Source: Candidatus Levyibacteriota bacterium | Lineage (GTDB): Bacteria > Patescibacteriota > Microgenomatia > Levybacterales > UBA12049 | NCBI GenBank assembly: GCA_016217835.1 | Contig: JACRFQ010000043.1 | Coordinates: 1 to 63,235, forward strand | Direction: 5' to 3' | Length of the DNA stretch: 63,235 nucleotides | Shown here: positions 1 to 63,235 of the stretch, piece after piece | How the letters are laid out: each line of letters begins with the position of its first letter | How positions within the stretch are numbered: the stretch's first letter is position 1 | Notes under the pieces: generated by a model | The model's database searches: none | Told to the model about the DNA's origin: nothing | Seen by the model: the letters and a program-made list of their open reading frames with translations, nothing else | Translations under genes and position numbers: made by a program

Positions 1-1
1 T

Positions 2-634
2 TATGAATTCAGCAAAAGGTTAATGGACGTAGCTTTTTCTTTAATTCTTATCGTTATCTTTTCCCCTGTAATTTTAATTGTTTCAATACTTATAAAATTA
101 GATTCAAAAGGCCCTGTTTTAGCAGATACTCCCCAAAGAATTGGAAGAGGCGGAAAAACTTTTAAAATGTATAAATTCAGAAGTATGATTCAAAATGCGC
201 ACGAAATTTTAAGAAATAATCCAAAATACGCAAATCTTTTTAACGAATACAAAAAAGGAAGTTACAAATTAAAAGATGATCCAAGAATTACAAAAGTTGG
301 GCATTTTTTAAGAAAGCACTCTTTAGATGAAGTGCCGCAGCTTTTTAATATTTTAAAAGGAGATATGAGTTTAGTTGGTCCAAGAGCTTATTATCCCGAT
401 GAATTAAGAGATCAGCAAAAAAAATATCCCAAAACGCAAACTGCCGTAAAAATTGTGCTTTCAATTAAGCCCGGGCTGACGGGTTATTGGCAGGTTTCTG
501 GCAGAAGCGAAATAAATTTTGATAAAAGAATTGAAATGGATGCGATGTACGTTAAAAAAAGATCAATTATTTATGATTTGTGGATTATTTTAAAAACCCC
601 CTGGGCAATGATTTCCGGCAAAGGCGCCCTCTAA
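2..634 (+). CDS. bacterial sugar transferase (polyprenyl-phosphate glycosyl-1-phosphate transferase, WbaP/PglC-like catalytic domain); 5' end possibly cut by the window edge
   Basis: Translation ..KRLMDVAFSLILIVIFSPVILIVSILIKLDSKGPVL..RIGRGGKTFKMYKFRSM..DEVPQLFNILKGDMSLVGPRA..PGLTGYWQVSGRS carries the hallmark motifs of the Bac_transf family. The frame is open from nt 2 to the ATG at 23. Confidence 0.85.
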   Translation, partial: YEFSKRLMDVAFSLILIVIFSPVILIVSILIKLDSKGPVLADTPQRIGRGGKTFKMYKFRSMIQNAHEILRNNPKYANLFNEYKKGSYKLKDDPRITKVGHFLRKHSLDEVPQLFNILKGDMSLVGPRAYYPDELRDQQKKYPKTQTAVKIVLSIKPGLTGYWQVSGRSEINFDKRIEMDAMYVKKRSIIYDLWIILKTPWAMISGKGAL

Positions 635-650
635 ATCTCTTCAAGAGCAG

Positions 651-680
651 TTGACACGTTTGTTATTTTCAAGCTATGAT
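651..680 (+). promoter_or_regulatory. sigma70-like promoter, TTGACA (651-656) - 18 nt - TATGAT (675-680)
   Basis: Read directly from the sequence. The ORF-track ATG at 676 lies inside the -10 box. The in-frame ATG at 688 lies 8 nt after the box. Confidence 0.45.
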
Positions 681-2661
681 ATATGTTATGGACGGTTTTA
701 AAAAAATAGATTTTAAACTTGAAGAACAAGAAAAAACCCAAACTCCGTCTACAGATTTAAAACCTTTAGAAAAAAACCCAAAAATGAAATTTAATTTTAA
801 AAAATTTATCAAAAGCAAAAAGGGCATTAGCGTTCTTTTAATTGTTTTATTTTTATTTTTGTTTGGTATTTTTGGTGTTTATCTTCCGGCAGTTAAGGTT
901 TATAAATCTGCAAAATTAACTTATCAGGATGCACAGGCTGCTTCTTGGGCCATAAAAACCCAAAATGTCTCACTAGCTTTAGATCAGCTCAAAAAAACTA
1001 AGACAGATTTGGCAATTACTCAAGCGAATTTAAATTCAATGTGGTATTTAAAATATGTTCCTGTTGCAAGTTTTTACTATAGTGATGCTTATCATTTAAC
1101 AAAAGCCGGTGAGCACGGATTAAACGCAGCGACAATATTGGTTGAATCGATTGCACCCTATGCTGATGTTTTAGGGCTTAAAGGTCAGGGGAGTTTTGCC
1201 GGTGGAACAGCCGAGCAAAGAATAGGGACGGCAGTTAAGGCAATTGGAAAAATAACCCCAAGAATTGATGATATCTCAAGTGAGCTTGCGATTGTCAGAA
1301 CAGAAATAGACAAGGTTAATCCGGATCATTATCCTGCCTTTATTTTTGGTAAAAAAGCGAAAAATACCATAGATAATTTAAGAACTTTAACTGATCAAAG
1401 TGTTGATCTTATTACAAACGCAAAACCCTTGATTAAAACTCTGCCGCAAGTTTTGGGTGAGCCCGATGAGAAAAAATATCTAATAATTTTTCAAAATGAT
1501 AAAGAGTTAAGACCAACCGGCGGATTTATGACTGCATATTCGGTATTTAGGCTTGATAGCGGTATTGTTCACGTTGATTCTTCAAGTGATATTTATAGCC
1601 TGGATGCAACTATTTCTAATAAGCCTGCCGCTCCAAGGCCAATCCTTGCTTATTTGCCAAAAGTTCCGCTTTTAAACCTAAGGGATGTTAATCTTTCTCC
1701 TGATTTTAAGGTTTCAATGGATGATTTTTCAAAAATGTACAAAACATCAGGCGGATATAAAAAAATTGACGGCATAATTGCTGTTGATACACACGCATTA
1801 GTAGCTGCGATGGAAGTTTTAGGAGATATAAACGTAAATGGAACAACGTTTACGACAAAAAATGATTCAAGATGCAACTGCCCCCAGGTTATCTATCAAC
1901 TTGAAGTAATCGCCGATCAACCGGCGCAGATTGTAAAAGAAAATAGAAAAGGCATAATCGGAGATTTGATGTATGCCATTATGAATAAAGCATTTTCTTC
2001 TTCGCCTAAAAAATATTGGGGACCATTATTCCAAACCATGCTTTTGCAGCTGTCTGAAAAACATGTGCTTACCTATATGTATGACAAAGATGCTCAGGCC
2101 GGTTTTGAGGGGTTAAATGCAGCCGGAAGAATACTTCCCTTTGAAGGTGACTACTTTCACTTAAATGAGGCTAATTTTGGCGGCGCAAAATCAAACATGT
2201 TTGTTTCACAATCAGTTACGCAAGATTATAGCGTTAGTTCAGATGGAGTAATTACAAAAACAGTTACAGTTGATTATAAAAACCCTTATCCTCCGTCCGA
2301 TTGTAATTTGGAAAGAGGAAATCTTTGTTTAAATGCGGTTTTAAGAAATTGGTTTAGGATATATGTTCCTAAAGGAAGCCAGTTGGTTTCGTCTAAGGGC
2401 TCGGAAGTAAAAATGACTTCTTACGAAGAATTAGGAAAGACAGTATTTGAGGGATTTTTGACAGTCAGGCCGCAGGGGGCGGCAAAATTAACAGTTTCCT
2501 ATAAGCTTCCGTTTAAATTGTCGAATAATTTATTATTGCCCCTTCTTGTTCAAAAGCAAGGCGGAACAAATGACGACAACTATAAAATAACAGTTAACGG
2601 AAGAACGGTAGAGGATTTTGATTTGGCAAGCGATAAAACCTTAAATCTTAAGCTAAAATAA
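676..2661 (+). CDS. DUF4012 domain-containing envelope protein (N-terminal TM anchor, large extracytoplasmic domain); true start may be ATG 688
   Basis: There is a TM helix ISVLLIVLFLFLFGIFGVYL. The motif YLIIFQNDKELRPTGGFMTAYSVF is typical of DUF4012 proteins. Confidence 0.75.
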   Translation: MIYVMDGFKKIDFKLEEQEKTQTPSTDLKPLEKNPKMKFNFKKFIKSKKGISVLLIVLFLFLFGIFGVYLPAVKVYKSAKLTYQDAQAASWAIKTQNVSLALDQLKKTKTDLAITQANLNSMWYLKYVPVASFYYSDAYHLTKAGEHGLNAATILVESIAPYADVLGLKGQGSFAGGTAEQRIGTAVKAIGKITPRIDDISSELAIVRTEIDKVNPDHYPAFIFGKKAKNTIDNLRTLTDQSVDLITNAKPLIKTLPQVLGEPDEKKYLIIFQNDKELRPTGGFMTAYSVFRLDSGIVHVDSSSDIYSLDATISNKPAAPRPILAYLPKVPLLNLRDVNLSPDFKVSMDDFSKMYKTSGGYKKIDGIIAVDTHALVAAMEVLGDINVNGTTFTTKNDSRCNCPQVIYQLEVIADQPAQIVKENRKGIIGDLMYAIMNKAFSSSPKKYWGPLFQTMLLQLSEKHVLTYMYDKDAQAGFEGLNAAGRILPFEGDYFHLNEANFGGAKSNMFVSQSVTQDYSVSSDGVITKTVTVDYKNPYPPSDCNLERGNLCLNAVLRNWFRIYVPKGSQLVSSKGSEVKMTSYEELGKTVFEGFLTVRPQGAAKLTVSYKLPFKLSNNLLLPLLVQKQGGTNDDNYKITVNGRTVEDFDLASDKTLNLKLK

Positions 2662-2664
2662 CAT

Positions 2665-3210
2665 ATGCGGTCTTTTAAAACAGAGGGAATTGTTATAAAA
2701 AGAAGAAATTATAATGAGGCCGACAGGATAATTACGGTTTTTTCAAAAAGAAACGGAAAAATAAATATAAAAGCCTCGGGGGTCAGAAAAATTACCAGCA
2801 GACGCAGCCCTCATATTGAGCTTCTTAATTATTCTATTTTTAGCCTGCATCAAGGTAAAAATATATCTACTTTAACAGAAGTTGATTCATTAAATAATTT
2901 CTCTGATTTAAAAAAAGACTTAAAAAAAATCGCAGCTGCCTATCATATTTGTGAGCTTATTGATGGTTTGTGCGCTGAAAATCAGGAAAACGAAGCTATT
3001 TTTAATCTTTTAACTAAAACTCTTAATAAAATATCAAACAATTTTAATTTAAAAGAAACTGTTTACGAATTTGAAATTGAGCTCTTAAGTCTTTTGGGTT
3101 TTCATACGTTTTCAATTTCAAAAATAAAAATTAATACCCAAGGGTTAATTGAAGGGATTTTAGAAAGAAAGCTTAAAACCCGCCAAATTTTGCTTCAGTT
3201 TACTTCCTAG
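2665..3210 (+). CDS. recO: DNA repair protein RecO
   Basis: The N-terminal OB-fold signature MRSFKTEGIVIKRRNYNEADRIITVFSKRNGKINIKASGVRKITSRR and the overall size fit RecO. Confidence 0.85.
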   Translation: MRSFKTEGIVIKRRNYNEADRIITVFSKRNGKINIKASGVRKITSRRSPHIELLNYSIFSLHQGKNISTLTEVDSLNNFSDLKKDLKKIAAAYHICELIDGLCAENQENEAIFNLLTKTLNKISNNFNLKETVYEFEIELLSLLGFHTFSISKIKINTQGLIEGILERKLKTRQILLQFTS

Positions 3211-3211
3211 T

Positions 3212-3231
3212 CCTGCCTGCCGGCAGGCAGG
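3212..3231 (+). terminator. GC-rich 20-bp perfect palindrome CCTGCCTGCCGGCAGGCAGG followed by TTT; terminator-like hairpin after recO
   Basis: Read directly. It starts 1 nt after the recO stop. The T-tract is short, so the call is tentative. Confidence 0.45.
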
Positions 3232-3251
3232 TTTAAAACTCCATTCTTTTC

Positions 3252-3260
3252 TGATATCAT
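3252..3260 (+). promoter_or_regulatory. extended -10 promoter TGaTATCAT, 6 nt upstream of the glyQS ATG (leaderless-type)
   Basis: TG at 3252-3253 and hexamer TATCAT at 3255-3260, with the ATG at 3267. Confidence 0.45.
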
Positions 3261-3266
3261 TAGGCT

Positions 3267-4550
3267 ATGGATAATCTAATGGAAAAAATTGTTGCGCTTT
3301 GCAAAAGACGTGGATTTATATACCCGGGATCTGAAATTTACGGCGGATTAACAGGCACCTGGGATTATGGACCCTTAGGTGCAATATTTAAGAAGAATCT
3401 CAAAGATTTATGGTGGAAAGAAATGGTGCAACTTCGAAGCGATGTTGTCGGAGTTGACGCGGCAATCATGATGAATCCAATGGTCTGGGAAAAATCAGGA
3501 CATTTAAAAGCTTTTACAGACCCTTTAGTTGAGTGTAAAGTTTGTCATCAAAGATTTAGAGCAGATAAAGAAAATGAAATTAAAGTTCATGAAAAAACTC
3601 ATAAAGAAAAAACCGAATGGACAACTCCTCAAAAGTTTAATTTATTGGTAAAAGCATACCTTGGAATTATCGAAGGGCAGCAGGACGAAATTTATTTAAG
3701 AGGAGAGATAACACAGGGCGCGTTTGTAAATTTTGAAAATGTAGCTTCTTCCACACGCGTTAAAATTCCTTTTGGAATTGCCCAAATCGGAAAAGCTTTT
3801 AGAAATGAAATAACGCCTGGGAATTTTACCTTCCGTTCCAGGGAATTTGAGCAAATGGAACTTGAATTCTTTATAAAACCCGATGAAGCAGAGGGAGATA
3901 AATGGTTTAACTATTGGAAAAATCAAAGAATGAATTGGTATACGTCTTTGGGAATAAATAGGGAAAACTTAAGATTTAGAAAACATGAAGAAAAAGAAAG
4001 GGCTCATTACGCAAAATTTGCCGAAGATATTGAATATAACGCGCCGTTTGGTTGGAGCGAGTTTGAGGGAATTCATAATAGGGGAGATTTTGATCTATCA
4101 GCCCATAATTTATCTTTTATAGATGAAGAAGGAAAAAAGTTTACTCCTTGGGTAATTGAGACTTCCGGCGGAATAGACAGAAGTCTGTTGTTTTTTTTAA
4201 TCGATGCTTATACGGAAGATGGGGAAAGAAAAGTGCTTAAACTCCATCCCAAATTAGCGCCTTACAAAGTTGCTGTTTTTCCGCTTTTGGCAAATAAAGA
4301 AGAATTGGTTTCAGAGGCTCGAAAAATCTATGAAAGCCTAAAGCAGGATATGATGGTTGCCTGGGATGACAGAGGAAACATTGGTAAGCGTTATTTTGCC
4401 CAGGACGAAGCAGGAACGCCGTTTTGTATTACAGTTGATTTTCAAACCCTTGAGGATAAAACCGTAACAGTCAGAGACCGTGATACCGCGAAGCAGGAAA
4501 GAGTAAAAATAAACGAACTACCAGAATACATGGCTAAAAAGCTTTCTTAA
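3267..4550 (+). CDS. glyQS: glycine--tRNA ligase (dimeric class II GlyRS)
   Basis: The N-terminus KIVALCKRRGFIYPGSEIYGGLTGTWDYGPLG and the motifs FRNEITPGNFTFRSREFEQMELEFF and ETSGGIDR are characteristic of GlyQS. Confidence 0.95.
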   Translation: MDNLMEKIVALCKRRGFIYPGSEIYGGLTGTWDYGPLGAIFKKNLKDLWWKEMVQLRSDVVGVDAAIMMNPMVWEKSGHLKAFTDPLVECKVCHQRFRADKENEIKVHEKTHKEKTEWTTPQKFNLLVKAYLGIIEGQQDEIYLRGEITQGAFVNFENVASSTRVKIPFGIAQIGKAFRNEITPGNFTFRSREFEQMELEFFIKPDEAEGDKWFNYWKNQRMNWYTSLGINRENLRFRKHEEKERAHYAKFAEDIEYNAPFGWSEFEGIHNRGDFDLSAHNLSFIDEEGKKFTPWVIETSGGIDRSLLFFLIDAYTEDGERKVLKLHPKLAPYKVAVFPLLANKEELVSEARKIYESLKQDMMVAWDDRGNIGKRYFAQDEAGTPFCITVDFQTLEDKTVTVRDRDTAKQERVKINELPEYMAKKLS

Positions 4551-4551
4551 T

Positions 4552-4573
4552 TATCATATATTAATATATGATA
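4552..4573. promoter_or_regulatory. palindrome copy 1, TATCATATATTAATATATGATA (candidate operator), in the glyQS / regulator gap
   Basis: Perfect 22-bp palindrome. It overlaps a TATGAT -10-like box (4567-4572) that lies 8 nt before the ATG at 4580. Confidence 0.6.
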
Positions 4574-4579
4574 TGAAGT

Positions 4580-4984
4580 ATGACTCATGTTTCTAAAAAA
4601 CAGCTTAATAAAAAAGCAGAAAAGGAATTGTTACATAATTTTAATTTAGTCCTAGCAGATATTAAACAAGAAGATGAAATGGAATATTTTCTTAATTCTC
4701 TGCTTTCCTCAACCGAAAGACTAATGTTAGCAAAAAGATTGGCAATAGTAATTCTCCTTAAGGAAGGCGTTCCTCACATAAGCATAGCTTCTGCACTTAA
4801 TGTAACTGAAGCTACTGTTTCCAGAATGCAATTATTTTTAGAGGCAAGAGGGGGAGGATACGAAGTTTCACTTAAAAAGTTAGCGAAGAAGAAAATGCAT
4901 GCAGAATTTAAGAGTTTCCTTTTAAAGCTAGCACGGTATTCTATCAGAGCTGCGGGTGGATACGTTAAACCCGGAGTTCTGTAA
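4580..4984 (+). CDS. TrpR-like YerC/YecD family helix-turn-helix protein (putative transcriptional regulator)
   Basis: EDEMEYFLNSLLSSTERLMLAKRLAIVILLKEGVPHISIASALNVTEATVSRMQLFLEARGGGYEV parallels the YerC/YecD (Trp repressor-like) pattern. Confidence 0.75.
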   Translation: MTHVSKKQLNKKAEKELLHNFNLVLADIKQEDEMEYFLNSLLSSTERLMLAKRLAIVILLKEGVPHISIASALNVTEATVSRMQLFLEARGGGYEVSLKKLAKKKMHAEFKSFLLKLARYSIRAAGGYVKPGVL

Positions 4985-4986
4985 TT

Positions 4987-5016
4987 AAATTATCATATAT
5001 TAATATATGATAATTT
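4987..5016. promoter_or_regulatory. palindrome copy 2, 30-bp perfect palindrome AAATTATCATATATTAATATATGATAATTT (candidate operator)
   Basis: It begins 2 nt after the regulator stop codon. It abuts a TTGACT -35-like hexamer at 5015-5020 ahead of the 5086 gene. Confidence 0.6.
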
Positions 5017-5085
5017 GACTTTATAGATTATATTTATACAGACAAAAAAATCGGAGGTTTAAAAAAGATTAAGGCGTGTATTTAA

Positions 5086-5760
5086 ATGACCTGGCGATTT
5101 GATGCAGATCAAAAATGTATTACAATATTTCTAATGTTCAAAAAGAATAATTATAAATTAATTATCAATAAATGGTCTTTGGTGATTTTTATTTCTTTCG
5201 GTGTATTATTATTTTTTGTGGTTAGCCAAACTCAATTATTAAACACTCTTCTCCCTATAATTAATCATGAAATTATTATGAAAACATATTATGAAAAGGG
5301 TTTTGGTTGGAGTATTACATATCCTGCCAACATGAAAGTTGTTTCTAATTCTGTAGAAAATAGGGTCAGCGATCCAGACGCTATAGGCAACGCTGTAGAT
5401 TTTTGGGTTGATGGACCAACTCAACGAAGCGGGACGGAATTTCATGATGGGATTTTAATAACAATATTTATCGCAAACAAAGCTCCAGGTATGAGTCTTG
5501 AAGGATTTGCAATTCAGAAAAGCAGTAAATCCGGACTTAATAACAATTCATTATACCCAGTAAGTAAAATTGAAGTAAATGGAATAAATGGGTATCAATT
5601 CTTAATTTCAGAATCCGGAAAAACTCTAAGCATATTCTTGCCCTATAAAGACCGTGTAGATAAAGTTTTGGTTATGTATATAATTTCTGAAGGAAAAAAT
5701 AAGAGCGACTACGATGCTTTATTGAAGAAAATGCTGGATACGTTTAGCTTTGAGGAGTAG
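5086..5760 (+). CDS. hypothetical membrane-anchored extracytoplasmic protein (start may be the internal ATG at 5134)
   Basis: There is one N-terminal TM helix (WSLVIFISFGVLLFFVV) followed by a soluble domain of about 160 aa. I recognise no family. Confidence 0.6.
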   Translation: MTWRFDADQKCITIFLMFKKNNYKLIINKWSLVIFISFGVLLFFVVSQTQLLNTLLPIINHEIIMKTYYEKGFGWSITYPANMKVVSNSVENRVSDPDAIGNAVDFWVDGPTQRSGTEFHDGILITIFIANKAPGMSLEGFAIQKSSKSGLNNNSLYPVSKIEVNGINGYQFLISESGKTLSIFLPYKDRVDKVLVMYIISEGKNKSDYDALLKKMLDTFSFEE

Positions 5761-5776
5761 TAATGCTTTTTTATAG

Positions 5777-6316
5777 TTATAAAAATCTGATTGAGTTGAT
5801 GATTTCCTCAAATTCTTTCTCATACTGGGAGGGGTCTGGTTCTTTAGAGATTTGCAAAATCTTGTTTCCATTTTTCAAAAAATAGTGAACTAACTCTTCA
5901 TTACTTGGCGTTCTGGTAGTATATTTATAAAATGTTCCCCCTGATACTTGCTTTATGTCTTTAGAGATTATCTCATCTGGTCTATCTTCTTTGCCCTCTC
6001 CACAGGCAGGATATTTCAAATCATCCTCGAGGGATGAAAAACAATTAGAGAATTCGCTTATGTATATCTCGACCTGCTCGGCTGATGGTTTATCATTTCT
6101 ATTTTGATTTGTTTTATAATCTGTTAAAAGAATACTCTGGTATCTATCGTCTATATACCACTCTTTAGGATAGCTTAGGGATATTTTTAAATCTTTACTT
6201 ACGTGTTGCGTTGTACCTTTTTGCTGCCAATTAAGAAGGAGGATGACAAAAACAGCAATTATAATTGCAATTATTAAATAAATTAATTTTCTATGTTTAC
6301 TCTTTACTCTTATCAT
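5777..6316 (-). CDS. hypothetical membrane-anchored extracytoplasmic protein
   Basis: The N-terminal anchor is LIYLIIAIIIAVFVILLL. It overlaps the end of the upstream M23 gene by 20 nt, which suggests an operon. Its architecture resembles that of the 5086 product. Confidence 0.6.
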   Translation of the reverse strand: MIRVKSKHRKLIYLIIAIIIAVFVILLLNWQQKGTTQHVSKDLKISLSYPKEWYIDDRYQSILLTDYKTNQNRNDKPSAEQVEIYISEFSNCFSSLEDDLKYPACGEGKEDRPDEIISKDIKQVSGGTFYKYTTRTPSNEELVHYFLKNGNKILQISKEPDPSQYEKEFEEIINSIRFL

Positions 6317-8552
6317 GTGGTACTATTACCTCCGTTTGCGCGCTTGATTTATTTCCGGCAAAATCAATTGTGTCTATATTTATTATATACTTTCTTCCGT
6401 CAAAATCACTACTGTTTCTTCTGGCTTCAAGAAAAATAGTATCCCCGAATTCATTAACTTCGGGCATAGTCATACCGTACTCATCTATTATGTTAAAGGT
6501 TTTATTTGCAAGATGCAATTCTTGGATAAAACCGCTAATTTTTACGGGAACGAATTTACCATTAGGAGGCCAAAGAACCTGAGGATCTGGGAATACTGAT
6601 ACAATAGGCGGTGTTTTATCAATAGAAAAAGTTATTATTTTTCTATCTTCTTTGTTTTCAGCCTTATCATAAGACTCATATGTAATTGTATGCGTTCCTT
6701 CGCTGGAAAATATGATTGGGTCTTTATATTCAAACCAATCGCTGCCGTTAATTGTATAAAGCGTATACTGGAGGCCTATGCCTCCATCGTTATCATATCC
6801 TTGTAGTTCAGTGCTTACGTCTGATCGATACCAACCTTCTTGACCTTTATCTCCTGAGATAATAACATCCGTTACTGGAGCAATCAAATCCTTTAGCTCC
6901 CCCATTAATGCAAATTGCGAAAAGTGAGTAGTCTCCGTAGAAACCTTTTTATTCAGCGTATCAACAATACTTGGCAATCCCTCCCATTGTCCTGTCTCTT
7001 CATTAAACCAATAAATCTTTAAAGACTCTTCGTTGATATTTAGCAAATCTGCATCTGCATAGTCGTAGGTTATGGTTACTGGTTGTAGAAACTGGGTAAC
7101 TTTCTGTCCGAGACTATCAAAGGCATTAAGAAAAATAGAGGGCATAACGCTTTTTATTAACCCATTTGATTCAAAAGGACCAAAATCCGCGATAATTTTT
7201 ACTTCAGCGTTGAATGTGTTACTAGATATGCTAACTAGAATATCTCCAAGTGAGATTGACCCGCCGGCAGTTGGAATTTCTTCCTGTTTTGGCGGCACCC
7301 GGGCAATAAAGAGATTATAGCTAGGTGTTCCTTTTCTGCCGTTGCTTTCCCACTGTGTCCAGGGATCTGAGTTCTCTCCTTGCCATCCTAGCGGATCAGT
7401 AACACCCCATGGAATATCGTCATCAAACGTGTCGCTTTCATTCGAGTCTTTAAAAACGGAGAAATGGATATGCGGACCGCTGGTATTGCCAGTCATACCA
7501 ACTTCTCCAATTTTATCTCCTTTGTTAACAAAAATTCGTTCTTGAGTTGAGGATACAATGAGACCATTTGGTGATAAATGTTCATACCAGGATTGATATC
7601 CATTCTCATGGTCAATCTTAATAACGTTTCCTGCTCCTCCGCTTTCTGACTCTGGTTTAAAAGTGGCCCAGCCGGACGCGGCTGCAAGAACCGGTGTACC
7701 AAGAACTACACCGTTTTTCAAACCATAGTCATACCCATTGTGCGATCGATAAAAACCATTAATTTCATTTCCCTTGAAAACGAGAACTTTTTCTTCACAG
7801 CAAGGGACATTTTGTAAGGGATATTGATGATCAAACCATGAGACTGGATTGAGGACAACATTTTCAAAGCTCTTTCCTTTTCCTTCATAATCCCAAGGTA
7901 AGTCTAAAAACGGTTGTACAGAAGCCGGTGTAGGCGTGGGTGTCGGCGCAATAGGAGGCGTATAGTCAAATGCAATTTCAAAGTTGTCAATATTCGCGTA
8001 CCAACTTTGTGATCCCGAATAGTTAATTCTCCAGATAAAATTATTTGTTTTGACATTATTAAGCGATAGACACGAGGAGAGTACCCCATTAGAAATTGGC
8101 GTAGTCACAGTATAAGTAGATATGTTTATACCATTAAGAATCCACATAGTCCATAAATCGGAAAGTACTTGGCAGTTTGATGTATAGCTTGTTCCAGGGG
8201 ACACTCCCACGTAAAGGCCAATATTTGCTTTTCCTATTACCCGAATCTTGATATTGGTAATAGTTGAGCCGTCAGGAATACCAAAGTCTCCAAAATTCCT
8301 GAAATAAAGATTCCCATAGCCTGATCCTAGGGCTCTGTTACAGGTCAGTCCATCAGTTGCAGAACAGTTTGACATATCGGTATATACATTGTATGTGTTG
8401 CCGATTATTACATCTGTAGTTACGGTATTCGCGCTTCTAAAAACCGTGGTTTCCGCATAAGAGGTATTATGAAGTAAAATAAAAAGTACTCCTGAAACAA
8501 ATAAATAAAAAAGAATTCTTAAGAAAGCTTTTCTACCTTGGGCAGTAGGCAT
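6297..8552 (-). CDS. secreted multidomain M23 (LytM-type) metallopeptidase
   Basis: It has a signal or anchor sequence FLRILFYLFVSGVLFILL. The M23 motifs are HNGYDYG and GNTSGPHIHFSVF. A Pro/Thr linker PPIAPTPTPTPAS is present. The C-terminal Ig-like or OmpL47-type segment reads YTINGSDWFEYKDPIIFSSEGTHTITYESYDKAENKE. Confidence 0.85.
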   Translation of the reverse strand: MPTAQGRKAFLRILFYLFVSGVLFILLHNTSYAETTVFRSANTVTTDVIIGNTYNVYTDMSNCSATDGLTCNRALGSGYGNLYFRNFGDFGIPDGSTITNIKIRVIGKANIGLYVGVSPGTSYTSNCQVLSDLWTMWILNGINISTYTVTTPISNGVLSSCLSLNNVKTNNFIWRINYSGSQSWYANIDNFEIAFDYTPPIAPTPTPTPASVQPFLDLPWDYEGKGKSFENVVLNPVSWFDHQYPLQNVPCCEEKVLVFKGNEINGFYRSHNGYDYGLKNGVVLGTPVLAAASGWATFKPESESGGAGNVIKIDHENGYQSWYEHLSPNGLIVSSTQERIFVNKGDKIGEVGMTGNTSGPHIHFSVFKDSNESDTFDDDIPWGVTDPLGWQGENSDPWTQWESNGRKGTPSYNLFIARVPPKQEEIPTAGGSISLGDILVSISSNTFNAEVKIIADFGPFESNGLIKSVMPSIFLNAFDSLGQKVTQFLQPVTITYDYADADLLNINEESLKIYWFNEETGQWEGLPSIVDTLNKKVSTETTHFSQFALMGELKDLIAPVTDVIISGDKGQEGWYRSDVSTELQGYDNDGGIGLQYTLYTINGSDWFEYKDPIIFSSEGTHTITYESYDKAENKEDRKIITFSIDKTPPIVSVFPDPQVLWPPNGKFVPVKISGFIQELHLANKTFNIIDEYGMTMPEVNEFGDTIFLEARRNSSDFDGRKYIINIDTIDFAGNKSSAQTEVIVPHDKSKE

Positions 8553-8633
8553 ATATATTTAAACTAGTTTCCTTTTTTTGGAAATGCAATAAGAGTTATG
8601 GTATAAAACCCTATCAAAACAAATAAATTGTTT

Positions 8634-8663
8634 TAATTATCATATATTAATATATGATAATTA
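8634..8663. promoter_or_regulatory. palindrome copy 3, 30-bp perfect palindrome TAATTATCATATATTAATATATGATAATTA (candidate operator)
   Basis: It lies 82 nt upstream of the start of the minus-strand M23 gene (8552). A TTGATA-N17-TCTTAT promoter-like pair lies between it and the gene on the minus strand. Confidence 0.6.
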
Positions 8664-8799
8664 GGAGTAAGTAGTATCAATTATTTAAAATTTATTGTTA
8701 CTTAACTTAAGCTTCAAAATAAGAAAGGGCAAAAATTGATGAGCTTTCGGATTATCTTCAAGATAAACTCAAATAAGTTTGTATCATATCCCGAGAAGC

Positions 8800-9984
8800 T
8801 CAATCTTTAATTTTATACTGCTTGTAGAGAAGAAAGCCTGTGATAAGAGGAAAAATTGCGATTGCAATCATCCAATCTTTGGCCATCTGTTCTTTATTGT
8901 AAAGAGTAAAAAGAATTAAAAGGAAAATATAACTTATTACTCTTGCAAATCCCAATATCCCATCTCTCTCCAAAAGCATGTGATATTTTTTTTGCCAGGG
9001 GAGTTTATTTTCATCAATAGTATTAAGGATAGCAAGGGATAAAGGAATACTAAAAAACGGAGTAGCTAAGCCATTGATTAATCCAAAAAGAAAAATTCCA
9101 AGCCAATTCTGGAATACGGCAAAAATAACAATGCTTACTGCCGTTCCCAGAGTCCCCGCAATATAAAGCCAGCTGTGTTTAGCTAATAATTTTGTTCCAA
9201 TAATAGATGTTAAGGCAATAAATAAAAGCATGCCTGTTCTAGTACCTCCTATTAAAGATTCATTTTTAAGAATAAGAAATAGGAGAATTGCAAATATTGT
9301 ATTAAAAGCGGCGTCATAAAGTCCTCCTATAAAATTTTGCCCTAAAACTATTTTCCATTTTCTGCTTCTTTGGTGATTTATTAAGTCCTTAAAAGAAAAT
9401 TCTATTCCTGTAAACTTAGGAAGTTTTTTGGTATTTATAGCAAGAAAAAGATTGATAAAAACCACTATAAGAAATAAAAAGTAATAACCCGCATAGGAAT
9501 TTTTTGTTAAATAATTAACCGCCATTACAATTACTCCGCCAAATATTGGTCCAAAAGCTGCGGCAATTTGAATAAGAGAAAGACTTTTCCCAAAATAAGC
9601 ATTTCTTGAATGTTTATTAGTTAAAATATATTGTAGTAAATTAAATCCGCTCCAGAAATTTCCGGCGGAAATTCCAAATATTAAACCTATCAGTGAAAGA
9701 TAGTTAACAGCATTTGCTTGAAGTAAAATTACAAGAAGGTAGGCTAATATGCTTATTATAAAACTACTCCCGATAAGTAAATGTGTAGAGTGCTTCTTGA
9801 GTAAAAATCCTGAAAAAAGATAAGTAAATAAAAGAGAAATAAATAAAAATAAATTAAAAATTACAGTTCCCGGAAATCCCGATAATCTAAAAACATAAAT
9901 TTGTAAGAATATTCCGGCTAAAGCTGAAGCAAAAGTAGAAATAACAAGAGTAAAAATTAAATGATTTTCTTCACGGCTTAACAT
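8800..9984 (-). CDS. MFS-type polytopic membrane transporter
   Basis: The 394-aa product has about 12 hydrophobic helices arranged 6+6 around a basic loop (HQRSRKWK). The substrate cannot be assigned. Confidence 0.65.
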   Translation of the reverse strand: MLSREENHLIFTLVISTFASALAGIFLQIYVFRLSGFPGTVIFNLFLFISLLFTYLFSGFLLKKHSTHLLIGSSFIISILAYLLVILLQANAVNYLSLIGLIFGISAGNFWSGFNLLQYILTNKHSRNAYFGKSLSLIQIAAAFGPIFGGVIVMAVNYLTKNSYAGYYFLFLIVVFINLFLAINTKKLPKFTGIEFSFKDLINHQRSRKWKIVLGQNFIGGLYDAAFNTIFAILLFLILKNESLIGGTRTGMLLFIALTSIIGTKLLAKHSWLYIAGTLGTAVSIVIFAVFQNWLGIFLFGLINGLATPFFSIPLSLAILNTIDENKLPWQKKYHMLLERDGILGFARVISYIFLLILFTLYNKEQMAKDWMIAIAIFPLITGFLLYKQYKIKD

Positions 9985-9991
9985 TAGTTAT

Positions 9992-9997
9992 ATTATA
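9992..9997 (-). promoter_or_regulatory. -10 box TATAAT (minus strand), 7 nt upstream of the MFS start codon
   Basis: The plus strand reads ATTATA at 9992-9997. The start codon complement is at 9982-9984. Confidence 0.4.
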
Positions 9998-10123
9998 TCC
10001 ATTTTATATTTTTATATAAAGTTTTATTTAATTATAAAATAAGCAGGATTAACCATTCCTTTAGGGTCGGACAGGCGTTTATTCCATAGAGCTGCTTCTC
10101 CGGAGCCGACTAGCTATGGTAGA

Positions 10124-10588
10124 ATGAAATTAATAATGTCAGGATTAAAACTAAGGATTATATCTTTACTGGTAAGTTACATTTCCTACTCTTGTTTAAC
10201 TGTTTTCTTTAGTTCTTTAATATTTTTGTTATTTTGGTATTTAAATACGGGTATTTTAATTCAGCATTTAATTGAGCTAAATAATTTAGATTTTAATGGC
10301 CTTGTTAGAGACTTATTGTTTTGGTCTACGATAGTTATGCTTTTTTCCGAAATTATAAAAAAGAAAATAAAAATAAAAATAGACAGTAAAATATTAATAT
10401 TATTATCCGTAGTTTTATTTATTGTTTATTCAATATTATTTACTATTCCGTTTTTGAGAACAGATGATTTAGATATTCAGGCAACCATTTTTGGCTTTTG
10501 GGCAATCTCTTTAATGTTTTTAAGTATTTATATTGGTATAAATTGGGCATTGAAATTAATCAGTAATAATTTGAAAAATAAGCGATAA
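10124..10588 (+). CDS. hypothetical small polytopic membrane protein (start possibly ATG 10136)
   Basis: There are four hydrophobic segments and no recognisable family. A TGgTAGAAT box at 10117-10125 overlaps the first ATG. Confidence 0.55.
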   Translation: MKLIMSGLKLRIISLLVSYISYSCLTVFFSSLIFLLFWYLNTGILIQHLIELNNLDFNGLVRDLLFWSTIVMLFSEIIKKKIKIKIDSKILILLSVVLFIVYSILFTIPFLRTDDLDIQATIFGFWAISLMFLSIYIGINWALKLISNNLKNKR

Positions 10589-10621
10589 TGTTGTCTATCC
10601 CACGGAGCATAAATACAACTA

Positions 10622-10650
10622 TTGACACCAAGAATTGTTTTGGATATGCT
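10622..10650 (+). promoter_or_regulatory. sigma70-like promoter TTGACA - 17 nt - TATGCT
   Basis: TTGACA at 10622-10627 and TATGCT at 10645-10650, with the ATG at 10662. Confidence 0.5.
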
Positions 10651-10661
10651 AATTTAGTTAG

Positions 10662-11147
10662 ATGAAAGAGCTTTTTAAAAATAAAAAATTGGTTTTAGCA
10701 GTGGGAATTGTAGTTTTACTCGTTATATTTTTAGGATTTTTACTTTTAAGCAATAAATCTTTAACCACTCAAAATACTCAAGATACAACTGCGTTGCCAA
10801 CTCAAATTCCGGTGCCTACAATCACAGCTGATTCGCTTGGTCTTACGCTTAAGCAAGATGCAGCGGGTAAAAATGCAATTATAGAAATTAGTAACCCGCA
10901 AGGAATTTCAGATATAGAAGCTACACTTTCTTATTCTGCAACAGTTAATGGAGAAGATGTAGATAGGGGAGCCTTGGTAAAAATTGATCCTACTAAAAAG
11001 CCCGTTACAAAAACAGTTCCATTTGGAACGTGTTCGGATGTTTGTCATTATGATACAGGTGTAAAAAACGTAAAAATAATTTTAAAAATTACAAAAACAG
11101 ACGGCAAAGTCTATCAAGCAGAGCAAGTACTTTCTTCCCTCGAGTAA
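10662..11147 (+). CDS. hypothetical membrane-anchored secreted protein
   Basis: The N-terminal TM helix is LVLAVGIVVLLVIFLGFLLL. A Thr/Gln/Pro linker and a beta-rich domain of about 100 aa follow. Confidence 0.6.
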   Translation: MKELFKNKKLVLAVGIVVLLVIFLGFLLLSNKSLTTQNTQDTTALPTQIPVPTITADSLGLTLKQDAAGKNAIIEISNPQGISDIEATLSYSATVNGEDVDRGALVKIDPTKKPVTKTVPFGTCSDVCHYDTGVKNVKIILKITKTDGKVYQAEQVLSSLE

Positions 11148-11168
11148 CCTTTTTTAAAAATATTTTAC

Positions 11169-11196
11169 AAAATCACTAGATATAGTGATTTTTTTT
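11169..11196 (+). terminator. Rho-independent terminator
   Basis: AAAATCACTA-GATA-TAGTGATTTT forms a 10-bp stem with a 4-nt loop and runs into a T-tract, 22 nt after the stop of the 10662 gene. Confidence 0.7.
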
Positions 11197-11227
11197 GTTT
11201 TTAACACTACAAAATGCTATTTACCTC

Positions 11228-11256
11228 TTGACAGCTTATAAAAACTGGCGCAAAAT
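11228..11256 (+). promoter_or_regulatory. dcw (Pmra-like) promoter TTGACA - 17 nt - CAAAAT
   Basis: TTGACA at 11228-11233 and CAAAAT at 11251-11256, immediately upstream of the MraZ boxes. Confidence 0.5.
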
Positions 11257-11264
11257 GATAGAAA

Positions 11265-11290
11265 GTGGGACAGATTGGGAAATAGTGGGA
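11265..11290 (+). promoter_or_regulatory. MraZ operator: three direct repeats GTGGGA / TTGGGA / GTGGGA at exact 10-nt spacing
   Basis: The repeats lie at 11265-11270, 11275-11280 and 11285-11290, about 36 nt upstream of mraZ. This matches the known MraZ binding-site architecture of GTGGG-type repeats with 10-nt periodicity. Confidence 0.75.
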
Positions 11291-11325
11291 CACTTTAGGC
11301 AGGCCCCATATCGCGGGTTAAAGAT

Positions 11326-11775
11326 ATGTTAATAGGACAACATGATGGAAAAATTGATGACAAAGGCCGGACAGCGTTACCTAAAAAATTCAGAGAAGTT
11401 TTGGGTGATAAGTTAATTATTACGTTTGGTTATGAAAACTCGCTTATTATCGTATCGCAAGAAAATTGGAAAGCCTTACTCGAGGGTACAGAAGGAAGAC
11501 CTTTTATTGAATCCGATACAAGAGAAACGCAAAGGTTTTTACTCGGGGGAGCAACGAGTGTCGAGCTTGACAATAAAGGAAGGTTTGTATTACCAGCTTA
11601 TCTTAGAGAATTTGCAAAAATTAAAGATAATGTCGTATTCCTAGGCTTATCAAGATATGTTGAAATTTGGGATAAAGACAGATGGAGTCAATATCAAAAG
11701 AACCTTGAAAAAAATATAGATACTATTTCCCAAAGACTTGTAGAAAAAGAGAAAAGGAAAAAAAGCGATGAATAA
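11326..11775 (+). CDS. mraZ: transcriptional regulator MraZ
   Basis: Two SpoVT/AbrB-like halves carry the DxxGR motifs (IDDKGRTALPKKF and LDNKGRFVLPAYL). It is the first gene of the dcw cluster. Confidence 0.95.
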   Translation: MLIGQHDGKIDDKGRTALPKKFREVLGDKLIITFGYENSLIIVSQENWKALLEGTEGRPFIESDTRETQRFLLGGATSVELDNKGRFVLPAYLREFAKIKDNVVFLGLSRYVEIWDKDRWSQYQKNLEKNIDTISQRLVEKEKRKKSDE

Positions 11776-12664
11776 TTTTCATGCGCCGGTTCTTTTAAAA
11801 GAAGTAACCGAGTTTTTAAAAATAAAAAAGCAAGAGAAATATATCGATGCAACGCTTGGAGGCGGAGGACACGCGCAAGCTATTTTGAATCTTGGAGGAA
11901 TAGTTTTAGGAATAGACGTTGATCAAGACGCGCTAGATTATGTCAGAAAGAATCAGGAATCAAGAATTAAGAATAAAGAATTGACTTTAGCAAAAGGGAA
12001 TTTTAGAGACATTGAAGAAATTGCACATTTAAATAGTTTTGAAAAGGTTTCGGGGATTTTATTTGATTTAGGAATTTCATCTCATCAGATAGATACGCCC
12101 GAAAGAGGTTTTAGTTTTTTAAAAGAGGGACCGCTTGATATGCGGATGGATAAGGATTTAGGTGTAACTGCCGAAACTCTTGTAAATGTTTTAACGAAAG
12201 GAGAACTTTATGATTTATTTAATAAACTTGGTCAGGAGCATCGTGCTTTTGCCATTTCTGGAAATATTGTCAGGGCCCGTAGAGTAAAAGCGGTTCAAAC
12301 GACTAGTGAGCTTGCAAGGATTATTGAGCAAGCATATGGAATAAGGGGTGATGCGTCTGATTTTACTAAAAACGTAGTTAATAAAAGGGTATTTCAGGCT
12401 CTAAGAATGGCGGTTAATACAGAGCTTGAAAATATCGAGCAAGCTTTGCCAAAGGCAATTTATCTTTTGAAAGGAAAGGCAAGGATAGTAGTTATAAGTT
12501 TTCATTCTTTAGAGGATGGGATAGTAAAAAGAACTTTTAAAGATTTTGAGAAAAAAAATATGGGAAAAATAATTACCGAAAAACCGGTTAGCGTGACTAA
12601 AGAAGAGTTAAAAAAAAATTCAAGGGCGGCAAGCGCAAAATTAAGAGTGTTTGAAAAAAATTAA
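11768..12664 (+). CDS. rsmH: 16S rRNA (cytosine1402-N4)-methyltransferase RsmH
   Basis: The motifs HAPVLLKEV, IDATLGGGGHA, DLGISSHQID and SFHSLEDGIVK are present. Confidence 0.95.
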   Translation: MNNFHAPVLLKEVTEFLKIKKQEKYIDATLGGGGHAQAILNLGGIVLGIDVDQDALDYVRKNQESRIKNKELTLAKGNFRDIEEIAHLNSFEKVSGILFDLGISSHQIDTPERGFSFLKEGPLDMRMDKDLGVTAETLVNVLTKGELYDLFNKLGQEHRAFAISGNIVRARRVKAVQTTSELARIIEQAYGIRGDASDFTKNVVNKRVFQALRMAVNTELENIEQALPKAIYLLKGKARIVVISFHSLEDGIVKRTFKDFEKKNMGKIITEKPVSVTKEELKKNSRAASAKLRVFEKN

Positions 12665-12665
12665 T

Positions 12666-12950
12666 ATGAAAAAACCAGGATTAATGATTTTAACATTAGT
12701 ATTAGTAATTTTAGCATTATCTGTTGTAAAAATATTTATTTCGAATAATGTTTCTACTTCAGGTGTGGTTTTGGGGAAAATTCAGGAAGAGTTGGATAAG
12801 TATAAATTTGAAAATTCAATTATTTCAGAAAAACTATACGTAGCTGCTTCTTTAACAAATGTTTCCAAAGAAGCGCATGATGCAGGATTTATTGATAGCA
12901 AAAGTGATCTTGTTTTAAATAAACAAATTCCCGTTGCTATAAAACAATGA
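12666..12950 (+). CDS. ftsL: FtsL-like small bitopic cell-division protein (track start 12651 is also possible)
   Basis: It has a single TM helix (GLMILTLVLVILALSVVKIFI) plus a short coiled segment. The position between rsmH and ftsI is the conserved one for ftsL. Confidence 0.6.
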   Translation: MKKPGLMILTLVLVILALSVVKIFISNNVSTSGVVLGKIQEELDKYKFENSIISEKLYVAASLTNVSKEAHDAGFIDSKSDLVLNKQIPVAIKQ

Positions 12951-14629
12951 CATGGAGATATCGATTCGTATTTATTGGGATAGTTTTTTGTTTTCTTTTG
13001 GTAGTCGCAAGATTGTTTTATTGGCAGGTTGTTAAGGCTAAGGAATTATCAGCCTTAGGACAGGCTCAGTACGGGACTAATTTAAAAATTTTGCCTCAAA
13101 GAGGAGAAATAAAAACCTCAGACGGATTTCCCATTGCAGGTAATAAAATCACATACTTAGTATTTGCAAATCCTAAAGAAATAAAAAACAAAGGAGAAGT
13201 CTCCGGTATTTTAGCCTCAATCTTAGACTTAGATATTGCTTCTGTAAGCGCCCAGGTTAATTTGGATAGGTTTTGGGTTCCAATAAGATCAGGCGTGGGT
13301 TCAGAAATTAAACAAAAACTAGAGGGTTTGAATCTGCTGGGAATTGGTTTTAATAAGCAATACGAAAGATTTTATCCAGAAAGCTCTATGGCTGCGCAGC
13401 TTTTAGGTTTTGTCGGAAAGGATGATAGCGGAAGCGACAAGGGTTATTTTGGAATTGAGGGTTATTACGATAGGCTTTTAAGAGGCAAAGAGGGATTAGC
13501 TGTGCAGGTTCATGATGCGTTCGGAAGACCAATTCTAGCAAAGATGAATCACGCATCAGGTGCGGTTGACGGGCAGAGTTTGATTTTAAGCATAGACAGA
13601 TCGATTCAATTTTTGGTAGAGAAAAAGCTCAAAGAGGGAATTGAGCAATATGGAGCAACTTCAGGTATGGTTGCCGTAATGGAACCAAAAACTGGAAAAA
13701 TTCTTGCTATGGTCTCTTTTCCCGCATTTGACCCAAGAGAGTATCAAAATTACGACGACAGTCTTTACAAAAATCCTTTTATTTCAGATTTATATGAGCC
13801 GGGTTCTACTTTTAAGCCTTTAGTTATGTCTTCGGCCTTGGATGCAAAAGTGGTTACTCCAGAAACAAAATGTAATATTTGTGAGGGGCCGGTTTCTGTC
13901 AGCGGTTATGAGATCCATACCTGGAACAACAAATACTTTAAAGATATTAACATGATTGAAACCATTCAGCATTCGGATAATACAGGCATGGTGTTTACAG
14001 CCCAGAAATTGGGTTTGGACAGAATGCTTTCATATTTAGGTAGATTTGGGATAGGCAACGATACGGGAATAGATTTGCAAGGGGAGGTTTCGGCGAGTTT
14101 AAAGCCTAAAAATCAGTGGTATGCAGTTGATTTAGCTACAACCGGATTCGGGCAGGGAATATCGGTAACGCCAATAGAGATTTTAAACGGGATTTCTACG
14201 ATTGCCAATGAGGGTAAAAGAATGGAGCCTCATGTTGTTGAGGCTGTGGAGAATTTAGATGGAACTGTGGTAAAAATTCCGCCAAAACTTATAGATACGC
14301 CTATAAATTCGCAAACAGCCAAGATTATGACAGAAATTATGATTAACGCGGTAAATAAGGGAGAAGCGTCTTGGGCCCGTCCTAAGGGCTACAGAATAGC
14401 CGGAAAAACAGGAACAGCTTCTATTCCGATTCAAGGTCATTATGATCCTAATCAGACAATTGCTTCCTTTGTCGGTTTTGCGCCTGCTGATAATCCCAAA
14501 TTTACCATGCTTGTTATTTACAATAGACCGACTACTTCGATTTATGGGGCTGAGACAGCTGCGCCGACGTTTTTTAAGATTGCAAAATCCATTCTTGAAT
14601 ACTATGGTATCCCGCCAGAAGGGGAATAA
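12947..14629 (+). CDS. ftsI: penicillin-binding protein 2/3-type transpeptidase (FtsI-like)
   Basis: An N-terminal TM helix is present. The class B PBP motifs are STFK (GSTFKPLV), SDN (HSDNTG) and KTGT (AGKTGTAS). Confidence 0.9.
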   Translation: MTWRYRFVFIGIVFCFLLVVARLFYWQVVKAKELSALGQAQYGTNLKILPQRGEIKTSDGFPIAGNKITYLVFANPKEIKNKGEVSGILASILDLDIASVSAQVNLDRFWVPIRSGVGSEIKQKLEGLNLLGIGFNKQYERFYPESSMAAQLLGFVGKDDSGSDKGYFGIEGYYDRLLRGKEGLAVQVHDAFGRPILAKMNHASGAVDGQSLILSIDRSIQFLVEKKLKEGIEQYGATSGMVAVMEPKTGKILAMVSFPAFDPREYQNYDDSLYKNPFISDLYEPGSTFKPLVMSSALDAKVVTPETKCNICEGPVSVSGYEIHTWNNKYFKDINMIETIQHSDNTGMVFTAQKLGLDRMLSYLGRFGIGNDTGIDLQGEVSASLKPKNQWYAVDLATTGFGQGISVTPIEILNGISTIANEGKRMEPHVVEAVENLDGTVVKIPPKLIDTPINSQTAKIMTEIMINAVNKGEASWARPKGYRIAGKTGTASIPIQGHYDPNQTIASFVGFAPADNPKFTMLVIYNRPTTSIYGAETAAPTFFKIAKSILEYYGIPPEGE

Positions 14630-14631
14630 GT

Positions 14632-14637
14632 TATAAT
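14632..14637 (+). promoter_or_regulatory. -10 box TATAAT, 6 nt upstream of the murF ATG
   Basis: Read directly. The ATG is at 14644. Confidence 0.35.
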
Positions 14638-14643
14638 ACGCGT

Positions 14644-15978
14644 ATGAAAGAAAGGTTAATTTTATTTGTTCTTTGGTATTTAAGATTCTTTGCTAAACTT
14701 CAGATTAAAAAAATAAATCCGCTTATTATTGGTGTTGGAGGTGCAAGCGGAAAAACTTCGCTTTCTAACTTTATCCAGATTATTTTTAGTAAAAAATATA
14801 CAGTTAGGCAGGGAAAGGGTAAAAATAGCGAAACAGGCATACCTTTAGATATTTTAAAGTTAAATATTAAAAATTATACACATTCTGAATGGTTAAAAGC
14901 ATTGATTTTAGCACCCATAAGAGTGCTATTTGATTGGGAAAAATTTGATATTTATATTGCTGAAATGGGTATAGATAGTCCGGTTGAGCCCAAAAATATG
15001 TCATATCTTTTAAAAATTATTCAACCCAAAATTAGTGCTTTAACCAATATTTCTTTTGAGCACAGTGTTTATTTTGATCCCTTAGTTAAGGAAGAGAGTT
15101 TATCGCAAAGGGAAGAAGATATTTTAAGATTAACAGCCAAACAGGAAAGCTTACTTCTTACATCTTTAAATCAAGATGGAACCGCAGTTTTAAATATTGA
15201 TGATGAAAACATTGCAAAAGTAAAAAATCAAATAACTTCTCAAGTTTTAACAGTTTCTGGGAAAGATAAAAATGCAGATTTTTATATAGAAAACATTAAA
15301 AATTTTGTAAATGAATTTGTTCTTAGTTTTAAGTTTAAAAATAAAAATTATACACTTAAAATAGAAAATCCCCTGCCCTTACACTTTGCTTATTCATTTA
15401 TACTTGCTATAGCTATCGCAGACGCAGGTAATATTGAGATTGAAGATGCGATTAAGGCTTTGGAAGAAGGATTTTTTCTTCCGCCCGGAAGGATGAGTGT
15501 TTTTAAGGGTATAAAAAATACAGTCATTATTGACTCTTCTTATAATAATGCAACGTTAACTCCTATTTTAGATCTTTTGTCTTTTGTAAAAGATATAGGA
15601 AAACAAAGGCGGAGGATTGGTATTATTGGGGATATGCGCGAGCTTGGCACAATGAGTAAGGCTTTACACGAGCAAGTTGCCGGAAAAATTTTAGAAAGCT
15701 TAGATATTGCCATACTCATAGGTCCTTTATCGACAGAGTATATAGTTCCTATTTTAAAAAGAAATGATTTTCCATACTATTCTTTCTTAAATTTTAGTTT
15801 AGCAAAAAAAACAATTCTTGATTTGATAAAACCTAAAGACATGATTCTAATAAAAGGCTCACAAAATACCCTTTTTTTGGAGCGTGCCGTTGAAATACTT
15901 CTTCAAGATTCAAAAGATGTTGATAAGCTTTGTAGACGGGGACAATATTGGGAAGCAATAAGAGATAAAACGCCTTAA
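14644..15978 (+). CDS. murF: Mur ligase, MurF-like (UDP-MurNAc-tripeptide--D-Ala-D-Ala ligase) lacking most of the N-terminal domain
   Basis: The motifs are the P-loop GVGGASGKTS, KNSETGIPLDIL (MurF-type NxxIGxPL) and DSSYNNA. The P-loop lies only about 30 residues from the N-terminus. Confidence 0.75.
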   Translation: MKERLILFVLWYLRFFAKLQIKKINPLIIGVGGASGKTSLSNFIQIIFSKKYTVRQGKGKNSETGIPLDILKLNIKNYTHSEWLKALILAPIRVLFDWEKFDIYIAEMGIDSPVEPKNMSYLLKIIQPKISALTNISFEHSVYFDPLVKEESLSQREEDILRLTAKQESLLLTSLNQDGTAVLNIDDENIAKVKNQITSQVLTVSGKDKNADFYIENIKNFVNEFVLSFKFKNKNYTLKIENPLPLHFAYSFILAIAIADAGNIEIEDAIKALEEGFFLPPGRMSVFKGIKNTVIIDSSYNNATLTPILDLLSFVKDIGKQRRRIGIIGDMRELGTMSKALHEQVAGKILESLDIAILIGPLSTEYIVPILKRNDFPYYSFLNFSLAKKTILDLIKPKDMILIKGSQNTLFLERAVEILLQDSKDVDKLCRRGQYWEAIRDKTP

Positions 15979-15979
15979 A

Positions 15980-16297
15980 TTAAAATTTTAATATGCTGCC
16001 TATATTTATACCTAATTTTTTGATTGTTCCTTCCGGCATCTCGATTACCGTATTGTATTTAGGATTCCAAAAAACAATTTTTTTGGGCTTTATAGATTTT
16101 TTAGTAATCATTACCTCGTTGTTTTTAGAAAGGATTACAATATCTATTGGGAATTTAAGAAAAAAAGTATGGATTCCAAAGTGTGTTTTAAATATTACTA
16201 CCTGGGGTTTTTCTTCTCCCATTAGTCCAATAATTTTTTTAACGCCTTTTAATTGCAAAGGTGTTTTTAGAGTAACTATCTTGTCATTTTTAAGCAT
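15980..16297 (-). CDS. DUF192 domain-containing protein
   Basis: The DUF192 pattern is GLMG..GIHTFFLKFPIDIVILSKNNEV..VIEMPEGTIKKLGINIGS. It is encoded antisense to the surrounding dcw genes. Confidence 0.75.
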   Translation of the reverse strand: MLKNDKIVTLKTPLQLKGVKKIIGLMGEEKPQVVIFKTHFGIHTFFLKFPIDIVILSKNNEVMITKKSIKPKKIVFWNPKYNTVIEMPEGTIKKLGINIGSILKF

Positions 16298-16338
16298 AAT
16301 TAATTATTGAAAAACTAGAGAATAGCTTTAATAAAAGG

Positions 16339-16344
16339 TATAAT
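16339..16344 (+). promoter_or_regulatory. -10 box TATAAT, 7 nt upstream of the murE ATG
   Basis: Read directly. The ATG is at 16352. Confidence 0.4.
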
Positions 16345-16351
16345 AGCAGAC

Positions 16352-17539
16352 ATGTGGCAAAAAATTAAGAACAAATATCATTTACTTATAGCAATTGTAG
16401 CAAATATTATATTTTTGTTTCCCTCAAGGGGAATGAGGGTTATTGCGGTTACCGGAACAGACGGGAAAACAACAACGGTAAATTTAATTTATCATATTTT
16501 AAAAACTGCAGGTTATAGGGTTTCAATGATTTCAAGCGTTGGCGCAACTATAGATGATAAAAATTATGACACGGGTTTTCATGTTACAACCCCTAGTTCT
16601 TTTTTATTACAGAAATTTTTAAAAAAAGCAAAAGATGCAAAAACCCAGTTTTTTGTTTTAGAAGTAACTTCTCATGCTATTGATCAAAATAGAATTTTTG
16701 GTATTAAGTTTGATATAGCAGTTTTAACTAATGTTACAAAAGAGCATCTTGATTATCATAAGGATTTTAAAAATTATTTAAATACAAAAGCAAAACTTTT
16801 AAAACTGGCAAAATTTTGTGTAATTAACAGAGATGATAAATCTTATGATTATTTATCCGGTATTAAAAATTATGGTAATAATTTAAAGACATTTGGTTTA
16901 TCAAAAAACTCAGACGTTAACCCGTTGAATTTTAACCTTGATAATTTTGATTTTATCGGAGATTTTAATAAATATAATATTTGGGCTGCTACGTCTGTTG
17001 CTAGGGTTTTAGGATTAAGAGATGAGAATATTAAGAAAGCGCTTAAAAATTTTAAAATGCCAGTTGGCAGAGCTAACTATGTTTACAAAAAAGATTTTAG
17101 CGTCATGATAGATTTTGCTCATACTTCCAATGCTTTCGAAAAAATATTAAGTTCTGTCAGGCCAATTGTAAAAGCAAAGATAATTCATGTTTTTGGAAGC
17201 GCCGGGGAAAGAGATAAAGAAAAAAGACCCTTTTTGGGCAAGATTTCTTCTAAATATAGTGACATTATTATTTTAACAGCAGAGGACCCAAGAAGTGAAA
17301 ATGTTAAGACAATTGTTTCAGAAATCGATGCGGGAATTCAAAAAAATAAATCTAAGGTTATTAAAATTTTAGATAGAAAAGAAGCAATTAATAAAGCAAT
17401 ACAAATGGCAAGAAAGGGCGATTTGGTTTTAATTACAGGAAAGGCGCAGGAAGCATCGATGAATTTAGGAAATGGTGAAGTACCTTGGGATGAATTTGAA
17501 GTTGTTAAAGATGTTTTAAATAATATAAAAATCAACTAA
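16352..17539 (+). CDS. murE: Mur ligase, MurE-like (UDP-MurNAc-L-Ala-D-Glu--diamino acid ligase) with truncated N-terminal domain
   Basis: The motifs VIAVTGTDGKTTT, VLEVTSHA, IDFAHTSNAF and GSAGERDKEKRPFLG match MurE. The protein is 395 aa and the P-loop lies at about residue 35. Confidence 0.8.
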   Translation: MWQKIKNKYHLLIAIVANIIFLFPSRGMRVIAVTGTDGKTTTVNLIYHILKTAGYRVSMISSVGATIDDKNYDTGFHVTTPSSFLLQKFLKKAKDAKTQFFVLEVTSHAIDQNRIFGIKFDIAVLTNVTKEHLDYHKDFKNYLNTKAKLLKLAKFCVINRDDKSYDYLSGIKNYGNNLKTFGLSKNSDVNPLNFNLDNFDFIGDFNKYNIWAATSVARVLGLRDENIKKALKNFKMPVGRANYVYKKDFSVMIDFAHTSNAFEKILSSVRPIVKAKIIHVFGSAGERDKEKRPFLGKISSKYSDIIILTAEDPRSENVKTIVSEIDAGIQKNKSKVIKILDRKEAINKAIQMARKGDLVLITGKAQEASMNLGNGEVPWDEFEVVKDVLNNIKIN

Positions 17540-18954
17540 TGAAAAAAATAAAAAGAATTCATTTTGTAGGCATCAAGGGTGTTGGTATGACACCTCTTGC
17601 AATTATTGCTAAAGAGGCAGGATTTATAGTAACCGGCAGCGATATTTCCGAAGAGTTTATTACAGATGAGTTACTTAAAAAAGCCGGTATAACAGCGTTT
17701 GTCGGTTTTGATGAAAAAAACGTAGAGGGAGTTGATTTGGTAATTACAACAGGAGCGCATGGAGGTTTTGATAATCTAGAAAACATTCAAGCAAAAAAAC
17801 TTGGAATCTCAATTTGGTCACAGGGGCAAGCCGTGGGTAAGTTTATGGATGGGTCGATAATGGAAAAAGTATTTGATGGAATTTCTGTTGCGGGATCTCA
17901 CGGTAAGACAACAACAACGGCAATGATTGCAACGATTCTTAAAGAAAATAAATTAGATCCTTCATTTTTAATTGGAACAGGTAATATTCCTTCGCTTGGT
18001 TCATCTGGTCATTATGGAAAAGGAAAATATTTTGTTGCAGAAGCTGATGAATATGCAACAGAGCCAAAATACGATAAAACTCCGAAATTTCTGTGGCAGC
18101 ATCCTAAAACTGGTGTTATAACCAATATTGAATTTGATCATCCTGATTTATATTCCTCAATAGATCAGCTAAGACATGAGTTCTTAAATTTTTCTAATAA
18201 TATTAGTGAAAACGGAATTTTGATAGCTTGTATTGATGACTTGGAAACTTCAAGGCTTTTGAATGACTATAAGGGTCATTTTATAACTTATGGATTTTCT
18301 AAGAATGCAGATTTTAATATAGATAGATTAAGCATAGAGCAGGATAGAATGTTTCTATGGGTAAACGCAAGGAATACATCTTTAGGTGAATTCGTTTTAA
18401 ACATTACAGGTGAACATAATGCCTTAAACGCGCTTGCAGCTATTGTCGTTTGTTTGGAGCTTGGTCTTTCTATAGAAAAAATAAAAACAGGACTAATGAA
18501 GTTTTACGGAACAAAAAGACGCTTTGAGTATATGGGAAAATTACTATCAGGAGCACTCTTATACGATGATTATGCTCACCATCCCACGGAAATAAGAAAA
18601 ACATTGACGGCATTTAAAAAAACTTTCCCAAATAAAAAAATTGTTTGTATTTTTCAGCCTCATACTTATTCTAGAACAAAAAGTTTGTTCGAACAATTTA
18701 TTGGTTCTTTTAGTGTTGCAGACGTTGTCTTGCTTGTTGATACGTATACTTCCTTACGGGAAGAGATAGATAATTCTGTTACCTCAAAGCTTCTTGCAGA
18801 TAATATTTCAAGAATTCATAAAGATGTTATATATACACCTAAAGGAGAAGATGTGATAGAATATCTCGATCAAAAAAGTTTTGGCAAAGATTACATAATA
18901 ATAACTATGGGAGCCGGTGATATCTATAAAATTTCGCTTCATTTAATAAATTAG
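17539..18954 (+). CDS. murC: UDP-N-acetylmuramate--L-alanine ligase
   Basis: The motifs are IHFVGIKGVGMTPLA (N-terminal Rossmann), GSHGKTTTT and DDYAHHPTEI. Confidence 0.92.
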   Translation: MKKIKRIHFVGIKGVGMTPLAIIAKEAGFIVTGSDISEEFITDELLKKAGITAFVGFDEKNVEGVDLVITTGAHGGFDNLENIQAKKLGISIWSQGQAVGKFMDGSIMEKVFDGISVAGSHGKTTTTAMIATILKENKLDPSFLIGTGNIPSLGSSGHYGKGKYFVAEADEYATEPKYDKTPKFLWQHPKTGVITNIEFDHPDLYSSIDQLRHEFLNFSNNISENGILIACIDDLETSRLLNDYKGHFITYGFSKNADFNIDRLSIEQDRMFLWVNARNTSLGEFVLNITGEHNALNALAAIVVCLELGLSIEKIKTGLMKFYGTKRRFEYMGKLLSGALLYDDYAHHPTEIRKTLTAFKKTFPNKKIVCIFQPHTYSRTKSLFEQFIGSFSVADVVLLVDTYTSLREEIDNSVTSKLLADNISRIHKDVIYTPKGEDVIEYLDQKSFGKDYIIITMGAGDIYKISLHLIN

Positions 18955-18957
18955 AAT

Positions 18958-20295
18958 ATGGAAAAATTAATAATAAAAGGCGGAAAAAAATTAAAAGGTG
19001 AAGTTTCTATTTTGGGCTCAAAAAATGTAGCTTTAAAAGTATTAGTGGCTGCTTGTTTAACATCCGATGAGGTTATTGTTGAAAATGTGCCGATAATCTC
19101 AGATTTTATGACAATGGTGCATATTATTGAACATTTAGGCGGAGAGGTTAAGCTTAGGGATCACACTGTTTCTATAAGATTAAAGAAGTTTTCAAGCGAA
19201 AAGATCTCTTTAATAGAGGCGGCAGAAATACGAACATCATATATGTTCTTAGCGCCTCTTTTGGCAAGAGTTGGTCAGGCAGTAATTCCTAATCCCGGTG
19301 GATGTAGGATTGGAGCAAGACCAATAGACAGAATCATCGATGGACTTAAAAAAATGGGGGTTAGGGTAAAATATGACAGTAATGACGGATATTTCCATGC
19401 AATATCTTCTAGGGGACTCAATGCAGTTACTTACAAATTCGAAAAAAACACTCATACAGGTACGGAAACCATGATTCTTGCAGCAGTTCTTGCAAAAGGA
19501 AAAACAATTTTAGAAAACGCAGCGCAGGAACCTGAAGTTGATGAATTAATAGGTTTATTAAACAGAATGGGTGCAAAAATTGTTAGAGAAAAAGACAGAA
19601 GAATAATTATAGAAGGTGTAGAAAAATTACATGGGGCAAGATTTAAAATAGTTCCTGACAGAAATGAGGTTGTAACATTTGCGGTTGCGGCAATAATCAC
19701 AGAAGGGGACATCTTTATTAAAGATATTAAAAAGCGGGGTATAGAGGAATTTTTAGAGCTTTTGAAAGAGTGCGGAGGGGGATTTGAAGAAAAATCAAAT
19801 GGGATAAGATTTTTTTATAAAGGTCCTCTTAGCGCAACCAGTGTTGTTACCGGCTTTTATCCGGGGTTTATGACTGATTGGCAGGGTCCGTGGGCAGTTT
19901 TAATGACAAAAGCAGACGGAGAATCCGTAATACACGAAACAGTTTATGAAAACCGGTTTACGTACTCAGAAGATTTAAAAAAATTAGGTGGACAAATTGA
20001 ATTATATAATCCTGTGGTTAAAAATCCTAATGATTTTTATAATTTTAATATAAAAGACGATAATGGAAAAAATTTTCATGCAGCCAAGATTCATGGACCG
20101 GTTAATCTTCATAATGGAATTGTTGACATGACTGATTTAAGAGCAGGAGCAACACTTGTTTTGGCAGCGCTAGCTGGTAGCGGTGAAAGCGTATTGTTTG
20201 GCGTTGAGCATTTAGATAGAGGATATGAGCAATTTGATAAAAGACTCAAAAGTTTAGGAGCAAGTATTAAAAGAGTTAAGGAAGAAAATATATGA
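18958..20295 (+). CDS. murA: UDP-N-acetylglucosamine 1-carboxyvinyltransferase
   Basis: The motifs are GSKNVALKVLVAA, the active-site Cys context NPGGCRIGARPID, and LRAGATLVLAALAG. Confidence 0.95.
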   Translation: MEKLIIKGGKKLKGEVSILGSKNVALKVLVAACLTSDEVIVENVPIISDFMTMVHIIEHLGGEVKLRDHTVSIRLKKFSSEKISLIEAAEIRTSYMFLAPLLARVGQAVIPNPGGCRIGARPIDRIIDGLKKMGVRVKYDSNDGYFHAISSRGLNAVTYKFEKNTHTGTETMILAAVLAKGKTILENAAQEPEVDELIGLLNRMGAKIVREKDRRIIIEGVEKLHGARFKIVPDRNEVVTFAVAAIITEGDIFIKDIKKRGIEEFLELLKECGGGFEEKSNGIRFFYKGPLSATSVVTGFYPGFMTDWQGPWAVLMTKADGESVIHETVYENRFTYSEDLKKLGGQIELYNPVVKNPNDFYNFNIKDDNGKNFHAAKIHGPVNLHNGIVDMTDLRAGATLVLAALAGSGESVLFGVEHLDRGYEQFDKRLKSLGASIKRVKEENI

Positions 20296-21035
20296 ATAAA
20301 AATCTTGGAGCGATTATTTTAGCGGCAGGTAAAGGAACAAGAATGAAATCTAAAGGCGTAAACAAGGTTGCTATGTATCTTGCAAGTAAGCCGATGATTT
20401 TACACACGGTTGAACTTTTGGAGAGCTTAAATATTAAAGACATAGTAGTTGTAGTTGGTTTTGCAAAAGAATCAGTAATAAATGTTCTTGAAAAAAGAGC
20501 GCAATTTGCTGAACAGAAAAAAAGACTTGGTACAGCGCATGCAGTTAAGATTGCTTTGCAAAAGCTTAACAATAAAACTAACGATGCCCTTGTTTTAAAT
20601 GGAGACGATTCTGCTTTTTATTCAAAAGATATTATTAATAAATTAATTAAGAAACATTTCGATGATAATTCGTTTTTTACATTTCTTACCATTGAAAAAG
20701 ATAACCCTTATGGACTTGGCAGAGTTGTCAGGAATAAAAACGGAAGGGTAAAAGCCGTGATTGAGGAAAAAGACGCCACCTCAAGGGAGAGGAGTATAAA
20801 CGAAGTTAATCCCGGTTGTTATGTTTTTAAAGTAGATTTTCTAAAGAAATACCTTCCGCTTGTCCAAAAAAGCCCAATAACCGGCGAATATTATCTAACA
20901 AGCCTTATTGGAATAGGAATTAAACATAATGAAAAAATTGAAACTCTTAAAGGCGGTAAGTTAATATGGAAAGGTGTAAACACAAAAGACGAGCTTTTGG
21001 AAGCCCAGGAACTAATTACTTCAGTGCCCCGTTAA
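20292..21035 (+). CDS. sugar-1-phosphate nucleotidyltransferase (GlmU N-terminal uridyltransferase-like, no acetyltransferase domain)
   Basis: The motifs are AIILAAGKGTRMKS and GTAHAV. At 247 aa it lacks a left-handed beta-helix C-terminal part. Confidence 0.8.
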   Translation: MNKNLGAIILAAGKGTRMKSKGVNKVAMYLASKPMILHTVELLESLNIKDIVVVVGFAKESVINVLEKRAQFAEQKKRLGTAHAVKIALQKLNNKTNDALVLNGDDSAFYSKDIINKLIKKHFDDNSFFTFLTIEKDNPYGLGRVVRNKNGRVKAVIEEKDATSRERSINEVNPGCYVFKVDFLKKYLPLVQKSPITGEYYLTSLIGIGIKHNEKIETLKGGKLIWKGVNTKDELLEAQELITSVPR

Positions 21036-21083
21036 TACAAGCTTCATTGAATAAACTCTTTAATAATAATATAATATCTGGAT

Positions 21084-22097
21084 ATGGATCAATTATTGGG
21101 CTTAACACTGCTCTCTCTTCTTGTTACGGCTTTATTGATAATTCCGTTTATAGATTTTCTTTATAAGGTAAAACTTAGAAGACAGGATCAAAAAACCGTA
21201 GATATATTTAATAAGCCAACACCTTATTTTGATAAATTTAATAAATGGAAAGTGGGGACTCCTTTTGGAGGCGGACTTTTAATAATAATAGTCGTAATTG
21301 TGGTTTTTCTTTGGTCGATAGGTCTATTAAGTGTTAAGGTAAACCCCTGGGAGCTTTTTATAATATTATTTACTTTTATAAGTTTTGGAATTTTAGGGTT
21401 GTATGATGACGCAAAAAAACTTGTTGATAGAGATAATAAATTGCCTTTTTTTGGACTTAGATTTAGATATAAATTCTTGCTCCAATGGATCCTAGCTTTT
21501 ATTCCGGCAACTCTTCTTTATTCAAAGCTTGGGTATAGTTTTCTTTTTATTAAAGGTTTTGGTTTAACAGATATCGGAATATTTTATATTCCTTTTGCCG
21601 CTTTTGTTATTGTTTCTTTTGTAAATGCATTCAATATTGCAGACGGATTAGACGGCTTAGCATCGGGACTTTTATTAATTGCTTTGGTTTCATTTTTGGC
21701 AATTTCTTATACTAACCTAGATCAGGGCTTAGCCATGTTTATTGCCATACTTATGGGAAGTATTGCTGCATTTTTATATTTCAATATTTATAAAGCAAGA
21801 ATTTGGTTAGGTGATGTTGGCTCAATGTCTTTAGGCGCATCACTTGCCGTAATTGGTTTATTGTCGGGCAAAACATTGGCAATGGCAGTTATTGGCGGAG
21901 TTTTTATTTTAGAAGTCGGTTCTTCGCTCTTGCAAATTTTTTGGAAAAAAGTATTTGGGAAAAAACTTTTTCCGGTTGCGCCGTTGCATCTTTATTTTCA
22001 AAAACGCGGATGGGATGAGCCAAAAATAGTTATGAGAGCTTGGCTAATAGGAGTTATATTTGCGGTCTTGGGTCTTTACATCGCTTTCATTAAATAA
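21084..22097 (+). CDS. mraY: phospho-N-acetylmuramoyl-pentapeptide transferase
   Basis: It is polytopic and carries NAFNIADGLDGLASG and GDVGSMSLGA. Confidence 0.93.
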   Translation: MDQLLGLTLLSLLVTALLIIPFIDFLYKVKLRRQDQKTVDIFNKPTPYFDKFNKWKVGTPFGGGLLIIIVVIVVFLWSIGLLSVKVNPWELFIILFTFISFGILGLYDDAKKLVDRDNKLPFFGLRFRYKFLLQWILAFIPATLLYSKLGYSFLFIKGFGLTDIGIFYIPFAAFVIVSFVNAFNIADGLDGLASGLLLIALVSFLAISYTNLDQGLAMFIAILMGSIAAFLYFNIYKARIWLGDVGSMSLGASLAVIGLLSGKTLAMAVIGGVFILEVGSSLLQIFWKKVFGKKLFPVAPLHLYFQKRGWDEPKIVMRAWLIGVIFAVLGLYIAFIK

Positions 22098-23170
22098 TGA
22101 AAAAAATTGATTTATTTTTGTTTTTTGCTGTAGCTTTTCTGACTTTTTTTGGCCTTTTTATGCTCTACGATGCTTCATCGTTTGTAGCGTTTAGAGATTT
22201 TATCGATAAATATCATTATGTTAAAGAACAAGTTTTCTGGATGTTTTTAGGTTTTGCCGCTTTATTTTTATTTTCTAAATTTGATTACCATAAGTTTTAT
22301 AATTTAGCCATCCCGATACTTATTGGTGCTGTTTTACTTCTTGTTTTGGTATTTATTCCAGGTATTGGAGTTAGTTTTCTCGGGGCGCATAGGTGGATAG
22401 ATATCGGTTTTATAACGCTGCAGCCGTCAGAATTGGTTAAGCTAGCGCTTGCCATATATCTGGCAGCATGGTTTTCGAGTAAAGAAAAGGGAAGGCTTTG
22501 GGCATTTTTGTTGCTTTTATCAGTAATATTGGTCTTAGTCATGGTAGAACCCGACATGGGTACGGCTGTAATTATTCTTTTGGAAGCAATCACGATTTAT
22601 TTTTTGTCGGGAGCAAGGCTACTGTATTTTGCGGCAATTCTTCCGGTAATTACCTTGGTGGGTTTAATATTGGTAAAATTAGAGCCATACAGAGCAGCAA
22701 GGCTTGCAACCTTTTTAAATATCAATCAAGATATTGGTTCATCTTCTTATCATGTAAGGCAGATATTAATTGCGTTAGGATCAGGGGGGTTAACAGGTGT
22801 TGGTTTTGGAAATTCTTTACAAAAGTATGCGTATCTTCCGGAAAATACAACAGACTCGATATTTGCAATTATTGCAGAGGAATTAGGATTTTTAGGAACA
22901 TGTTTTATTATTTTTGTTTACATATTTATTATCTGGAGAGGGTTTTATATAGCTATTAATGCCAAAGATACATTTGGAAAGCTTTTGGCAGGTGGAATTA
23001 CGACTTTTCTTGCAGGACAAGTTTTAATAAATTTATCAGCGCAAACAGCGCTTCTGCCCCTAACCGGAGTTCCACTTCCGTTTATTTCGTATGGAGGATC
23101 CGCTCTTATAATAAGTTTGTCTGCAATTGGTATACTCTTAAATATAGGAAAGCAGGGAAGAATAACATGA
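22097..23170 (+). CDS. ftsW: SEDS-family peptidoglycan polymerase FtsW
   Basis: The FtsW/RodA/SpoVE motifs are QPSELVKL, EPDMGTA, PENTTDSIFAIIAEELGF and PFISYGGSA. It is located between mraY and murG. Confidence 0.9.
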   Translation: MKKIDLFLFFAVAFLTFFGLFMLYDASSFVAFRDFIDKYHYVKEQVFWMFLGFAALFLFSKFDYHKFYNLAIPILIGAVLLLVLVFIPGIGVSFLGAHRWIDIGFITLQPSELVKLALAIYLAAWFSSKEKGRLWAFLLLLSVILVLVMVEPDMGTAVIILLEAITIYFLSGARLLYFAAILPVITLVGLILVKLEPYRAARLATFLNINQDIGSSSYHVRQILIALGSGGLTGVGFGNSLQKYAYLPENTTDSIFAIIAEELGFLGTCFIIFVYIFIIWRGFYIAINAKDTFGKLLAGGITTFLAGQVLINLSAQTALLPLTGVPLPFISYGGSALIISLSAIGILLNIGKQGRIT

Positions 23171-24264
23171 AGGTAGTTTTAGTAGGCGGACATTTATCGC
23201 CGGCTCTGGCGGTTTTAGAAAAATTAGAAAAACAAGATGTTTATTATATTGGCAGAAAACATTCTTTTGAAGGAGATGATGCGCTTTCTTTAGAGTACCA
23301 GGAAATACTAAAATTAGGTATTCCCTTTTTTGCATTAAAAACAGCAAGATTTCAAAGAAAATTTACAAGATACACCTTGGCATCATTTTTAAAAATGCCA
23401 ATTGGTTTTTATCAGGCGCTTAGAATTTTAAATAATATAAAACCCGATGTTGTTCTTTCCTTTGGTGGGTATTTATCGGTACCGGTTGGTTTAGCGGCAT
23501 CTGCTTTAAGAACTCCTCTTGTTTTGCACGAGCAAACATTTGAAATCGGATTTGCAAATAAAATACTTTCCCCGCTTGCTAAAAAAATTTGCATATCATT
23601 TGAATCTTCAAAAAAATTTTTCCCAAAAGGAAAAACTGTTTTAACGGGTAATCCGATAAAAAAAGATATTTTAAAATTACTGGATAGTAAAAAAATATCA
23701 AACAATTTGCCTTTAATTTATATTACAGGAGGGAGCAGTGGTTCACACGCAATTAATGAATTGGTAGCAAATTCTTTAGAAAAGCTTTTAGAAAAATATA
23801 CAATTTTTCATCAAACAGGTGATTCAAAAATTTATAATGATTTTGAAAAACTGACGTTAAGAAAAAATAATCTAAAAAAAGAAAAATCAAAAAACTATAC
23901 TTTGGTAAAATTTCTTATACCAAAAGACTCAGCTCTAATGTTATCAAAAGCAGATTTGGTCGTAGGTAGATCAGGAATAAATACAGTAACGGAGCTTATT
24001 TATTTAAAAAAACCGGCGCTACTTATACCACTTCCTTTTTCGCAAAAAAATGAACAATTTAAAAATGCGGGTTACATGAAAGAATTGGGACTCGCAGAAA
24101 TTATGGAGCAAAATTTAATAACCCCTGATTTATTTATCTCAAAAATTACTTTTATGTTTAAAAATATCAACAATTATAAATTAAGAAAAAAAGTAGTCTT
24201 TAAGAATTCAGCAGAAGATATAATTAATATTCTAAAAGATGTTTATACGCAAAAGACAGCTTAA
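23167..24264 (+). CDS. murG: UDP-GlcNAc:lipid I N-acetylglucosaminyltransferase
   Basis: The motifs GGHLSPALAV, GGSSGSHAINE and GRSGINTVTEL are present, and the dcw context fits. Confidence 0.9.
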   Translation: MKVVLVGGHLSPALAVLEKLEKQDVYYIGRKHSFEGDDALSLEYQEILKLGIPFFALKTARFQRKFTRYTLASFLKMPIGFYQALRILNNIKPDVVLSFGGYLSVPVGLAASALRTPLVLHEQTFEIGFANKILSPLAKKICISFESSKKFFPKGKTVLTGNPIKKDILKLLDSKKISNNLPLIYITGGSSGSHAINELVANSLEKLLEKYTIFHQTGDSKIYNDFEKLTLRKNNLKKEKSKNYTLVKFLIPKDSALMLSKADLVVGRSGINTVTELIYLKKPALLIPLPFSQKNEQFKNAGYMKELGLAEIMEQNLITPDLFISKITFMFKNINNYKLRKKVVFKNSAEDIINILKDVYTQKTA

Positions 24265-24655
24265 AAAAGAAAAAATTAAGTCCAGAACAAAAACTGCATT
24301 TATAATTATATTTTTTTTATCAGCAGCACTTATTTTAATAGAATATTTATTTTTAAATTTTTCTTTCGGAAGAACTACGTATATAAGTCCTGTTTCGAAA
24401 AATCAAACTTCAAATACAATTGCTTTGGAAAAAGAGCTTGAAAAGTCTAATATTTTATTTAAAACAATATCAAATGGTTCTGATGGGAGTTTAGTTGTAG
24501 AGCTTATGGATGGGAGTAATATTATTTTTTCGCAAAAGAAAGATATAAAAAATCAAATTTCCTCTTTACAACTCGTGCTTTCTAGGCTTACAATAGAAGG
24601 AAAGAAACTTAAAAGCTTGGATTTTAGGTTTAATAATCCTGTTGTTTCTTATTAG
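24239..24655 (+). CDS. ftsQ: short FtsQ/DivIB-like bitopic division protein
   Basis: It has an N-terminal TM helix (AFIIIFFLSAALILIEYLFL) and a small beta domain. The conserved slot between murG and ftsA supports the call, but the sequence itself is weakly diagnostic. Confidence 0.55.
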   Translation: MFIRKRQLKKEKIKSRTKTAFIIIFFLSAALILIEYLFLNFSFGRTTYISPVSKNQTSNTIALEKELEKSNILFKTISNGSDGSLVVELMDGSNIIFSQKKDIKNQISSLQLVLSRLTIEGKKLKSLDFRFNNPVVSY

Positions 24656-24658
24656 TTT

Positions 24659-25954
24659 ATGAACGAAGGAAAAATAGTTGTCGGAATAGATATAGGAACC
24701 TCAAAAATTGTTACACTTATTGCCAAAGTTGATGATCAGGTTAATGTATTGGGTGTTTCAGAAACTCCTGCTACAGGCATTAGAAAGGGTCAGATCGTTG
24801 ATATAGACGAAGCAGTGATTTCTATTAACAATTCCTTAGAAGCTGCAGAGCGTATGGCAGGTTACAGCGCATCTCATATAATTGCATCTATTGGCGGAAG
24901 TCATCTGGAGTCGCAAAATTCAAGAGGTGTAGTTGCGGTCGCAAGACCCGAAGGAGAAATTACCGAAAGCGATTTGGCAAGAGTTTTTGATGCGGCTAAG
25001 GCCGTTTCTCTTCCCTCAAGCAGGGAAATAATCCATGTTTTACCAAGGAGCTATATTGTTGATGGACAAGAAGGCATTAAAGACCCGATTGGTATGACAG
25101 GAGTAAGGCTTGAAGTTGATACTCATATAATTTCTGCAAATACTGTTTCTATCAAAAATATGGAAAAAGCGTTTTCTAATGTTGGAGTTGATTTAGACGC
25201 TGTTGTTTTTTCAGGATACGCAAGTTCTCTGGCAGTTCTATCGGATACAGAAAAAGAATTGGGAGTAGTTTTAGTAGATATAGGAGCGGGGACAACTGAT
25301 ATTTCAGTTTACGTTGACGGATCGGTTGCTTATTCATCGGTTATTCCAATTGGAGCAAAACATATTACTAATGATTTGGCGATTGGTTTAAGGATTTCTT
25401 TGGAATCCGCCGAAAAAATAAAATTATTTCTATCAAACCCTGTAAAAAAACAAGCAAGAATTTCAGAAGATGGGCAAGAAGAGCAGCATGAAGAAAAGCA
25501 AGCAGACGAAGTTGATTTGTCTTCGCTAAATCTTTCGGAAGAGTTAAAAAAAGTTTCTAAAAAAACATTAATAGATGGGATTATAAGACCCCGTCTTAAT
25601 GAGCTTTTTACAATGATTGGAATTGAAGTAAAAAAGAGCGGATTTGCAGGGCAAACTCCTTCGGGAATTGTCATAACAGGCGGAGGCGCTCATACAATTG
25701 GAGTTAGCGATGCTGCAAAAAGAATGCTTGCAATGCCGGTTAGGGTCGCAACACCTGCCAATATCAAAGGCATAATAGATGAAATTCAAGATCCTGCTTT
25801 TTCAACAGCTATTGGTCTAGCTGTCTATGGAGGAACGATTGAAACACAAAGTTCTTTACCTTTCGGATTTTCAATGCCGAAAGTCCCTGGTTTAAGAATT
25901 GACAATAAAATCTTTTCTAAAGCAATATCATTTATCAAATCATTTCTGCCTTAA
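24659..25954 (+). CDS. ftsA: cell division protein FtsA
   Basis: The actin-fold motifs are VGIDIGTSKIVTLIA, VDIGAGTTDISVY and ITGGGAH. Confidence 0.93.
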   Translation: MNEGKIVVGIDIGTSKIVTLIAKVDDQVNVLGVSETPATGIRKGQIVDIDEAVISINNSLEAAERMAGYSASHIIASIGGSHLESQNSRGVVAVARPEGEITESDLARVFDAAKAVSLPSSREIIHVLPRSYIVDGQEGIKDPIGMTGVRLEVDTHIISANTVSIKNMEKAFSNVGVDLDAVVFSGYASSLAVLSDTEKELGVVLVDIGAGTTDISVYVDGSVAYSSVIPIGAKHITNDLAIGLRISLESAEKIKLFLSNPVKKQARISEDGQEEQHEEKQADEVDLSSLNLSEELKKVSKKTLIDGIIRPRLNELFTMIGIEVKKSGFAGQTPSGIVITGGGAHTIGVSDAAKRMLAMPVRVATPANIKGIIDEIQDPAFSTAIGLAVYGGTIETQSSLPFGFSMPKVPGLRIDNKIFSKAISFIKSFLP

Positions 25955-26017
25955 ATTTATACTTGTCCCGATTAAATCGAGGGCTTGCAAAAGCTTTTTC
26001 TATTTGCTAGTATGCTT

Positions 26018-26026
26018 TGGTATATT
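26018..26026 (+). promoter_or_regulatory. extended -10 promoter TGgTATATT, 5 nt upstream of the ftsZ ATG (leaderless-type)
   Basis: TG at 26018-26019 and TATATT at 26021-26026, with the ATG at 26032. Confidence 0.45.
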
Positions 26027-26031
26027 GAGTT

Positions 26032-27153
26032 ATGTTAATTAAACCTCAAACAACAAATTTTGCAAAGATTAGAGTGATGGGTGTTGGTGGCGGTGGAGGA
26101 AATGCTCTTAATTCAATGATCTCTCAAAGTTCCATAGCAGGTGTTGATTTTATTGCTGTTAATACAGACGCGCAATCACTTCTTTTAAATCAAGCGGCAA
26201 CAAAATTCCAGCTTGGTGAGGATTTAACCAAGGGTCTTGGGTCAGGCGGAAATCCTGATATTGGAAAACAAGCTGCGGAAGAATCTTATGAAAAATTAAA
26301 AGAGTTAATTGATGGTACAGACATGCTGTTTTTAACCGCCGGAATGGGTGGGGGAACGGGATCAGGAGCAACTCCAATTATTGCAAAAGCAGCTAAAGAA
26401 GTAGGTACACTTACGGTTGCAGTTGTTACAAAACCTTTTGCATTCGAAGGAACCAGAAGAATGGTAACGGCAGAAGATGCGATAGAAGAACTTAAAGATA
26501 AAGTAGATACGCTGATTGTTATTCCAAATCAAAGAATTTTAGATGTGGTTGACAGAAAACTTTCACTTTTAGAAGCATTTAAGGTTGCAGATTCGGTTTT
26601 AACTCAAGGAGTCCAAGGGATTTCCGATTTGATTACACTTCCGGGGCTTATTAATGTTGACTTTGCAGATGTCAGGACAATTATGTCAAACGCCGGGTCT
26701 GCATTAATGGGAATTGGTACTGGTGTTGGGGAAAATAGAGCTCAAGCTGCCGCAAGAAGCGCTGTTGCCTCGCCGCTTTTGGAAATATCAATGCAGGGGG
26801 CAAGGGGAGTGCTGTTTAATATTATTGGAGGACCTGATTTAACAATGAACGAAGTAGATGAAGCGGCAAAAATCATTGCTTCGGAAGCAGATCCTGATGC
26901 AAATATAATTTTTGGAGCAACAATAGACGAAACAATGCATGATCAGATTAAGGTAACAGTTATTGCAACCGGCTTTGATTCAACCAGGCAAACATTAAAA
27001 GAATTTATGACGCCAACGGTTAATAGGGTTATGGAGCAAAGCAGGGAAGCTTTAGTTGTTTCTCCCGAACCGCCATTGCCAACAGAAGAGCCGATAGTTG
27101 AAGAAGAAGACGATACCTGGGACATCCCCGCCTTTCTACGTCAGAAGAACTAA
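26032..27153 (+). CDS. ftsZ: cell division GTPase FtsZ
   Basis: The motifs are GVGGGGGNA, the tubulin signature [13 protein letters not shown], and a C-terminal peptide DIPAFLRQ. Confidence 0.97.
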
Positions 27154-27234
27154 TTCTATAATTCAATCCTCTTTGAGAACTTTCAGATTCTTAAATATCG
27201 TCGTTCATTGTTCCCCGGACAAATCATAATAAGT

Positions 27235-27276
27235 ATATTTTCAACCAGTTGAAAATATGCCGGTGATAAGTATCAC
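27235..27276. promoter_or_regulatory. two adjacent palindromes: ATATTTTCAAC-CA-GTTGAAAATAT (27235-27258) and GTGATA-AG-TATCAC (27263-27276)
   Basis: Read directly. They lie in the 200-nt gap between ftsZ and the hydrolase-CapA-ThpR-RtcB operon. No T-tract follows either one. Confidence 0.35.
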
Positions 27277-27353
27277 TGACATCTCCATCGTTTTACCATA
27301 TGTTTAGCTTGATATTATATTGAATAAAGTCCAAAGTCACGGGCCGTAAAATT

Positions 27354-27983
27354 ATGGAGAAATTAATAAAAATTAAAGTAAATGATATTTCTCTGGAAGG
27401 AATCCTAAATATTCCAAAAGGGGCAAGGGGAATTGTGCTTTTTGCCCACGGGAGCGGAAGCAGTAGGCTTTCGCCAAGAAATAGTTTTGTCGCAAAATTT
27501 CTACAAGACGGGAAGCTTGGAACACTTCTTATAGACCTATTAACCAGTAGGGAAGATGAAGTTTACGAGAATAGATTTGATATAAATCTACTCACAGAGA
27601 GATTAACCTTCATTATTAACTGGCTGCATAAACAAGAAGAAACGAAAAATTTTGCAATTGGGCTTTTTGGATCCAGCACCGGCGCGGCAGCGGCGATTAA
27701 GGCTGCTGCAGTTTTAGGATCAGAGATTAAAGGAGTTGTTTCCAGAGGTGGAAGACCGGATCTGGCACTCGATGTGATAGACAAGGTTGTTTCGCCTACT
27801 CTTCTTATTGTCGGCGGAAATGATTTTGGCGTCATTGGGTTGAATGAAGATGTATATAACCAACTTCGGTGCGAGAAAAAAATAGAAATTATTGAAAGAG
27901 CAACGCATTTATTTGAGGAACCGGGAACACTGGAAAAAGTTTCAGAATTTGCCACCGATTGGTTTAAGAAGTACTTGGTGTGA
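27354..27983 (+). CDS. alpha/beta hydrolase (dienelactone hydrolase-like)
   Basis: The motifs are FAHGSGSSRLSPRN, the nucleophile elbow GSSTG, and the C-terminal ATHLFEEPGTLE. Confidence 0.8.
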   Translation: MEKLIKIKVNDISLEGILNIPKGARGIVLFAHGSGSSRLSPRNSFVAKFLQDGKLGTLLIDLLTSREDEVYENRFDINLLTERLTFIINWLHKQEETKNFAIGLFGSSTGAAAAIKAAAVLGSEIKGVVSRGGRPDLALDVIDKVVSPTLLIVGGNDFGVIGLNEDVYNQLRCEKKIEIIERATHLFEEPGTLEKVSEFATDWFKKYLV

Positions 27984-27995
27984 AGGAGGCTTTTT

Positions 27996-28967
27996 ATGAG
28001 AATTTTATTTGTTGGCGATGTCATGTTAGGAAGATTAGTCAACGAGATACTGAAGCAAAAAAAACCTGAATATCCCTGGGGGGACACCTTACCTGTTTTT
28101 AAGAAAGTAGATTTAAGAATATGCAACCTTGAATGCGTAATTACAGACACCGGAGAACCCATTCCTCAAAAGACATTTCATTTTCGGACTGATCAAAAAA
28201 ACTTCAAAACTTTACTTTCTTCAGATATGGGTATGGTTTCACTTGCAAACAATCACATACTCGATTTCAATTATGAAGGAATGCTTAATACTATGAAGAT
28301 TTTAGGAAGTAATGCAATTAATTATGCAGGCGTTGGGATGAGTTTTTTAGAGGCATCAGAGCCCGCTATATGCGATGTTGATTCAAAAAAAATAGGGCTT
28401 ATCGCCTTTACCGATAATGAGCCCGAATGGGAAGCAACCGATAAAAAACCAGGAATCTTTTATGTTCCGGTCGATACTAAAGATGCAAAAGCTGCATCAC
28501 TTTTTGAGCAGATTAAGAAAGTGAAAAAAAATGCAGACATTCTGATTGTTTCCGCACATTGGGGTCCTAATTGGGGATATGAGCCGCCCGAAGAACATAT
28601 TCCTTTTGCCCATGCCATTATTGATGCAGGAGCTGATGTTGTTTTTGGCCATTCAGGACACGTATTTAGAGGCATTGAAGTTTATAAAAATAAACCTATT
28701 CTTTATTGCGCCGGTAATTTTATTGATGATTATGCAGTAGATGAAGTGGAGAAAAACAATCAATCATTTATTTTTATACTTGAAACAGATAAATCAAGCA
28801 TAAAAAAAATCAGCTTGTACCCGACCGTTATTAAAAACTTACAGGCAAATCTGGCCAAAGAATACGAGCAGGAAGAAATTATTATGAAGATGCAAAACCT
28901 TTGTAGTAAATTTGGTACAAAAACAGCTTGGAAGGAAAAACCGGAATTTTTGGAGGTAATTATATGA
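27996..28967 (+). CDS. CapA-family (PGA_cap) metallophosphatase-fold protein
   Basis: The motifs are MRILFVGDVMLGR, SLANNHILDF and VSAHWGPNWGYEP. It is preceded by AGGAGG at 27984-27989. Confidence 0.85.
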   Translation: MRILFVGDVMLGRLVNEILKQKKPEYPWGDTLPVFKKVDLRICNLECVITDTGEPIPQKTFHFRTDQKNFKTLLSSDMGMVSLANNHILDFNYEGMLNTMKILGSNAINYAGVGMSFLEASEPAICDVDSKKIGLIAFTDNEPEWEATDKKPGIFYVPVDTKDAKAASLFEQIKKVKKNADILIVSAHWGPNWGYEPPEEHIPFAHAIIDAGADVVFGHSGHVFRGIEVYKNKPILYCAGNFIDDYAVDEVEKNNQSFIFILETDKSSIKKISLYPTVIKNLQANLAKEYEQEEIIMKMQNLCSKFGTKTAWKEKPEFLEVII

Positions 28968-28995
28968 AGTCCTTTAAAATTATTCCTCATTAAAT

Positions 28996-29541
28996 ATGCA
29001 ATATAAAAAGAAAAAAAGAATATTTGTCGCTTTGGGCATATCAAAAGGATTAATAAAAAAAATTCAAGCCTGGAGAGAGGCCAGACACGATTTTCCAGTC
29101 CGCTGGATATCAGATAAAGATTTGCATATAACGATAATTTCCCCATGGTACAGTGGTCGCGTAGAAAGAGTAATTGAAAAAGTAAAATATGCAAATATTG
29201 CTCTTGAGCCATTTTCAGTCCAATTTAAAAAAATTAGTTTTGGGCCAAAGCCCGAACATCCCCGTCTGATATGGGCAGAGGGTGAATCTTCCGGCACCGT
29301 TGTTTTAGAAAATCAACTTAAGCGTCTTTTTCGAAAAAGAAAAGAAAAACGGGATTTTTTACTGCACCTTACCATTGCCCGTTTTGCCCCAAATGATTTT
29401 CCATCGTTTCCGGTAAAAAAGCTTAACGGGAATATTAACTGGAAGGAGCGTATTAACTCATTTTTGATTATGGAGTCACATTTGCGAAGAAGTGGAGCAG
29501 CATACGAAATACTGTCAAAAATTCCATTTAAACGAAAATGA
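28996..29541 (+). CDS. thpR: RNA 2',3'-cyclic phosphodiesterase (2H phosphoesterase, ThpR/LigT family)
   Basis: Two HxT motifs are present, DLHITIISPW and LLHLTIARF. The size is about 180 aa. Confidence 0.85.
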   Translation: MQYKKKKRIFVALGISKGLIKKIQAWREARHDFPVRWISDKDLHITIISPWYSGRVERVIEKVKYANIALEPFSVQFKKISFGPKPEHPRLIWAEGESSGTVVLENQLKRLFRKRKEKRDFLLHLTIARFAPNDFPSFPVKKLNGNINWKERINSFLIMESHLRRSGAAYEILSKIPFKRK

Positions 29542-30983
29542 TTACAAAAAATAATTTAATTAAAATTACAGATTATATGTGGCAAATACCAAAAACTTAC
29601 AGAGGTGATATGCGCGTGCCCGCCTCGATATTTGCAAGCGAAAAAATTCTTTCGGAAATTTTTAATGACCGCTCTTTAGAACAGCTTGTAAATGTTACAA
29701 CGCTTCCAGGCATTAGGAAGTCTGCGATTGTTATGCCTGACGCGCATGAAGGATATGGGTTTCCAATTGGAGGCATAGCCGCAACAGCTTATCCTGAAGG
29801 TGTAATTTCTCCCGGTGGGATAGGGTATGACATTAATTGCGGAGTTCGTCTTTTAATTTCTGATTTAAATTTTGATGATATTAAACCAAGCATCGAAAAA
29901 TTAGCAGAACAGTTATTTAGGGCAATTCCTGCAGGCGTCGGACGTGGCGGATTACTTAAGTTTAGTTTGGAAAAACTGGATTATGTACTAAGAGAAGGTG
30001 CTAAGGGAGTTATTAAGGAAGGATATGGTAATAAGTCAGATTCGGATCATATTGAATCAGGCGGAATGCTTAAAAATGCAGACCCGGATATCGTATCAGA
30101 CTATGCCAAGAAAAGAGAGCTTGATCAGCTAGGCACTATGGGAGCAGGAAATCACTTTGTAGAAATAGATAAGGTTGATGAGATTTTTAATGAACTGACA
30201 GCAAAAAATTTTGGTTTAAAATTTAATCAAATCGTCATACTGGTTCACACAGGATCCCGTGGTCTTGGTCATCAGGTAGCGACTGATTATATCCACTTAA
30301 TGAATCAAGTAATGGTAAAATATGGCATTACGGTTCCTGACCGGGAACTTGCCTGCGCTCCGTTATCCTCACCTGAAGGAAAAAATTATTTTAACGCTAT
30401 GGCGGCGGCGGCAAATTTTGCCTGGGCAAACAGGCAAATGATTACCTACCAAGTCCGAAAAGTCTGGGAAAATATTTTCGGGAACGCAGGTGGCAGCTTG
30501 TCAATTCTTTATGATGTAGCGCATAACATCACAAAAATTGAAGAACACATAATAAGCGGAAAAAAAGAAAGAGTAATTGTGCACAGAAAGGGAGCGACTC
30601 GTGCTTTTTGCCCACATCATTCGGAGTTAGCCAGTTTTTTTCAGAAAACCGGCCAGCCGGTTATTATTCCGGGAAGTATGGGTACTGCCTCTTATGTTCT
30701 TGCCGGAACAAAGATCGGAATGGAAGAATCATTTGGTTCATCGTGCCATGGTGCAGGAAGAAGGATGTCAAGACACGCAGCTAAAAAAGAAATCGCAGGA
30801 GCGGATTTGATGATAAAGCTTGAAAAAGAAGGTGTCTATGTAAAAACTCATTCCGTCAAGGATCTTGCCGAAGAAGCCCCCTTTGCCTACAAGGATATCC
30901 ATAATGTCGTTGATGTTGTTGATCAAGTAGGAATTGCTAAAAAAGTTGCAAAGCTTAGGCCAATTATTGTAATTAAGGGATAA
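29538..30983 (+). CDS. rtcB: RNA 3'-phosphate/2',3'-cyclic phosphate -- 5'-OH ligase RtcB
   Basis: The motifs are PDAHEGYGFPIGG, GYDINCGVR, GAGNHF, HTGSRGLGHQV and SSCHGAGR. The start overlaps the thpR stop (ATGA). Confidence 0.95.
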   Translation: MITKNNLIKITDYMWQIPKTYRGDMRVPASIFASEKILSEIFNDRSLEQLVNVTTLPGIRKSAIVMPDAHEGYGFPIGGIAATAYPEGVISPGGIGYDINCGVRLLISDLNFDDIKPSIEKLAEQLFRAIPAGVGRGGLLKFSLEKLDYVLREGAKGVIKEGYGNKSDSDHIESGGMLKNADPDIVSDYAKKRELDQLGTMGAGNHFVEIDKVDEIFNELTAKNFGLKFNQIVILVHTGSRGLGHQVATDYIHLMNQVMVKYGITVPDRELACAPLSSPEGKNYFNAMAAAANFAWANRQMITYQVRKVWENIFGNAGGSLSILYDVAHNITKIEEHIISGKKERVIVHRKGATRAFCPHHSELASFFQKTGQPVIIPGSMGTASYVLAGTKIGMEESFGSSCHGAGRRMSRHAAKKEIAGADLMIKLEKEGVYVKTHSVKDLAEEAPFAYKDIHNVVDVVDQVGIAKKVAKLRPIIVIKG

Positions 30984-31019
30984 ATTACAGCGTATTCTTA
31001 AGACAGAAGAGTTTATATT

Positions 31020-31028
31020 TGCTATACT
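31020..31028 (+). promoter_or_regulatory. extended -10 promoter TGcTATACT
   Basis: TG at 31020-31021 and TATACT at 31023-31028. The GTG at 31035 lies 7 nt downstream. Confidence 0.45.
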
Positions 31029-31034
31029 AAAAGT

Positions 31035-31259
31035 GTGTCAAGAAACATTGAAGCTCCAAAGCGAAGAACTCAAGAGTTTCGTTCCAGAGATAAGGCCGGA
31101 AAAATAATTCCTGTTAAGATTATTTCCCCGGATTACAGTAAAGACCCCCGATTAAATTTACCTCCGGGAGGTTTAGGAGCTGACGCGCCAAGACTTAATT
31201 TCAGCGAGCCGATATGGGTTGCTCCTCATTTAAGAAAACCTTCCTGGAAAAAACGATAA
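31035..31259 (+). CDS. possible small basic Pro/Arg/Lys-rich protein (GTG start), or instead part of a structured ileS leader RNA
   Basis: The frame is open for 74 codons. It has no homology I recognise, uses unusually GC-rich codons for this genome, and contains stable hairpins. Confidence 0.3.
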   Translation: MSRNIEAPKRRTQEFRSRDKAGKIIPVKIISPDYSKDPRLNLPPGGLGADAPRLNFSEPIWVAPHLRKPSWKKR

Positions 31260-31308
31260 ATTTAATCTAATCTTGATGTAGCCAGGTTTTTAATATAAAA
31301 TTATCATT

Positions 31309-34300
31309 ATGTTTAAAAGTGTATCTCCGCAAATTGATTTTCCTACTCTTGAAAAAGATATTCTTGAAAAATGGGAAAAGGAAAAATTAGTAGATAAATA
31401 TCTCCATAAAAACGATTCATCCGATAAAAACTATTCTTTTTTAGACGGCCCGATAACTGCAAATAATCCAATGGGAGTTCACCACGCCTGGGGAAGAGCT
31501 TATAAGGATTTATGGCAAAGATTTTGGAATATGCGGGGTTACAAGCAAAGATTTCAGAATGGATTTGATTGCCAGGGTTTATGGGTTGAAGTAGAAGTTG
31601 AAAAAGAGCTTGGAATCAGGAATAAAAAAGATATAGAAAATTTGGTAGAGGGAAATAAAAAAGAAAGTATCGCTAAGTTTGTTGAACTTTGTAAACAAAG
31701 GGTAATCAAGTATTCAGGAATTCAGGCAGAACAGAGTAAGCGTTTAGGTTATTTTATGGATTGGGATAATTCATATTACACCATGTCAGATGAAAATAAT
31801 TACATGATTTGGCACTTTTTAAAGACCTGTTTTGACAAAGGCTGGATCTATAAGGGAAAAGATAGTGTGCCGTGGTGTCCAAGGTGTGAAACCGCAATTT
31901 CCCAGCACGAAATGTTAACAGAGGACTATAAAGAATTAACGCATGAAACTGTTTTTGTAAAACTTCCGATTTTAGATAAAGGTTTTGAAAACACCTATCT
32001 ATTAATTTGGACAACCACTCCCTGGACTGTTCCTGCAAATGTTGCCGTTGGTATAAATACCAAATTTACTTATGGAATATATCAAAATAGAAAAACAAAA
32101 GAAAAAATAATATTTATAGAAAAAGATGAATTGGGAAATGTTCCGACAAGAGATTTAAAAGGAAAACAAATTAAGGTTAATGAATATATTTTAAATAATT
32201 TAGAAGATGAATGGGAAAAGACAGAAGATATTAAAGGAGAAAAGCTTTTAGGATTAAAATATAGTGCTCCATTTGATGATTTGGAATTGATAAAACAAGC
32301 TAGACAAGAAAACCCGGATACTTTTCATACAGTTGTTGATGGGAACGAGATTGTTGTTTCTACAGAAGGAACAGGACTTTTACACGTTGCGCCAGGCGCC
32401 GGAAAAGAGGATTTTGACTTAGGAAAAAAAGAAAAACTTTCAATTATTTCTTTAATCGCAGATGACGCGTCTTATTTGGATAATATGGGGGAATTCAGTG
32501 GAAAGAATGCAAAAAAGCATCCCGAATTAATAATTGATTATTTAAAATCTCTAGAAAATGGAAAGTATTTGTTGAAAACAATGCAGTATACCCATAGATA
32601 TCCTGCATGTTGGAGATGTAAGACAGAGCTTGTTTGGAAAGTGACGCTTGAGTGGTACATAGCGATGGACATACTGGAAACTGGAAACTCGAAGTTTGAA
32701 GCTGGAAAACAAAAGACGTTAAGGGAGCAGATGATGGATACGGCAAAAATGATTGACTGGCGTCCTGAATTTGGCTTAGAAAGAGAACTTGATTGGCTTT
32801 CCAATATGCATGATTGGTTAATCAGCAAGAAAAACAGATATTGGGGATTAGCGCTTCCTATTTTTGAATGCCAGGATTGCGGGAGCTTTGAAGTAATTGG
32901 TTCAAAAACAGAGCTTGAAAAAAGAGCAGTTGAGGGGTGGGATAAATTTGAAGGACATACTCCGCATAAACCATATATAGATGAAGTAAAAATTAAATGC
33001 TCTAAGTGTGGTTCTTTGGTAACTAGAGTTGATGATGTTGGCAATGTTTGGCTTGATGCAGGTATTGTCCCCTTTTCAACCTATGTGGATCCAGAGACAA
33101 AAAAATTAAGTTATACAACCGATAAAAAATATTGGAATGAGTGGTTTCCCGCAGAATTTATAACGGAATCTTTCCCAGGACAATTCAAAAACTGGTTTTA
33201 TTCGATGATTGCCATGTCGACAGTTTTAGAAAAAAAGAATCCTTTTAAAACAGTTTTGGGATTTGCTTCTATGCTTGGAGAAGATGGCAGACCGATGCAC
33301 AAATCATGGGGGAATTCAATTGAATTTAATGAGGGCGCAGATAAAATCGGGGTTGATGTAATGCGCTGGATGTTTGTAACGCATAACCCCGAGAATAATT
33401 TGCTTTTTGGCTACAAGAAAGCAGATGAAACCAGAAGAAAATTTCATTTAATGCTTTGGAATGTTTATAATTTTTTCTTAACATACAGGGAAGTTGATGA
33501 TTGGAAGCCGTCAAAGATATCAGATATAAGATATAAGATATCAGGAAATGTTTTGGATAGGTGGATATTATCAAGATTTAACAAAACTTTAAAAATCGTT
33601 ACTAAATCATTGGAGGATTATGGGGTTCAAAAAGCATCGCTTGAAATAGAAACTTTTGTTAATGACTTATCTTTATGGTTTATAAGAAGGAGCAGGGATA
33701 GGGTTGGACCCTCTGCAGAAAGCAAAGAGGATAAAAATAGTTATTACCAAACTTTATATTCTGTTTTAGTAAATCTTTCTAAAATTTTAGCGCCGTTTAT
33801 GCCGTTTATTGCTGAAGAAATCTATCTTAACTTAACAGATAAGATTTCTGTTCATTTATCCGATTGGCCAGAGGTAGATGAGAAGTTAATTAATCAAAAG
33901 TTAGAAGAAGAAATGGCTAAAGCAAGGCAGTTGGTTGAAGCTGCGCATTCCTTAAGAAAGCAAGCAGAGATAAAGGTAAGAATTCCAATTAAAGAAATGT
34001 CGTATAAGGGACCGGAAGAATTATCAAAAGATATTGTAGATGTTATTAAAGAAGAAATTAATGTTTACAATTTAAGTTTTACGGGAAAATTAGATGAGTT
34101 TAGGGTTGAAGCAAAAACAAGTGATGACAATCTTGATTTACAATTTGGATTGGCAAGAGATATTGTAAGAAAAATTCAGGAAGAAAGAAAAGCGCTTGAG
34201 ACACGCCCGAGCGAAAAGGTAAAAATTACTATTCCTTTCTGGCCGAAAGAACACGAGGAATATATTAAGAAAAAAGCATTGGTCGCAGAAATTCTGGAGG

Positions 34301-34332
34301 GAGAAAAATTTTCCGTTATTAAAAATGAATAG
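31309..34332 (+). CDS. ileS: isoleucine--tRNA ligase (type 2-like)
   Basis: The HIGH region is PITANNPMGVHHAWGR and the KMSKS-like motif is PMHKSWGN. A CP1 editing insertion and zinc-ribbon cysteines (CPRCE, CWRCK, CQDCG, CSKCG) are present. Confidence 0.93.
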   Translation: MFKSVSPQIDFPTLEKDILEKWEKEKLVDKYLHKNDSSDKNYSFLDGPITANNPMGVHHAWGRAYKDLWQRFWNMRGYKQRFQNGFDCQGLWVEVEVEKELGIRNKKDIENLVEGNKKESIAKFVELCKQRVIKYSGIQAEQSKRLGYFMDWDNSYYTMSDENNYMIWHFLKTCFDKGWIYKGKDSVPWCPRCETAISQHEMLTEDYKELTHETVFVKLPILDKGFENTYLLIWTTTPWTVPANVAVGINTKFTYGIYQNRKTKEKIIFIEKDELGNVPTRDLKGKQIKVNEYILNNLEDEWEKTEDIKGEKLLGLKYSAPFDDLELIKQARQENPDTFHTVVDGNEIVVSTEGTGLLHVAPGAGKEDFDLGKKEKLSIISLIADDASYLDNMGEFSGKNAKKHPELIIDYLKSLENGKYLLKTMQYTHRYPACWRCKTELVWKVTLEWYIAMDILETGNSKFEAGKQKTLREQMMDTAKMIDWRPEFGLERELDWLSNMHDWLISKKNRYWGLALPIFECQDCGSFEVIGSKTELEKRAVEGWDKFEGHTPHKPYIDEVKIKCSKCGSLVTRVDDVGNVWLDAGIVPFSTYVDPETKKLSYTTDKKYWNEWFPAEFITESFPGQFKNWFYSMIAMSTVLEKKNPFKTVLGFASMLGEDGRPMHKSWGNSIEFNEGADKIGVDVMRWMFVTHNPENNLLFGYKKADETRRKFHLMLWNVYNFFLTYREVDDWKPSKISDIRYKISGNVLDRWILSRFNKTLKIVTKSLEDYGVQKASLEIETFVNDLSLWFIRRSRDRVGPSAESKEDKNSYYQTLYSVLVNLSKILAPFMPFIAEEIYLNLTDKISVHLSDWPEVDEKLINQKLEEEMAKARQLVEAAHSLRKQAEIKVRIPIKEMSYKGPEELSKDIVDVIKEEINVYNLSFTGKLDEFRVEAKTSDDNLDLQFGLARDIVRKIQEERKALETRPSEKVKITIPFWPKEHEEYIKKKALVAEILEGEKFSVIKNE

Positions 34333-35407
34333 ACAACCACTTTTGGGGATAGACTGGTCGATTATAATACCTGTTTTTTTATTGGTTTTAATTAGTCTTG
34401 TTAATTTATTTTCTTTAAATGTAATTTTTTTCAAAAGCCAATTGGTATTTTTAGTAATTTCTTTGTTTGCGTTTATTTTTTTCTCCCAAACAAATTATAA
34501 GGTCATAAAATTTTATAAAACGCCAATATATGTGGCTTCGTTATTTGCTTTTGTTTTTTTGTTTTTCTTGGGTGTTGAAAGCAGGGGCGCAGCGCGTTGG
34601 ATTGATATCTTAGGATTTAGGCTTCAGTTTTCGGAAATTTTTAAACCTTTTTTGGCAATTGCCTTTGCAAGTTATATAACTGAGATACGAAGTTTTAGTT
34701 TTAAATCTCTTGCAAACATATTTATATTATTAGCTCCCATTGTTTTGCTGATTTTTTTACAACCTGATTTGGGGACAGCGCTTATCTACGCAGGTGTTGT
34801 TTTTATAACAGTAATTTATATAGGTTATCCATTTAGATATTTCTTAATTTCCTTGTTGCCGGTGTTGTTCTCATTTCCAATTGTTTGGAGATTTTTGCAT
34901 GATTATCAAAGGCAAAGAATCCTTACCTTTATCGAGCCAACGAAAGACCCTTTAGGGGTATCGTACAATGTTATTCAATCCGTAATTGCTGTTGGGTCGG
35001 GAATGATAATGGGTAAGGGTTTAGGTCAGGGTACGCAGTCTGGATTAAGATTCTTACCCGAACGCCATACCGATTTTATATTTGCGAGTATTTCAGAGCA
35101 GTTAGGATTTATCGGTTCATTAATTATTATTATTTGTTTTGGTTTTTTACTCTTTAAGATATATACAATTTTTTTAAATTCTAACGATAAATTTGTTAAA
35201 AACTTTTCTGCAATAGTTTTTTTTAGTTTTTTAATACAAATTTTTACAAATATTGGTATGAATATGGGAATAGTTCCCGTTGTCGGGGTACCGCTTCCAT
35301 TTGTTTCTTACGGGGGAAGCTCGCTTTTATCAAGCTTTATATTTTTGGGATTTTTATCATCAATTAATAAGGAATCAAAAGATACACAGGTTCTAGAAAT
35401 CAGATGA
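34325..35407 (+). CDS. rodA: SEDS-family peptidoglycan polymerase RodA-like
   Basis: The motifs are QPDLGTA, PERHTDFIFASISEQLGF and PFVSYGGSS. It is the second SEDS paralog and lies outside the dcw cluster. Confidence 0.85.
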   Translation: MNRQPLLGIDWSIIIPVFLLVLISLVNLFSLNVIFFKSQLVFLVISLFAFIFFSQTNYKVIKFYKTPIYVASLFAFVFLFFLGVESRGAARWIDILGFRLQFSEIFKPFLAIAFASYITEIRSFSFKSLANIFILLAPIVLLIFLQPDLGTALIYAGVVFITVIYIGYPFRYFLISLLPVLFSFPIVWRFLHDYQRQRILTFIEPTKDPLGVSYNVIQSVIAVGSGMIMGKGLGQGTQSGLRFLPERHTDFIFASISEQLGFIGSLIIIICFGFLLFKIYTIFLNSNDKFVKNFSAIVFFSFLIQIFTNIGMNMGIVPVVGVPLPFVSYGGSSLLSSFIFLGFLSSINKESKDTQVLEIR

Positions 35408-35413
35408 AAAGTT

Positions 35414-35422
35414 TGCTATAAT
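35414..35422 (+). promoter_or_regulatory. extended -10 promoter TGcTATAAT, 8 nt upstream of the rplU ATG
   Basis: TG at 35414-35415 and TATAAT at 35417-35422, with the ATG at 35431. Confidence 0.5.
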
Positions 35423-35430
35423 TAATCGTT

Positions 35431-35814
35431 ATGAAATACGCAGTTATAAAAACAGGCGGAAAACAATATAAAGTTTCAGAAAGCGACGTCATTGATGTAG
35501 AAAGATTAAAATCAGAAAAAGACGAGAAAGTAGTTTTTAATGAAGTTTTGCTTTTAGTATCAGATGATAATATTAAAATTGGAAAACCCTTTATAACTGG
35601 CGAAAAAGTCGAAGGAAAGCTATTGGAAAATGTAAAAGGAGATAAATTAAGGGTTTCCAAGTTTAAAGCAAAAGTAAGATATAGAAAAACAATCGGATTT
35701 AGAGCAAGCATTTCAAGAGTGCAAATAGATAAAATATCAGGTACAAAGGAAAAAGAAGCGATTTTAGCAAAAGAAAAAACCACTGTTAAGAAAACTGCCA
35801 AGAAAAAGTCATAA
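35431..35814 (+). CDS. rplU: 50S ribosomal protein L21 (with Lys-rich C-terminal tail)
   Basis: MKYAVIKTGGKQYKVSE..KVRYRKTIGFR matches L21. Confidence 0.93.
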   Translation: MKYAVIKTGGKQYKVSESDVIDVERLKSEKDEKVVFNEVLLLVSDDNIKIGKPFITGEKVEGKLLENVKGDKLRVSKFKAKVRYRKTIGFRASISRVQIDKISGTKEKEAILAKEKTTVKKTAKKKS

Positions 35815-35832
35815 TTGACATTCTTTGATATC

Positions 35833-35861
35833 TTGACTAGTGTGAAAAGTCAGGATAAAAT
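35833..35861 (+). promoter_or_regulatory. sigma70-like promoter TTGACT - 17 nt - TAAAAT upstream of rpmA
   Basis: TTGACT at 35833-35838 and TAAAAT at 35856-35861. It overlaps the inverted repeat GTGAAAA..TTTTCAC. Confidence 0.5.
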
Positions 35862-35891
35862 ATATCTGGTTTTCACAAATTATTATAAGAT

Positions 35892-36143
35892 ATGGCACAT
35901 ACAAAAGCACAAGGAGCAGTAAAGGGAAATAGAGATTCAAGAGCAAAGCGCTTAGGCGTTAAAATTTATGGTGGACAGAGAGCAATTGCCGGAAATATAA
36001 TCGTTAGGCAAAACGGAACAAAGTTCCACCCTGGAAAAGGTGTTTCTATGGGAAAAGATTTTACTTTATTTTCATTAATTGATGGAACAGTAGGTTTTGT
36101 AACAGCCAAAGGGAAAAAACTGGTACAAGTTTTAAGTATTTAA
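35892..36143 (+). CDS. rpmA: 50S ribosomal protein L27
   Basis: [41 protein letters not shown] matches L27. Confidence 0.95.
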
Positions 36144-36150
36144 TTAATTT

Positions 36151-36978
36151 ATGGATACACAGGATAGAATCTTCGAGCTTGAGATAAACTTATTACAGGC
36201 GAATCCTCTTCAGCCAAGGGGTATAATCTCTCCGGATTCACTTCAGGAATTAGTAGATTCAATCAGGGAACAAGGAATTTTAGAGCCTATTGTTGTTGCA
36301 AAAACTCCGGCAGGGTATCAAATAATCGCAGGCGAAAGACGATGGAGAGCCTCTAAAATATTGGGTCTTGAAAAGGTTCCGGTTGTAATCAAAGAAACAA
36401 CTCCTCAGGGAATGCTTGAGATGTCGATTGTAGAAAACGTTCAAAGAGAGGATTTAAACCCAATTGAAAGAGCCCAGGCTTATAAGAGGTTGATTGATGA
36501 ATTTGGACTAGGTACAAATGAAGTTGCAAGAAAAGTCGGAAAAAGCGCTCCAACAGTCTCAAACACAATAAGACTTTTATCTTTACCGGATGCTATTAAA
36601 GATGCATTAGTTGCCGGAGTAATCACAGAAGGACACGTTAGACCATTAATTTCATTAGGTGACCCAAAGTTAATGCTTGAGTTGTTTAAAAAAATTCTAA
36701 AAGAAAATAGTACGGTTAGGGAAACTGAAGAATTAGCAAGACAGGAAAAAGGCCAAATCGAAACAAAGGAGACAAGAAATAAAGTTCATAAGCTTTGGGT
36801 ACCTGAGCTTGATGAAATGGCAAAAAAACTGGAAGAAAAACTTTCGTTTAATAAAGTAGCGATCTCTCAATCAAGAACTCAGGCAAAAATCTCAATCGTT
36901 ATAAAAGGGGATGTTGATGTTACAGGACCTAAGGTAAAAGAGTTATACGACCTTTTGAATAAAGAAAACGCTTCTTAG
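36151..36978 (+). CDS. parB: ParB/Spo0J-family partition protein (no adjacent parA)
   Basis: The motifs are the ParB box IIAGERRWRASK and LSLPDAIKDAL, together with an HTH segment. Confidence 0.88.
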   Translation: MDTQDRIFELEINLLQANPLQPRGIISPDSLQELVDSIREQGILEPIVVAKTPAGYQIIAGERRWRASKILGLEKVPVVIKETTPQGMLEMSIVENVQREDLNPIERAQAYKRLIDEFGLGTNEVARKVGKSAPTVSNTIRLLSLPDAIKDALVAGVITEGHVRPLISLGDPKLMLELFKKILKENSTVRETEELARQEKGQIETKETRNKVHKLWVPELDEMAKKLEEKLSFNKVAISQSRTQAKISIVIKGDVDVTGPKVKELYDLLNKENAS

Positions 36979-37535
36979 TAAGGATTTTTAATAAACCTCA
37001 TTCGATTAATTGGCCAATAAACAAACATAGAATTTCCGATTATTTCGTCTTTTTTAACAAATCCCCATTCTCTGGAATCAGAACTATTCAGCCTGTTGTC
37101 CCCCATTACAAAATATTTGTCTTCGGGTACAGTAATCGTATCGCTGTCCGCAAGAAAATTACCTGGATAAGTTTTAACATCCGGTTTTAAATAGGCTGAT
37201 TCATTAAGTTCATTGTCGTTTAGATAAACTTTTCCGTCTTTTATAGATACTGTATCTCCCGGGGTGCCTATAACTCTTTTAATATAATCTTTCTCAGGAT
37301 CAAGCGGAGCTTTAAAAACAATTACATCTCCATGTTTTAGGTTTTGGAAACGCAAGGAAATAAGATTTGTTAAAACATATTCATTGTTATAAAAATTGGG
37401 GTACATTGATTCTCCTTTTACTTCAAAAGGACGAAATAAAAAGACATAAATGACTAAAAATATAGCTGCAGCGATTAAAAATGTCTGAACAGTGTCGAGG
37501 AGAAAATAATAGATCTTCCGTAAAATATTCATCAA
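36975..37535 (-). CDS. lepB: signal peptidase I (probable start is the ATG one codon in, at 37532)
   Basis: The motifs are GESMYPN (Ser nucleophile), KRVIG (Lys) and GDNRLNSSDSREWG. Confidence 0.9.
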   Translation of the reverse strand: MMNILRKIYYFLLDTVQTFLIAAAIFLVIYVFLFRPFEVKGESMYPNFYNNEYVLTNLISLRFQNLKHGDVIVFKAPLDPEKDYIKRVIGTPGDTVSIKDGKVYLNDNELNESAYLKPDVKTYPGNFLADSDTITVPEDKYFVMGDNRLNSSDSREWGFVKKDEIIGNSMFVYWPINRMRFIKNPY

Positions 37536-37564
37536 TACTCAATTTTCCCAAAATTTAGCCTGCT

Positions 37565-37593
37565 TTGTCAATGAGATTAATTTATGCTAAGAT
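37565..37593 (+). promoter_or_regulatory. sigma70-like promoter TTGTCA - 17 nt - TAAGAT upstream of tRNA-Val
   Basis: TTGTCA at 37565-37570 and TAAGAT at 37588-37593. The tRNA starts at 37627. Confidence 0.45.
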
Positions 37594-37626
37594 TTAATCG
37601 TTATTCACACCTGCCCGACAATGCAT

Positions 37627-37698
37627 GGACCCTTAGCTCAGTGGTAGAGTGCTGCATTCACATTGCAGATGTCGCAAGTTCGAATCTTGCAGGGTCCA
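37627..37698 (+). tRNA. tRNA-Val (anticodon CAC), CCA not encoded
   Basis: A manual cloverleaf gives acceptor GGACCCT/AGGGTCC and D arm GCTC-AGTGGTA-GAGT. The anticodon arm is CTGCA-TTCACAT-TGCAG and the T arm is GCAAG-TTCGAAT-CTTGC. The discriminator is A. Confidence 0.9.
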
Positions 37699-37702
37699 CA
37701 GT

Positions 37703-37822
37703 CAAGGCAAGGCGGGTCGAAGAAGTCGGAGGCCTGCCCCGTATAAACGCCACCGTGAGGCGAAGATGTAAACTTCGCGAACGGAAAGTTTGTGTGGGGT
37801 TCAAATCCAGACACGACCACAG
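37703..37822 (+). ncRNA. unassigned GC-rich structured element directly 3' of tRNA-Val; its 3' two-thirds resemble a degenerate class II tRNA (Tyr GUA-like loop)
   Basis: About 56% G+C by hand count, in an AT-rich genome. Hairpins are CGCC-ACCGTGA-GGCG (37748-37762) and GCGAAG-ATGTAAA-CTTCGC (37760-37778). A T-loop-like GGGGTTCAAATCC lies at 37796-37808. No canonical acceptor or D arm is formed. Confidence 0.35.
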
Positions 37823-37846
37823 ATATGGAAATAATTAAGAATCAGG

Positions 37847-39736
37847 TTATAAATTATTATTAATTAGGTAATTAATATCGTAATAAAGTACTTGATATCC
37901 ATCTTCGGTTATCCCTTTTCCTCTTTGAGCTTTTACTTCATTAAGCATTGCGTTTAGGATATTTGTCGAAATTTTTTTACTTATAGAGCTAGATAGTTGA
38001 GCAATTGTCACTTTAACCAATAAGCTATTATAAATACCATCGTTTTTAAATTGATTTAGTTTTTTTAATTCACTTAAGTCGTTTATCAAATCTTCAAACG
38101 TTTTACTTATACGTGAGCCTTCAGTTTGAGAATAGTTTATTATTAAGGTTTCATCGTTGTTTTTAGTTATTATTCCCCGTATGTAATTTGAATCATTATC
38201 TCCATTTTTTTTAAATGCTGCTAAATTTATTTCATAAAATCCGTCTCTATTACTTGAGAGTTTTATTTCGTATGTTCCGTCTGTAGGTGTTGGTAATAAA
38301 AATTCATTTATGTTTGTTCCTAAATTTTCGTTTTGATCAGTGTCGTTTGGATTGCTGATAGGTAACTGAAGTGAGTATGATGCGTTATCTATATCATTTA
38401 ATTCTTCGTTATTGCTAAGATTTTTTCCTGTTTTTTTGCTATTGGGAGCAGTAATCATCATTTCTACACTTGGATTAACAACAGCAAGCAAATAACTTAG
38501 GTTTGTATTTGAAGGCACAAATCTATCTAGCTGACTAAAAGTATTATTAAATGAAGAAAGTGTAGCATAATTCCATTCAGGGTCATTAATAGAATACGTG
38601 TTGCCTGATATTCCTTTTGCGACAACAAAATGGCTCGATGTTTGGGAATTGCTTACCTTAAGGATATCGGGAAATTTTCCGATATTTAAATCATTGTCTA
38701 GAGTTTGAGTAAGGTCTATTTTTGTTCTTTTGTACTCCAGCTTTATATTTGATCTTCCTGCCTCAAAAATTTTCTTTGTTAAAGTAGATATGGATGGAAA
38801 TTTTAAATAAGAGTACCACCCATCCATATTTTTGTATCCAATTGCATAGCCATTATTATTTTTTAGCCAAATATTTAAGGATCCAGGGTCAAGGCTTGCA
38901 CCGTCCGGCATTTTTTTAATATTGTGGTAATTAAGAACCATCGCTGCCGATGTTACAGCGCATCCCCATCTATCCATAGTTGGATTAGAAAACCCAAGAC
39001 TAATAGAATGGTCGTATTCAGTAGAACCCCAAGTTGAATCGTTTTGATTAAAATATGGAACCGTAAGGGGGGTCGGGGTAGCGTCTAGACTAGTAACAAC
39101 AATATTATCAAAATATGTTTCCGAACTAGGATCTCCACCAACGCTTGCTCTTAAAGCTATCTTTCCTGCAGGAGCTTCTGTAATAGAAGTAAAATCTTTA
39201 ATCAAATTGCCGTTTATAAATATTTGTATATTATTGTCATGAACAACTATTTTAACGTGATATAGTTTGCCCAGTGAATAATCACCAGGAATATTAAAAT
39301 AATTTCCTGGAAAACTGGCAACTAAATTAGTTGGGGATTGAAAATGTAGTTCGTAGCCAAGACCAACTAAAGGATCAGTTCTGTATACAATATTGTGATC
39401 CGTACCTGATATTAATGTCATATCAGCCTCAAATACGTAATTTTTAATAGAAATTGGCCACTCAGAGCTTTTAGGAACTATATTAGTAGAGCAAGAGTTA
39501 AAGTTAGTAATTGATATTTTTAAAACTCCACTATCAACCCTCCATTCATCAGGACATAAATTAGGGAAAGGAAGTATTTCCCATTTGTTTGGAAAAGATC
39601 CCGTTGGATCATCATCAAAATTGTCTTGAAATATAACATCCGAAGCGTTTATTTTATTCCAGGTAGGAAAAATAAAAGAGAATGATAATAAGAAAAATAC
39701 AAAAAAGAAAATCTTTAGGGCAGTTAGATTTTTCAC
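37847..39736 (-). CDS. secreted protein with LamG/DUF1080-like jelly-roll domain and peptidase C39-like (papain-fold) domain; GTG start
   Basis: The signal or anchor is LKIFFFVFFLLSFSFIF. The LamG-like part reads IFQDNFDD..WRVDSGVLKI..YHVKIVVHDNNIQIFINGNLI. The C39-like part reads PYFNQNDSTWG..WGCAVTSAAMVLNYH..SSHFVVAKGISGNTYSINDP. Confidence 0.7.
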   Translation of the reverse strand: MKNLTALKIFFFVFFLLSFSFIFPTWNKINASDVIFQDNFDDDPTGSFPNKWEILPFPNLCPDEWRVDSGVLKISITNFNSCSTNIVPKSSEWPISIKNYVFEADMTLISGTDHNIVYRTDPLVGLGYELHFQSPTNLVASFPGNYFNIPGDYSLGKLYHVKIVVHDNNIQIFINGNLIKDFTSITEAPAGKIALRASVGGDPSSETYFDNIVVTSLDATPTPLTVPYFNQNDSTWGSTEYDHSISLGFSNPTMDRWGCAVTSAAMVLNYHNIKKMPDGASLDPGSLNIWLKNNNGYAIGYKNMDGWYSYLKFPSISTLTKKIFEAGRSNIKLEYKRTKIDLTQTLDNDLNIGKFPDILKVSNSQTSSHFVVAKGISGNTYSINDPEWNYATLSSFNNTFSQLDRFVPSNTNLSYLLAVVNPSVEMMITAPNSKKTGKNLSNNEELNDIDNASYSLQLPISNPNDTDQNENLGTNINEFLLPTPTDGTYEIKLSSNRDGFYEINLAAFKKNGDNDSNYIRGIITKNNDETLIINYSQTEGSRISKTFEDLINDLSELKKLNQFKNDGIYNSLLVKVTIAQLSSSISKKISTNILNAMLNEVKAQRGKGITEDGYQVLYYDINYLINNNL

Positions 39737-39745
39737 GTTAATTTA

Positions 39746-39773
39746 TTATTAATATCAAAATTTTTTTTGTCAA
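39746..39773 (-). promoter_or_regulatory. promoter (minus strand) TTGACA - 16 nt - TAATAA, 9 nt upstream of the GTG start
   Basis: The plus strand reads TGTCAA at 39768-39773 and TTATTA at 39746-39751. Confidence 0.45.
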
Positions 39774-39818
39774 TATATCAATTTGCTATTATGATAATAA
39801 AATTATAGAAATAGTAAG

Positions 39819-39838
39819 TTCTAAAACGAATCCGAACA
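39819..39838 (+). repeat. IS30 left inverted repeat TTCTAAAACGAATCCGAACA
   Basis: It matches the reverse complement of 40838-40857 at 17 of 20 positions. The 11-mer GAATCCGAACA is identical in both. Confidence 0.75.
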
Positions 39839-39853
39839 GTATAATGTTCGGAT

Positions 39854-40834
39854 ATGATAAAAAGGTGCAAGATTACACCGGAGGAAAGAGATAGAATAGC
39901 TCTTCTTCTGGCATCTAAGACAAGCTTAAGAAAGATTGCCAAGATACTTGGCAGAAGTATTTCTTCAATCAGCGAGGAGGTGAAAAGAAACAGTGTTAAT
40001 GGAGAATATACTTCAATTAATGCTCAAAGATTAAGTGAAGTAAGAAATGCTACATCTAGAAAAACTAATCCATTAAAAAACCCTAAAATCTATGCTTATG
40101 TTTATGAAAAACTAAGATCCGGTTGGAGCCCTGAGCAAATAGCCGGAAGGCTCAAGAAAGACAATAATGGTAAAAGTATCATTTGTCATGAAACTATCTA
40201 TAGATATATTTACAGTTCTGAGGGGAAGAAAAGAAACCTATCTGAGTATCTAGTAAAACATCACTATAAAAGAAGAAAATGGCATAGCAGATATCTTTAC
40301 CGAAGAGGTATTGCCAATAGGGTAAGCATCCGTTTGAGGCCAAAAGAAGTTGATAGACGTAAGTCTTTTGGCCATTGGGAAACAGATGTCGTTGAGGGAA
40401 AAGCTCATCAAAAAGGGATACAAACACTACTTGAAAGAAAAACCAGATTTTTTCAAGCTAAAATCTTAGAAAAGATTGACTCCGAATATGGAGTTAAAGC
40501 TCAATATAATGTCTTAGTAAGTTTTCCCAAAAAAGCCAGGAAAACCTTAACTATGGATAATGGCAAAGAAAACTATAACCATCAAAAATTAGTGCGATAT
40601 CTAGGACTTAAGACTTTCTTTTGTGATCCATATTGCGCCTGGCAAAAAGGATCAAATGAAAATCATAATGGAGTTTTAAGAAGGTACATTCCTAAAAAGG
40701 CTGACTTAACAAATTTGTCTCAATTAGAGCTAGATGCGATCATTGAAGAGATTAATCGTCGTCCCAGAAAATGTCTTAATTATGAAACGCCGGAGGAAGC
40801 CTTCACAAGAGAATTAAAATTGATTACAATATAA
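39854..40834 (+). CDS. IS30 family transposase
   Basis: The N-terminal HTH is SLRKIAKILGRSISSISEEVKRN. The DDE core reads GHWETDVV..TMDNGKEN..PYCAWQKGSNENHNGVLRRY. Confidence 0.92.
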   Translation: MIKRCKITPEERDRIALLLASKTSLRKIAKILGRSISSISEEVKRNSVNGEYTSINAQRLSEVRNATSRKTNPLKNPKIYAYVYEKLRSGWSPEQIAGRLKKDNNGKSIICHETIYRYIYSSEGKKRNLSEYLVKHHYKRRKWHSRYLYRRGIANRVSIRLRPKEVDRRKSFGHWETDVVEGKAHQKGIQTLLERKTRFFQAKILEKIDSEYGVKAQYNVLVSFPKKARKTLTMDNGKENYNHQKLVRYLGLKTFFCDPYCAWQKGSNENHNGVLRRYIPKKADLTNLSQLELDAIIEEINRRPRKCLNYETPEEAFTRELKLITI

Positions 40835-40837
40835 GGG

Positions 40838-40857
40838 TGTTCGGATTCAGATTAGAA
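40838..40857 (-). repeat. IS30 right inverted repeat (plus strand TGTTCGGATTCAGATTAGAA)
   Basis: It is the reverse complement partner of 39819-39838. Confidence 0.75.
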
Positions 40858-41046
40858 TTCACCATACACTATACTGACTTAAATAATTTAAATTAATTTA
40901 ATACAATTTATTTTTTATTATTTTATTTGGTTTGTTATTTAAAGTGTCATAGTTAATTTACCACCATTTAATTTAATATAATAGTAAATCAGGCTTGTTA
41001 ATGTGAAATAACGATGTTAAAATTGCATAATATAACAAATAAATAA

Positions 41047-41805
41047 ATGAAAAACGTAAATAAAAAATTAATAAAAGGGGTAATAGAGGAGGTAAATGGT
41101 CTGGCATTCAAAAATTCAGAGCCTTATTCGGAATCTGCAAAGATTTTTTTCCAAAACCGTTATTCAGAAATCGTAAAACTTTTACCTGAAATTAAAAAAG
41201 AAGACTTAGGGCTCGAAATTGGCTTAGCAGGAGGAGTGCTGGCATTTGTTTTAAGGAGGCACTTTAACCTTAATAAGCTATATACATTAGAACATCCAAT
41301 TGTTTATAAACAATACAATAATCAATTTCTTAATAAATTAAAAAATGATTACATAATACTTGAGCCAGTAAATTTAGAGGAAAATAAATTACCCTGGCCT
41401 GATAATTTTTTTAATTTTATATTTCTTTGCGATGTAGTTGAACATCTTGTTCCATCCGACATTCCAAATTTAATAAGGGAGATAAAACGTGTTCTAAGAA
41501 AAGACGGTTATCTCGTTATCGTTACTCCAAACATAGCATCTTTAATAAAGAGGATAAATTTATTTTTTGGCAAAAACCCAATTGAGTTTGATTTAAAATT
41601 GCATGAGGAAGCAACCTATGGGCATATCAGGGAATACACCATGAATGAGTTATTATATATCGTTGAAAACGAGAACCTTAAAATTAAAAGAAAAAAATAC
41701 TTTATGATTGACGCTAAAAGAAATATATTTACAAGAATTGAAGATTTATGTAGCAAGATTTACCGACCATTTGCAAACAGTCTCGCCCTAGTAATTCAAA
41801 AATAG
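41047..41805 (+). CDS. class I SAM-dependent methyltransferase
   Basis: The motif I-like segment is LEIGLAGGVLAFVL, with FIFLCDVVEHL and GYLVIVTPN. Confidence 0.75.
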   Translation: MKNVNKKLIKGVIEEVNGLAFKNSEPYSESAKIFFQNRYSEIVKLLPEIKKEDLGLEIGLAGGVLAFVLRRHFNLNKLYTLEHPIVYKQYNNQFLNKLKNDYIILEPVNLEENKLPWPDNFFNFIFLCDVVEHLVPSDIPNLIREIKRVLRKDGYLVIVTPNIASLIKRINLFFGKNPIEFDLKLHEEATYGHIREYTMNELLYIVENENLKIKRKKYFMIDAKRNIFTRIEDLCSKIYRPFANSLALVIQK

Positions 41806-41834
41806 CTTCTAGCACTATTTTTGTCCTCGAACAA

Positions 41835-41843
41835 TGATATAAT
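41835..41843 (+). promoter_or_regulatory. extended -10 promoter TGaTATAAT
   Basis: TG at 41835-41836 and TATAAT at 41838-41843, with the ATG at 41859. Confidence 0.45.
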
Positions 41844-41858
41844 AGCTTCAATTAACAT

Positions 41859-42938
41859 ATGACGATTTTATTTTTTGCAAGGAGATTTTATCCTTTAATC
41901 GGCGGGGTTGAGAAGCATGTTTTGGAAGTAGGCAAGAGATTGGTTAAAAAAGGACACAAGGTAATCGTTGTAACCGAATACGAAAAAAATACGAATAAGC
42001 AAAATCAGCAGTCGGATCCCCTAGGTGCTACGATTGAGGGAATAGAAATTTTAAGGATTCAGGCGGGAAATGAGGACAAGCTAAAAAAGTTTAGAATTTG
42101 GTTTAAGCTATTAAAATACATTAAATTTATTAACTCCGCTGACATTGTTCATTGTCATGATATTTTCTTTTGGTACCTTCCTTTTAGATTTTTGTTTCCT
42201 TTTAAAAAAGTTTATACAACCTTTCATGGATACGAAGGAAATAATATGCCAAATAAAAAATCAGTATTAATGCATAAAATTGCTGAAAAGCTTTCGTGGG
42301 GAAATATTTGCGTTGGAGATTTTTTTAAAAAATGGTACGGTACAAAACCAACATACGTCTCATATGGAGCAGTTTCAGAAATTAATAATTTAGAAATTAA
42401 AAATAAAAACAATAGCAATAATAATTCAAAGATTGAAATTGTTTATTTAGGAAGGTTAGAAGAAGAAGCGGGGATAATGGATTATCTAAAGGCTTTAAGA
42501 AATATTAGTAAAAAATCTTTAAACTTTAAATTAGTAGTACTAGGTAATGGTTCGCAAATGAATAAGGCAAGAAATTATGCGAAGAAAAACAAATTAAGTG
42601 TGGAGTTTAAAGGATTCGTAAAAAATATAGATATTTATCTTAATAGAGCATCTTTTGTGTTCACATCAAGATACCTTGGGATGATGGAAGCTTTAATGAA
42701 CAAAAAATATGTTCTTGCAGTATATAACAATCAAATTAAGAAAGATTATTTGCAAATGACACCTTTTGCTAAATTTATTTCAATTTCAAAAAACTCAAAT
42801 GAAATAAGAGATCAATTATACAAATATCTTTCAGACGAAAAACTAAAAAACATAAAAATAAACAAGGGATACGCCTGGGTTAAAGATAAGACTTGGGAAA
42901 GGATGACAGATACGTATTTAAAACTCTGGTCTAGTTAG
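41859..42938 (+). CDS. glycosyltransferase family 4 (GT-B, retaining)
   Basis: The N-terminus is ILFFARRFYPLIGGVEKHVLEVGKRLVKKGHKV. The C-terminal half is GT1/GT4-like. Confidence 0.75.
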   Translation: MTILFFARRFYPLIGGVEKHVLEVGKRLVKKGHKVIVVTEYEKNTNKQNQQSDPLGATIEGIEILRIQAGNEDKLKKFRIWFKLLKYIKFINSADIVHCHDIFFWYLPFRFLFPFKKVYTTFHGYEGNNMPNKKSVLMHKIAEKLSWGNICVGDFFKKWYGTKPTYVSYGAVSEINNLEIKNKNNSNNNSKIEIVYLGRLEEEAGIMDYLKALRNISKKSLNFKLVVLGNGSQMNKARNYAKKNKLSVEFKGFVKNIDIYLNRASFVFTSRYLGMMEALMNKKYVLAVYNNQIKKDYLQMTPFAKFISISKNSNEIRDQLYKYLSDEKLKNIKINKGYAWVKDKTWERMTDTYLKLWSS

Positions 42939-42944
42939 TATAAT
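42939..42944 (+). promoter_or_regulatory. -10 box TATAAT, 8 nt upstream of the ATG at 42953
   Basis: Read directly. Confidence 0.35.
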
Positions 42945-42952
42945 ATTAGTTT

Positions 42953-44446
42953 ATGAAAAAATTTGTTCCTTTATTAATTCCCCTATTTATTTTTCTTTTA
43001 ACTCTTATAGTGTCCGGATATTTTTCCACTATTAATACCGATCCGCATCACGATGGCATTGTTTTAAAGCCTGCGATAGATATTGCGGAAGGCAGAATGC
43101 TTTTTAGGGACACTTTTACGCAATACGGCGCTTTTACAACTGTTATACAAGCTCTGGCAATTAAAATTTTTGGAGAATATTTAATAACAATAAAACTTTT
43201 AACAGCCTTTTTTTATGGATTAATTTCGGTTTTAATTTATTTTATCTGGTCTAGATTTTTATCAAAGAAACTTGCGATACTAAGCTTATTTATTTGGTTA
43301 TCGCTTGCTCCGTATCTTTCCGTGGTGTTCTTGCCCTGGTCATCTGTATACGCATTATTTTTTCAATGTTTAACGTTATATCTAATATTAAAATATCTAG
43401 ATACTAACAATAAAAAAGCATTATTGTTAGCCGGTATTTGTGCAGGACTTGCTTTTTGGTCGAAGCAAAATGTAGGTGCTTATACAATTACAGCATCGTT
43501 GGTTTCAATAGCACTGATACAGATTTTAAGTAAAAAGAAAATTTCAACTTTATTTCCAATTCTAATAAGATATTTAATTGGCAGTACTCTAGTATCTTTA
43601 CCAATAATGTTTTGGATAATTGGAAATGGGGCTTTTAACGATTGGCGGAAACAATCAATTTCTTTTGCTCTTTTCTGGGCGGAATCGTCTAAGCTACATA
43701 TTTTTAATCATTTTTTTCCGCGTTCAATTAGCAACATATCTATTTGGTCATTAATACCAATAGTTACAATGATTGCTTTTTTAAGAGAATTTTTCGGAAA
43801 AAAACCGAATTTGATAATTCTAGTAGTTTCCATTTTTGGATTGTTTTCCTGGTTACAATATTTTCCAATTCCCGATATAAGACATGTTCATTGGGCAGCT
43901 ACTCCGATGATTGGTATAACAATTTATATTTTCTTTAAGTTGGCAGAGTCAATTAATAATAAAAATATTGCAATAAAATATCTTATATTTATTTTTTTCA
44001 TTGTGTTAATATTTGCCCGTGATTTACATTTTGGAATTAAAAGCGGGTTTATTAAAGCAAGCAAACAATATAAGAGCTTAGATAGTCCGCCTGTATTAAA
44101 AGGTATGAAATTATCCGCAGCAGAATACGGCTTTTATAAAAAAACTTATGAAGACATTATAAAATATCAAAATATACACAGAAAAACAAATTTAATCACT
44201 ACCGGAAGAAACGCGTTATATTTAACCTTTATTAAGTCTGAAAATTTTCATCCAATATACGTCAATTGGGAAATGATGAATGAATCATTAATATATCCTG
44301 AATATTTATCAAAAATGAATGAATATATTACCAATAACAAACCTTTAATTATCGCTATTAAAAAACCATTACCTTTAGGATACTGCAGGCTTAATAATCT
44401 TGTAAACGCAGAAGATTTTGCGTTCTTAATCGCTCCATGCAAATAG
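42953..44446 (+). CDS. polytopic membrane protein, candidate GT-C-type (ArnT/PMT-like) lipid-carrier-dependent glycosyltransferase
   Basis: It has about 11 TM helices. An acidic first external loop (NTDPHHDGIVLKPAIDIAEGRMLFRD) and a C-terminal soluble domain are present. It converges on (tail-to-tail) a polyprenyl-phosphate GT2. Confidence 0.5.
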   Translation: MKKFVPLLIPLFIFLLTLIVSGYFSTINTDPHHDGIVLKPAIDIAEGRMLFRDTFTQYGAFTTVIQALAIKIFGEYLITIKLLTAFFYGLISVLIYFIWSRFLSKKLAILSLFIWLSLAPYLSVVFLPWSSVYALFFQCLTLYLILKYLDTNNKKALLLAGICAGLAFWSKQNVGAYTITASLVSIALIQILSKKKISTLFPILIRYLIGSTLVSLPIMFWIIGNGAFNDWRKQSISFALFWAESSKLHIFNHFFPRSISNISIWSLIPIVTMIAFLREFFGKKPNLIILVVSIFGLFSWLQYFPIPDIRHVHWAATPMIGITIYIFFKLAESINNKNIAIKYLIFIFFIVLIFARDLHFGIKSGFIKASKQYKSLDSPPVLKGMKLSAAEYGFYKKTYEDIIKYQNIHRKTNLITTGRNALYLTFIKSENFHPIYVNWEMMNESLIYPEYLSKMNEYITNNKPLIIAIKKPLPLGYCRLNNLVNAEDFAFLIAPCK

Positions 44447-44452
44447 CAGAGT

Positions 44453-45400
44453 CTATTTGATTTTCGGATTTTTAATTATACTTTTTACAACATATTTCGG
44501 ACGCTGTTTAACCTCCTCAAAGATTTTTCCGATATATTCTCCTAAAACGCTAATACCCAAAAGCTGAATAGCACCGATAAAAAGTATGGCTATAAGAACC
44601 GTAGTAATACCAAGCGGCGCATTTGGTATTGTAAGACGTAAAATAATCTGGACAACCATTCCAAGTAGCGCTAAAAAGAATACCAAAAGGGAAAGGAGTG
44701 TCATTAGCTGCAAAGGCACATAAGAAAAAGAAAGTATTCCCTTTGTTGCCCACTGAAAATTCTTAAGAAAATTATTTGTAGTTTTTCCAAACATTCTTTC
44801 CGGCCTTACATATGGAATGCCTGTTTGTTTAAAACCAACCCAAGCCCTAAGACCCCGTAGGAATCTATCTCTTTCCGGAAATTGTTTCAAAACATCCACG
44901 ACTTTTCTATCAATTAGGGAAAAATCACCAGCATCAAGGGGAATTTGTACATAAGACATTTTATGAAATATTCTATAAAAAAGTTTGTAAGCAATCGCCA
45001 TTAATATAGGCGCTTCTCTTTTTGTTCTTACTCCATAGACAACATCGTAGCCTTCAAGCCATTTTTTGTAAAATTTTTTAATTATTTCAGGAGGGTCTTG
45101 TAAGTCGCCGTCCAAAAAAACAATTGCGTCTCCAGTTGCAATATCCATTCCGCTTGTAAAAGCCATTTGAGAACTGAAATTTCTTGAATGGTTGACTCCT
45201 ATAACCTTTGGATCTTTTTTTACAATTTTTCTAATAACTTCTTCGGAATTATCGGGACTGCCGTCATTTACGAAAATTATTTCATAATCAATACCTATCT
45301 CTTTAAAGGTGTTTGTCAGCCTTTTATGCATGATTGGTATTGCCTGTCCGTCTTTATAGCAGGCAATTATTGCGGAAATTTTTTTCTTGTTATTTTTCAT
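44453..45400 (-). CDS. GT2 polyprenyl-phosphate glycosyltransferase (GtrB/ArnC-like) with two C-terminal TM helices
   Basis: The motifs are ISAIIACYKD, IFVNDGSPDNS and FLDGDLQDPPE. The C-terminal helices are LLSLLVFFLALLGMVV and LIAILFIGAIQLLGISVLG. Confidence 0.85.
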   Translation of the reverse strand: MKNNKKKISAIIACYKDGQAIPIMHKRLTNTFKEIGIDYEIIFVNDGSPDNSEEVIRKIVKKDPKVIGVNHSRNFSSQMAFTSGMDIATGDAIVFLDGDLQDPPEIIKKFYKKWLEGYDVVYGVRTKREAPILMAIAYKLFYRIFHKMSYVQIPLDAGDFSLIDRKVVDVLKQFPERDRFLRGLRAWVGFKQTGIPYVRPERMFGKTTNNFLKNFQWATKGILSFSYVPLQLMTLLSLLVFFLALLGMVVQIILRLTIPNAPLGITTVLIAILFIGAIQLLGISVLGEYIGKIFEEVKQRPKYVVKSIIKNPKIK

Positions 45401-45897
45401 CTTTTTAAATTTATGTAATAAGGTTTATTACTTTTAAGCATTTTATCAACTAATTTAGAAACTTCTTTTGTATTTTCCGGCCAGTACGATTTAATGTTCT
45501 TAAGTACTGCCATTATTTTTTTATCTTCCTTAGTCCAATGTGAAATTCCGTCATGGATATAGTCTTTATTTCTTCCGCTTCCTATTAATTTTACAGGAAT
45601 TTTCTCATGATGAATATAGTTACGTATAGTTTCAAAGGGACGGTACAATAAAAATGATGTGATTGAATAAACTATAGGAATTTTACCGCTTAAAGCCATG
45701 CCCACACCAACGCCAATAAGAGTTTGTTCTGCCGCTCCTACATTTATAAATCTATCGGGAAAATCTTTTCTTATTTTATCCCACATTTTATATCCTAAAT
45801 CATTAACTACAACATAAATATTTTTATTTATTTTCATTTGCTTATGGATGTATTCTGCGAAAAATGCCCTCATTTTAATAAATTCCTGATTTTTCAT
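45397..45897 (-). CDS. transketolase-family pyrimidine-binding (Pyr) subunit, minimal form lacking the usual C-terminal domain
   Basis: FINVGAAEQTLIGVGVGMALSGKIPIVYSITSFLL..PVKLIGSG matches the transketolase Pyr domain. It is only 166 aa and ends at the PYYINLKR-type motif. Confidence 0.75.
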   Translation of the reverse strand: MKNQEFIKMRAFFAEYIHKQMKINKNIYVVVNDLGYKMWDKIRKDFPDRFINVGAAEQTLIGVGVGMALSGKIPIVYSITSFLLYRPFETIRNYIHHEKIPVKLIGSGRNKDYIHDGISHWTKEDKKIMAVLKNIKSYWPENTKEVSKLVDKMLKSNKPYYINLKR

Positions 45898-46628
45898 ATT
45901 AAAGATTTTAAAGCCCCCTCGTAATCTTTTTGCTTAAGAATATAATAATGAGCGTCTTGGCCTTTTAAAAAAGGAAACTGTTCAACTGAAGTATAGGAAA
46001 ATATGCAAGTTAAGTTTTTATTCTCCACTTTTTTTAATAATTTTAAAATTTTTTTACTATCATGACCATCTACAGTACTTACAGCGTATCCAAATCCTTT
46101 AATCCTTTTAGTTAAATTTATTAGGTTTACTTTATCATAAGCACCCCAGCCGTTTGCATTAATAATAATTTTTAAATTGTTTACTTTTTTTTCTTTTGCA
46201 ACACGAAGAGCTTCCCAAATACTTCCTTCGGTACATTCTCCGTCAGAAATCATGCAATAGATATTCTTCTTTCTATCTGCCAAAGCCATACCAAGCGCAA
46301 TTGGAAGCCCCTGTCCAAGACTGCCTGTTGATACATGGATATCATATTTTACATTTCTATCCGGGTGAATATTTAGTTTTTTTATTATATTAGGATTTTT
46401 AAAATATCCGTATTTTTCAAGCACGCTATACCAGGCGATACCCGCATGTCCGTTGGAAAGAACAAATTTTTCATTTCGTTTTTTTGTTTTATAAACCGCA
46501 TCAATTAAATCAACTGCGCTAAGACACGATCCTAAGTGTGAAAAATTAGATTCGTAGCTTAATTCTAAGATTCTCTTTCTTAGTTTTTTTTGTTCTTTAG
46601 TTAAATTTTTAAGAGAAAATTTATACAT
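45894..46628 (-). CDS. transketolase N-terminal (thiamine-diphosphate-binding) subunit
   Basis: The motifs are HLGSCLSAVDL, LSNGHAGIAWY and SDGECTEGSIWEA (the GDG-type ThDP motif context). It overlaps the Pyr subunit gene by 4 nt. Confidence 0.8.
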   Translation of the reverse strand: MYKFSLKNLTKEQKKLRKRILELSYESNFSHLGSCLSAVDLIDAVYKTKKRNEKFVLSNGHAGIAWYSVLEKYGYFKNPNIIKKLNIHPDRNVKYDIHVSTGSLGQGLPIALGMALADRKKNIYCMISDGECTEGSIWEALRVAKEKKVNNLKIIINANGWGAYDKVNLINLTKRIKGFGYAVSTVDGHDSKKILKLLKKVENKNLTCIFSYTSVEQFPFLKGQDAHYYILKQKDYEGALKSLI

Positions 46629-46630
46629 GT

Positions 46631-47563
46631 TTATAAACTATACTTTATATGCCATTCTATTGTTTTTTTTAATCCTTGGTCTATGGAATATTTTGGATTC
46701 CATTTTAATACTTTTCTTGCTTTTTGGTTATTAGCTACCCAATTGTCTGTATCCCATGCCCGTTTTGGAAAAGTTCCTAATTTTAATTTTAATTTAAGAA
46801 TTTTTTCAATTTTTTTTACAATTTCTTTATTGGAATACTGTTTTCCCGTACCAATATTAATAATCTCTCCAGGGTTAAGAGGTGTAGTTAATGTTTTATG
46901 AAAAGCAGAAACAAGATCATCTATGAATACAAAATCTCTCTTAACACTTTCTTTGGTTACTAGTATTTTTTCGTTTTTTAAAGCTTTTTTAATTATTGTT
47001 GGGATAAATCTATTTTTTTCTTCAAATGGTCCATAAACAGAAAACGGTCTTATTATTACGATTGGCTTACTGTTTTTGATAGCGTATCCTTGAGCTAAAA
47101 GTGACGCAGCGCCTTTAGCTGCAGAATAATAGCTGTTTGGGAGTAGATAGTCAATTTCAGCCATTGGTTTATTTTTAAACCCGTATTCCGATGAACTACC
47201 GCAAACTATTAGTTTTTTATAGTTAGTCGACTCTGATGCATTAAATAAATTAATTAAACCCATAACATTAATATTTACTATTTTATTAAAATCAATCTCT
47301 GTAGAGGAATTTCCATAAGAAGCTAAATGAATAATATAGTCCGGTTTTATTTTTTTAATAATTTTTTTTAGTTTTAGATTATTGGTTACGTCTGCTTCAT
47401 GAATCTTAATTGTTCTAACGATTCCATTTAATCTCCAAAGATCAGATTTATTCCTAACCAATATATGAACTTTAAAATTTTTTTTCGCCAAAAATCTGGT
47501 CAGATTGGCACCTATAAATCCGTTTGCCCCTGTAATAAATATAGTTTTATTTTTTCCTGCCAT
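46631..47563 (-). CDS. NAD-dependent nucleotide-sugar epimerase/dehydratase (extended SDR)
   Basis: The motifs are GANGFIGANL (Rossmann), SSSEYG and the catalytic YSAAK. Confidence 0.85.
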   Translation of the reverse strand: MAGKNKTIFITGANGFIGANLTRFLAKKNFKVHILVRNKSDLWRLNGIVRTIKIHEADVTNNLKLKKIIKKIKPDYIIHLASYGNSSTEIDFNKIVNINVMGLINLFNASESTNYKKLIVCGSSSEYGFKNKPMAEIDYLLPNSYYSAAKGAASLLAQGYAIKNSKPIVIIRPFSVYGPFEEKNRFIPTIIKKALKNEKILVTKESVKRDFVFIDDLVSAFHKTLTTPLNPGEIINIGTGKQYSNKEIVKKIEKILKLKLKLGTFPKRAWDTDNWVANNQKARKVLKWNPKYSIDQGLKKTIEWHIKYSL

Positions 47564-47588
47564 AATTTTGGCTTATTATAGCAAATTT

Positions 47589-47597
47589 TGATATCAT
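47589..47597 (+). promoter_or_regulatory. extended -10 promoter TGaTATCAT (same 9-mer as upstream of glyQS)
   Basis: TG at 47589-47590 and TATCAT at 47592-47597. The ATG at 47607 is therefore more plausible as the start than the track's GTG at 47601. Confidence 0.45.
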
Positions 47598-47600
47598 ATA

Positions 47601-48503
47601 GTGCTTATGATTGAGGTTAAATGCGCAATTTGTAAAAATAATAAAAATACAAAAGTATTATATAAGTCTAGATTTATTAAAAAAAAATTAGATTTTAAAA
47701 CTTTTTCTGCGAGAAGAACTCCGGACAGGCTTCATTACAGGTTAGTTAAATGTAAGACTTGCGGATTAATATTTTCAAATCCAATTTTAGATAAGAATGA
47801 AATAAATAAATTGTATTTTAAAAGTGATTTTAATTACAATTTAGAATCAGAATATTTAAGAAAAACGTATTTTAAATATTTAGCAGAATATTTTTCAATT
47901 AAAGACATTAAAACTAAAAAGATTTTAGAAATTGGATGCGGTAATGGATTCTTTCTTGAAGAACTTCAAAAAAATGGAATAGATAATGTTTATGGAATTG
48001 AGCCAGGAAAAGAGTCAGTAGAAAAAGCAAACTTAAAAATAAAAAGAAGAATAAAAATTGATATATTAAAAAAAGACATATTTCCTAACGAAAGCTTTGA
48101 TGTAATTCTTTGTTTTCATACACTTGATCATATTCCAGAACCGAATGAATTTTTAAAGCTAGTATATTCACTTTTAAAAAGAAACGGAAAAATATTTTTT
48201 TTTGTACATAACACAAATGGATTATCTGTTAAATTATTAAAAGAAAAGTCTCCGATATTTGACATAGAACATATTTATTTATTTAATAACAATAACTTAA
48301 GACAAATTTTTATACAAAATAAATTTAAAAGTCCTGAAGTTTTCGATATTAAAAATTCTTATCCGATTAGGTATTGGATAAGGCTATTTCCCATAAATAG
48401 TTTTTTAAAGATTAGGTTAATAAATTTTTTACAATTTTTAAAATTAGATTTAATAAGAATTAAATTAAATGCAGGAAACATAGGAATTATTGCATCTAAA
48501 TAA
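47601..48503 (+). CDS. class I SAM-dependent methyltransferase with N-terminal zinc-ribbon (start probably ATG 47607)
   Basis: The zinc ribbon is CAICKNN..CKTCG. Motif I is ILEIGCGNGFFLEEL, with DVILCFHTLDHIPEP. Confidence 0.8.
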   Translation: MLMIEVKCAICKNNKNTKVLYKSRFIKKKLDFKTFSARRTPDRLHYRLVKCKTCGLIFSNPILDKNEINKLYFKSDFNYNLESEYLRKTYFKYLAEYFSIKDIKTKKILEIGCGNGFFLEELQKNGIDNVYGIEPGKESVEKANLKIKRRIKIDILKKDIFPNESFDVILCFHTLDHIPEPNEFLKLVYSLLKRNGKIFFFVHNTNGLSVKLLKEKSPIFDIEHIYLFNNNNLRQIFIQNKFKSPEVFDIKNSYPIRYWIRLFPINSFLKIRLINFLQFLKLDLIRIKLNAGNIGIIASK

Positions 48504-49248
48504 TGAAATCATTTAACCGCCTTTGATTAATATAGTTAAATTTTAAATCTATGTATGTTTTGAGCATTGACAGAAGCATTTCGTATCCGTTGCTAAATAT
48601 GTTATATTTTGATTTTCTTAGGATTTTTTTATCCATTATTACCGGAACTTCTGTTATTTTTATATCCTCTCTCTCCGAATAAATTGCAAGCTGGGCAGAG
48701 AAAAAAGCATTACTGCTATCACAGAATTTAAGTATCGGTAATATGTCTGTTTTTTTTAGGAAAACAGTTCCTTGCGTATCGCCAACATGAATACTAAATA
48801 ACTTTTTCAAAAACAGCCTATAAATACTAGATGCTATTTTTCTGCTTGCAGACGTGTAAATGACAGATTCGGAATGGGATTTCGAACCAAAAATCAATGG
48901 ATAATTATTTGAGATTTTTAACATTTCATTTAAATCTGAAAATCCAAATGGAAGATCAATAGCCGTTAACAGTATGTTTTCTCCTTTTGCGTTTATGATT
49001 GCGGTTTTTAAAGCGAGGCCATGTGATTTTTTAGCAAGGGAAATTATTTTTATGTTCTTATCCTTAACTCCCCTTAGTTTACTAAGAGTATTGTCTGTGC
49101 TTCCATTTTCAACTATCAGTATTTCAAAGCTTTTGTCTTTTAAAATTTTCTTCAAATCCGTTTGTATTTTTTTTATCATCAAGCTTATTACTTCGGCTTC
49201 GTTATGAACCGGAATACAAAAAGATAAAAAATATTTTGTTTTTAACAT
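48496..49248 (-). CDS. glycosyltransferase family 2
   Basis: The motifs are SFCIPVHNEAEVI, ILIVENGSTDNT and a DLPFG DxD-like region. Confidence 0.8.
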   Translation of the reverse strand: MLKTKYFLSFCIPVHNEAEVISLMIKKIQTDLKKILKDKSFEILIVENGSTDNTLSKLRGVKDKNIKIISLAKKSHGLALKTAIINAKGENILLTAIDLPFGFSDLNEMLKISNNYPLIFGSKSHSESVIYTSASRKIASSIYRLFLKKLFSIHVGDTQGTVFLKKTDILPILKFCDSSNAFFSAQLAIYSEREDIKITEVPVIMDKKILRKSKYNIFSNGYEMLLSMLKTYIDLKFNYINQRRLNDFII

Positions 49249-49273
49249 TTATTGTAAGTTGTTTACTATTTGT

Positions 49274-49287
49274 TGCTATATTATAAT
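49274..49287 (+). promoter_or_regulatory. overlapping -10 boxes TGcTATATT (49274-49282) and TATAAT (49282-49287)
   Basis: The ATG at 49295 lies 7 nt after the TATAAT. The track's TTG start at 49259 lies upstream of these boxes. Confidence 0.45.
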
Positions 49288-49294
49288 ACAAAAC

Positions 49295-50245
49295 ATGAAC
49301 GTAGCGGTGATAGGAACAGGTCAAATGGGGATTAATCATGTAAGAACATATGCTTTAATGAGGGATATTAACCTTATCGCAATTTCCGATATCAACAAAA
49401 CATTGGGGAAAAAAGTAGCAAAGGAATTTAAAACAAAGTTTTACATTAATTATGAGGAGATGATAAAAAATGAAAAAATTGACATTGTTTCCGTTTGCGT
49501 TCCCACAAAATACCATTATCAAGTTGCTAATAATACAATTAAAAACGGAATTAATACTCTTTTAGAAAAGCCAATTGCATTAGATGTTAAAGAAGCTGAT
49601 AAGTTGGTGAATATGTCAGATAAAAAGAATGTTAAATTTTTAGTCGGTCATATTGAAAGATTTAATCCCGCGGTTAAAAAGTTGAAGGAGATGATAGATA
49701 ATAATCAATTGGGTGATATAATTGCCATAATTGCAAGAAGAGTTGGCGGTTTTCCGCCGCAAATAGGTGATGCAAATATCGCGATAGATTTATCTATTCA
49801 CGACATTGATGTTGTTAATTACTTGCTTGACGACTTGCCAAAAGAAGTGGTTGTTAATAAACAAAAGAACCATATTAGCAAAAGAGAAGATTCCGTAGAA
49901 TTTTTTTTAAAATATAAAAAAACCTCTGCTTATCTGCAGGCAAATTGGATAACTCCGGTTAAAATAAGAAAGCTTAATATTACGGGAAAAGAAGGGTATT
50001 TGGAAATGGATTATGTTAGCCAGAAAATAGAATTTTATAAGAGTAATTATAAAAAATTTAAAAAGAAATTTGAAAACTTTTCTGATTATGTTTTAGAATT
50101 TTCCAAGCCGGATAAAATAGATATTAGGGTAGTAAAAAAAGAGCCGCTAAGGGAGGAACTTATATATTTTATTAATTGTGTCCGTAATGATATTAAAATT
50201 GACTCCGGATTTGCAATAGAGGCATTAAAAATTGCATTGAGCTAA
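49295..50245 (+). CDS. Gfo/Idh/MocA-family NAD-dependent nucleotide-sugar 3-oxidoreductase (WlbA/WbpB-like)
   Basis: The Rossmann start is [12 protein letters not shown], with the LEKP and GHIERFNP motifs. It is followed by acetyltransferase and aminotransferase genes. Confidence 0.8.
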
Positions 50246-50249
50246 ATAT

Positions 50250-50765
50250 ATGAGAAGTGTAAAAATTCACAAAACTGCGGATATTCATAAAACGGCAAAA
50301 TTGAGAAAAGGAACATCGGTTTGGAATTGGGTTAAAGTTAGTAAAGGAGCCGTTGTTGGTAAAGATTGTATTTTGGCTAAAGGTGTTTACATAGGAAAGA
50401 ATGTATCAATCGGAGATAATGTAAAAATACAAAATAACGCTTCGATTTACGAAGGCGTAATAGTTGAAAATGGTGTTTTTATCGGTCCTCACGTAGTTTT
50501 TACAAACGATAAATATCCTTTCGCAATTAATAAAGATGGAAGTTTAAAAAAGAAAAAGGATTGGGTATTGGAAAAAACAACAGTAAAAAAAGGAGCATCA
50601 ATAGGCGCTAATTCAACAATTTTGCCGGGGCTTACAATAGGAAGATTTTCAATGATAGGGGCAGGATCTGTAGTAACCAGAGATGTTCCTGATTTTACCT
50701 TAGCTTACGGAAATCCCGCAAAAGTTATATCTAATATAAACAATGAGTTAAAGCGAAAGAAATAG
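50250..50765 (+). CDS. left-handed beta-helix N-acetyltransferase (WlbB/WbpD-like)
   Basis: The hexapeptide repeats read [33 protein letters not shown], which closely parallels the WbpD/WlbB pattern. Confidence 0.85.
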
Positions 50766-50767
50766 CA

Positions 50768-51856
50768 ATGATAACAATATCAAAGGTGAAATTTGACAGA
50801 GAAGAAATACAGTCAATACTCAAAGTAATTAAATCAGGGTCTGTTACCCAGGGAGAAAGGGTTGAAGAATTTGAGAAAAATTTTTCAAAATATATAGGCT
50901 CTAAATACGCAGTCGCAACGTCTAGCGGAACAAGCGCGTTATTTTTAAGTTTGCTTGCATTAGGTATTGGAGCAGGCGACGAGGTAATTACCACTCCATT
51001 TAGTTTTATAGCGTCTTCTAATGCAATCTTATATACAGGAGCAAGACCTGTTTTTGTTGATATAAACGAAAGAACATTTAATATAGACGAGAAGTTAATT
51101 GAGAAAAAGATTAACAATAAGACTAAAGCTATTTTACCAGTTCATCTTTATGGACTTCCCTCTGATATGGAAAGTATTAACGCAATAGCCAAAAGAAACA
51201 AGCTTTTTGTTATAGAAGATGCATGTCAGGCTCATGGCGCTGAATACAAAAATAGAAAAGTTGGAACATTTGGAGATTTGGGATGCTTTTCTTTTTACGC
51301 AACGAAGAATATGACAACTATAGAAGGCGGAATGATAACGACAAACAATAAAAAACTATATGAAAAATTGAAGTTACTAAGAAATCACGGCTCAAAAACT
51401 AGGTACTACCATGATATTTTAGGATACAATTATAGAATGACAGATCTCTCCGCAGCCATTGGCTTAGAGCAGCTTAAAAAATTGGAAAATAATAATAGAA
51501 AAAGAGTGTATAATGCAGAATATTTAAGTAAAAGTTTTGCAAAGATTAATGGAATTAGGGTTCCCTTTATTCCAAAAGACTATAAGCACGTGTTTCATCA
51601 ATATACGCTTCTATTGAATAAAGGAATAAAAAGAGACGAAGTTGTTAAAAAGTTAAAAAAGGCGGGAATTATGGCGGAAGTTTATTATCCCCTGCCCATT
51701 CATAAACAGAAACTATATGAATCGTTAGGATATAAAGAAAAGCTTCCTGTTGCAGAAAAAATTTCTAAAGCAGTCCTTTCCTTACCTATTCATCCTTATG
51801 TTAAAAATCAAGAGCTAAAACAGATTATTTCCGGGATTTCTTCAGCACTCTCTTAA
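50768..51856 (+). CDS. DegT/DnrJ/EryC1/StrS-family PLP-dependent nucleotide-sugar aminotransferase (WlbC/WbpE-like)
   Basis: The motifs are VATSSGTSALFLSL, DACQAHGA and SFYATKNMTTIEGG (PLP lysine context). Confidence 0.9.
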   Translation: MITISKVKFDREEIQSILKVIKSGSVTQGERVEEFEKNFSKYIGSKYAVATSSGTSALFLSLLALGIGAGDEVITTPFSFIASSNAILYTGARPVFVDINERTFNIDEKLIEKKINNKTKAILPVHLYGLPSDMESINAIAKRNKLFVIEDACQAHGAEYKNRKVGTFGDLGCFSFYATKNMTTIEGGMITTNNKKLYEKLKLLRNHGSKTRYYHDILGYNYRMTDLSAAIGLEQLKKLENNNRKRVYNAEYLSKSFAKINGIRVPFIPKDYKHVFHQYTLLLNKGIKRDEVVKKLKKAGIMAEVYYPLPIHKQKLYESLGYKEKLPVAEKISKAVLSLPIHPYVKNQELKQIISGISSALS

Positions 51857-53684
51857 ATAAAATTTCGTGCAATAATGTATAAACCAGGGTAATTCCTACA
51901 AAGAGTATAAATATTAATTTTAAAAATTGGAGCAAGAATAAGTCTTTATATATAACGCTTACATATGAAGTTCCTTTTGGGATATTAAAAGTGATTAATC
52001 CGCGGTATTTACTATCTTCATAATTAATCTTAGTCCTTTTGCCGTTTATTATCACATTCCACCCGGGAAAGTATAGGGTATTCTCTAATACTCTTGCGCC
52101 TTCTTTGGAGAATAATGTATAAGTGTGTTCTGTAGAACTATTTTTTAACACTTTTATTTGTACCTTTCCTTGTATCGATTCAATCTTATTGCTGGGGACT
52201 TTATTAATCCATACAGGTTTATTGCTAAACCAAATAGTGTTTCCGATAAAGTATAAACCCTCACCTTCGTATGTGCTCTTTGGGAGGTTAAGCAATAAGT
52301 TTGAATCGGTAATCTCCGGTATTACTCTTCTGTGCCCCCAATTAAGCATTGTTGAGCCTATTGCAAACACAAGAACTAGATAGATAAGTATCTTTTTATT
52401 TGTATTCATTAAAACTAAGTATGCGGCAACATACGATATGCAAAACGTTATTATTAATAATATCCTGCTGCTCATTAACATATTTTTAATAATAGGTACA
52501 GTTAGCCAAATTATTTCAGAATACTTAAAAAGCATAAATATTAAAATCGCTATGGTCAAAACCCAAATTATAATATCTGTTTTATATTTAGCGTTAATTT
52601 TGTTTAATAATAGGTATCCCAATAAATAGAATAAAATAAATAATTGTGCGTAGCCAATTAGAAAAGATAATTGACCTTCCGGCCCCTGGAATAATAATCT
52701 AAATCTCCAAGGTGAATAAAGAATATCGGAAACTTCAATAAAGCCTGGCAGTTGCTTAAATAAAATTGAGGATAAAGTATACTTTGCATAAGAAAAATAA
52801 GGCGCCCAAGCGTAACCGGACATTACAATTCCTAATATAAATGCTAAAAGCAGTTTTACTAAAACAGAAAATTGCTTCAGACGTTTTTTATGCTGATGGA
52901 ACAATGAAATTGTAAATGGGATAATTATTGCAAGTGATAGTATTGCGATTGCTTGATGAGCCAAGATTAAAAGGGAAAAAATAAGACCGCACCAAAGCAG
53001 ATAAATTATTTTGTCCTTATGAAACAGTTTATAAATAAAAAGTAAAAGAACAGGAATGAGCGTAAAACTAAGCACCTCTCCAACGTCATTCCTGAAATGC
53101 AAATCTATTAAATGATATGGGGTAAATAAGTAAAATACAGAAGATGTAAACGCGGCTAAATCATTTTTTAGCGTCTGTTTTATAAAAAGATACATAAAAA
53201 CGCCGGAGAGTATGTAAGCGAAAGCTAAGAACAGTTTTAAGCTTACGATAAAAGAAAAACCAAGAAAGTGAAAAAAAGAAATTAAGTAATAGGGAAGGGG
53301 ATTTAAAAAAATAAATAACGGGTAACCATATGTCCCGTTAAGTGCTCCTGCCCATGAAGGCATTAGGTTGCCTTCTGTAAGGTTTTGAAAAAATGAAATC
53401 GTCCTGTAAACATGTATATTAAAATCACCGCTTTCGTAATCGCCTATTCTAAAGATACTAATGATTGGTAAAACAGAAATAATAAGAAGTAAAACGAATA
53501 AGTTAATTTTCTTTTTGGGATAAATGACCTTATAAAAAATGGTTACTGCTAAAATCAAAGCAGATGCAATTACATTAACAACAACCATTCTATAAGGATC
53601 AAACATAATACTTGTATTAATGTATTCTAAGCTACAAGATGCTATAATTTCAACCATATTATATGGCTGCTTTTGAATCATCAT
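51825..53684 (-). CDS. large polytopic membrane protein, GT-C-like candidate (COG5617/YfhO-like); start uncertain (53684, 53657 or 53606)
   Basis: It has about 13 TM helices. An external loop motif GNLMPSWAGALNGTYGYPLFIFLNPLPYY and a C-terminal beta-rich soluble domain are present. Confidence 0.5.
   Translation of the reverse strand: MMIQKQPYNMVEIIASCSLEYINTSIMFDPYRMVVVNVIASALILAVTIFYKVIYPKKKINLFVLLLIISVLPIISIFRIGDYESGDFNIHVYRTISFFQNLTEGNLMPSWAGALNGTYGYPLFIFLNPLPYYLISFFHFLGFSFIVSLKLFLAFAYILSGVFMYLFIKQTLKNDLAAFTSSVFYLFTPYHLIDLHFRNDVGEVLSFTLIPVLLLFIYKLFHKDKIIYLLWCGLIFSLLILAHQAIAILSLAIIIPFTISLFHQHKKRLKQFSVLVKLLLAFILGIVMSGYAWAPYFSYAKYTLSSILFKQLPGFIEVSDILYSPWRFRLLFQGPEGQLSFLIGYAQLFILFYLLGYLLLNKINAKYKTDIIIWVLTIAILIFMLFKYSEIIWLTVPIIKNMLMSSRILLIITFCISYVAAYLVLMNTNKKILIYLVLVFAIGSTMLNWGHRRVIPEITDSNLLLNLPKSTYEGEGLYFIGNTIWFSNKPVWINKVPSNKIESIQGKVQIKVLKNSSTEHTYTLFSKEGARVLENTLYFPGWNVIINGKRTKINYEDSKYRGLITFNIPKGTSYVSVIYKDLFLLQFLKLIFILFVGITLVYTLLHEILFKRVLKKSRK
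53640..53648 (+). promoter_or_regulatory. extended -10 promoter TGcTATAAT
   Basis: TG at 53640-41 and TATAAT at 53643-53648, with the ATG at 53663. Confidence 0.45.
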
Positions 53685-56251
53685 TAATCTGTACGGTTTT
53701 AAACGAAGAGAACACGATAGAACAATTTATTGATTCTATTGCCAAACAATCAATCTTGCCTAACGAAGTTATAATCGTTGACGGGGGGAGCAGCGACGGA
53801 ACTGTCGCTAATATCAAATATCAAATATTAAATATTAAAAAGAATAAAAAGTCGAAGAAGGTTAAATTCAAAGTTTTTACAAAAAAAGGAAATAGGTCGG
53901 TTGGAAGAAACGAGGGCATAAAGCATGCTTCTTCAGAGTTAATTCTATTAACTGATTCAGGCTGTATCTTGGATAAAAATTGGGTAAAAGAGATTACTAA
54001 ACTCTTTGCAGATAAAAAAACAGACGTTGTTGCCGGATATTATAAAGGAGAGGGTAAAACTATTTTCCAGAGAAGTTTAATTCCATATGCGCTTGTAATG
54101 CCGGATAAGGTAAATAAGAAAGAATTTCTTCCTGCTACAAGGTCAATGGCAATTAAAAAGTCTATCTGGAAAAAAGCAGGAGGATTTGACGAAAAGCTAT
54201 CTCACAACGAAGATTACGCATTTGCAAATAAGTTAAAAAGTTCCGGAGCGAAAATAATATTTACAAAAAACGCAATAGTTAATTGGACTCCAAGAAAAAA
54301 TATACTTGAGTCCTTTAAAATGTTTTTTAGATTTTCTTTGGGGGATATTCAGGCAAATCTTTTTAGAGATAAAGTTATCTACATTTTTTTAAGATACATT
54401 TTTGCATTTTATTTGTTAGTATTGGCGGTTATATTAAAGTCATTATTTCTTAATTTATTTATTGCTTCTTTATTTTTTGGCTACGTACTCTGGTCTATAA
54501 GAAAAAATTATAAGTATGTTAAAAATCCCAAAGCGTGTTTTTATCTGCCGCTTCTTCAATTTACTTCTGATATTGCTGTTATTTTGGGAACAAGCATTGG
54601 GTTTATACAAAAAATTTCAATAAAGTCTGTCTTTGAACTAATTTCAAGAAATAAATCTATAGCATTAATAATAGTTGTATATTCTTTAGTAATAATTTCA
54701 ATACTTGAATGGGGAATTCCTAATTTAGATCATCCATTTAATTATCATATGGATGAATGGCATTTTTCTCAAGCTTTACGCACGTTTATAAAATACGGAA
54801 CTGGCTCATATAGCGGTGCCGCAAGTATTCCGCTTTACCACATAATCTCATCTATTGTTTTTGTAACACCCTTTTATATTTTACAAATTGTTAACCCTCT
54901 TGCAATAAAAAATACTTTAGATAATTTGTCAATGCAGCATACTCTTTTTATAATCCTAAGACTGCATACTCTATTTTACGGAATACTATCAATAGTACTT
55001 GTTTATAATATTTTTAAGAAATTTATAAGGATTTTTCCAAAGATATTTTCTTTGTTTTTTATTTTTTCCCCGATTTATTTATCACTTACAAATTACTACA
55101 AATATGATATAACGCTTACTTTTTGGATAATTGTTAGTTTATATTTACTTACTAAATATTTTAATAACGCCAGATTTTTATATTTTGCTTTGGCTGGAAT
55201 ATCTCTTGGACTTTCCTTATCTACCAAATTTACTGCGGCGCCATTTGTAATTTTGTATATCCTCTCATACTTCCTGTTTTCAAAAAAAATAATACTTAAA
55301 GAAATATTTATAAGTCTTTTTATTATATTTCTTGTATTTATATTTGTAGGTGTTCCGGATATGATTTTTGGAAAAGGAAGTTATTACGAGCTTTTATACT
55401 CAACTTTAATTGCCGGCCCTCAAACGAGCTTGAGTTTTAACTTAGCATATCCTTCGTGGTTTTTTCTTTTGTTTAAGGAGTTTCCGTCAATTTTTGGTTA
55501 TTTCTTAACGACAATTTTTTATATGTCAGTTATATTTTGGACACTGATTCTTGCAAAAAATATCCTAATTAAAAAACTTTCAGAATATAAATTTGAATTA
55601 TTTATCTACGTATCTTCAATGCTGTTTTTATTTCCTTTGTTAATATTTAACGTTGATGGCGGAGGAAACAGGGCATTAGTTCTTTTGCCGTTTATGATTT
55701 TGCTTTCAGGTTTGTTTATTAAATATATATACAATAGTAAACTGCCTGCAGTTAAGAATATTCTAATAATAGTAATGTTTTTAGGATTGTCTTTACAAAT
55801 TGTTCAGTCTTTATCATGGATATCTGTTAAATTTTATGAAGACCCGAGACAGTCCTCATCACATTGGATATTAAATAATGTACCCAAAAATAGCACGATC
55901 GGAATAGAGAATATACCAATTTATCAGATGCTTCCGGATGTTGTCCTGAAAGAATTTTATGAAAAGCAGCAAAATCCGAAGGCAATTACAACCTATAAGT
56001 ACCAGGTTTTGGATACTTCAGGCGCAATGCCTGAATATGTTATAGTAACAAACGATTTCAATGAAGTTAATTATGTCAAAAATTCTCCCAAGAAAGATTT
56101 GGTAAGAAGATTGAAGACTGAAAAATATAAAGTTATTAAAACTTTTTCTCCAAATTTAAAATATTATAATTTGTTTTCAGACAAAATATATTTTGTAGTT
56201 GCAAATATATTGCCTATTCCTGTTACAATTTCAATTTATGAAAAACAATAA
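53663..56251 (+). CDS. fusion protein: N-terminal GT2 glycosyltransferase + C-terminal GT-C (ArnT/PMT_2-like) polytopic membrane domain
   Basis: The GT2 part reads SLICTVLNEENTIEQFIDSIAKQS..VIIVDGGSSDGT..TDSGC. More than 12 TM helices follow, with a DHPFNYHMDEWHF external loop. Confidence 0.75.
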   Translation: MAAFESSLICTVLNEENTIEQFIDSIAKQSILPNEVIIVDGGSSDGTVANIKYQILNIKKNKKSKKVKFKVFTKKGNRSVGRNEGIKHASSELILLTDSGCILDKNWVKEITKLFADKKTDVVAGYYKGEGKTIFQRSLIPYALVMPDKVNKKEFLPATRSMAIKKSIWKKAGGFDEKLSHNEDYAFANKLKSSGAKIIFTKNAIVNWTPRKNILESFKMFFRFSLGDIQANLFRDKVIYIFLRYIFAFYLLVLAVILKSLFLNLFIASLFFGYVLWSIRKNYKYVKNPKACFYLPLLQFTSDIAVILGTSIGFIQKISIKSVFELISRNKSIALIIVVYSLVIISILEWGIPNLDHPFNYHMDEWHFSQALRTFIKYGTGSYSGAASIPLYHIISSIVFVTPFYILQIVNPLAIKNTLDNLSMQHTLFIILRLHTLFYGILSIVLVYNIFKKFIRIFPKIFSLFFIFSPIYLSLTNYYKYDITLTFWIIVSLYLLTKYFNNARFLYFALAGISLGLSLSTKFTAAPFVILYILSYFLFSKKIILKEIFISLFIIFLVFIFVGVPDMIFGKGSYYELLYSTLIAGPQTSLSFNLAYPSWFFLLFKEFPSIFGYFLTTIFYMSVIFWTLILAKNILIKKLSEYKFELFIYVSSMLFLFPLLIFNVDGGGNRALVLLPFMILLSGLFIKYIYNSKLPAVKNILIIVMFLGLSLQIVQSLSWISVKFYEDPRQSSSHWILNNVPKNSTIGIENIPIYQMLPDVVLKEFYEKQQNPKAITTYKYQVLDTSGAMPEYVIVTNDFNEVNYVKNSPKKDLVRRLKTEKYKVIKTFSPNLKYYNLFSDKIYFVVANILPIPVTISIYEKQ

Positions 56252-56957
56252 AAATATTTCAATAGTAATCCCTTCATATAATGAAGTAGAAAATCTTTCC
56301 ATTTTAATAAAAAAAATTGACAGATATCTACCTAATTCAAGATTAATCATAGTAGATGATTCATCAATAAGTGAAAACAAAAAATCAAAGGAAATTATTA
56401 AAAATAAAAAAAATATTACTCTTATATCAAGACTTAAAAAAATGGGGCGTGGAAGCGCTGTATTGGAGGGATTTAAAATAGCTTTAAAAAACAAGAATAC
56501 ACAATATATTTTTGAAATGGATTCTGATTTGGCTCATGACCCAAAAGAGTTTAAAAGATTTATTAACGAAATAAATGTGTACCCTTATGACTTAGTTATC
56601 GGTTCCAGATATAAATCCGGCGGAAAAATAGTTAATATTTCGCCAAACAGAACAATAATGAGTCGGCTAATAAATTATTTTCTGTATTTTTGGCTTAATA
56701 TTAAAATAAGCGACTATACGAGCGGATTTAGGTTGTACAGTAGAAATGGAGCAGGATTCATTATTAAGAATAAGATAGAATCTAAAGGATTCATAGCCTT
56801 ATCAGAAATTGCGTACATGCTTTATAAAAACGGGTATAGCATATCTGAAGTACCAATTACATGGAATTTTAGACGATACGGAAAGTCTAATGTAAATTTA
56901 AAAGAATTATTTTCATCTTTGATTTTTGTTATTAGGTTAAGAATTAAATCTAGATAA
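56238..56957 (+). CDS. GT2 polyprenyl-phosphate mannose/hexose synthase (DPM1/Ppm1-like, soluble form)
   Basis: The motifs are ISIVIPSYNEVENL, IIVDDSS, GRGSAVLEG, EMDSDLAHDP and IGSRY. The start is taken at ATG 56238 rather than the track's 56199. Confidence 0.8.
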   Translation: MKNNKNISIVIPSYNEVENLSILIKKIDRYLPNSRLIIVDDSSISENKKSKEIIKNKKNITLISRLKKMGRGSAVLEGFKIALKNKNTQYIFEMDSDLAHDPKEFKRFINEINVYPYDLVIGSRYKSGGKIVNISPNRTIMSRLINYFLYFWLNIKISDYTSGFRLYSRNGAGFIIKNKIESKGFIALSEIAYMLYKNGYSISEVPITWNFRRYGKSNVNLKELFSSLIFVIRLRIKSR

Positions 56958-58191
56958 TTTCAAGTTTAGGTAGTGGGAAGATAAAATGTCCGTGTTTTAG
57001 ATATGCCCTCTCTCTTTTTAAAAATTCTTTTTTGAAAAACCATGGCAATACAAGCATGTAATCAGGTTTTTCTTTTCTGGCTTTTTCCTCCGATATTATC
57101 GGAATATTTACCGATGTAATTATTTTCCCCCATTTTTCCGGGTTTCTTTCAACTGCGTATTTTATTAATTTATTATTTAATCTAAAATATTGAAGCATTG
57201 TATTACCTCTTGTGGATGCTCCGTAAAGATATATTGTTTTTCCATTTTTGTTTTCCTTCTTAATAAAATCTGTTATTTTTAGTTTGTTTTTTTCTATCTT
57301 TTTTGCAAAATCTAAATAAACCCGTTTTTTATCAAGACCTAATTTTTTTTCGTGTTTTATCATTTTTTCAACCGCTTTTGTAATTCTCCTTTTTCCCTTA
57401 AATGCAATATAGGTTTTAAAGCTTCCGCCATTTAAATCCCGTAATTTAACGTCAAATACTTCTAAGCCATGTCTGTTTAATAAATTATTTAATGAAAGTA
57501 ATGAGTAATATTCAAGATGTTCGTGTACTATATTATCAAAAGCATTAAGTTTTAACATTTGGACTAAGTAATTCTGTTGGATTATAAATATGCCGTCTTC
57601 TTTTAAAATTTTTGTAATGTCCTCGACAAATTTATTGGGTTTTTCCATATCGTAGAAGCAGGATATTGCAGTTATTATGTCGGCTTTTAGATTTTTGGAT
57701 TTTTTATTAAGCGTCTCATAACTAAAAAAGTCATTAATTACTAAATCTGAATTCTTTTTTGCTTCGTTTGCCAATTTTTTAATCGGTTCTACAGCAACCT
57801 TGTAAACCTTTTTCGGATAATTTTTAAGAAGAGTTCCATCATTTGCTCCAATATCAACGGCAATAATTTTATGTTTTGTTCTGCCAGAGGCGGATTTCGT
57901 TTCACTCAATTTTCTGATTTTTGTTAACGCTTCTTTTGTAATGCCCTTAAGTTCATCCTGCATTGTTTGATTTATACCCGATCTGTATCCGTATCTTTCC
58001 GTGTATAAATATTTCGCAGGGGTTGTATAATCCAATTGAACAAGACTGCATTTTTTGCAAAGAATAATGTTGAGAGGAAATGATTTTTGCTTTATCTTAT
58101 TTTTTGTAAAATCAGATAAGTGTTGGTTTCCCAAGGATAATATTTTGATTAAGTTTTTTGATCCGCAAGATCTGCAATGTTTAATTTTCAT
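56950..58191 (-). CDS. NDP-sugar C-methyltransferase-type enzyme (zinc-binding N-domain + class I MTase + C-methyltransferase C-domain; TylC3/EvaC-like architecture)
   Basis: The zinc-binding part is CRSCGS..CKKCSLVQL. Motif I is VDIGANDGTL, and the C-terminal Rossmann-like segment is IYLYGASTRGNTMLQY. Confidence 0.7.
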   Translation of the reverse strand: MKIKHCRSCGSKNLIKILSLGNQHLSDFTKNKIKQKSFPLNIILCKKCSLVQLDYTTPAKYLYTERYGYRSGINQTMQDELKGITKEALTKIRKLSETKSASGRTKHKIIAVDIGANDGTLLKNYPKKVYKVAVEPIKKLANEAKKNSDLVINDFFSYETLNKKSKNLKADIITAISCFYDMEKPNKFVEDITKILKEDGIFIIQQNYLVQMLKLNAFDNIVHEHLEYYSLLSLNNLLNRHGLEVFDVKLRDLNGGSFKTYIAFKGKRRITKAVEKMIKHEKKLGLDKKRVYLDFAKKIEKNKLKITDFIKKENKNGKTIYLYGASTRGNTMLQYFRLNNKLIKYAVERNPEKWGKIITSVNIPIISEEKARKEKPDYMLVLPWFFKKEFLKRERAYLKHGHFIFPLPKLEII

Positions 58192-58226
58192 TAGCGAGGC
58201 AGGATATCGTATTATAAGGCTAAAGC

Positions 58227-58235
58227 TGATATAAT
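58227..58235 (+). promoter_or_regulatory. extended -10 promoter TGaTATAAT
   Basis: TG at 58227-28 and TATAAT at 58230-58235, with the ATG at 58249. Confidence 0.45.
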
Positions 58236-58248
58236 TTCAATACCAAAT

Positions 58249-59469
58249 ATGGGATATACAAGGGATGCTTTTAGCGGAACCAGCTGGATCTCTTCTTACA
58301 AAATTTTTTATAGGATAGTATCCTTCTTAAGAATTGCGATTTTGGCGCGCTTACTTTCGCCTTCGCAATTTGGTTTATTTGGTATTGCGACTTTGGTTTT
58401 AAGTTTTCTTGAAACACTGACAGAAACAGGTGTAAATATCGTATTAGTACAAGTTAGAGAAAAAATTGAAGATTTTATAGATTCGGCATGGGTGGTATCA
58501 ATTATTAGAGGGGTTTTATTATTTATCATAGTTTTACTTTCTGCTCCATTTGTTGCAAGCTTTTTTAATACGCCTAAGGCTCAAGAAATTATTATGTTGA
58601 TCTCTTTGGTGCCTCTAATTAGAGGATTTATAAATCCGGCAGAAGTAAAATTTCAAAAAGACCTTAAATTTAAATATGAATTTTTATTTAGGTCATCAAT
58701 TTTCTTAATTGATTCAATGGTAGCAATATTTTTTATCGTTTTTACACATTCGGTTTATGGTTTGGTTTTGGGGTTGCTCGCCGGAGCAGTATTTGAGCTA
58801 ATTACATCATTTGTTTTCATAAAACCTACACCAAGATTTAGATTCAACAAACATTATGTCAGTGATATTTTGCATAAGGGTAAATGGGTTACTTCTTATG
58901 GAATTTTAGGTTATTTTGGAGACCAAGGAGATAATATTGCTGTTGGGAAATTGTTGGGCGCATCCAGCCTTGGTATATATCAAATGATTTATAAAATATC
59001 AATATTACCATTATCCGAAATATCTGATGCAATAAATAGGGTTGTTTTTCCAATTTATGTAAAAATTGCAGATGATAAAAACAGATTGCAGAAAGCTTTT
59101 TTTAAAACCAGTTTTGTAATTAGTGCTTTAACGATTGCGTTAGGAACTATGATTTTTATCTTTCCAAGAGAAATTATACTTATTGTTTTGGGAGACAAAT
59201 GGTTATCCGGCGTAGAAGTTTTAAGAATCTTATCCACATACGGAGTTTTACGCGCAATTAGCGGTTCGATTACACCATTGTTCTTAGCTGTTAAAAAACA
59301 AAATTACGTAACTGTAATGTCTTTTTTTAGATTTATCATTTTGGCAGTTACAATTTTTCCACTGGTAATCAAGTTTGGTATTATCGGGGCCGGATATGCA
59401 GTTTTGTTATCGGTTTTCGGAGAGATACCGGTTGTTGCATATTACACATACAAAATATTTAAGAAATAA
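58249..59469 (+). CDS. Wzx-like oligosaccharide flippase (MOP superfamily polysaccharide biosynthesis protein)
   Basis: It has about 12 TM helices. The N-terminal pattern is RIVSFLRIAILARLLSPSQFGLFGIA, and the glycan-cluster context fits. Confidence 0.75.
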   Translation: MGYTRDAFSGTSWISSYKIFYRIVSFLRIAILARLLSPSQFGLFGIATLVLSFLETLTETGVNIVLVQVREKIEDFIDSAWVVSIIRGVLLFIIVLLSAPFVASFFNTPKAQEIIMLISLVPLIRGFINPAEVKFQKDLKFKYEFLFRSSIFLIDSMVAIFFIVFTHSVYGLVLGLLAGAVFELITSFVFIKPTPRFRFNKHYVSDILHKGKWVTSYGILGYFGDQGDNIAVGKLLGASSLGIYQMIYKISILPLSEISDAINRVVFPIYVKIADDKNRLQKAFFKTSFVISALTIALGTMIFIFPREIILIVLGDKWLSGVEVLRILSTYGVLRAISGSITPLFLAVKKQNYVTVMSFFRFIILAVTIFPLVIKFGIIGAGYAVLLSVFGEIPVVAYYTYKIFKK

Positions 59470-59473
59470 TTAT

Positions 59474-60595
59474 ATGAAAATTGCTATTTTTTATTATATA
59501 CACTTTAGCGGAGCAAAAAGAGTGGTTCAAGAGCATGTTAGAGGATTAGCGTTACTGGGAAATAGTGTAGATATATACACTACGGATAACACAAAAGATA
59601 TTTTCGATCCCGGAATTTACGCAGACAATAAATTTCATTATGATTTTAACCCAAAGAGTATAAATTTACCAATAATTAAAAGAATTAAAAAAGATTTTTA
59701 TGACATCTTCTTTAGTTTAAAATCTTTACATAAAAAAATTGCAAATGATATTGACAAAAGAAATTACGATATTGTGCTTGTTCACACAGACATAAATACC
59801 CAAGCCCCGTTTTTACTTAAGTTTTTAAAGACTAAAAATGTTTATTATTGCCTGGAGCCCCTAAGAAATGCTTATGAATTCTCTTTAAGGCTTAAAGAAG
59901 ACGTTTCTTTTTTGAACAAGTTCTATGAGAATTTAAACAGATGGATTAGAAAGAAGATAGATTTGAAAAATGTACTTAGTGCAAACAGGATATTAACCTT
60001 ATCGCTATTTGCAAGAGAAAGAATTATAGCGGCGTATGACTTATATCCTAAAATATCATATCTGGGAGTAAACGAGAGGGTCTTTAAACCCAAAAATATA
60101 AAAAAACAAAAGCAAGTGTTTTTTGTCGCAGAAAAATATCCAATATATGGATATGATTTGGCTATTGAAGCCTTAAGTCTGATTCCAGAGAAAATAAGAC
60201 CTAAACTAAAAATTGTTTCCTGGAAAAAAAACAATGGTGAAAGATTGACAGACGAAGAGCTTGTAGATTTATATAATCAGTCGTTCGTTACGCTTTCATT
60301 AAGCAGATTTGATACATTTGGACTTGTTCCACTGGAATCCATGGCATGTGGTGTACCTGTAATAGCTTTAAACGTTGCGGGATATAGGGAAACCATGATT
60401 GACGGAAAAACCGGTTTTTTGGTAGATTTCAGTTCAAAAGAAATTGCACAAAAGATAATCTATTTTTTAGAAAATACTGATATTGCGGCAGAAATGGGTA
60501 AAAACGGGAGAAAATGGATAGAGGAAAAATGGACTTGGGAAAAACAGATAAGAAAACTTAATAGTTTTTTAGAAGAATTTAAAGCAGAAAAATAA
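59474..60595 (+). CDS. glycosyltransferase family 4
   Basis: The EX7E-type region is FGLVPLESMACGVPVIALNVAGYRETMIDGKTGFLV. The start is taken at ATG 59474, just after the flippase stop. Confidence 0.8.
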   Translation: MKIAIFYYIHFSGAKRVVQEHVRGLALLGNSVDIYTTDNTKDIFDPGIYADNKFHYDFNPKSINLPIIKRIKKDFYDIFFSLKSLHKKIANDIDKRNYDIVLVHTDINTQAPFLLKFLKTKNVYYCLEPLRNAYEFSLRLKEDVSFLNKFYENLNRWIRKKIDLKNVLSANRILTLSLFARERIIAAYDLYPKISYLGVNERVFKPKNIKKQKQVFFVAEKYPIYGYDLAIEALSLIPEKIRPKLKIVSWKKNNGERLTDEELVDLYNQSFVTLSLSRFDTFGLVPLESMACGVPVIALNVAGYRETMIDGKTGFLVDFSSKEIAQKIIYFLENTDIAAEMGKNGRKWIEEKWTWEKQIRKLNSFLEEFKAEK

Positions 60596-60597
60596 TT

Positions 60598-61431
60598 ATG
60601 AATTTTATTAAAGAAAGTAAAAAATATAAACCTAAAGATATTTATTTTAAGTTATTTATAAATAAGTTTTGGTTTATTCCATCCGATGTTTTGCAAAGAA
60701 GTATAGAAGCTAGTATTTGGGATCTTTGTAAATTTAAACACCCAATTTTAGATATCGGCATAGGTAACGGAGCGATAACGCCAATAATATTTAAAAACAT
60801 AAAAAAAATAGATGTAGGAATTGACATAGAACCAAGCGGACTTGATAATGCAATAAAAACAGGAAAATATAAGAAAGTTTTATGCGAGGATGCCGCAAAA
60901 ATGGGATTAAAAAGTTCTTTATTTAATACGGTTATAAGTAACAGCACGTTTGAGCATATAGAAAAGGATCTGGTAGCAGTATCGGAAGTATCACGAGTTT
61001 TAAAAAAAAACGGATTATTCTTTTTTACTGTCCCTTCTAATTTTTTGCCGAAATGGGTATTAGAGTTAGAAGAGAATAATCCTATACAAAAATTAAATAA
61101 ATTTAACAAAAGAGCAAATCACCTTCATTACAGAAGTATTTCAGAATGGAATAAGGTTTTTAACGACGATGGAATGAAAATTGAATTTTATAAATTTTAC
61201 TATCCTAAAAATGTTGCAATGTTTTGGTATAAAATGTTTAAGTTTTTTACCTATAAATTAAATAATAAAGAAATATGGTCTTATATTGGTTATTCTAAGG
61301 TATCAAAATTAATTCCCAAAAATATATTCAAATATTTTGAAGAGAAAATTCTTTGGAAATCGTTTCGTAAAGGATTCTTATCGGATAGCAATGAGGGAGC
61401 AATGCTTTTTATGGTTGTAAAAAAGCTTTAA
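60598..61431 (+). CDS. class I SAM-dependent methyltransferase
   Basis: The motifs are ILDIGIGNGAITP, VISNSTFEHI and GLFFFTVPS. Confidence 0.75.
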   Translation: MNFIKESKKYKPKDIYFKLFINKFWFIPSDVLQRSIEASIWDLCKFKHPILDIGIGNGAITPIIFKNIKKIDVGIDIEPSGLDNAIKTGKYKKVLCEDAAKMGLKSSLFNTVISNSTFEHIEKDLVAVSEVSRVLKKNGLFFFTVPSNFLPKWVLELEENNPIQKLNKFNKRANHLHYRSISEWNKVFNDDGMKIEFYKFYYPKNVAMFWYKMFKFFTYKLNNKEIWSYIGYSKVSKLIPKNIFKYFEEKILWKSFRKGFLSDSNEGAMLFMVVKKL

Positions 61432-61434
61432 TTT

Positions 61435-63235
61435 ATGAATAAAAGTTTTGAAGTTTCAATTATTATAGTTAACTATAATGTTGAAAGAAAAGTTTTAAAC
61501 TGCATAAAGTCACTTGTTAATTCAAAATCAAAAATTAATTTTGAAATAATAATTATAGATAACAGTGAATTTAATAATTTAGAAAAATTTATAAAGAAAT
61601 TTTCTAATGTCAGATATTTTAAGGCTTTAAAGAATTTAGGATTTGGCGGAGGAAACAACTTGGGCGCAAAATATGCCAAAGGTGAATATCTGTTTTTTTT
61701 AAATCCAGATACTCTGATAGTTGATGATGCGATTGAAAAACTTTATAAACTTATTAAATCAGACAATAAGATTGGAATAGTTTCTCCATTATTGGTAGAT
61801 AAGAATTTGCAGCCTTTCAGTACGCAAAGTAGAAAAGAATTAACACCTATTAATGCTATTTTTTCTTTTTCTTTATTAAGAAAACTATTTCCTCAAAAAA
61901 ACATATATTCAGATCCATTTTTTGAAAATTGGGATTATAAGAAGCCTATTGAAGTTGATACAGTTCCAGGCGCTGCTTTAATGATTTCTAAAAAACTTTT
62001 TGATAAAGTTAACGGATTTGATGAGAGATTTTTTCTTTACTTTGAAGAAAACGACTTATCAAAAAGGATTAAAGAATTAGGTTTTAAATTATATATAAAT
62101 CCGAACGCAAAAGTGATTCATGAGGTTGGACAAAGCATAAAGCAAATAAAAACACGAGATAGTTATTTTGAGAAAAGCAGATTTTTATATTTGAAAAAAC
62201 ATTATGGATTAGTAAAGGCTTTATTTACAGAGTCAATACTGCGAATAAATAAAACATCAGTTGTATTGTCGTTTATATTACTATCAGCATTCTTTTTAAG
62301 AATAGTAAACTTGTCGGTAAGTATGCCGTTTATCGGCGACCAGGGCTGGTTTTATTTATCGGCAAGAGACATGCTTATAGAAGGTAAAATTCCATTGGTG
62401 GGTATAACGTCAAGTCATACGTGGCTTCATCAGGGTCCTTTATGGACGTATATGCTTTCTGTGGCTCTATTGTTAGGTAAATTTAATCCATTGTCCGGTG
62501 GAATTTTAACCGCAATTTTTGGTTTAGGTTCTACGTATTTGATGTATAAATTGGGTTCAAGATTATTCTCCCAAAGAACAGGTTTAATAGCAGCGTCTTT
62601 GTATGCCGTATCGCCGCTTATTGTTTTTTTTGAGCGAATACCATTTGATCCTTCGGTAATTCCATTTTTTACCATTTTGTATTTTTATGCGGTTTTTAAA
62701 TGGGTAACGGGTAATATAAAATTTTTTCCTTTGATATTATTTTTAATTGCAATATTATATAACTTAGAACTTGCAACTTTTACTCTATTTTTCCCATTCA
62801 TCCTAATATTGATCTACGGATTTGTTAAGCGAAAGAATTTTGTTATTAAGTTATTAAATTTTAAAACATTTATTTATTCTTTAATATCTTTACTAATTCC
62901 CATGATTCCAATATTGATATATGATTTTTCAAACGGATTTAAGCAAACCGTTATATTTTTAGGTTGGATAATTTATAAGCCTTTTAGTTTTTTAATAAAT
63001 CATTCTTCAGGTAATTTAACCTCAAATGTCAACATAATTGTAAGTTTTATTTTAGTTAATATTCAGAAATTAATTTTTCAAACAAATTTGTTACTGGCTG
63101 TAATAATTTTTTTATCAAGCGTAGCATTATTAATGCATTTGGTGTTTGAAGAAAAAAGCGATAAGATTACAAATTCAAAATTCTTGCTTCTTTTTTTACT
63201 AATAATATCTTTTGCTGGTATATTGCTAAATCAAA
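61435..63235 (+). CDS. fusion protein, GT2 glycosyltransferase + GT-C (ArnT/PMT_2-like) membrane domain; 3' end runs off the window (not in the supplied ORF track)
   Basis: I translated frame 61435 by hand and found no stop through 63235, giving at least 600 codons. The GT2 part reads VSIIIVNYNVERKVLNCIKSL..IIIDNSE..LGFGGGNNLG..FLNPDT. The GT-C part reads GDQGWFYLSARDM..GPLWTYM..LGSRLFSQRTGLIAASLYAVSPL. Confidence 0.8.
   Translation, partial: MNKSFEVSIIIVNYNVERKVLNCIKSLVNSKSKINFEIIIIDNSEFNNLEKFIKKFSNVRYFKALKNLGFGGGNNLGAKYAKGEYLFFLNPDTLIVDDAIEKLYKLIKSDNKIGIVSPLLVDKNLQPFSTQSRKELTPINAIFSFSLLRKLFPQKNIYSDPFFENWDYKKPIEVDTVPGAALMISKKLFDKVNGFDERFFLYFEENDLSKRIKELGFKLYINPNAKVIHEVGQSIKQIKTRDSYFEKSRFLYLKKHYGLVKALFTESILRINKTSVVLSFILLSAFFLRIVNLSVSMPFIGDQGWFYLSARDMLIEGKIPLVGITSSHTWLHQGPLWTYMLSVALLLGKFNPLSGGILTAIFGLGSTYLMYKLGSRLFSQRTGLIAASLYAVSPLIVFFERIPFDPSVIPFFTILYFYAVFKWVTGNIKFFPLILFLIAILYNLELATFTLFFPFILILIYGFVKRKNFVIKLLNFKTFIYSLISLLIPMIPILIYDFSNGFKQTVIFLGWIIYKPFSFLINHSSGNLTSNVNIIVSFILVNIQKLIFQTNLLLAVIIFLSSVALLMHLVFEEKSDKITNSKFLLLFLLIISFAGILLNQ

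Follow-up and report, generated by a model that had tools for sequence, protein, structure and literature searches.

HisR (YerC), the TrpR-family histidine repressor of Firmicutes, has a described regulon, and TrpR-family relatives use 20-bp palindromes and autoregulate (PMC9413887). HisR operators are palindromes of about 20 bp with a lineage-specific consensus (cacTTTAnnnnnnTAAAgtg for HisR itself); roughly half of the genomes have a site ahead of the repressor's own gene, which implies autoregulation, and operators of the TrpR type, TGTAcTnGTnnACnAgTACA, lie ahead of trp/aro genes (PMC9413887). A first-pass annotation of the DNA studied here had taken YerC/YecD proteins to be essentially without a characterised regulon, a statement that HisR contradicts. 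The DNA analysed is one continuous stretch of 63,235 nucleotides (hereafter, the window) from a Candidatus Levybacteria bacterium belonging to the candidate phyla radiation (CPR). To our knowledge, next to nothing has been established on how CPR bacteria control transcription, and amino-acid biosynthesis is generally absent from their genomes. A literature search found no paper treating the CPR TrpR-like family. We consider it likely, judging from sequence comparison, that three identical palindromes in the window are the cognate operators of an adjacent 134-aa regulator, which would repress its own gene and, through the third copy, modulate an M23 peptidase operon (Table 1).

The regulator scores 47.2 bits (cut-off 27) with the Pfam family Trp_repressor PF01371, its residues 19–101 aligning to profile positions 4–87 of 88. 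It falls below the cut-offs of the TrpR equivalog TIGR01321 (26.5 vs 67.25 bits) and of the YerC/YecD (HisR) family TIGR02531 (23.6 vs 42.2 bits), so that its initial assignment to YerC/YecD does not hold by NCBIfam thresholds. A profile search of the PDB retrieved 3frw (E = 2.5e-6), 3g1c and 3kor. The AF2 model (pLDDT 82.9) contains seven helices, and the best 24 Foldseek hits against the PDB are all TrpR-like proteins or TrpR, with target-normalised TM scores of 0.55–0.83. The predicted fold is thus all-helical and TrpR-like, with an extra C-terminal helix. The subfamily is CPR-specific and comprises 868 clusters at 50% identity (E<=1e-10); no paralogue of the regulator was found within the window.

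Table 1. Features of the regulator locus and its surroundings (window coordinates)
Feature	Position	Strand	Remarks
glyQS (glycine--tRNA ligase)	3267..4550	+	NCBIfam NF003211, 577 bits
Copy 1 (candidate upstream operator)	4552..4573	.	Perfect palindrome of 22 bp, within the 29 nt that separate glyQS from the regulator gene
134-aa TrpR-family helix-turn-helix regulator	4580..4984	+	Pfam PF01371 match
Copy 2 (candidate downstream operator)	4987..5016	.	Perfect 30-bp palindrome, begins 2 nt past the regulator stop
224-aa membrane protein (gene 5086)	5086..5760	+	Copy 2 on one side, convergent M23 operon on the other
179-aa membrane-anchored protein	5777..6316	-	20-nt overlap with the end of the M23 gene
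751-aa secreted M23 metallopeptidase, OmpL47-type beta-barrel domain	6297..8552	-	Pfam PF01551, NCBIfam hits
TTATTGCATTT motif upstream of M23	8582..8592	-	Conserved among M23 orthologues
Copy 3 (solo)	8634..8663	.	Perfect 30-bp palindrome, flanked by the MFS gene (3' end) and the M23 operon (5' end)

A whole-window search located the 22-mer TATCATATATTAATATATGATA exactly at 4552–4573, 4991–5012 and 8638–8659. Neither strand of the 63-kb window holds a further match with up to three mismatches, and no match arose in 100 dinucleotide-preserving shuffles, in agreement with the first-pass count of three copies. Copies 2 and 3 can be read off the sequence as the 30-bp perfect palindromes described before, and the perfect symmetry of copy 1 stops at 22 bp, TTAAT on its left side having no mirror on the right. 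The surrounding gene boundaries had likewise been placed correctly, with the glyQS stop at 4550, the regulator ATG at 4580 and stop codon at 4982–4984, and the M23 ATG at 8552 on the minus strand. Searches of the window for half-sites or for the outer arms alone yielded no convincing extra sites. Besides glyQS and the M23 peptidase gene, the neighbours of the sites include an MFS transporter gene and the mraZ cluster. Local alignment of the copy 3 flanks with those of copies 1 and 2 and with the regulator gene scored no better than shuffles, and the idea that copy 3 arose by duplication of a promoter or of part of a gene was rejected.

Copy 1 contains a -10-like TATGAT at 4567–4572, followed by 7 nt and the regulator ATG. 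No recognisable -35 for copy 1 is present in the window, where TTTCTT occupies the expected place, and a sigma-70 consensus scan of 4400–8900 returned as many promoter-like sites as in shuffles. We compared 79 homologous loci drawn from a wide range of CPR lineages, among them Levy-, Gottesman-, Curtiss-, Azam-, Nomura- and Paceibacteria. Homologous loci do carry such a dyad: most of the 79 show a two-sided palindrome of lineage-specific sequence, found 0–40 nt from the ATG of the regulator gene and again 10–62 nt past its stop. Both copies are present in 45 of the approximately 72 regulator genes scored. Under strict criteria, 47/77 homologous genes have the upstream palindrome and 29/77 are bracketed on both sides, vs 0/631 control genes. 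The upstream palindromes enclose a -10-like box, end 0–20 nt before the ATG (centre to ATG, 12–21 nt), and at 18/71 loci follow a TTGAC located 20–24 nt 5' of their centre; the dyad thereby overlaps the putative core promoter of the regulator's own gene. Such equivalent sites across homologues agree with the autorepression geometry suggested earlier for copy 1.

By analogy with TrpR and HisR, a regulator dimer would bind the palindrome, the operator spanning 22 bp in the window and 26–30 bp with flanks. The upstream copy would span the -10 region together with the predicted start of transcription, from which the regulator mRNA would be leaderless or nearly so. Because it covers both elements, binding there would shut off the regulator gene in a negative autoregulation, and occupancy of copy 1 would also stop read-through from glyQS. 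The downstream copy would most likely serve as a second auto-operator, which either raises local occupancy by cooperative binding or looping or forms a roadblock that shields the small gene from transcription of its surroundings. The distance between the upstream and downstream centres ranges over 412–534 bp without compensation, its variance equalling the sum of the component variances, and shows no helical phasing of 10–11 bp. A constrained loop geometry thus finds no support in this spacing.

Sequence classes of the palindrome track the classes of the HTH recognition helix across 75 loci. The helix VTxATVSRMQLF pairs with TATCATATATTAATATATGATA, VTRITVxKMRYF with TGTATAATAAGTTAGTATATTATACA, and MSPATIxRMSLKY with CTATCATATATGATAG, and regulator paralogues within one genome have different sites. 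In addition, the two copies of a locus share asymmetric positions, as in ATACATT in L001 and L080 and AAGTTAGT in L002–L011, and many CPR sites start with TGTA and finish with TACA, as the trp operator does. Over these loci, site specificity follows the DNA-reading helix. This co-variation, together with the bracketing seen in regulator genes and in no control gene, argues strongly that the palindromes are cognate operators of the adjacent TrpR-like HTH protein, as the first-pass annotation had proposed, and that the protein autoregulates.

The position of copy 2 bears on two further readings. The hexamer TTGACT at 5015–5020, on its right edge, had led to its interpretation as the operator of gene 5086. 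However, a matching post-stop palindrome occurs in most homologous loci regardless of the orientation of the next gene, even where that gene is convergent, and TTGACT has no -10 partner; copy 2 is therefore not simply an operator of gene 5086. The downstream copies in homologues likewise show no -35 at promoter distance. As far as the comparison of layouts tells, copy 2 is part of the regulator unit, and control of gene 5086 by the palindrome is uncertain. The region upstream of this gene is conserved in L103, where one palindrome stands before it. The 224-aa protein has no family hits in Pfam or NCBIfam, and neither it nor the 179-aa protein has significant homologues near other sites. Since it is common for downstream and solo copies to sit a few nucleotides past stop codons, and the regions of copies 2 and 3 fold with -17.9 kcal/mol (z = -5.6) and -10.9 kcal/mol, respectively, the palindromes might instead be RNA hairpins, i.e., terminators or 3'-end stabilisers of the upstream gene that are close to the regulator by coincidence. 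We regard this as highly improbable: no U tract follows the hairpins, and the three terminator-like hits in 4400–8900 are all away from the palindromes. Pairing alone would suffice for a hairpin, yet upstream and downstream copies keep their sequence including asymmetric positions; moreover, that sequence co-varies with the HTH, and the upstream copy would be mostly untranscribed. An Rfam search of 1–12000 gave no hits.

Beyond its own gene, the regulator has a candidate target in the M23 peptidase gene. The neighbours of the 79 regulator loci include no his genes, and no trp/aro genes lie near the window regulator. When the sequences upstream of M23 were compared among the window, L083, L017 and L019, the motif TTATTGCATTT emerged; a similar motif, TTTATTGATTT, precedes M23 in L196. 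We propose an M23 promoter with the -35 TTGCAT in TTATTGCATTT and a weak -10 TAGTTT at 8566–8561, at 17-nt spacing. The 30-bp copy 3 is 81 nt from the M23 ATG, and its centre lies 96 nt upstream of this codon; at ~95 nt from the putative start it would be too far away for simple promoter occlusion. As a solo operator ahead of the M23 operon, it would probably let the regulator modulate this operon. The 179-aa gene probably belongs to the same operon because it overlaps the M23 gene, and a comparably sized gene comes after M23 in L017, L019, L196, L197, L199 and L200 (with a weak PsbP_2 hit in L196). In L017, L019, L083–85 and L197, M23 orthologues are divergent to the regulator gene and share with it a palindrome-bearing spacer, in pairs that span three palindrome classes. 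The M23 operon as a target thus gains independent, though incomplete, support from a divergent regulator neighbour in four other lineages, but not as a universal target: four orthologues located away from regulator genes, 55–67% identical to the window M23, have no palindrome of at least 20 bp in their loci. The recurrent tie to a large secreted peptidoglycan hydrolase, here beside a division/cell-wall cluster, is suggestive of a function in remodelling the envelope or in interaction with a host cell.

The 20-mer core of TATCATATATTAATATATGATA also occurs in solo 26-bp palindromes at other loci of related metagenomic contigs; the closed local regulon envisaged at first is therefore probably not the whole picture. 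This core recurs in at least 33 solo sites that lack an adjacent regulator gene; about a quarter of them fall within ORFs, and they keep no set distance to the following start codon. All 42 solo sites lack TTGAC at -20 to -24, whichever strand is read, so they are not supported as promoters with the geometry of the autoregulatory site. Given this lack of a promoter-distance -35 and the share within ORFs, they may serve a purpose other than that of classical operators. A chance origin is plausible for 16 solo sites in contigs with G+C <0.33 and was rejected for the remaining ones, 52/75 extending by at least 3 bp per arm. Solo sites lie beside diverse housekeeping genes, as would be expected of a REP-like dispersed repeat or of another protein's site (e.g., dif/Xer-like) without any tie to the TrpR-like protein; the palindrome can even be read as 11-6-11, in the fashion of a Xer site. 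To this reading we give very little credence. The three copies per 63 kb are all within 4.1 kb of the regulator gene, a second copy is almost never present at solo loci, and flanking palindromes accompany most of the 77 regulator genes and none of the 631 controls. Unlike a conserved host recombinase site, moreover, the sequence shifts with the recognition helix and differs among paralogues. An extra copy 212 nt upstream of an IS200/RAYT-like gene in L014 is the only case of a RAYT transposase link, and a general link of this kind was rejected; the Y1_Tnp gene beside M23 in L200 accompanies a different, G+C-rich palindrome.

A further explanation is raised by the locus L103, in which glyQS (75% identical) is followed by a single palindrome and then by a homologue of window 5017–5125. 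This is the window order minus the regulator gene and one palindrome, and L091 represents the occupied state. The palindrome–gene–palindrome unit might accordingly be primarily a cassette bounded by recombination, its flanking repeats allowing loss or gain, with solo sites, including copy 3, as scars or docking sites and any operator role secondary. The many solo 26-bp palindromes would fit, as would the several regulator paralogues that a genome may hold, each bracketed by a pair of its own. In L007, L015 and L022 the convergent neighbour encodes a Xer-type tyrosine recombinase, and bracketing extends to further units (in L073 a 98-aa ORF; in the window and L019 the M23 operon). We nevertheless consider such a cassette unlikely as the primary function. 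It encodes no recombinase, L103 is one contig ending 100 nt past the junction, and deletion between identical repeats of 22–30 bp is expected anyway without dedicated mobility. Furthermore, the recO–glyQS–regulator–mraZ cluster is syntenic in Levybacteria (the order recO–glyQS–regulator being kept in L001 and L080) although the regulators are only 66–68% identical to that of the window, and the co-variation of site and HTH indicates that the protein recognises the site. Cognate operators thus remain our preferred reading. One extension of it, which we offer as a tentative possibility, is a bracketing design, conserved in the ultra-compact CPR genomes, in which the regulator would bind identical high-affinity palindromes that end its own gene and some target units (the M23 operon and the 98-aa ORF named above), with solo sites in tiny intergenic gaps. 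Protein-dependent loops or roadblocks would then switch or insulate whole transcription units, in place of control by classical promoter operators, and the flanking repeats would turn the regulator gene into a deletable and possibly re-insertable cassette. If true, the bracketing family would hold a dozen or more natural, orthogonal protein–operator pairs.

In summary, this analysis provides a concrete and easily tested candidate regulator–operator pair for CPR bacteria, and the table of recognition helices against operator variants should be useful for the DNA recognition code of the TrpR fold and for orthogonal parts. Like HisR/YerC, the regulator is a small all-helical TrpR-family protein, with 3g1c, 3frw and 3kor as its best sequence/structure matches; HisR binding calls for an amino-acid corepressor, L-histidine. 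It differs in its extra C-terminal helix, in a longer operator (22–30 bp) that is unrelated to cacTTTAnnnnnnTAAAgtg and has no his genes nearby, in the second operator copy past the stop, and in that CPR genomes can hold several paralogues with different sites. E. coli TrpR autoregulates via an operator overlapping its own promoter; we know of no downstream operator for it. The two share the fold (1trr, 1tro and 1zt9 among the Foldseek hits), a palindromic operator and autoregulation, the latter putative here, whereas the outer arms are TGTA-N12-TACA in E. coli and TGTA-N18-TACA in CPR, the TGTAcTnGTnnACnAgTACA-type operator contrasts with TATCATATATTAATATATGATA of the window, and trp/aro genes are absent nearby. 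With REP/RAYT and dif/pdif systems the locus has in common a gene flanked by the palindrome that its product presumably recognises, solo copies elsewhere, and a palindrome-bounded occupied/empty polymorphism (L103). REP/RAYT systems combine a Y1/HUH gene with tens to hundreds of copies and Xer/dif sites are conserved across lineages; here, a 134-aa HTH protein without Y1 or tyrosine recombinase domain is accompanied by three copies in 63 kb, and the sites vary with this protein, by lineage and paralogue, instead of being dictated by a conserved recombinase. LacI (O1/O2), GalR (OE/OI) and lambda CI (OR/OL) are two-operator repressors acting by looping or roadblock, and they resemble the present layout in combining a promoter operator with an identical or similar auxiliary operator a few hundred bp downstream. 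In CPR, by contrast, the auxiliary site lies past the regulator's own stop, is conserved across a phylum-level group and comes without signs of phasing or tetramerisation. A conserved operator behind the stop codon is undescribed for TrpR/HisR and points to control by looping or roadblock.

The 22-mer TATCATATATTAATATATGATA occurs three times in the 63,235-bp window, and exact positions together with a sequence search bore out the three identical palindromes as the first-pass annotation had described them. No further copy was found in the window with up to three mismatches allowed, and 100 dinucleotide-preserving shuffles contained no match. Searching the window with one half-site or with the outer arms alone gave no additional credible site. 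A long A+T-rich imperfect palindrome at 10350-10441 (51-nt arms, 71% complementary), inside the gene of a 154-aa membrane protein, is probably compositional.

Positions of the three palindromes and the surrounding genes in the window
Feature	Position	Strand	Remark
Sugar transferase, DUF4012 protein, recO			first genes of the window, in that order, before glyQS
glyQS	3267-4550
Copy 1	4552-4573		perfect palindrome over 22 bp
134-aa regulator	4580-4984
Copy 2	4987-5016		perfect 30-bp palindrome; 22-mer at 4991-5012
224-aa membrane protein	5086-5760	+
179-aa membrane protein	5777-6316	-
751-aa M23 peptidase	6297-8552	-	20-nt overlap with the 179-aa gene
Copy 3	8634-8663		perfect 30-bp palindrome; 22-mer at 8638-8659
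MFS transporter	8800-9984	-
Two small membrane proteins, then mraZ, rsmH, 99-aa gene, PBP			beyond the MFS transporter

The regulator scores above the threshold of Pfam Trp_repressor (47.2 bits against 27) and below the cut-offs of both NCBIfam TrpR (26.5 against 67.25) and NCBIfam YerC/YecD (23.6 against 42.2). The family profile matched the TrpR-like PDB entries 3frw, 3g1c and 3kor over residues 11-106. The AlphaFold model (pLDDT 82.9) comprises seven helices, of which helix 105-124 extends past the TrpR-like fold, and its best PDB matches are all TrpR-like proteins or E. coli TrpR. An identical protein is annotated in Candidatus Levybacteria. The homologues are nearly all from CPR/Patescibacteria, and an exhaustive profile search gave 868 clusters (50% identity, E<=1e-10).

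Comparison across homologous loci indicates that the repeats are best explained as operators of a CPR-specific, self-bracketed TrpR-family autoregulator. We fetched 79 genomic loci encoding regulator homologues at 29-66% identity, from Levy-, Gottesman-, Curtiss-, Shapiro-, Azam-, Nomura-, Giovannoni-, Zambryski-, Paceibacteria and others. In nearly all close and most distant relatives, a palindrome of 20-30 bp ends 0-20 nt before the regulator ATG (up to about 40 nt in a few loci), and the same palindrome is repeated 10-62 nt past the stop codon. Its sequence varies by lineage (TGTATCATATATTAATATATGATACA, TGTATAATAAGTTAGTATATTATACA, CATCATATATCGATATATGATG, CTATCATATATGATAG, ACTTCAATACTTTAAAGTATTGAAGT and ACCATGATTCGAATCATGGT are examples), and the two copies at one gene match each other. 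Scored on a 20-mer core with up to three mismatches, 45 of about 72 genes have both copies, 19 the upstream copy only and 7 the downstream copy only; some genes scored as misses have palindromes with an asymmetric centre, visible by eye. Under strict criteria, with 631 other genes from the same loci as controls, a strong upstream palindrome precedes 47 of 77 regulator genes versus 31 controls, and the same core also lies just downstream in 29 of 77 versus none. When the loci are sorted by palindrome, the recognition-helix sequence shifts together with it, and paralogues of one genome or even one contig have differing sites (L003/L009, L020, L073). In L073 (1700-3310), two adjoining TrpR-like paralogues carry the related yet distinct palindromes ACTTCGATATATCGTAGT and ACTTCAATATATTGTAGT, with seven sites in 1.6 kb, among them two perfect 26-bp palindromes around a 98-aa ORF. 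Such co-variation is what a DNA-binding protein and the site it recognises should show, and an incidental repeat is ruled out by a palindrome that changes in step with the recognition helix.

In the relatives, the upstream palindrome contains a -10-like TATGAT or TAATAT, and in most loci its centre stands 12-21 nt before the first base of the ATG. Ahead of that centre, TTGAC starts at a distance of 20 nt in 10 cases and of 23-24 nt in 8. Given this spacing, transcription is predicted to begin at the ATG or no more than about 6 nt from it, yielding a leaderless or nearly leaderless mRNA. The upstream operator would thus span the -10 element and the predicted start, the textbook placement of an autorepressing site, shared with TrpR and with roughly half of HisR genes (PMC9413887). 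In the window and the loci most closely related to it, L001 and L080, the regulator gene follows glyQS by 29-46 nt with a poor -35 position, and bound regulator could act there chiefly against read-through from glyQS. Of 80 loci, 15 have a class IIa aminoacyl-tRNA synthetase gene directly before the TrpR-like gene (the window, L001, L024, L031, L032, L046, L052, L053, L058-L060, L065, L066, L071 and L074), and in five others it is the second gene upstream. The enzyme is GlyRS in Levybacteria, ThrRS in Paceibacteria/Nomurabacteria and either ProRS type elsewhere. Since TrpR and HisR sense amino acids, these neighbours may hint at the effector of the regulator.

The first-pass annotation had noted that copy 2 abuts a -35-like TTGACT in front of the gene starting at 5086. 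A reading of copy 2 as simply the operator of that gene is not supported: the TTGACT at 5015 lacks a -10 partner, and across the loci a palindrome follows the regulator stop codon regardless of the next gene. In 43 loci that gene points the same way as the regulator and in 31 it is convergent, and the downstream palindrome occurs in both arrangements. It also differs among Levybacteria sharing the window's operator, encoding 224 aa in the window, 304 aa in L001, 164 aa in L080 and a MerR protein in L083. No TTGAC was found at promoter distance at the downstream copies of homologous loci, and a promoter consensus scan of the window region performed no better than shuffles. Because it is kept with either neighbour orientation, lacks TTGAC at promoter distance and precedes varying genes, the downstream copy belongs to the regulator unit and is not simply the operator of the next gene. 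As RNA it could fold into a hairpin of -17.9 kcal/mol, and no U tract follows it; conservation at the sequence level, including shared asymmetric positions, argues for protein recognition over a hairpin. The distance between upstream and downstream palindromes averages 463 bp (sd 25), with neither compensation nor helical phasing. We favour, with low confidence, an auxiliary operator that would act by cooperativity, looping or roadblock. Past copy 2 and up to the annotated start of the 224-aa gene, the window (5040-5125) is about 80% identical to comparison locus L103 (4000-4222), in which the annotated ATG reads AAG; GGAGG stands at 5053-5057, 28 nt before that ATG. This gene's true start, or a regulatory element belonging to it, may be misplaced.

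Locus L103 matches the window with the regulator gene and one palindrome taken out: its glyQS, 75% identical to that of the window, is followed by a single palindrome and about 100 nt aligning with window 5017-5125, which lies downstream of copy 2. The occupied state (glyQS, palindrome, MPHVS...) is found in L091, from another sample. A palindrome-gene-palindrome unit can apparently collapse to a solo palindrome, as expected of recombination between identical repeats, although mis-assembly of L103 is possible; the same process might account for copy 3 and other solo sites. We rate lower the alternative that the unit is a mobile cassette, since no recombinase is encoded in it, it occupies a syntenic position across Levybacteria, and the site follows the HTH and not a conserved recombinase. 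In three loci the TrpR-like gene has a convergent gene for a Xer-type tyrosine recombinase on its downstream side: next to it in L007 and L015, where the downstream palindrome is absent, and as second gene in L022. In L014 (7022-7922), an IS200/RAYT-like transposase gene is preceded at 212 nt by an extra copy of that locus's palindrome. Compared with L080, a syntenic contig from Levybacteria with the order recO-glyQS-regulator-p164-mraZ-rsmH-x-PBP, the window contains an additional block of about 5.6 kb (window 5017-10661 against L080 10275-10497), which begins at copy 2, includes copy 3 and holds the 224-aa, 179-aa, M23, MFS and 154-aa genes.

The regulator has an M23 orthologue (43% identical) as its divergent neighbour in L017, L019, L083-L085 and L197, loci that span three palindrome classes; the called M23 start appears truncated in L197, and in L083 the gene lies on the opposite side of the regulator compared with the window. 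The spacer, which contains the regulator's upstream palindrome, measures 81 nt in L083-L085; in L017 it is about 90 nt long. The M23 upstream regions of the window (8582-8592, minus strand), L083, L017 and L019 share TTATTGCATTT, with TTTATTGATTT in L196, 35-45 nt upstream of the start codons of proteins only about 43-67% identical. A hexamer of pattern TA(G/A)nnT (TAGTTT, TAGGTT or TAAGCT) follows 17 nt after the TTGCAT of TTATTGCATTT, and in the window and L083 the ATG comes about 8 nt after it; motif and hexamer plausibly form a leaderless M23 promoter. In the divergent loci the palindrome ends 7-11 nt upstream of TTATTGCATTT (centre near -58), and in the window copy 3 ends 45 nt upstream (centre near -95). 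The flanks of copy 3 bear no relation to those of copies 1 and 2. No palindrome was found in the loci of four M23 orthologues not adjoining a regulator gene, which speaks against a link of general validity. In this genome the M23 operon is a likely candidate target, which the regulator might repress, activate or shield by a roadblock from transcription reading through from the MFS gene. Copies 2 and 3 bracket the 224-aa, 179-aa and M23 genes, and L019 has an additional site just past the 3' end of its M23 operon. Together with L073, these bracketed units suggest that bracketing may be a more general habit of this regulator system. In L200 (5017-5900), an M23 orthologue has divergently upstream of it a Y1_Tnp gene, which carries the G+C-rich palindrome TCTAGCCTTCCAAGGCC....

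Scanning public metagenome contigs for the 20-mer core yielded 110 stretches, or 91 non-redundant sites: 18 flank a TrpR-like gene, 33 lie at least 520 nt from a contig end without an adjacent one, 24 are too close to a contig end for classification, and 16, in contigs with G+C below 0.33, are probably chance matches. In contigs of CPR-like composition, 52 of 75 sites extend by at least 3 bp on each arm, and the extensions peak sharply at exactly 3; thus the natural unit is the 26-bp palindrome T(G/A)TATCATATATTAATATATGATA(C/T)A. Because the same core recurs at other loci, the regulator probably has more sites than the window's three. Solo sites occur singly, at a density far below that of REP elements, and mostly in very short intergenic gaps beside varied housekeeping genes (tsf/frr, ftcD, a secreted nuclease, hisS, recG, uvrA, murC/D). 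Roughly one in four falls within an ORF, as in L119, where the site is within recX, beside recA; L037 and L077 also have recA directly next to the regulator. A gene for a family-4 uracil-DNA glycosylase comes after a palindrome of another class in two unrelated contexts (L074 6416-7141 and L114 11587-12272), one with a regulator and one at a solo site. None of the solo sites has a -35 element at the autoregulatory distance, and as a group they do not look like standard promoter operators.

The system is of interest for its conserved two-sided architecture, for a natural specificity series and for the scarcity of regulatory knowledge on CPR; literature searches combining TrpR-related terms with CPR names listed no paper treating this family there. 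The first-pass view that YerC/YecD proteins have essentially no characterised regulon is out of date, HisR(YerC) having been described (PMC9413887). TrpR/HisR(YerC) is the closest family, sharing the fold, palindromic operators with a lineage-specific consensus and frequent autoregulation (PMC9413887). In contrast to TrpR/HisR, the regulator fails both curated cut-offs and has a C-terminal helix, its operators are longer and unrelated, and its loci are without trp or his genes. Furthermore, its family has several paralogues with distinct sites and a conserved operator behind the stop codon.

Follow-up and report, generated by a model that had tools for sequence, protein, structure and literature searches.

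Does the run of membrane glycosyltransferase genes that closes this stretch of a Candidatus Levybacteria (CPR/Patescibacteria) genome encode a glycosylation pathway of its own, or part of a larger one? The window, i.e. the whole stretch of 63,235 nucleotides that we analysed, ends in a cluster beginning at position 41047, for which an earlier note had counted 20 consecutive genes; the ORF coordinates and tight spacing (intergenic distances of -32 to +57 bp; gene 5 overlaps both neighbours by 4 nt) bear this count out (Table 1). The window stops inside gene 20, and the cluster is hence seen only in part. On balance, the evidence tilts towards this genome's main cell-surface glycan locus, of which 41047-63235 would cover the left and central parts. 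The same note had called the region an island: this is supported by a lower GC content (29.7%, versus 34.5% elsewhere in the window) and by an IS30 element that abuts the left border, but not by the chromosomal position, which is conserved across this uncultured phylum. The IS30 element is absent from the loci of relatives and lies outside the pathway.

Table 1. Features of the window relevant to the glycan locus, with cluster genes numbered from the left border.
Gene	Position	Strand	Assignment	Basis
	23..634	+	Small Bac_transf phosphoglycosyltransferase	Pfam PF02397, 2e-61
	39811..40865	+	IS30-family insertion sequence	Pfam HTH_38 + rve; 28-nt terminal inverted repeats
1	41047..41805	+	SAM-dependent methyltransferase (252 aa)	Pfam Methyltransf_11/23
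2	41859..42938	+	GT4 (GT-B fold) glycosyltransferase, GT4a	Pfam Glycos_transf_1, Glyco_transf_4
3	42953..44446	+	Stand-alone GT-C glycosyltransferase (497 aa, 9 hydrophobic segments)	Pfam PMT_2, 38 bits
4	44453..45400	-	GtrB/ArnC/PgfS-type polyprenyl-phosphate sugar synthase (GT2 + 2 TM helices)	PDB, NCBIfam, TM segments
5	45397..45897	-	Transketolase-like ThDP enzyme, Pyr-domain subunit (166 aa)	Pfam Transket_pyr
6	45894..46628	-	Transketolase-like ThDP enzyme, PP-domain subunit (244 aa)	Pfam Transketolase_N, DXP_synthase_N
7	46631..47563	-	SDR NDP-sugar epimerase/4,6-dehydratase	Pfam Epimerase, 5e-49
8	47601..48503	+	SAM methyltransferase, Cys-rich N-terminal stretch	Pfam Methyltransf_23, 2e-23
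9	48496..49248	-	Soluble GT2 (250 aa)	NCBIfam, hhalign
10	49259..50245	+	GFO/IDH/MocA oxidoreductase, UDP-GlcNAc 3-dehydrogenase-like	NCBIfam NF040723
11	50250..50765	+	Hexapeptide-repeat sugar N-acetyltransferase	Pfam Hexapep; NCBIfam NeuD/PglB/VioB family
12	50768..51856	+	DegT/PseC-type sugar aminotransferase	Pfam DegT_DnrJ_EryC1, 6e-136
13	51825..53684	-	Stand-alone GT-C, GTCp (610-619 aa)	AF2 model, fold matches
14	53663..56251	+	GT2(GT-A)::GT-C fusion, FUS1 (862 aa)	Pfam Glycos_transf_2 + PMT (41 bits) + PMT_2
15	56238..56957	+	DPM1/DPMS-like soluble polyprenyl-phosphate hexose synthase (239 aa)	PDB 5MLZ, NCBIfam
16	56950..58191	-	TylC3-type NDP-hexose C-methyltransferase	Pfam Methyltransf_13, _23, _14 (Methyltransf_14: 5e-46)
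17	58249..59469	+	MOP/Wzx-family flippase	Pfam Polysacc_synt_3, 3.5e-66; NCBIfam MOP flippase, 2e-53
18	59474..60595	+	GT4 (GT-B) glycosyltransferase, GT4b	Pfam Glycos_transf_1
19	60598..61431	+	SAM methyltransferase	Pfam Methyltransf_11
20	61435..63235	+	GT2(GT-A)::GT-C fusion, FUS2 (600 of ~730 aa, cut by window end)	Pfam Glycos_transf_2 + PMT_2

The four large polytopic proteins proposed as GT-C-like (genes 3, 13, 14 and 20) are GT-C enzymes. Each reaches or exceeds the Pfam gathering cut-off for PMT_2 or PMT, an acidic residue in the first outer loop is conserved in all of them, and hhalign comparisons built from family alignments join the GT-C families at 81-98% probability, with Wzy_C, used as a control, staying below 30%. 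For GTCp the assignment comes via an AF2 model (pLDDT 91, pTM 0.91) whose 32 best PDB fold matches are GT-C enzymes without exception (STT3, AftA, PglB, AftD, Emb, ArnT and Pmt4), and for the other three via Pfam and profile-profile comparison. The fold search, hhalign and the Wzy_C control thus identify GT-C enzymes instead of the transporters or polymerases that had been named as the alternative. Their number is four and not five as previously counted: two stand alone and two carry an N-terminal GT2, the 'membrane halves of the fusions' that had been added to the tally being FUS1 and FUS2 themselves.

The first loops of these proteins carry distinct signatures. Gene 3, the homologues of which bear the name 'glycosyltransferase family 39', has invariant H33, G35 and D43 and a D34 that is at least 90% conserved; as a lone sequence it matches the other GT-C families at 58-95% (hhalign). 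GTCp has invariant Y83, E84, S85, G86, D87 and F88, and FUS1, with more than 120 full-length homologues at 44-83% identity, has invariant H357, P358, F359, Y361, M363, D364, E365, W366 and H367. In FUS2, position 302 is D or E in 48 out of 48 sequences, and the GT2 part is followed by one TM helix and then by the first loop, a topology compatible with a model in which this single helix parts a cytoplasmic GT2 domain from the loop with D302. The AF2 model of FUS1 (pLDDT 91) matches GT-A folds in its N-terminal part; since the top 50 fold matches listed are all GT-A enzymes aligned to that domain, the GT-C fold of the C-terminal half is not directly seen there, and it is the comparison with GTCp (hhalign 93%, E=2.5e-7) that connects this half to the GT-C families.

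The GT2 domains of FUS1 and FUS2 cannot be shown to be lipid-phosphate sugar synthases. Among solved structures, those nearest to them are TarS/TarP, hyaluronan synthase, PcManGT and GT2s of the rhamnosyltransferase type, which they resemble more than GtrB or DPMS, and the GT2 part of FUS2 is rhamnosyltransferase/chondroitin-synthase-like. In relatives the N-terminal half of FUS1 occurs alone, joined to its own GT-C half or joined to different C-terminal halves. GT4::GT-C fusions exist as well (a GT4b-type gene is fused to GT-C in two loci, L020 and L050), and therefore fusion alone implies no donor-synthase relation.

Separate genes encode predicted lipid-sugar synthases. Gene 4 matches GtrB over its full length (5EKP, E=5e-73; ArnC ~1e-42), has PgfS as its top NCBIfam match (1e-73) and carries C-terminal TM segments at 228-246 and 260-278. 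Gene 15, which directly follows and overlaps the FUS1 gene, matches P. furiosus DPMS (5MLZ, E=1e-21) across the whole catalytic domain, with AglJ, PpgS, PgfS and ArnC as NCBIfam matches. These results corroborate the two polyprenyl-phosphate sugar synthases proposed before. Gene 9 had been described as a stand-alone GT2; a GT2 it is, but closest to lipid-phosphate sugar synthases: its best NCBIfam matches are PgfS, ArnC and a haloarchaeal Dol-P-hexose transferase, and hhalign connects it to the DPM1-like family (98.8% probability, E=6e-17). No TM segment was found in this protein, which is probably a third synthase.

Pfam and NCBIfam likewise uphold the two GT4 enzymes (Pfam), the nucleotide-sugar tailoring enzymes and the Wzx flippase. 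The methyltransferases number four (genes 1, 8, 16 and 19), the C-methyltransferase having been counted twice to give five. Judged by their domains, genes 5 and 6 are the subunits of a predicted split, minimal transketolase-like ThDP enzyme. The SDR of gene 7 matches the NCBIfam models for LegB and dTDP-glucose 4,6-dehydratase at ~1e-41, under the equivalog cut-offs, and gene 10 matches NF040723 at 4e-89 with 299 bits, the cut-off being 450.

We compared the cluster with ~70 related loci, including 66 genome loci found with FUS2; 29 loci are fully covered. The conserved core is the right half (GT-C, GT2::GT-C, DPM1-like, C-methyltransferase, Wzx, GT4 and GT2::GT-C), and in most of the 66 genome loci the order FUS1-DPM-CMT-Wzx-GT4-FUS2 continues into a GT2, a GT-C, Wzy_C, a Big-domain protein and ATP synthase genes. 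Dozens of species-level genomes share this core order, their proteins being 40-80% identical, and in L002, L003 and L071 the locus occupies a fixed site after parB and a signal peptidase. Of the 29 loci with full coverage, 27 have Wzx, 26 have Wzy_C and 20 have FUS1. Two neighbours are constant in relatives: a membrane-anchored Big-domain protein beside Wzy_C and a secreted C39-like protein at the border of the locus. The left half (41047-51856) varies; the GT4a family is found in 17 related loci, and gene 1 has an ortholog at the equivalent place in L071.

Pairs of synthase and GT-C genes, for which a check had been proposed, are conserved. The module of gene 3, GtrB, transketolase-like and SDR genes recurs in Levybacterium L071 at 77% identity, Transket_pyr and GtrB genes are also kept together in L064, and Shapirobacterium L072 has a functionally analogous module with an ALS-type ThDP enzyme. 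In 13 of 19 related loci the DPM1-like gene adjoins a GT-C gene, and in two (L007 and L038) it is fused to one; the C-methyltransferase adjoins the DPM1-like gene in 11 of 19.

The statement that the region lacks Wzy/WaaL is literally true for the window, but in 26 of the 29 fully covered loci a Wzy_C gene follows ~2.5-3 kb further on. Since the window ends inside the cluster while relatives continue to Wzy_C, its absence is most likely an artefact. The cluster as seen holds neither Wzy_C, which is deduced only from relatives, nor an initiating phosphoglycosyltransferase; the Bac_transf enzyme 40 kb away is a candidate for the latter, its link to the locus being conjectural. Nor did we find a chain-length regulator, an LCP ligase or an export component.

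We therefore lean towards a Wzx/Wzy-type surface glycan system with several three-component extracytoplasmic glycosylation modules; such modules are known to decorate glycans built by Wzx/Wzy or ABC systems (PMC11127046). A lipid-linked oligosaccharide would be started elsewhere, possibly by the Bac_transf enzyme; GT4 enzymes and GT2 domains would lengthen it at the cytoplasmic face, and all four methyltransferases, including the C-methyltransferase, would tailor its sugars together with the amino-sugar cassette. The MOP/Wzx protein would flip this intermediate and the Wzy_C protein would polymerise or ligate it, a step deduced from synteny with relatives, as the gene itself would be located just past the window end. 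In parallel, the GtrB-like, DPM1-like and probably gene 9 enzymes would load single sugars on polyprenyl phosphate; after flipping, GT-C gene 3, GTCp and the C-terminal halves of FUS1 and FUS2 would transfer them to the glycan. A flippase of the GtrA/SMR/MATE type is lacking, so either the single Wzx serves both oligosaccharide and lipid-monosaccharides or flippases are encoded elsewhere. Gene 3 is the likely partner of the GtrB-like synthase. The sugar supplied by this module is probably an unusual one, possibly with a two-carbon branch, made by the minimal ThDP enzyme and the SDR of the co-transcribed genes 5-7; ThDP enzymes that produce two-carbon-branched sugars are known (PMC4753412). The gene 9 module probably delivers a 2,3-diamino/diacetamido sugar.

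Protein O-glycosylation, in which the GT-C enzymes (similar in logic to PMT/GT39 and YfhO/PgfM) attach sugars from polyprenyl-phosphate donors directly to Ser/Thr residues of surface, pilin or S-layer proteins and Wzy_C is a PglL-type O-oligosaccharyltransferase instead of a polymerase, strikes us as unlikely. FUS1 does exceed the Pfam PMT gathering score (22.7 bits), its invariant D364-E365-W366-H367 stretch resembles what we take to be the PMT loop-1 DE motif, and its overlap with the DPM1-like synthase presumably mirrors the actinobacterial Pmt/Ppm1 arrangement. Wzy_C is also a domain of PglL O-OTases, and the constant Big-domain and C39-like neighbours in relatives would fit too. Furthermore, the best NCBIfam match of gene 4 belongs to the streptococcal Pgf protein-glycosylation operon, which comprises PgfS, an epimerase and two GT-C enzymes (PMC12041528). 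However, no window ORF has a Ser/Thr-rich disordered segment, Pfam detects no PMT_4TMC domain, no acceptor can be named, and the many cytoplasmic glycosyltransferases, methyltransferases and tailoring enzymes point to a complex oligo- or polysaccharide, not a single-sugar protein modification.

Improbable, in our judgement, is GT-C-driven extracytoplasmic assembly of the kind that makes the arabinogalactan, LM and LAM of mycobacteria and corynebacteria, where four to seven GT-C enzymes per locus would build the main chain of a lipid- or wall-anchored glycan from polyprenyl-phosphate sugars and Wzx/Wzy_C would only prime or ligate. The GT-C density (4 in the window, up to 7 per ~20 kb in relatives) and three candidate synthases agree with it, as do the matches of GTCp to AftA, AftD and EmbA/B and its C-terminal beta-sandwich domain, which precedes a final TM helix in the AF2 model and may correspond to the carbohydrate-binding modules of Emb and AftD (PMC11127046). 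Yet matches to OST/PglB equal those to Aft/Emb, and therefore the fold says nothing on processivity; UbiA-type polyprenyl-phosphoribose synthase and DprE-like genes are absent; and a conserved pair of Wzx and Wzy_C is what characterises repeat-unit polymerisation. A mosaic reading, in which horizontal transfer and IS activity brought unrelated glycan genes together, no single product is made and GT-C and synthase genes are neighbours by accident, is very improbable and, as judged from synteny, largely refuted: the variable left half, the IS30 element and a GC content 5 points under the rest of the window would suit it, but the core order and chromosomal site are fixed, the synthase/GT-C modules recur, even fused, and the genes overlap or lie at most 57 bp apart.

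The synthases, GT-C enzymes and their pairs, on which the original lipid-donor reading was built, thus hold, but not as an ABC- and Wzy-less GT-C-only system, the view being a truncated part of a larger conserved locus. Given the extra GT2, fifth GT-C and Wzy_C of relatives and the Bac_transf enzyme of the window, the most likely role of the GT-C modules is to decorate or lengthen a lipid-linked glycan of the Wzx/Wzy type, not to act as a pathway of their own, although 'decoration' may understate the role of four to five GT-C enzymes. Our literature searches brought up no biochemical or structural-glycan data for any Levybacterium. The locus very probably serves to attach several sugars on the outer side of the membrane, with lipid-linked single sugars as donors: a strategy already known, which this lineage would use with unusual intensity and with fused two-domain enzymes.

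The cluster comprises 20 back-to-back ORFs from 41047 to the end of the window, separated by no more than 57 bp or overlapping by up to 32 bp, with the strand pattern +++ ---- + - +++ - ++ - ++++. Gene assignments made with Pfam and NCBIfam show that the earlier note, which described a GT-C-dominated surface-glycan island, was essentially correct in its inventory; it counted five methyltransferases and five GT-C proteins, whereas we find four of each. The GC content of the cluster is 29.7%, compared with 34.5% elsewhere in the window, the remainder of which is housekeeping (dcw cluster, ftsA/Z, RtcB, an aminoacyl-tRNA synthetase, RodA, L21, ParB and tRNA-Val). Two SEDS proteins are encoded in the window, one of them within the dcw cluster, and the genes for a CapA-like protein, a LigT-like enzyme and RtcB adjoin one another.

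Features of the window and of related loci (L numbers); loop residues are those following the first TM helix
Position	Strand	Feature	Loop residues
23-634	+	small Bac_transf phosphoglycosyltransferase (PF02397, E = 2e-61)	
676-2661	+	DUF4012 protein, 661 aa	
22097-23170		SEDS protein (dcw cluster)	
27996-30983		PGA_cap (CapA-like) protein, LigT-like 2',5'-RNA ligase/phosphoesterase, RtcB	
34325-35407		SEDS protein	
37847-39736	-	secreted/anchored Peptidase_C39_2 (C39-like) protein	
39811-40865		IS30-family element (transposase 39854-40834)	
41047	+	methyltransferase	
41859	+	GT4	
42953	+	PMT_2-type polytopic protein, 497 aa	D34 (at least 90%), D43 (invariant)
44453-45400	-	GT2 with two C-terminal TM helices (GtrB homologue)	
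45397 / 45894 (45397-46628)	-	two small transketolase-like subunits (TK)	
46631	-	SDR epimerase/dehydratase	
47601	+	methyltransferase	
48496	-	soluble GT2	
49259	+	UDP-GlcNAc-3-dehydrogenase-like oxidoreductase	
50250	+	hexapeptide acetyltransferase	
50768	+	DegT aminotransferase	
51825-53684	-	PTPS_related/PMT_2 polytopic protein, 619 aa (GTCp)	E84, D87 (invariant)
53663-56251	+	GT2 + PMT fusion, 862 aa (FUS1)	D364-E365 in invariant H357, P358, F359, Y361, M363, D364, E365, W366, H367 (83 sequences)
56238-56957	+	soluble GT2 (DPM1-like)	
56950	-	TylC3-type C-methyltransferase (C-MT)	
58249	+	MOP/Wzx flippase (Polysacc_synt_3 3.5e-66; MOP flippase 2e-53)	
59474	+	GT4	
60598	+	methyltransferase	
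61435 to window end	+	GT2 + PMT_2 fusion, running off the window (FUS2)	D302 (D or E in 48/48 sequences)
L005 15782-16492	-	anchored Big-domain protein, 236 aa	
L007 3297-5555		DPM1-like::GT-C fusion	
L038 3068-5362		DPM1-like::GT-C fusion	
L020 758-3463		GT4::GT-C fusion	
L050 2951-5626		GT4::GT-C fusion	
L072 7001-15806		module with 42953 GT-C homologue	

The polytopic proteins have the GT-C fold. The AlphaFold2 model of the stand-alone protein GTCp, built from a 76-sequence alignment, has a pLDDT of 91 and a pTM of 0.91, and its best 32 matches in a PDB fold search are all GT-C enzymes: STT3, PglB, AftA, AftD, EmbA/B, ArnT, Pmt4, DPY19 and ALG3. The model of the fusion protein FUS1 is as confident; since it was searched at full length, its best 50 matches, all GT-A (Chlorella-virus hyaluronan synthase, TarP, RmlT and PcManGT), fell on the N-terminal domain and masked the GT-C half. 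An hhalign comparison of this C-terminal half (residues 340-862) with the fold-validated GTCp family stood in for its fold search and scored 93% (E = 2.5e-7 over 301 columns). Alignment-built GT-C families, i.e. the C-terminal halves of both fusions, the GTCp family and two more from relatives, are related to one another at 81-98% by hhalign, and the 42953 protein, as a single sequence, matches GT-C families at 58-95%; the Wzy_C family, taken as a polytopic control, stays below 30%. All four GT-C proteins of the window have Pfam PMT/PMT_2 matches and keep acidic residues after the first TM helix, and we take the D364-E365 stretch of FUS1 to resemble the DE motif in loop 1 of PMTs. Single-sequence and profile searches of PDB sequences with the GT-C proteins returned no GT-C entry, the GT2 parts alone being matched; given the outcome of the fold search, this reflects divergence and is no evidence against GT-C. 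Fold matches, Pfam, hhalign and loop residues together uphold the GT-C assignment of the earlier note, and the fold search and hhalign rule out transporters or Wzy-like polymerases.

Two of the GT2 enzymes are homologues of lipid-phosphate sugar synthases. The GtrB homologue matches Synechocystis GtrB (5EKP, E = 5e-73) and ArnC structures (~1e-42) over its full length, and its best NCBIfam model is PgfS (1e-73; 248 bits against an equivalog cut-off of 500). The DPM1-like protein matches the P. furiosus dolichol-phosphate mannose synthase 5MLZ across the whole catalytic domain (1e-21), and its top four NCBIfam matches (AglJ, PpgS, PgfS and ArnC) are all lipid-phosphate sugar synthases. The product of 48496, originally listed as a stand-alone GT2, is indeed a GT2 and is plausibly a third such synthase: its NCBIfam matches are PgfS, ArnC and a haloarchaeal Dol-P-hexose transferase, and its hhalign score with the DPM1-like family is 98.8%.

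Sugar-tailoring genes accompany these synthases. The transketolase-like enzyme TK is split and minimal (244 + 166 aa, 410 aa in total) and lacks the transketolase C-terminal domain; its gene overlaps that of the GtrB homologue by 4 nt, i.e. the two are translationally coupled, and 2 bp lie between TK and the SDR gene. A housekeeping role in the pentose-phosphate pathway is unlikely for so small an enzyme without the C-terminal domain, overlapping GtrB and travelling with GtrB and SDR in two related loci (L064 and L071). ThDP enzymes in sugar clusters can add two-carbon branches (PMC4753412). Because of this precedent and of the reduced size and domain content of TK, we propose, with low confidence, that the GtrB/SDR/TK operon makes a branched sugar. 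Judging by their NCBIfam matches, the products of 49259, 50250 and 50768 would oxidise, transaminate and acetylate in turn, the usual way to a 3-acetamido sugar.

Comparative genomics covered L002-L004 and L071 together with 66 genome loci surrounding homologues of FUS2. The homologues carry the names Candidatus Levybacteria or Patescibacteria. Many GTDB titles (L007, L014, L016-L018, L021-L023 and others) read 'uncultured Gammaproteobacteria' and a few name Actinomycetota, Acidiferrales or Sulfotelmatobacter. The contigs are clearly Levybacteria-like in gene content and synteny, and these titles look like placeholder or mis-binned labels. In the compared loci the glycan genes occupy the same site, after parB and signal peptidase and with the secreted C39-like protein at the left border, and the core order is kept: GTCp< (GT-C<) FUS1> DPM1-like> C-MT< Wzx> GT4> FUS2>. 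In relatives FUS2 is followed by a GT2 (~250 aa)>, a GT-C (~540 aa, PMT_2)>, a Wzy_C protein (~400 aa, PF04932 1e-17)>, a convergent gene for a membrane-anchored Big-domain protein and then atpC/D/G/A. In the 29 loci whose 10-kb flanks are complete, Wzx is present in 27, the ~250-aa GT2 and Wzy_C in 26 each, the Big-domain protein in 25, GT4 in 24, and FUS1 and the downstream GT-C in 20 each. The earlier note had also remarked that no Wzy/WaaL-type gene is recognisable. This holds for the window, and since the window stops inside FUS2 it is most likely an edge effect, Wzy_C coming after FUS2, GT2 and GT-C in those relatives. Identical proteins occur in one contig only, a 21.9-kb Logan contig that ends before 63235; the content downstream is therefore inferred from relatives.

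The left arm of the cluster (41047-51856) is variable among relatives. That of L071 reads MT-GT4-GT-C(497)-MT-GtrB-TK-TK-SDR-MT-MT-GTCp; compared to it, the window has an extra amino-sugar cassette (48496/49259/50250/50768) and an IS30 element. The latter has 28-nt imperfect terminal inverted repeats, lies between the C39-like gene and the first cluster gene, and is absent from all related loci. The C39-like protein, always the left border (L002, L003, L027 and L071), has an N-terminal domain that is exchanged from one genome to another: the window has a LamG/3-keto-disaccharide-hydrolase-like domain at this place, and relatives have Kelch or BNR repeats. The protein may be an acceptor or may bind the glycan. 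At the other end, the Big-domain protein (L005; equivalent gene in 45 loci) combines an N-terminal TM anchor with Big_13/Glucodextran_B Ig-like domains, and its gene, convergent to Wzy_C, separates the glycan locus from the ATP-synthase operon.

Synthase and GT-C genes are conserved as pairs, which argues against a mosaic assembly. L071 likewise has the 42953 GT-C next to the GtrB operon (77% identity), as a GT-C(497)/GtrB/TK/SDR module. In L072 (Shapirobacteria, GCA_028710865.1) a 42953 GT-C homologue lies beside DegT, a 308-aa GT2, a HAD hydrolase, an epimerase, Ldh_2 and a 600-aa acetolactate-synthase-type ThDP enzyme. This analogous module keeps the functional scheme of the GtrB module of the window with a different ThDP family, and it resembles a YerE-like branched-sugar pathway feeding a GT-C. 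Of 19 related loci, 13 have the DPM1-like gene next to a GT-C gene and 11 have it next to the C-methyltransferase gene. In L007 and L038 the pair is fused into a single protein (752-764 aa), consisting of a DPM1-like orthologue (63% and 54% identity, respectively) and a PMT-type GT-C.

Cytoplasmic GTs are repeatedly found fused to a GT-C, and the partners vary. In the predicted model of FUS1, the GT2 domain and its helices superpose on hyaluronan synthase and PcManGT; the GT2 domain of FUS2 is rhamnosyltransferase-like by sequence matches. The Lys/Arg-rich loops of FUS1 at about 280-290 and 318-330, read directly from the sequence, suggest that D364-E365 lies outside the membrane. The N-terminal half of FUS1 (GT2 and TM helices) occurs as stand-alone proteins of 305-330 aa or joined to its own GT-C half (~21 clusters at 50% identity). 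It also occurs in proteins of 708-779 aa, where the match is confined to the N-terminal part and the remainder is thus a different C-terminal region. In L020 and L050 an orthologue of the 59474 GT4 is fused to a GT-C (891-901 aa). Since such GT4::GT-C proteins exist, fusion indicates pathway coupling and not necessarily a donor-synthase relation, and we reject the notion that a fusion must be a synthase and transferase pair. More speculatively, and we hold this to be rather doubtful, in Levybacteria at least five GT-Cs may build or decorate the main envelope glycan, for the most part outside the membrane; FUS1, FUS2 and the DPM::GT-C and GT4::GT-C proteins of relatives would then be single-polypeptide two-compartment machines, the cytoplasmic domain making or priming a lipid-linked substrate for its own GT-C domain, and the helices resembling those of hyaluronan synthase and PcManGT might help translocation.

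In the pathway that we infer, a lipid-linked glycan would be started, possibly by the candidate Bac_transf enzyme; the GT4 enzymes and GT2 domains would lengthen it, Wzx would flip it and the Wzy_C protein would then act on it. The Bac_transf gene, followed by that of a DUF4012 protein, lies 40 kb from the glycan locus, and besides its product and MraY the window encodes no sugar transferase of the initiating type; no initiating phosphoglycosyltransferase was found within the cluster or the relatives' loci, and no chain-length regulator (PCP/Wzz) or final-acceptor ligase among the window genes or conserved neighbours. On the outer side of the membrane, the GT-C enzymes would draw on three lipid-phosphate sugars, in keeping with the three-component scheme reviewed in PMC11127046. 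An Arn-like logic may apply to the GtrB operon: a nucleotide sugar is tailored, loaded on Und-P and transferred by the PMT_2-type GT-C.

Three-component systems (GtrA/GtrB/Gtr* of Shigella and Salmonella phages, CsbB/GtcA/YfhO for LTA, GacI/J/K/L of group A Streptococcus, GT136 pentofuranose; PMC11127046) share with the locus the pairing of a GT2, here predicted to make a polyprenyl-phosphate monosaccharide, with a GT-C that would use it outside. Synthase and GT-C genes are likewise neighbouring and co-conserved, and the acceptor is presumably a Wzx/Wzy-type glycan. However, those systems have one synthase and one GT-C, whereas here there are three candidate synthases and four to five GT-Cs per locus, two GT-Cs are fused to cytoplasmic GT2 domains and the host is a CPR bacterium. 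Nor is there a GtrA/SMR/MATE-type flippase: the single flippase gene of the cluster is MOP/Wzx, no GtrA-like small flippase gene is present, and the intergenic gaps are too small for one. As in the Arn system for lipid A aminoarabinose (tailor, load Und-P, flip, transfer), tailoring genes share a transcript with that of an ArnC-like synthase and adjoin a PMT_2 GT-C. In contrast to Arn, the cluster lacks the ArnD deformylase, ArnE/F and ArnA-type domains, and an SDR and a minimal transketolase-like enzyme stand in the operon in place of the ArnA/ArnB/ArnD tailoring enzymes; no formyltransferase, deformylase or SMR gene was found in the operon. To our knowledge, lipid A is not expected in CPR bacteria.

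Protein O-glycosylation of a PMT/Ppm1-like or Pgf-like type, with Wzy_C as a PglL-type OTase, is possible if doubtful. As in actinobacterial Pmt (GT39)/Ppm1, FUS1 has a PMT domain (PF02366, 41 bits against a cut-off of 22.7) with the invariant D364-E365, and a DPM1-like synthase gene comes directly after it; unlike Pmt, FUS1 carries an extra N-terminal GT2 domain and TM helices. Pfam detected no PMT_4TMC domain in FUS1, and its profile search of PDB sequences did not reach Pmt1/2/4. The Streptococcus mutans Pgf operon (PgfS, PgfE, PgfM1 and PgfM2) and GtrB/PgtC2 protein O-glycosylation (PMC12041528) share the epimerase-type SDR, the GT-Cs and the PgfS match of 44453, but the GT-C here is PMT_2-type and not YfhO-type, and neither adhesin genes nor Ser/Thr-rich acceptors lie nearby. 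No acceptor is evident: the window ORFs include no Ser/Thr-rich acceptor proteins and no S/T/P-rich stretch.

Assembly of a polymer driven by GT-C enzymes, in the mycobacterial style, would agree with the 4-7 GT-C genes per locus, but we consider it quite unlikely. Like the arabinogalactan/LAM systems (EmbA/B/C, AftA-D), the locus gathers many GT-Cs in one envelope locus with lipid-phosphate sugar donors, and AftA, AftD and Emb are among the structural matches of GTCp, a protein with an additional beta-rich domain outside the membrane. It differs in having no decaprenyl-phosphoribose pathway genes and in the presence of Wzx and, in relatives, Wzy_C; the sequence relation is at the superfamily level only. 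Synteny largely excludes a functionless mosaic, which is highly improbable.

The synthase/flippase/GT-C logic invoked in our pathway of a flipped lipid-linked glycan is well established, and the locus extends known biology while overturning nothing. Unusual are the concentration of GT-Cs and lipid-sugar synthases in one phylum-wide conserved CPR locus, the way in which cytoplasmic GT and GT-C domains are repeatedly fused and split, and the joining of a transketolase-like cassette to a GtrB homologue. We found no literature on any of these features, nor on GT-C glycosylation in CPR bacteria or Levybacteria, and we know of no experimental work on the envelope glycans of CPR/Patescibacteria. Assigning donors to orphan GT-Cs is a general unsolved problem, for which the recurrent GT/GT-C fusions and splits are natural 'Rosetta-stone' pairs, and a new branched sugar carried on a lipid may be the product of the GtrB/transketolase-like cassette. 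CPR/Patescibacteria depend on host surface contact and are exposed to phages. Being conserved at a fixed chromosomal site across a candidate phylum and having a hypervariable arm, the locus is a prime candidate for a surface-identity (serotype-like) determinant.
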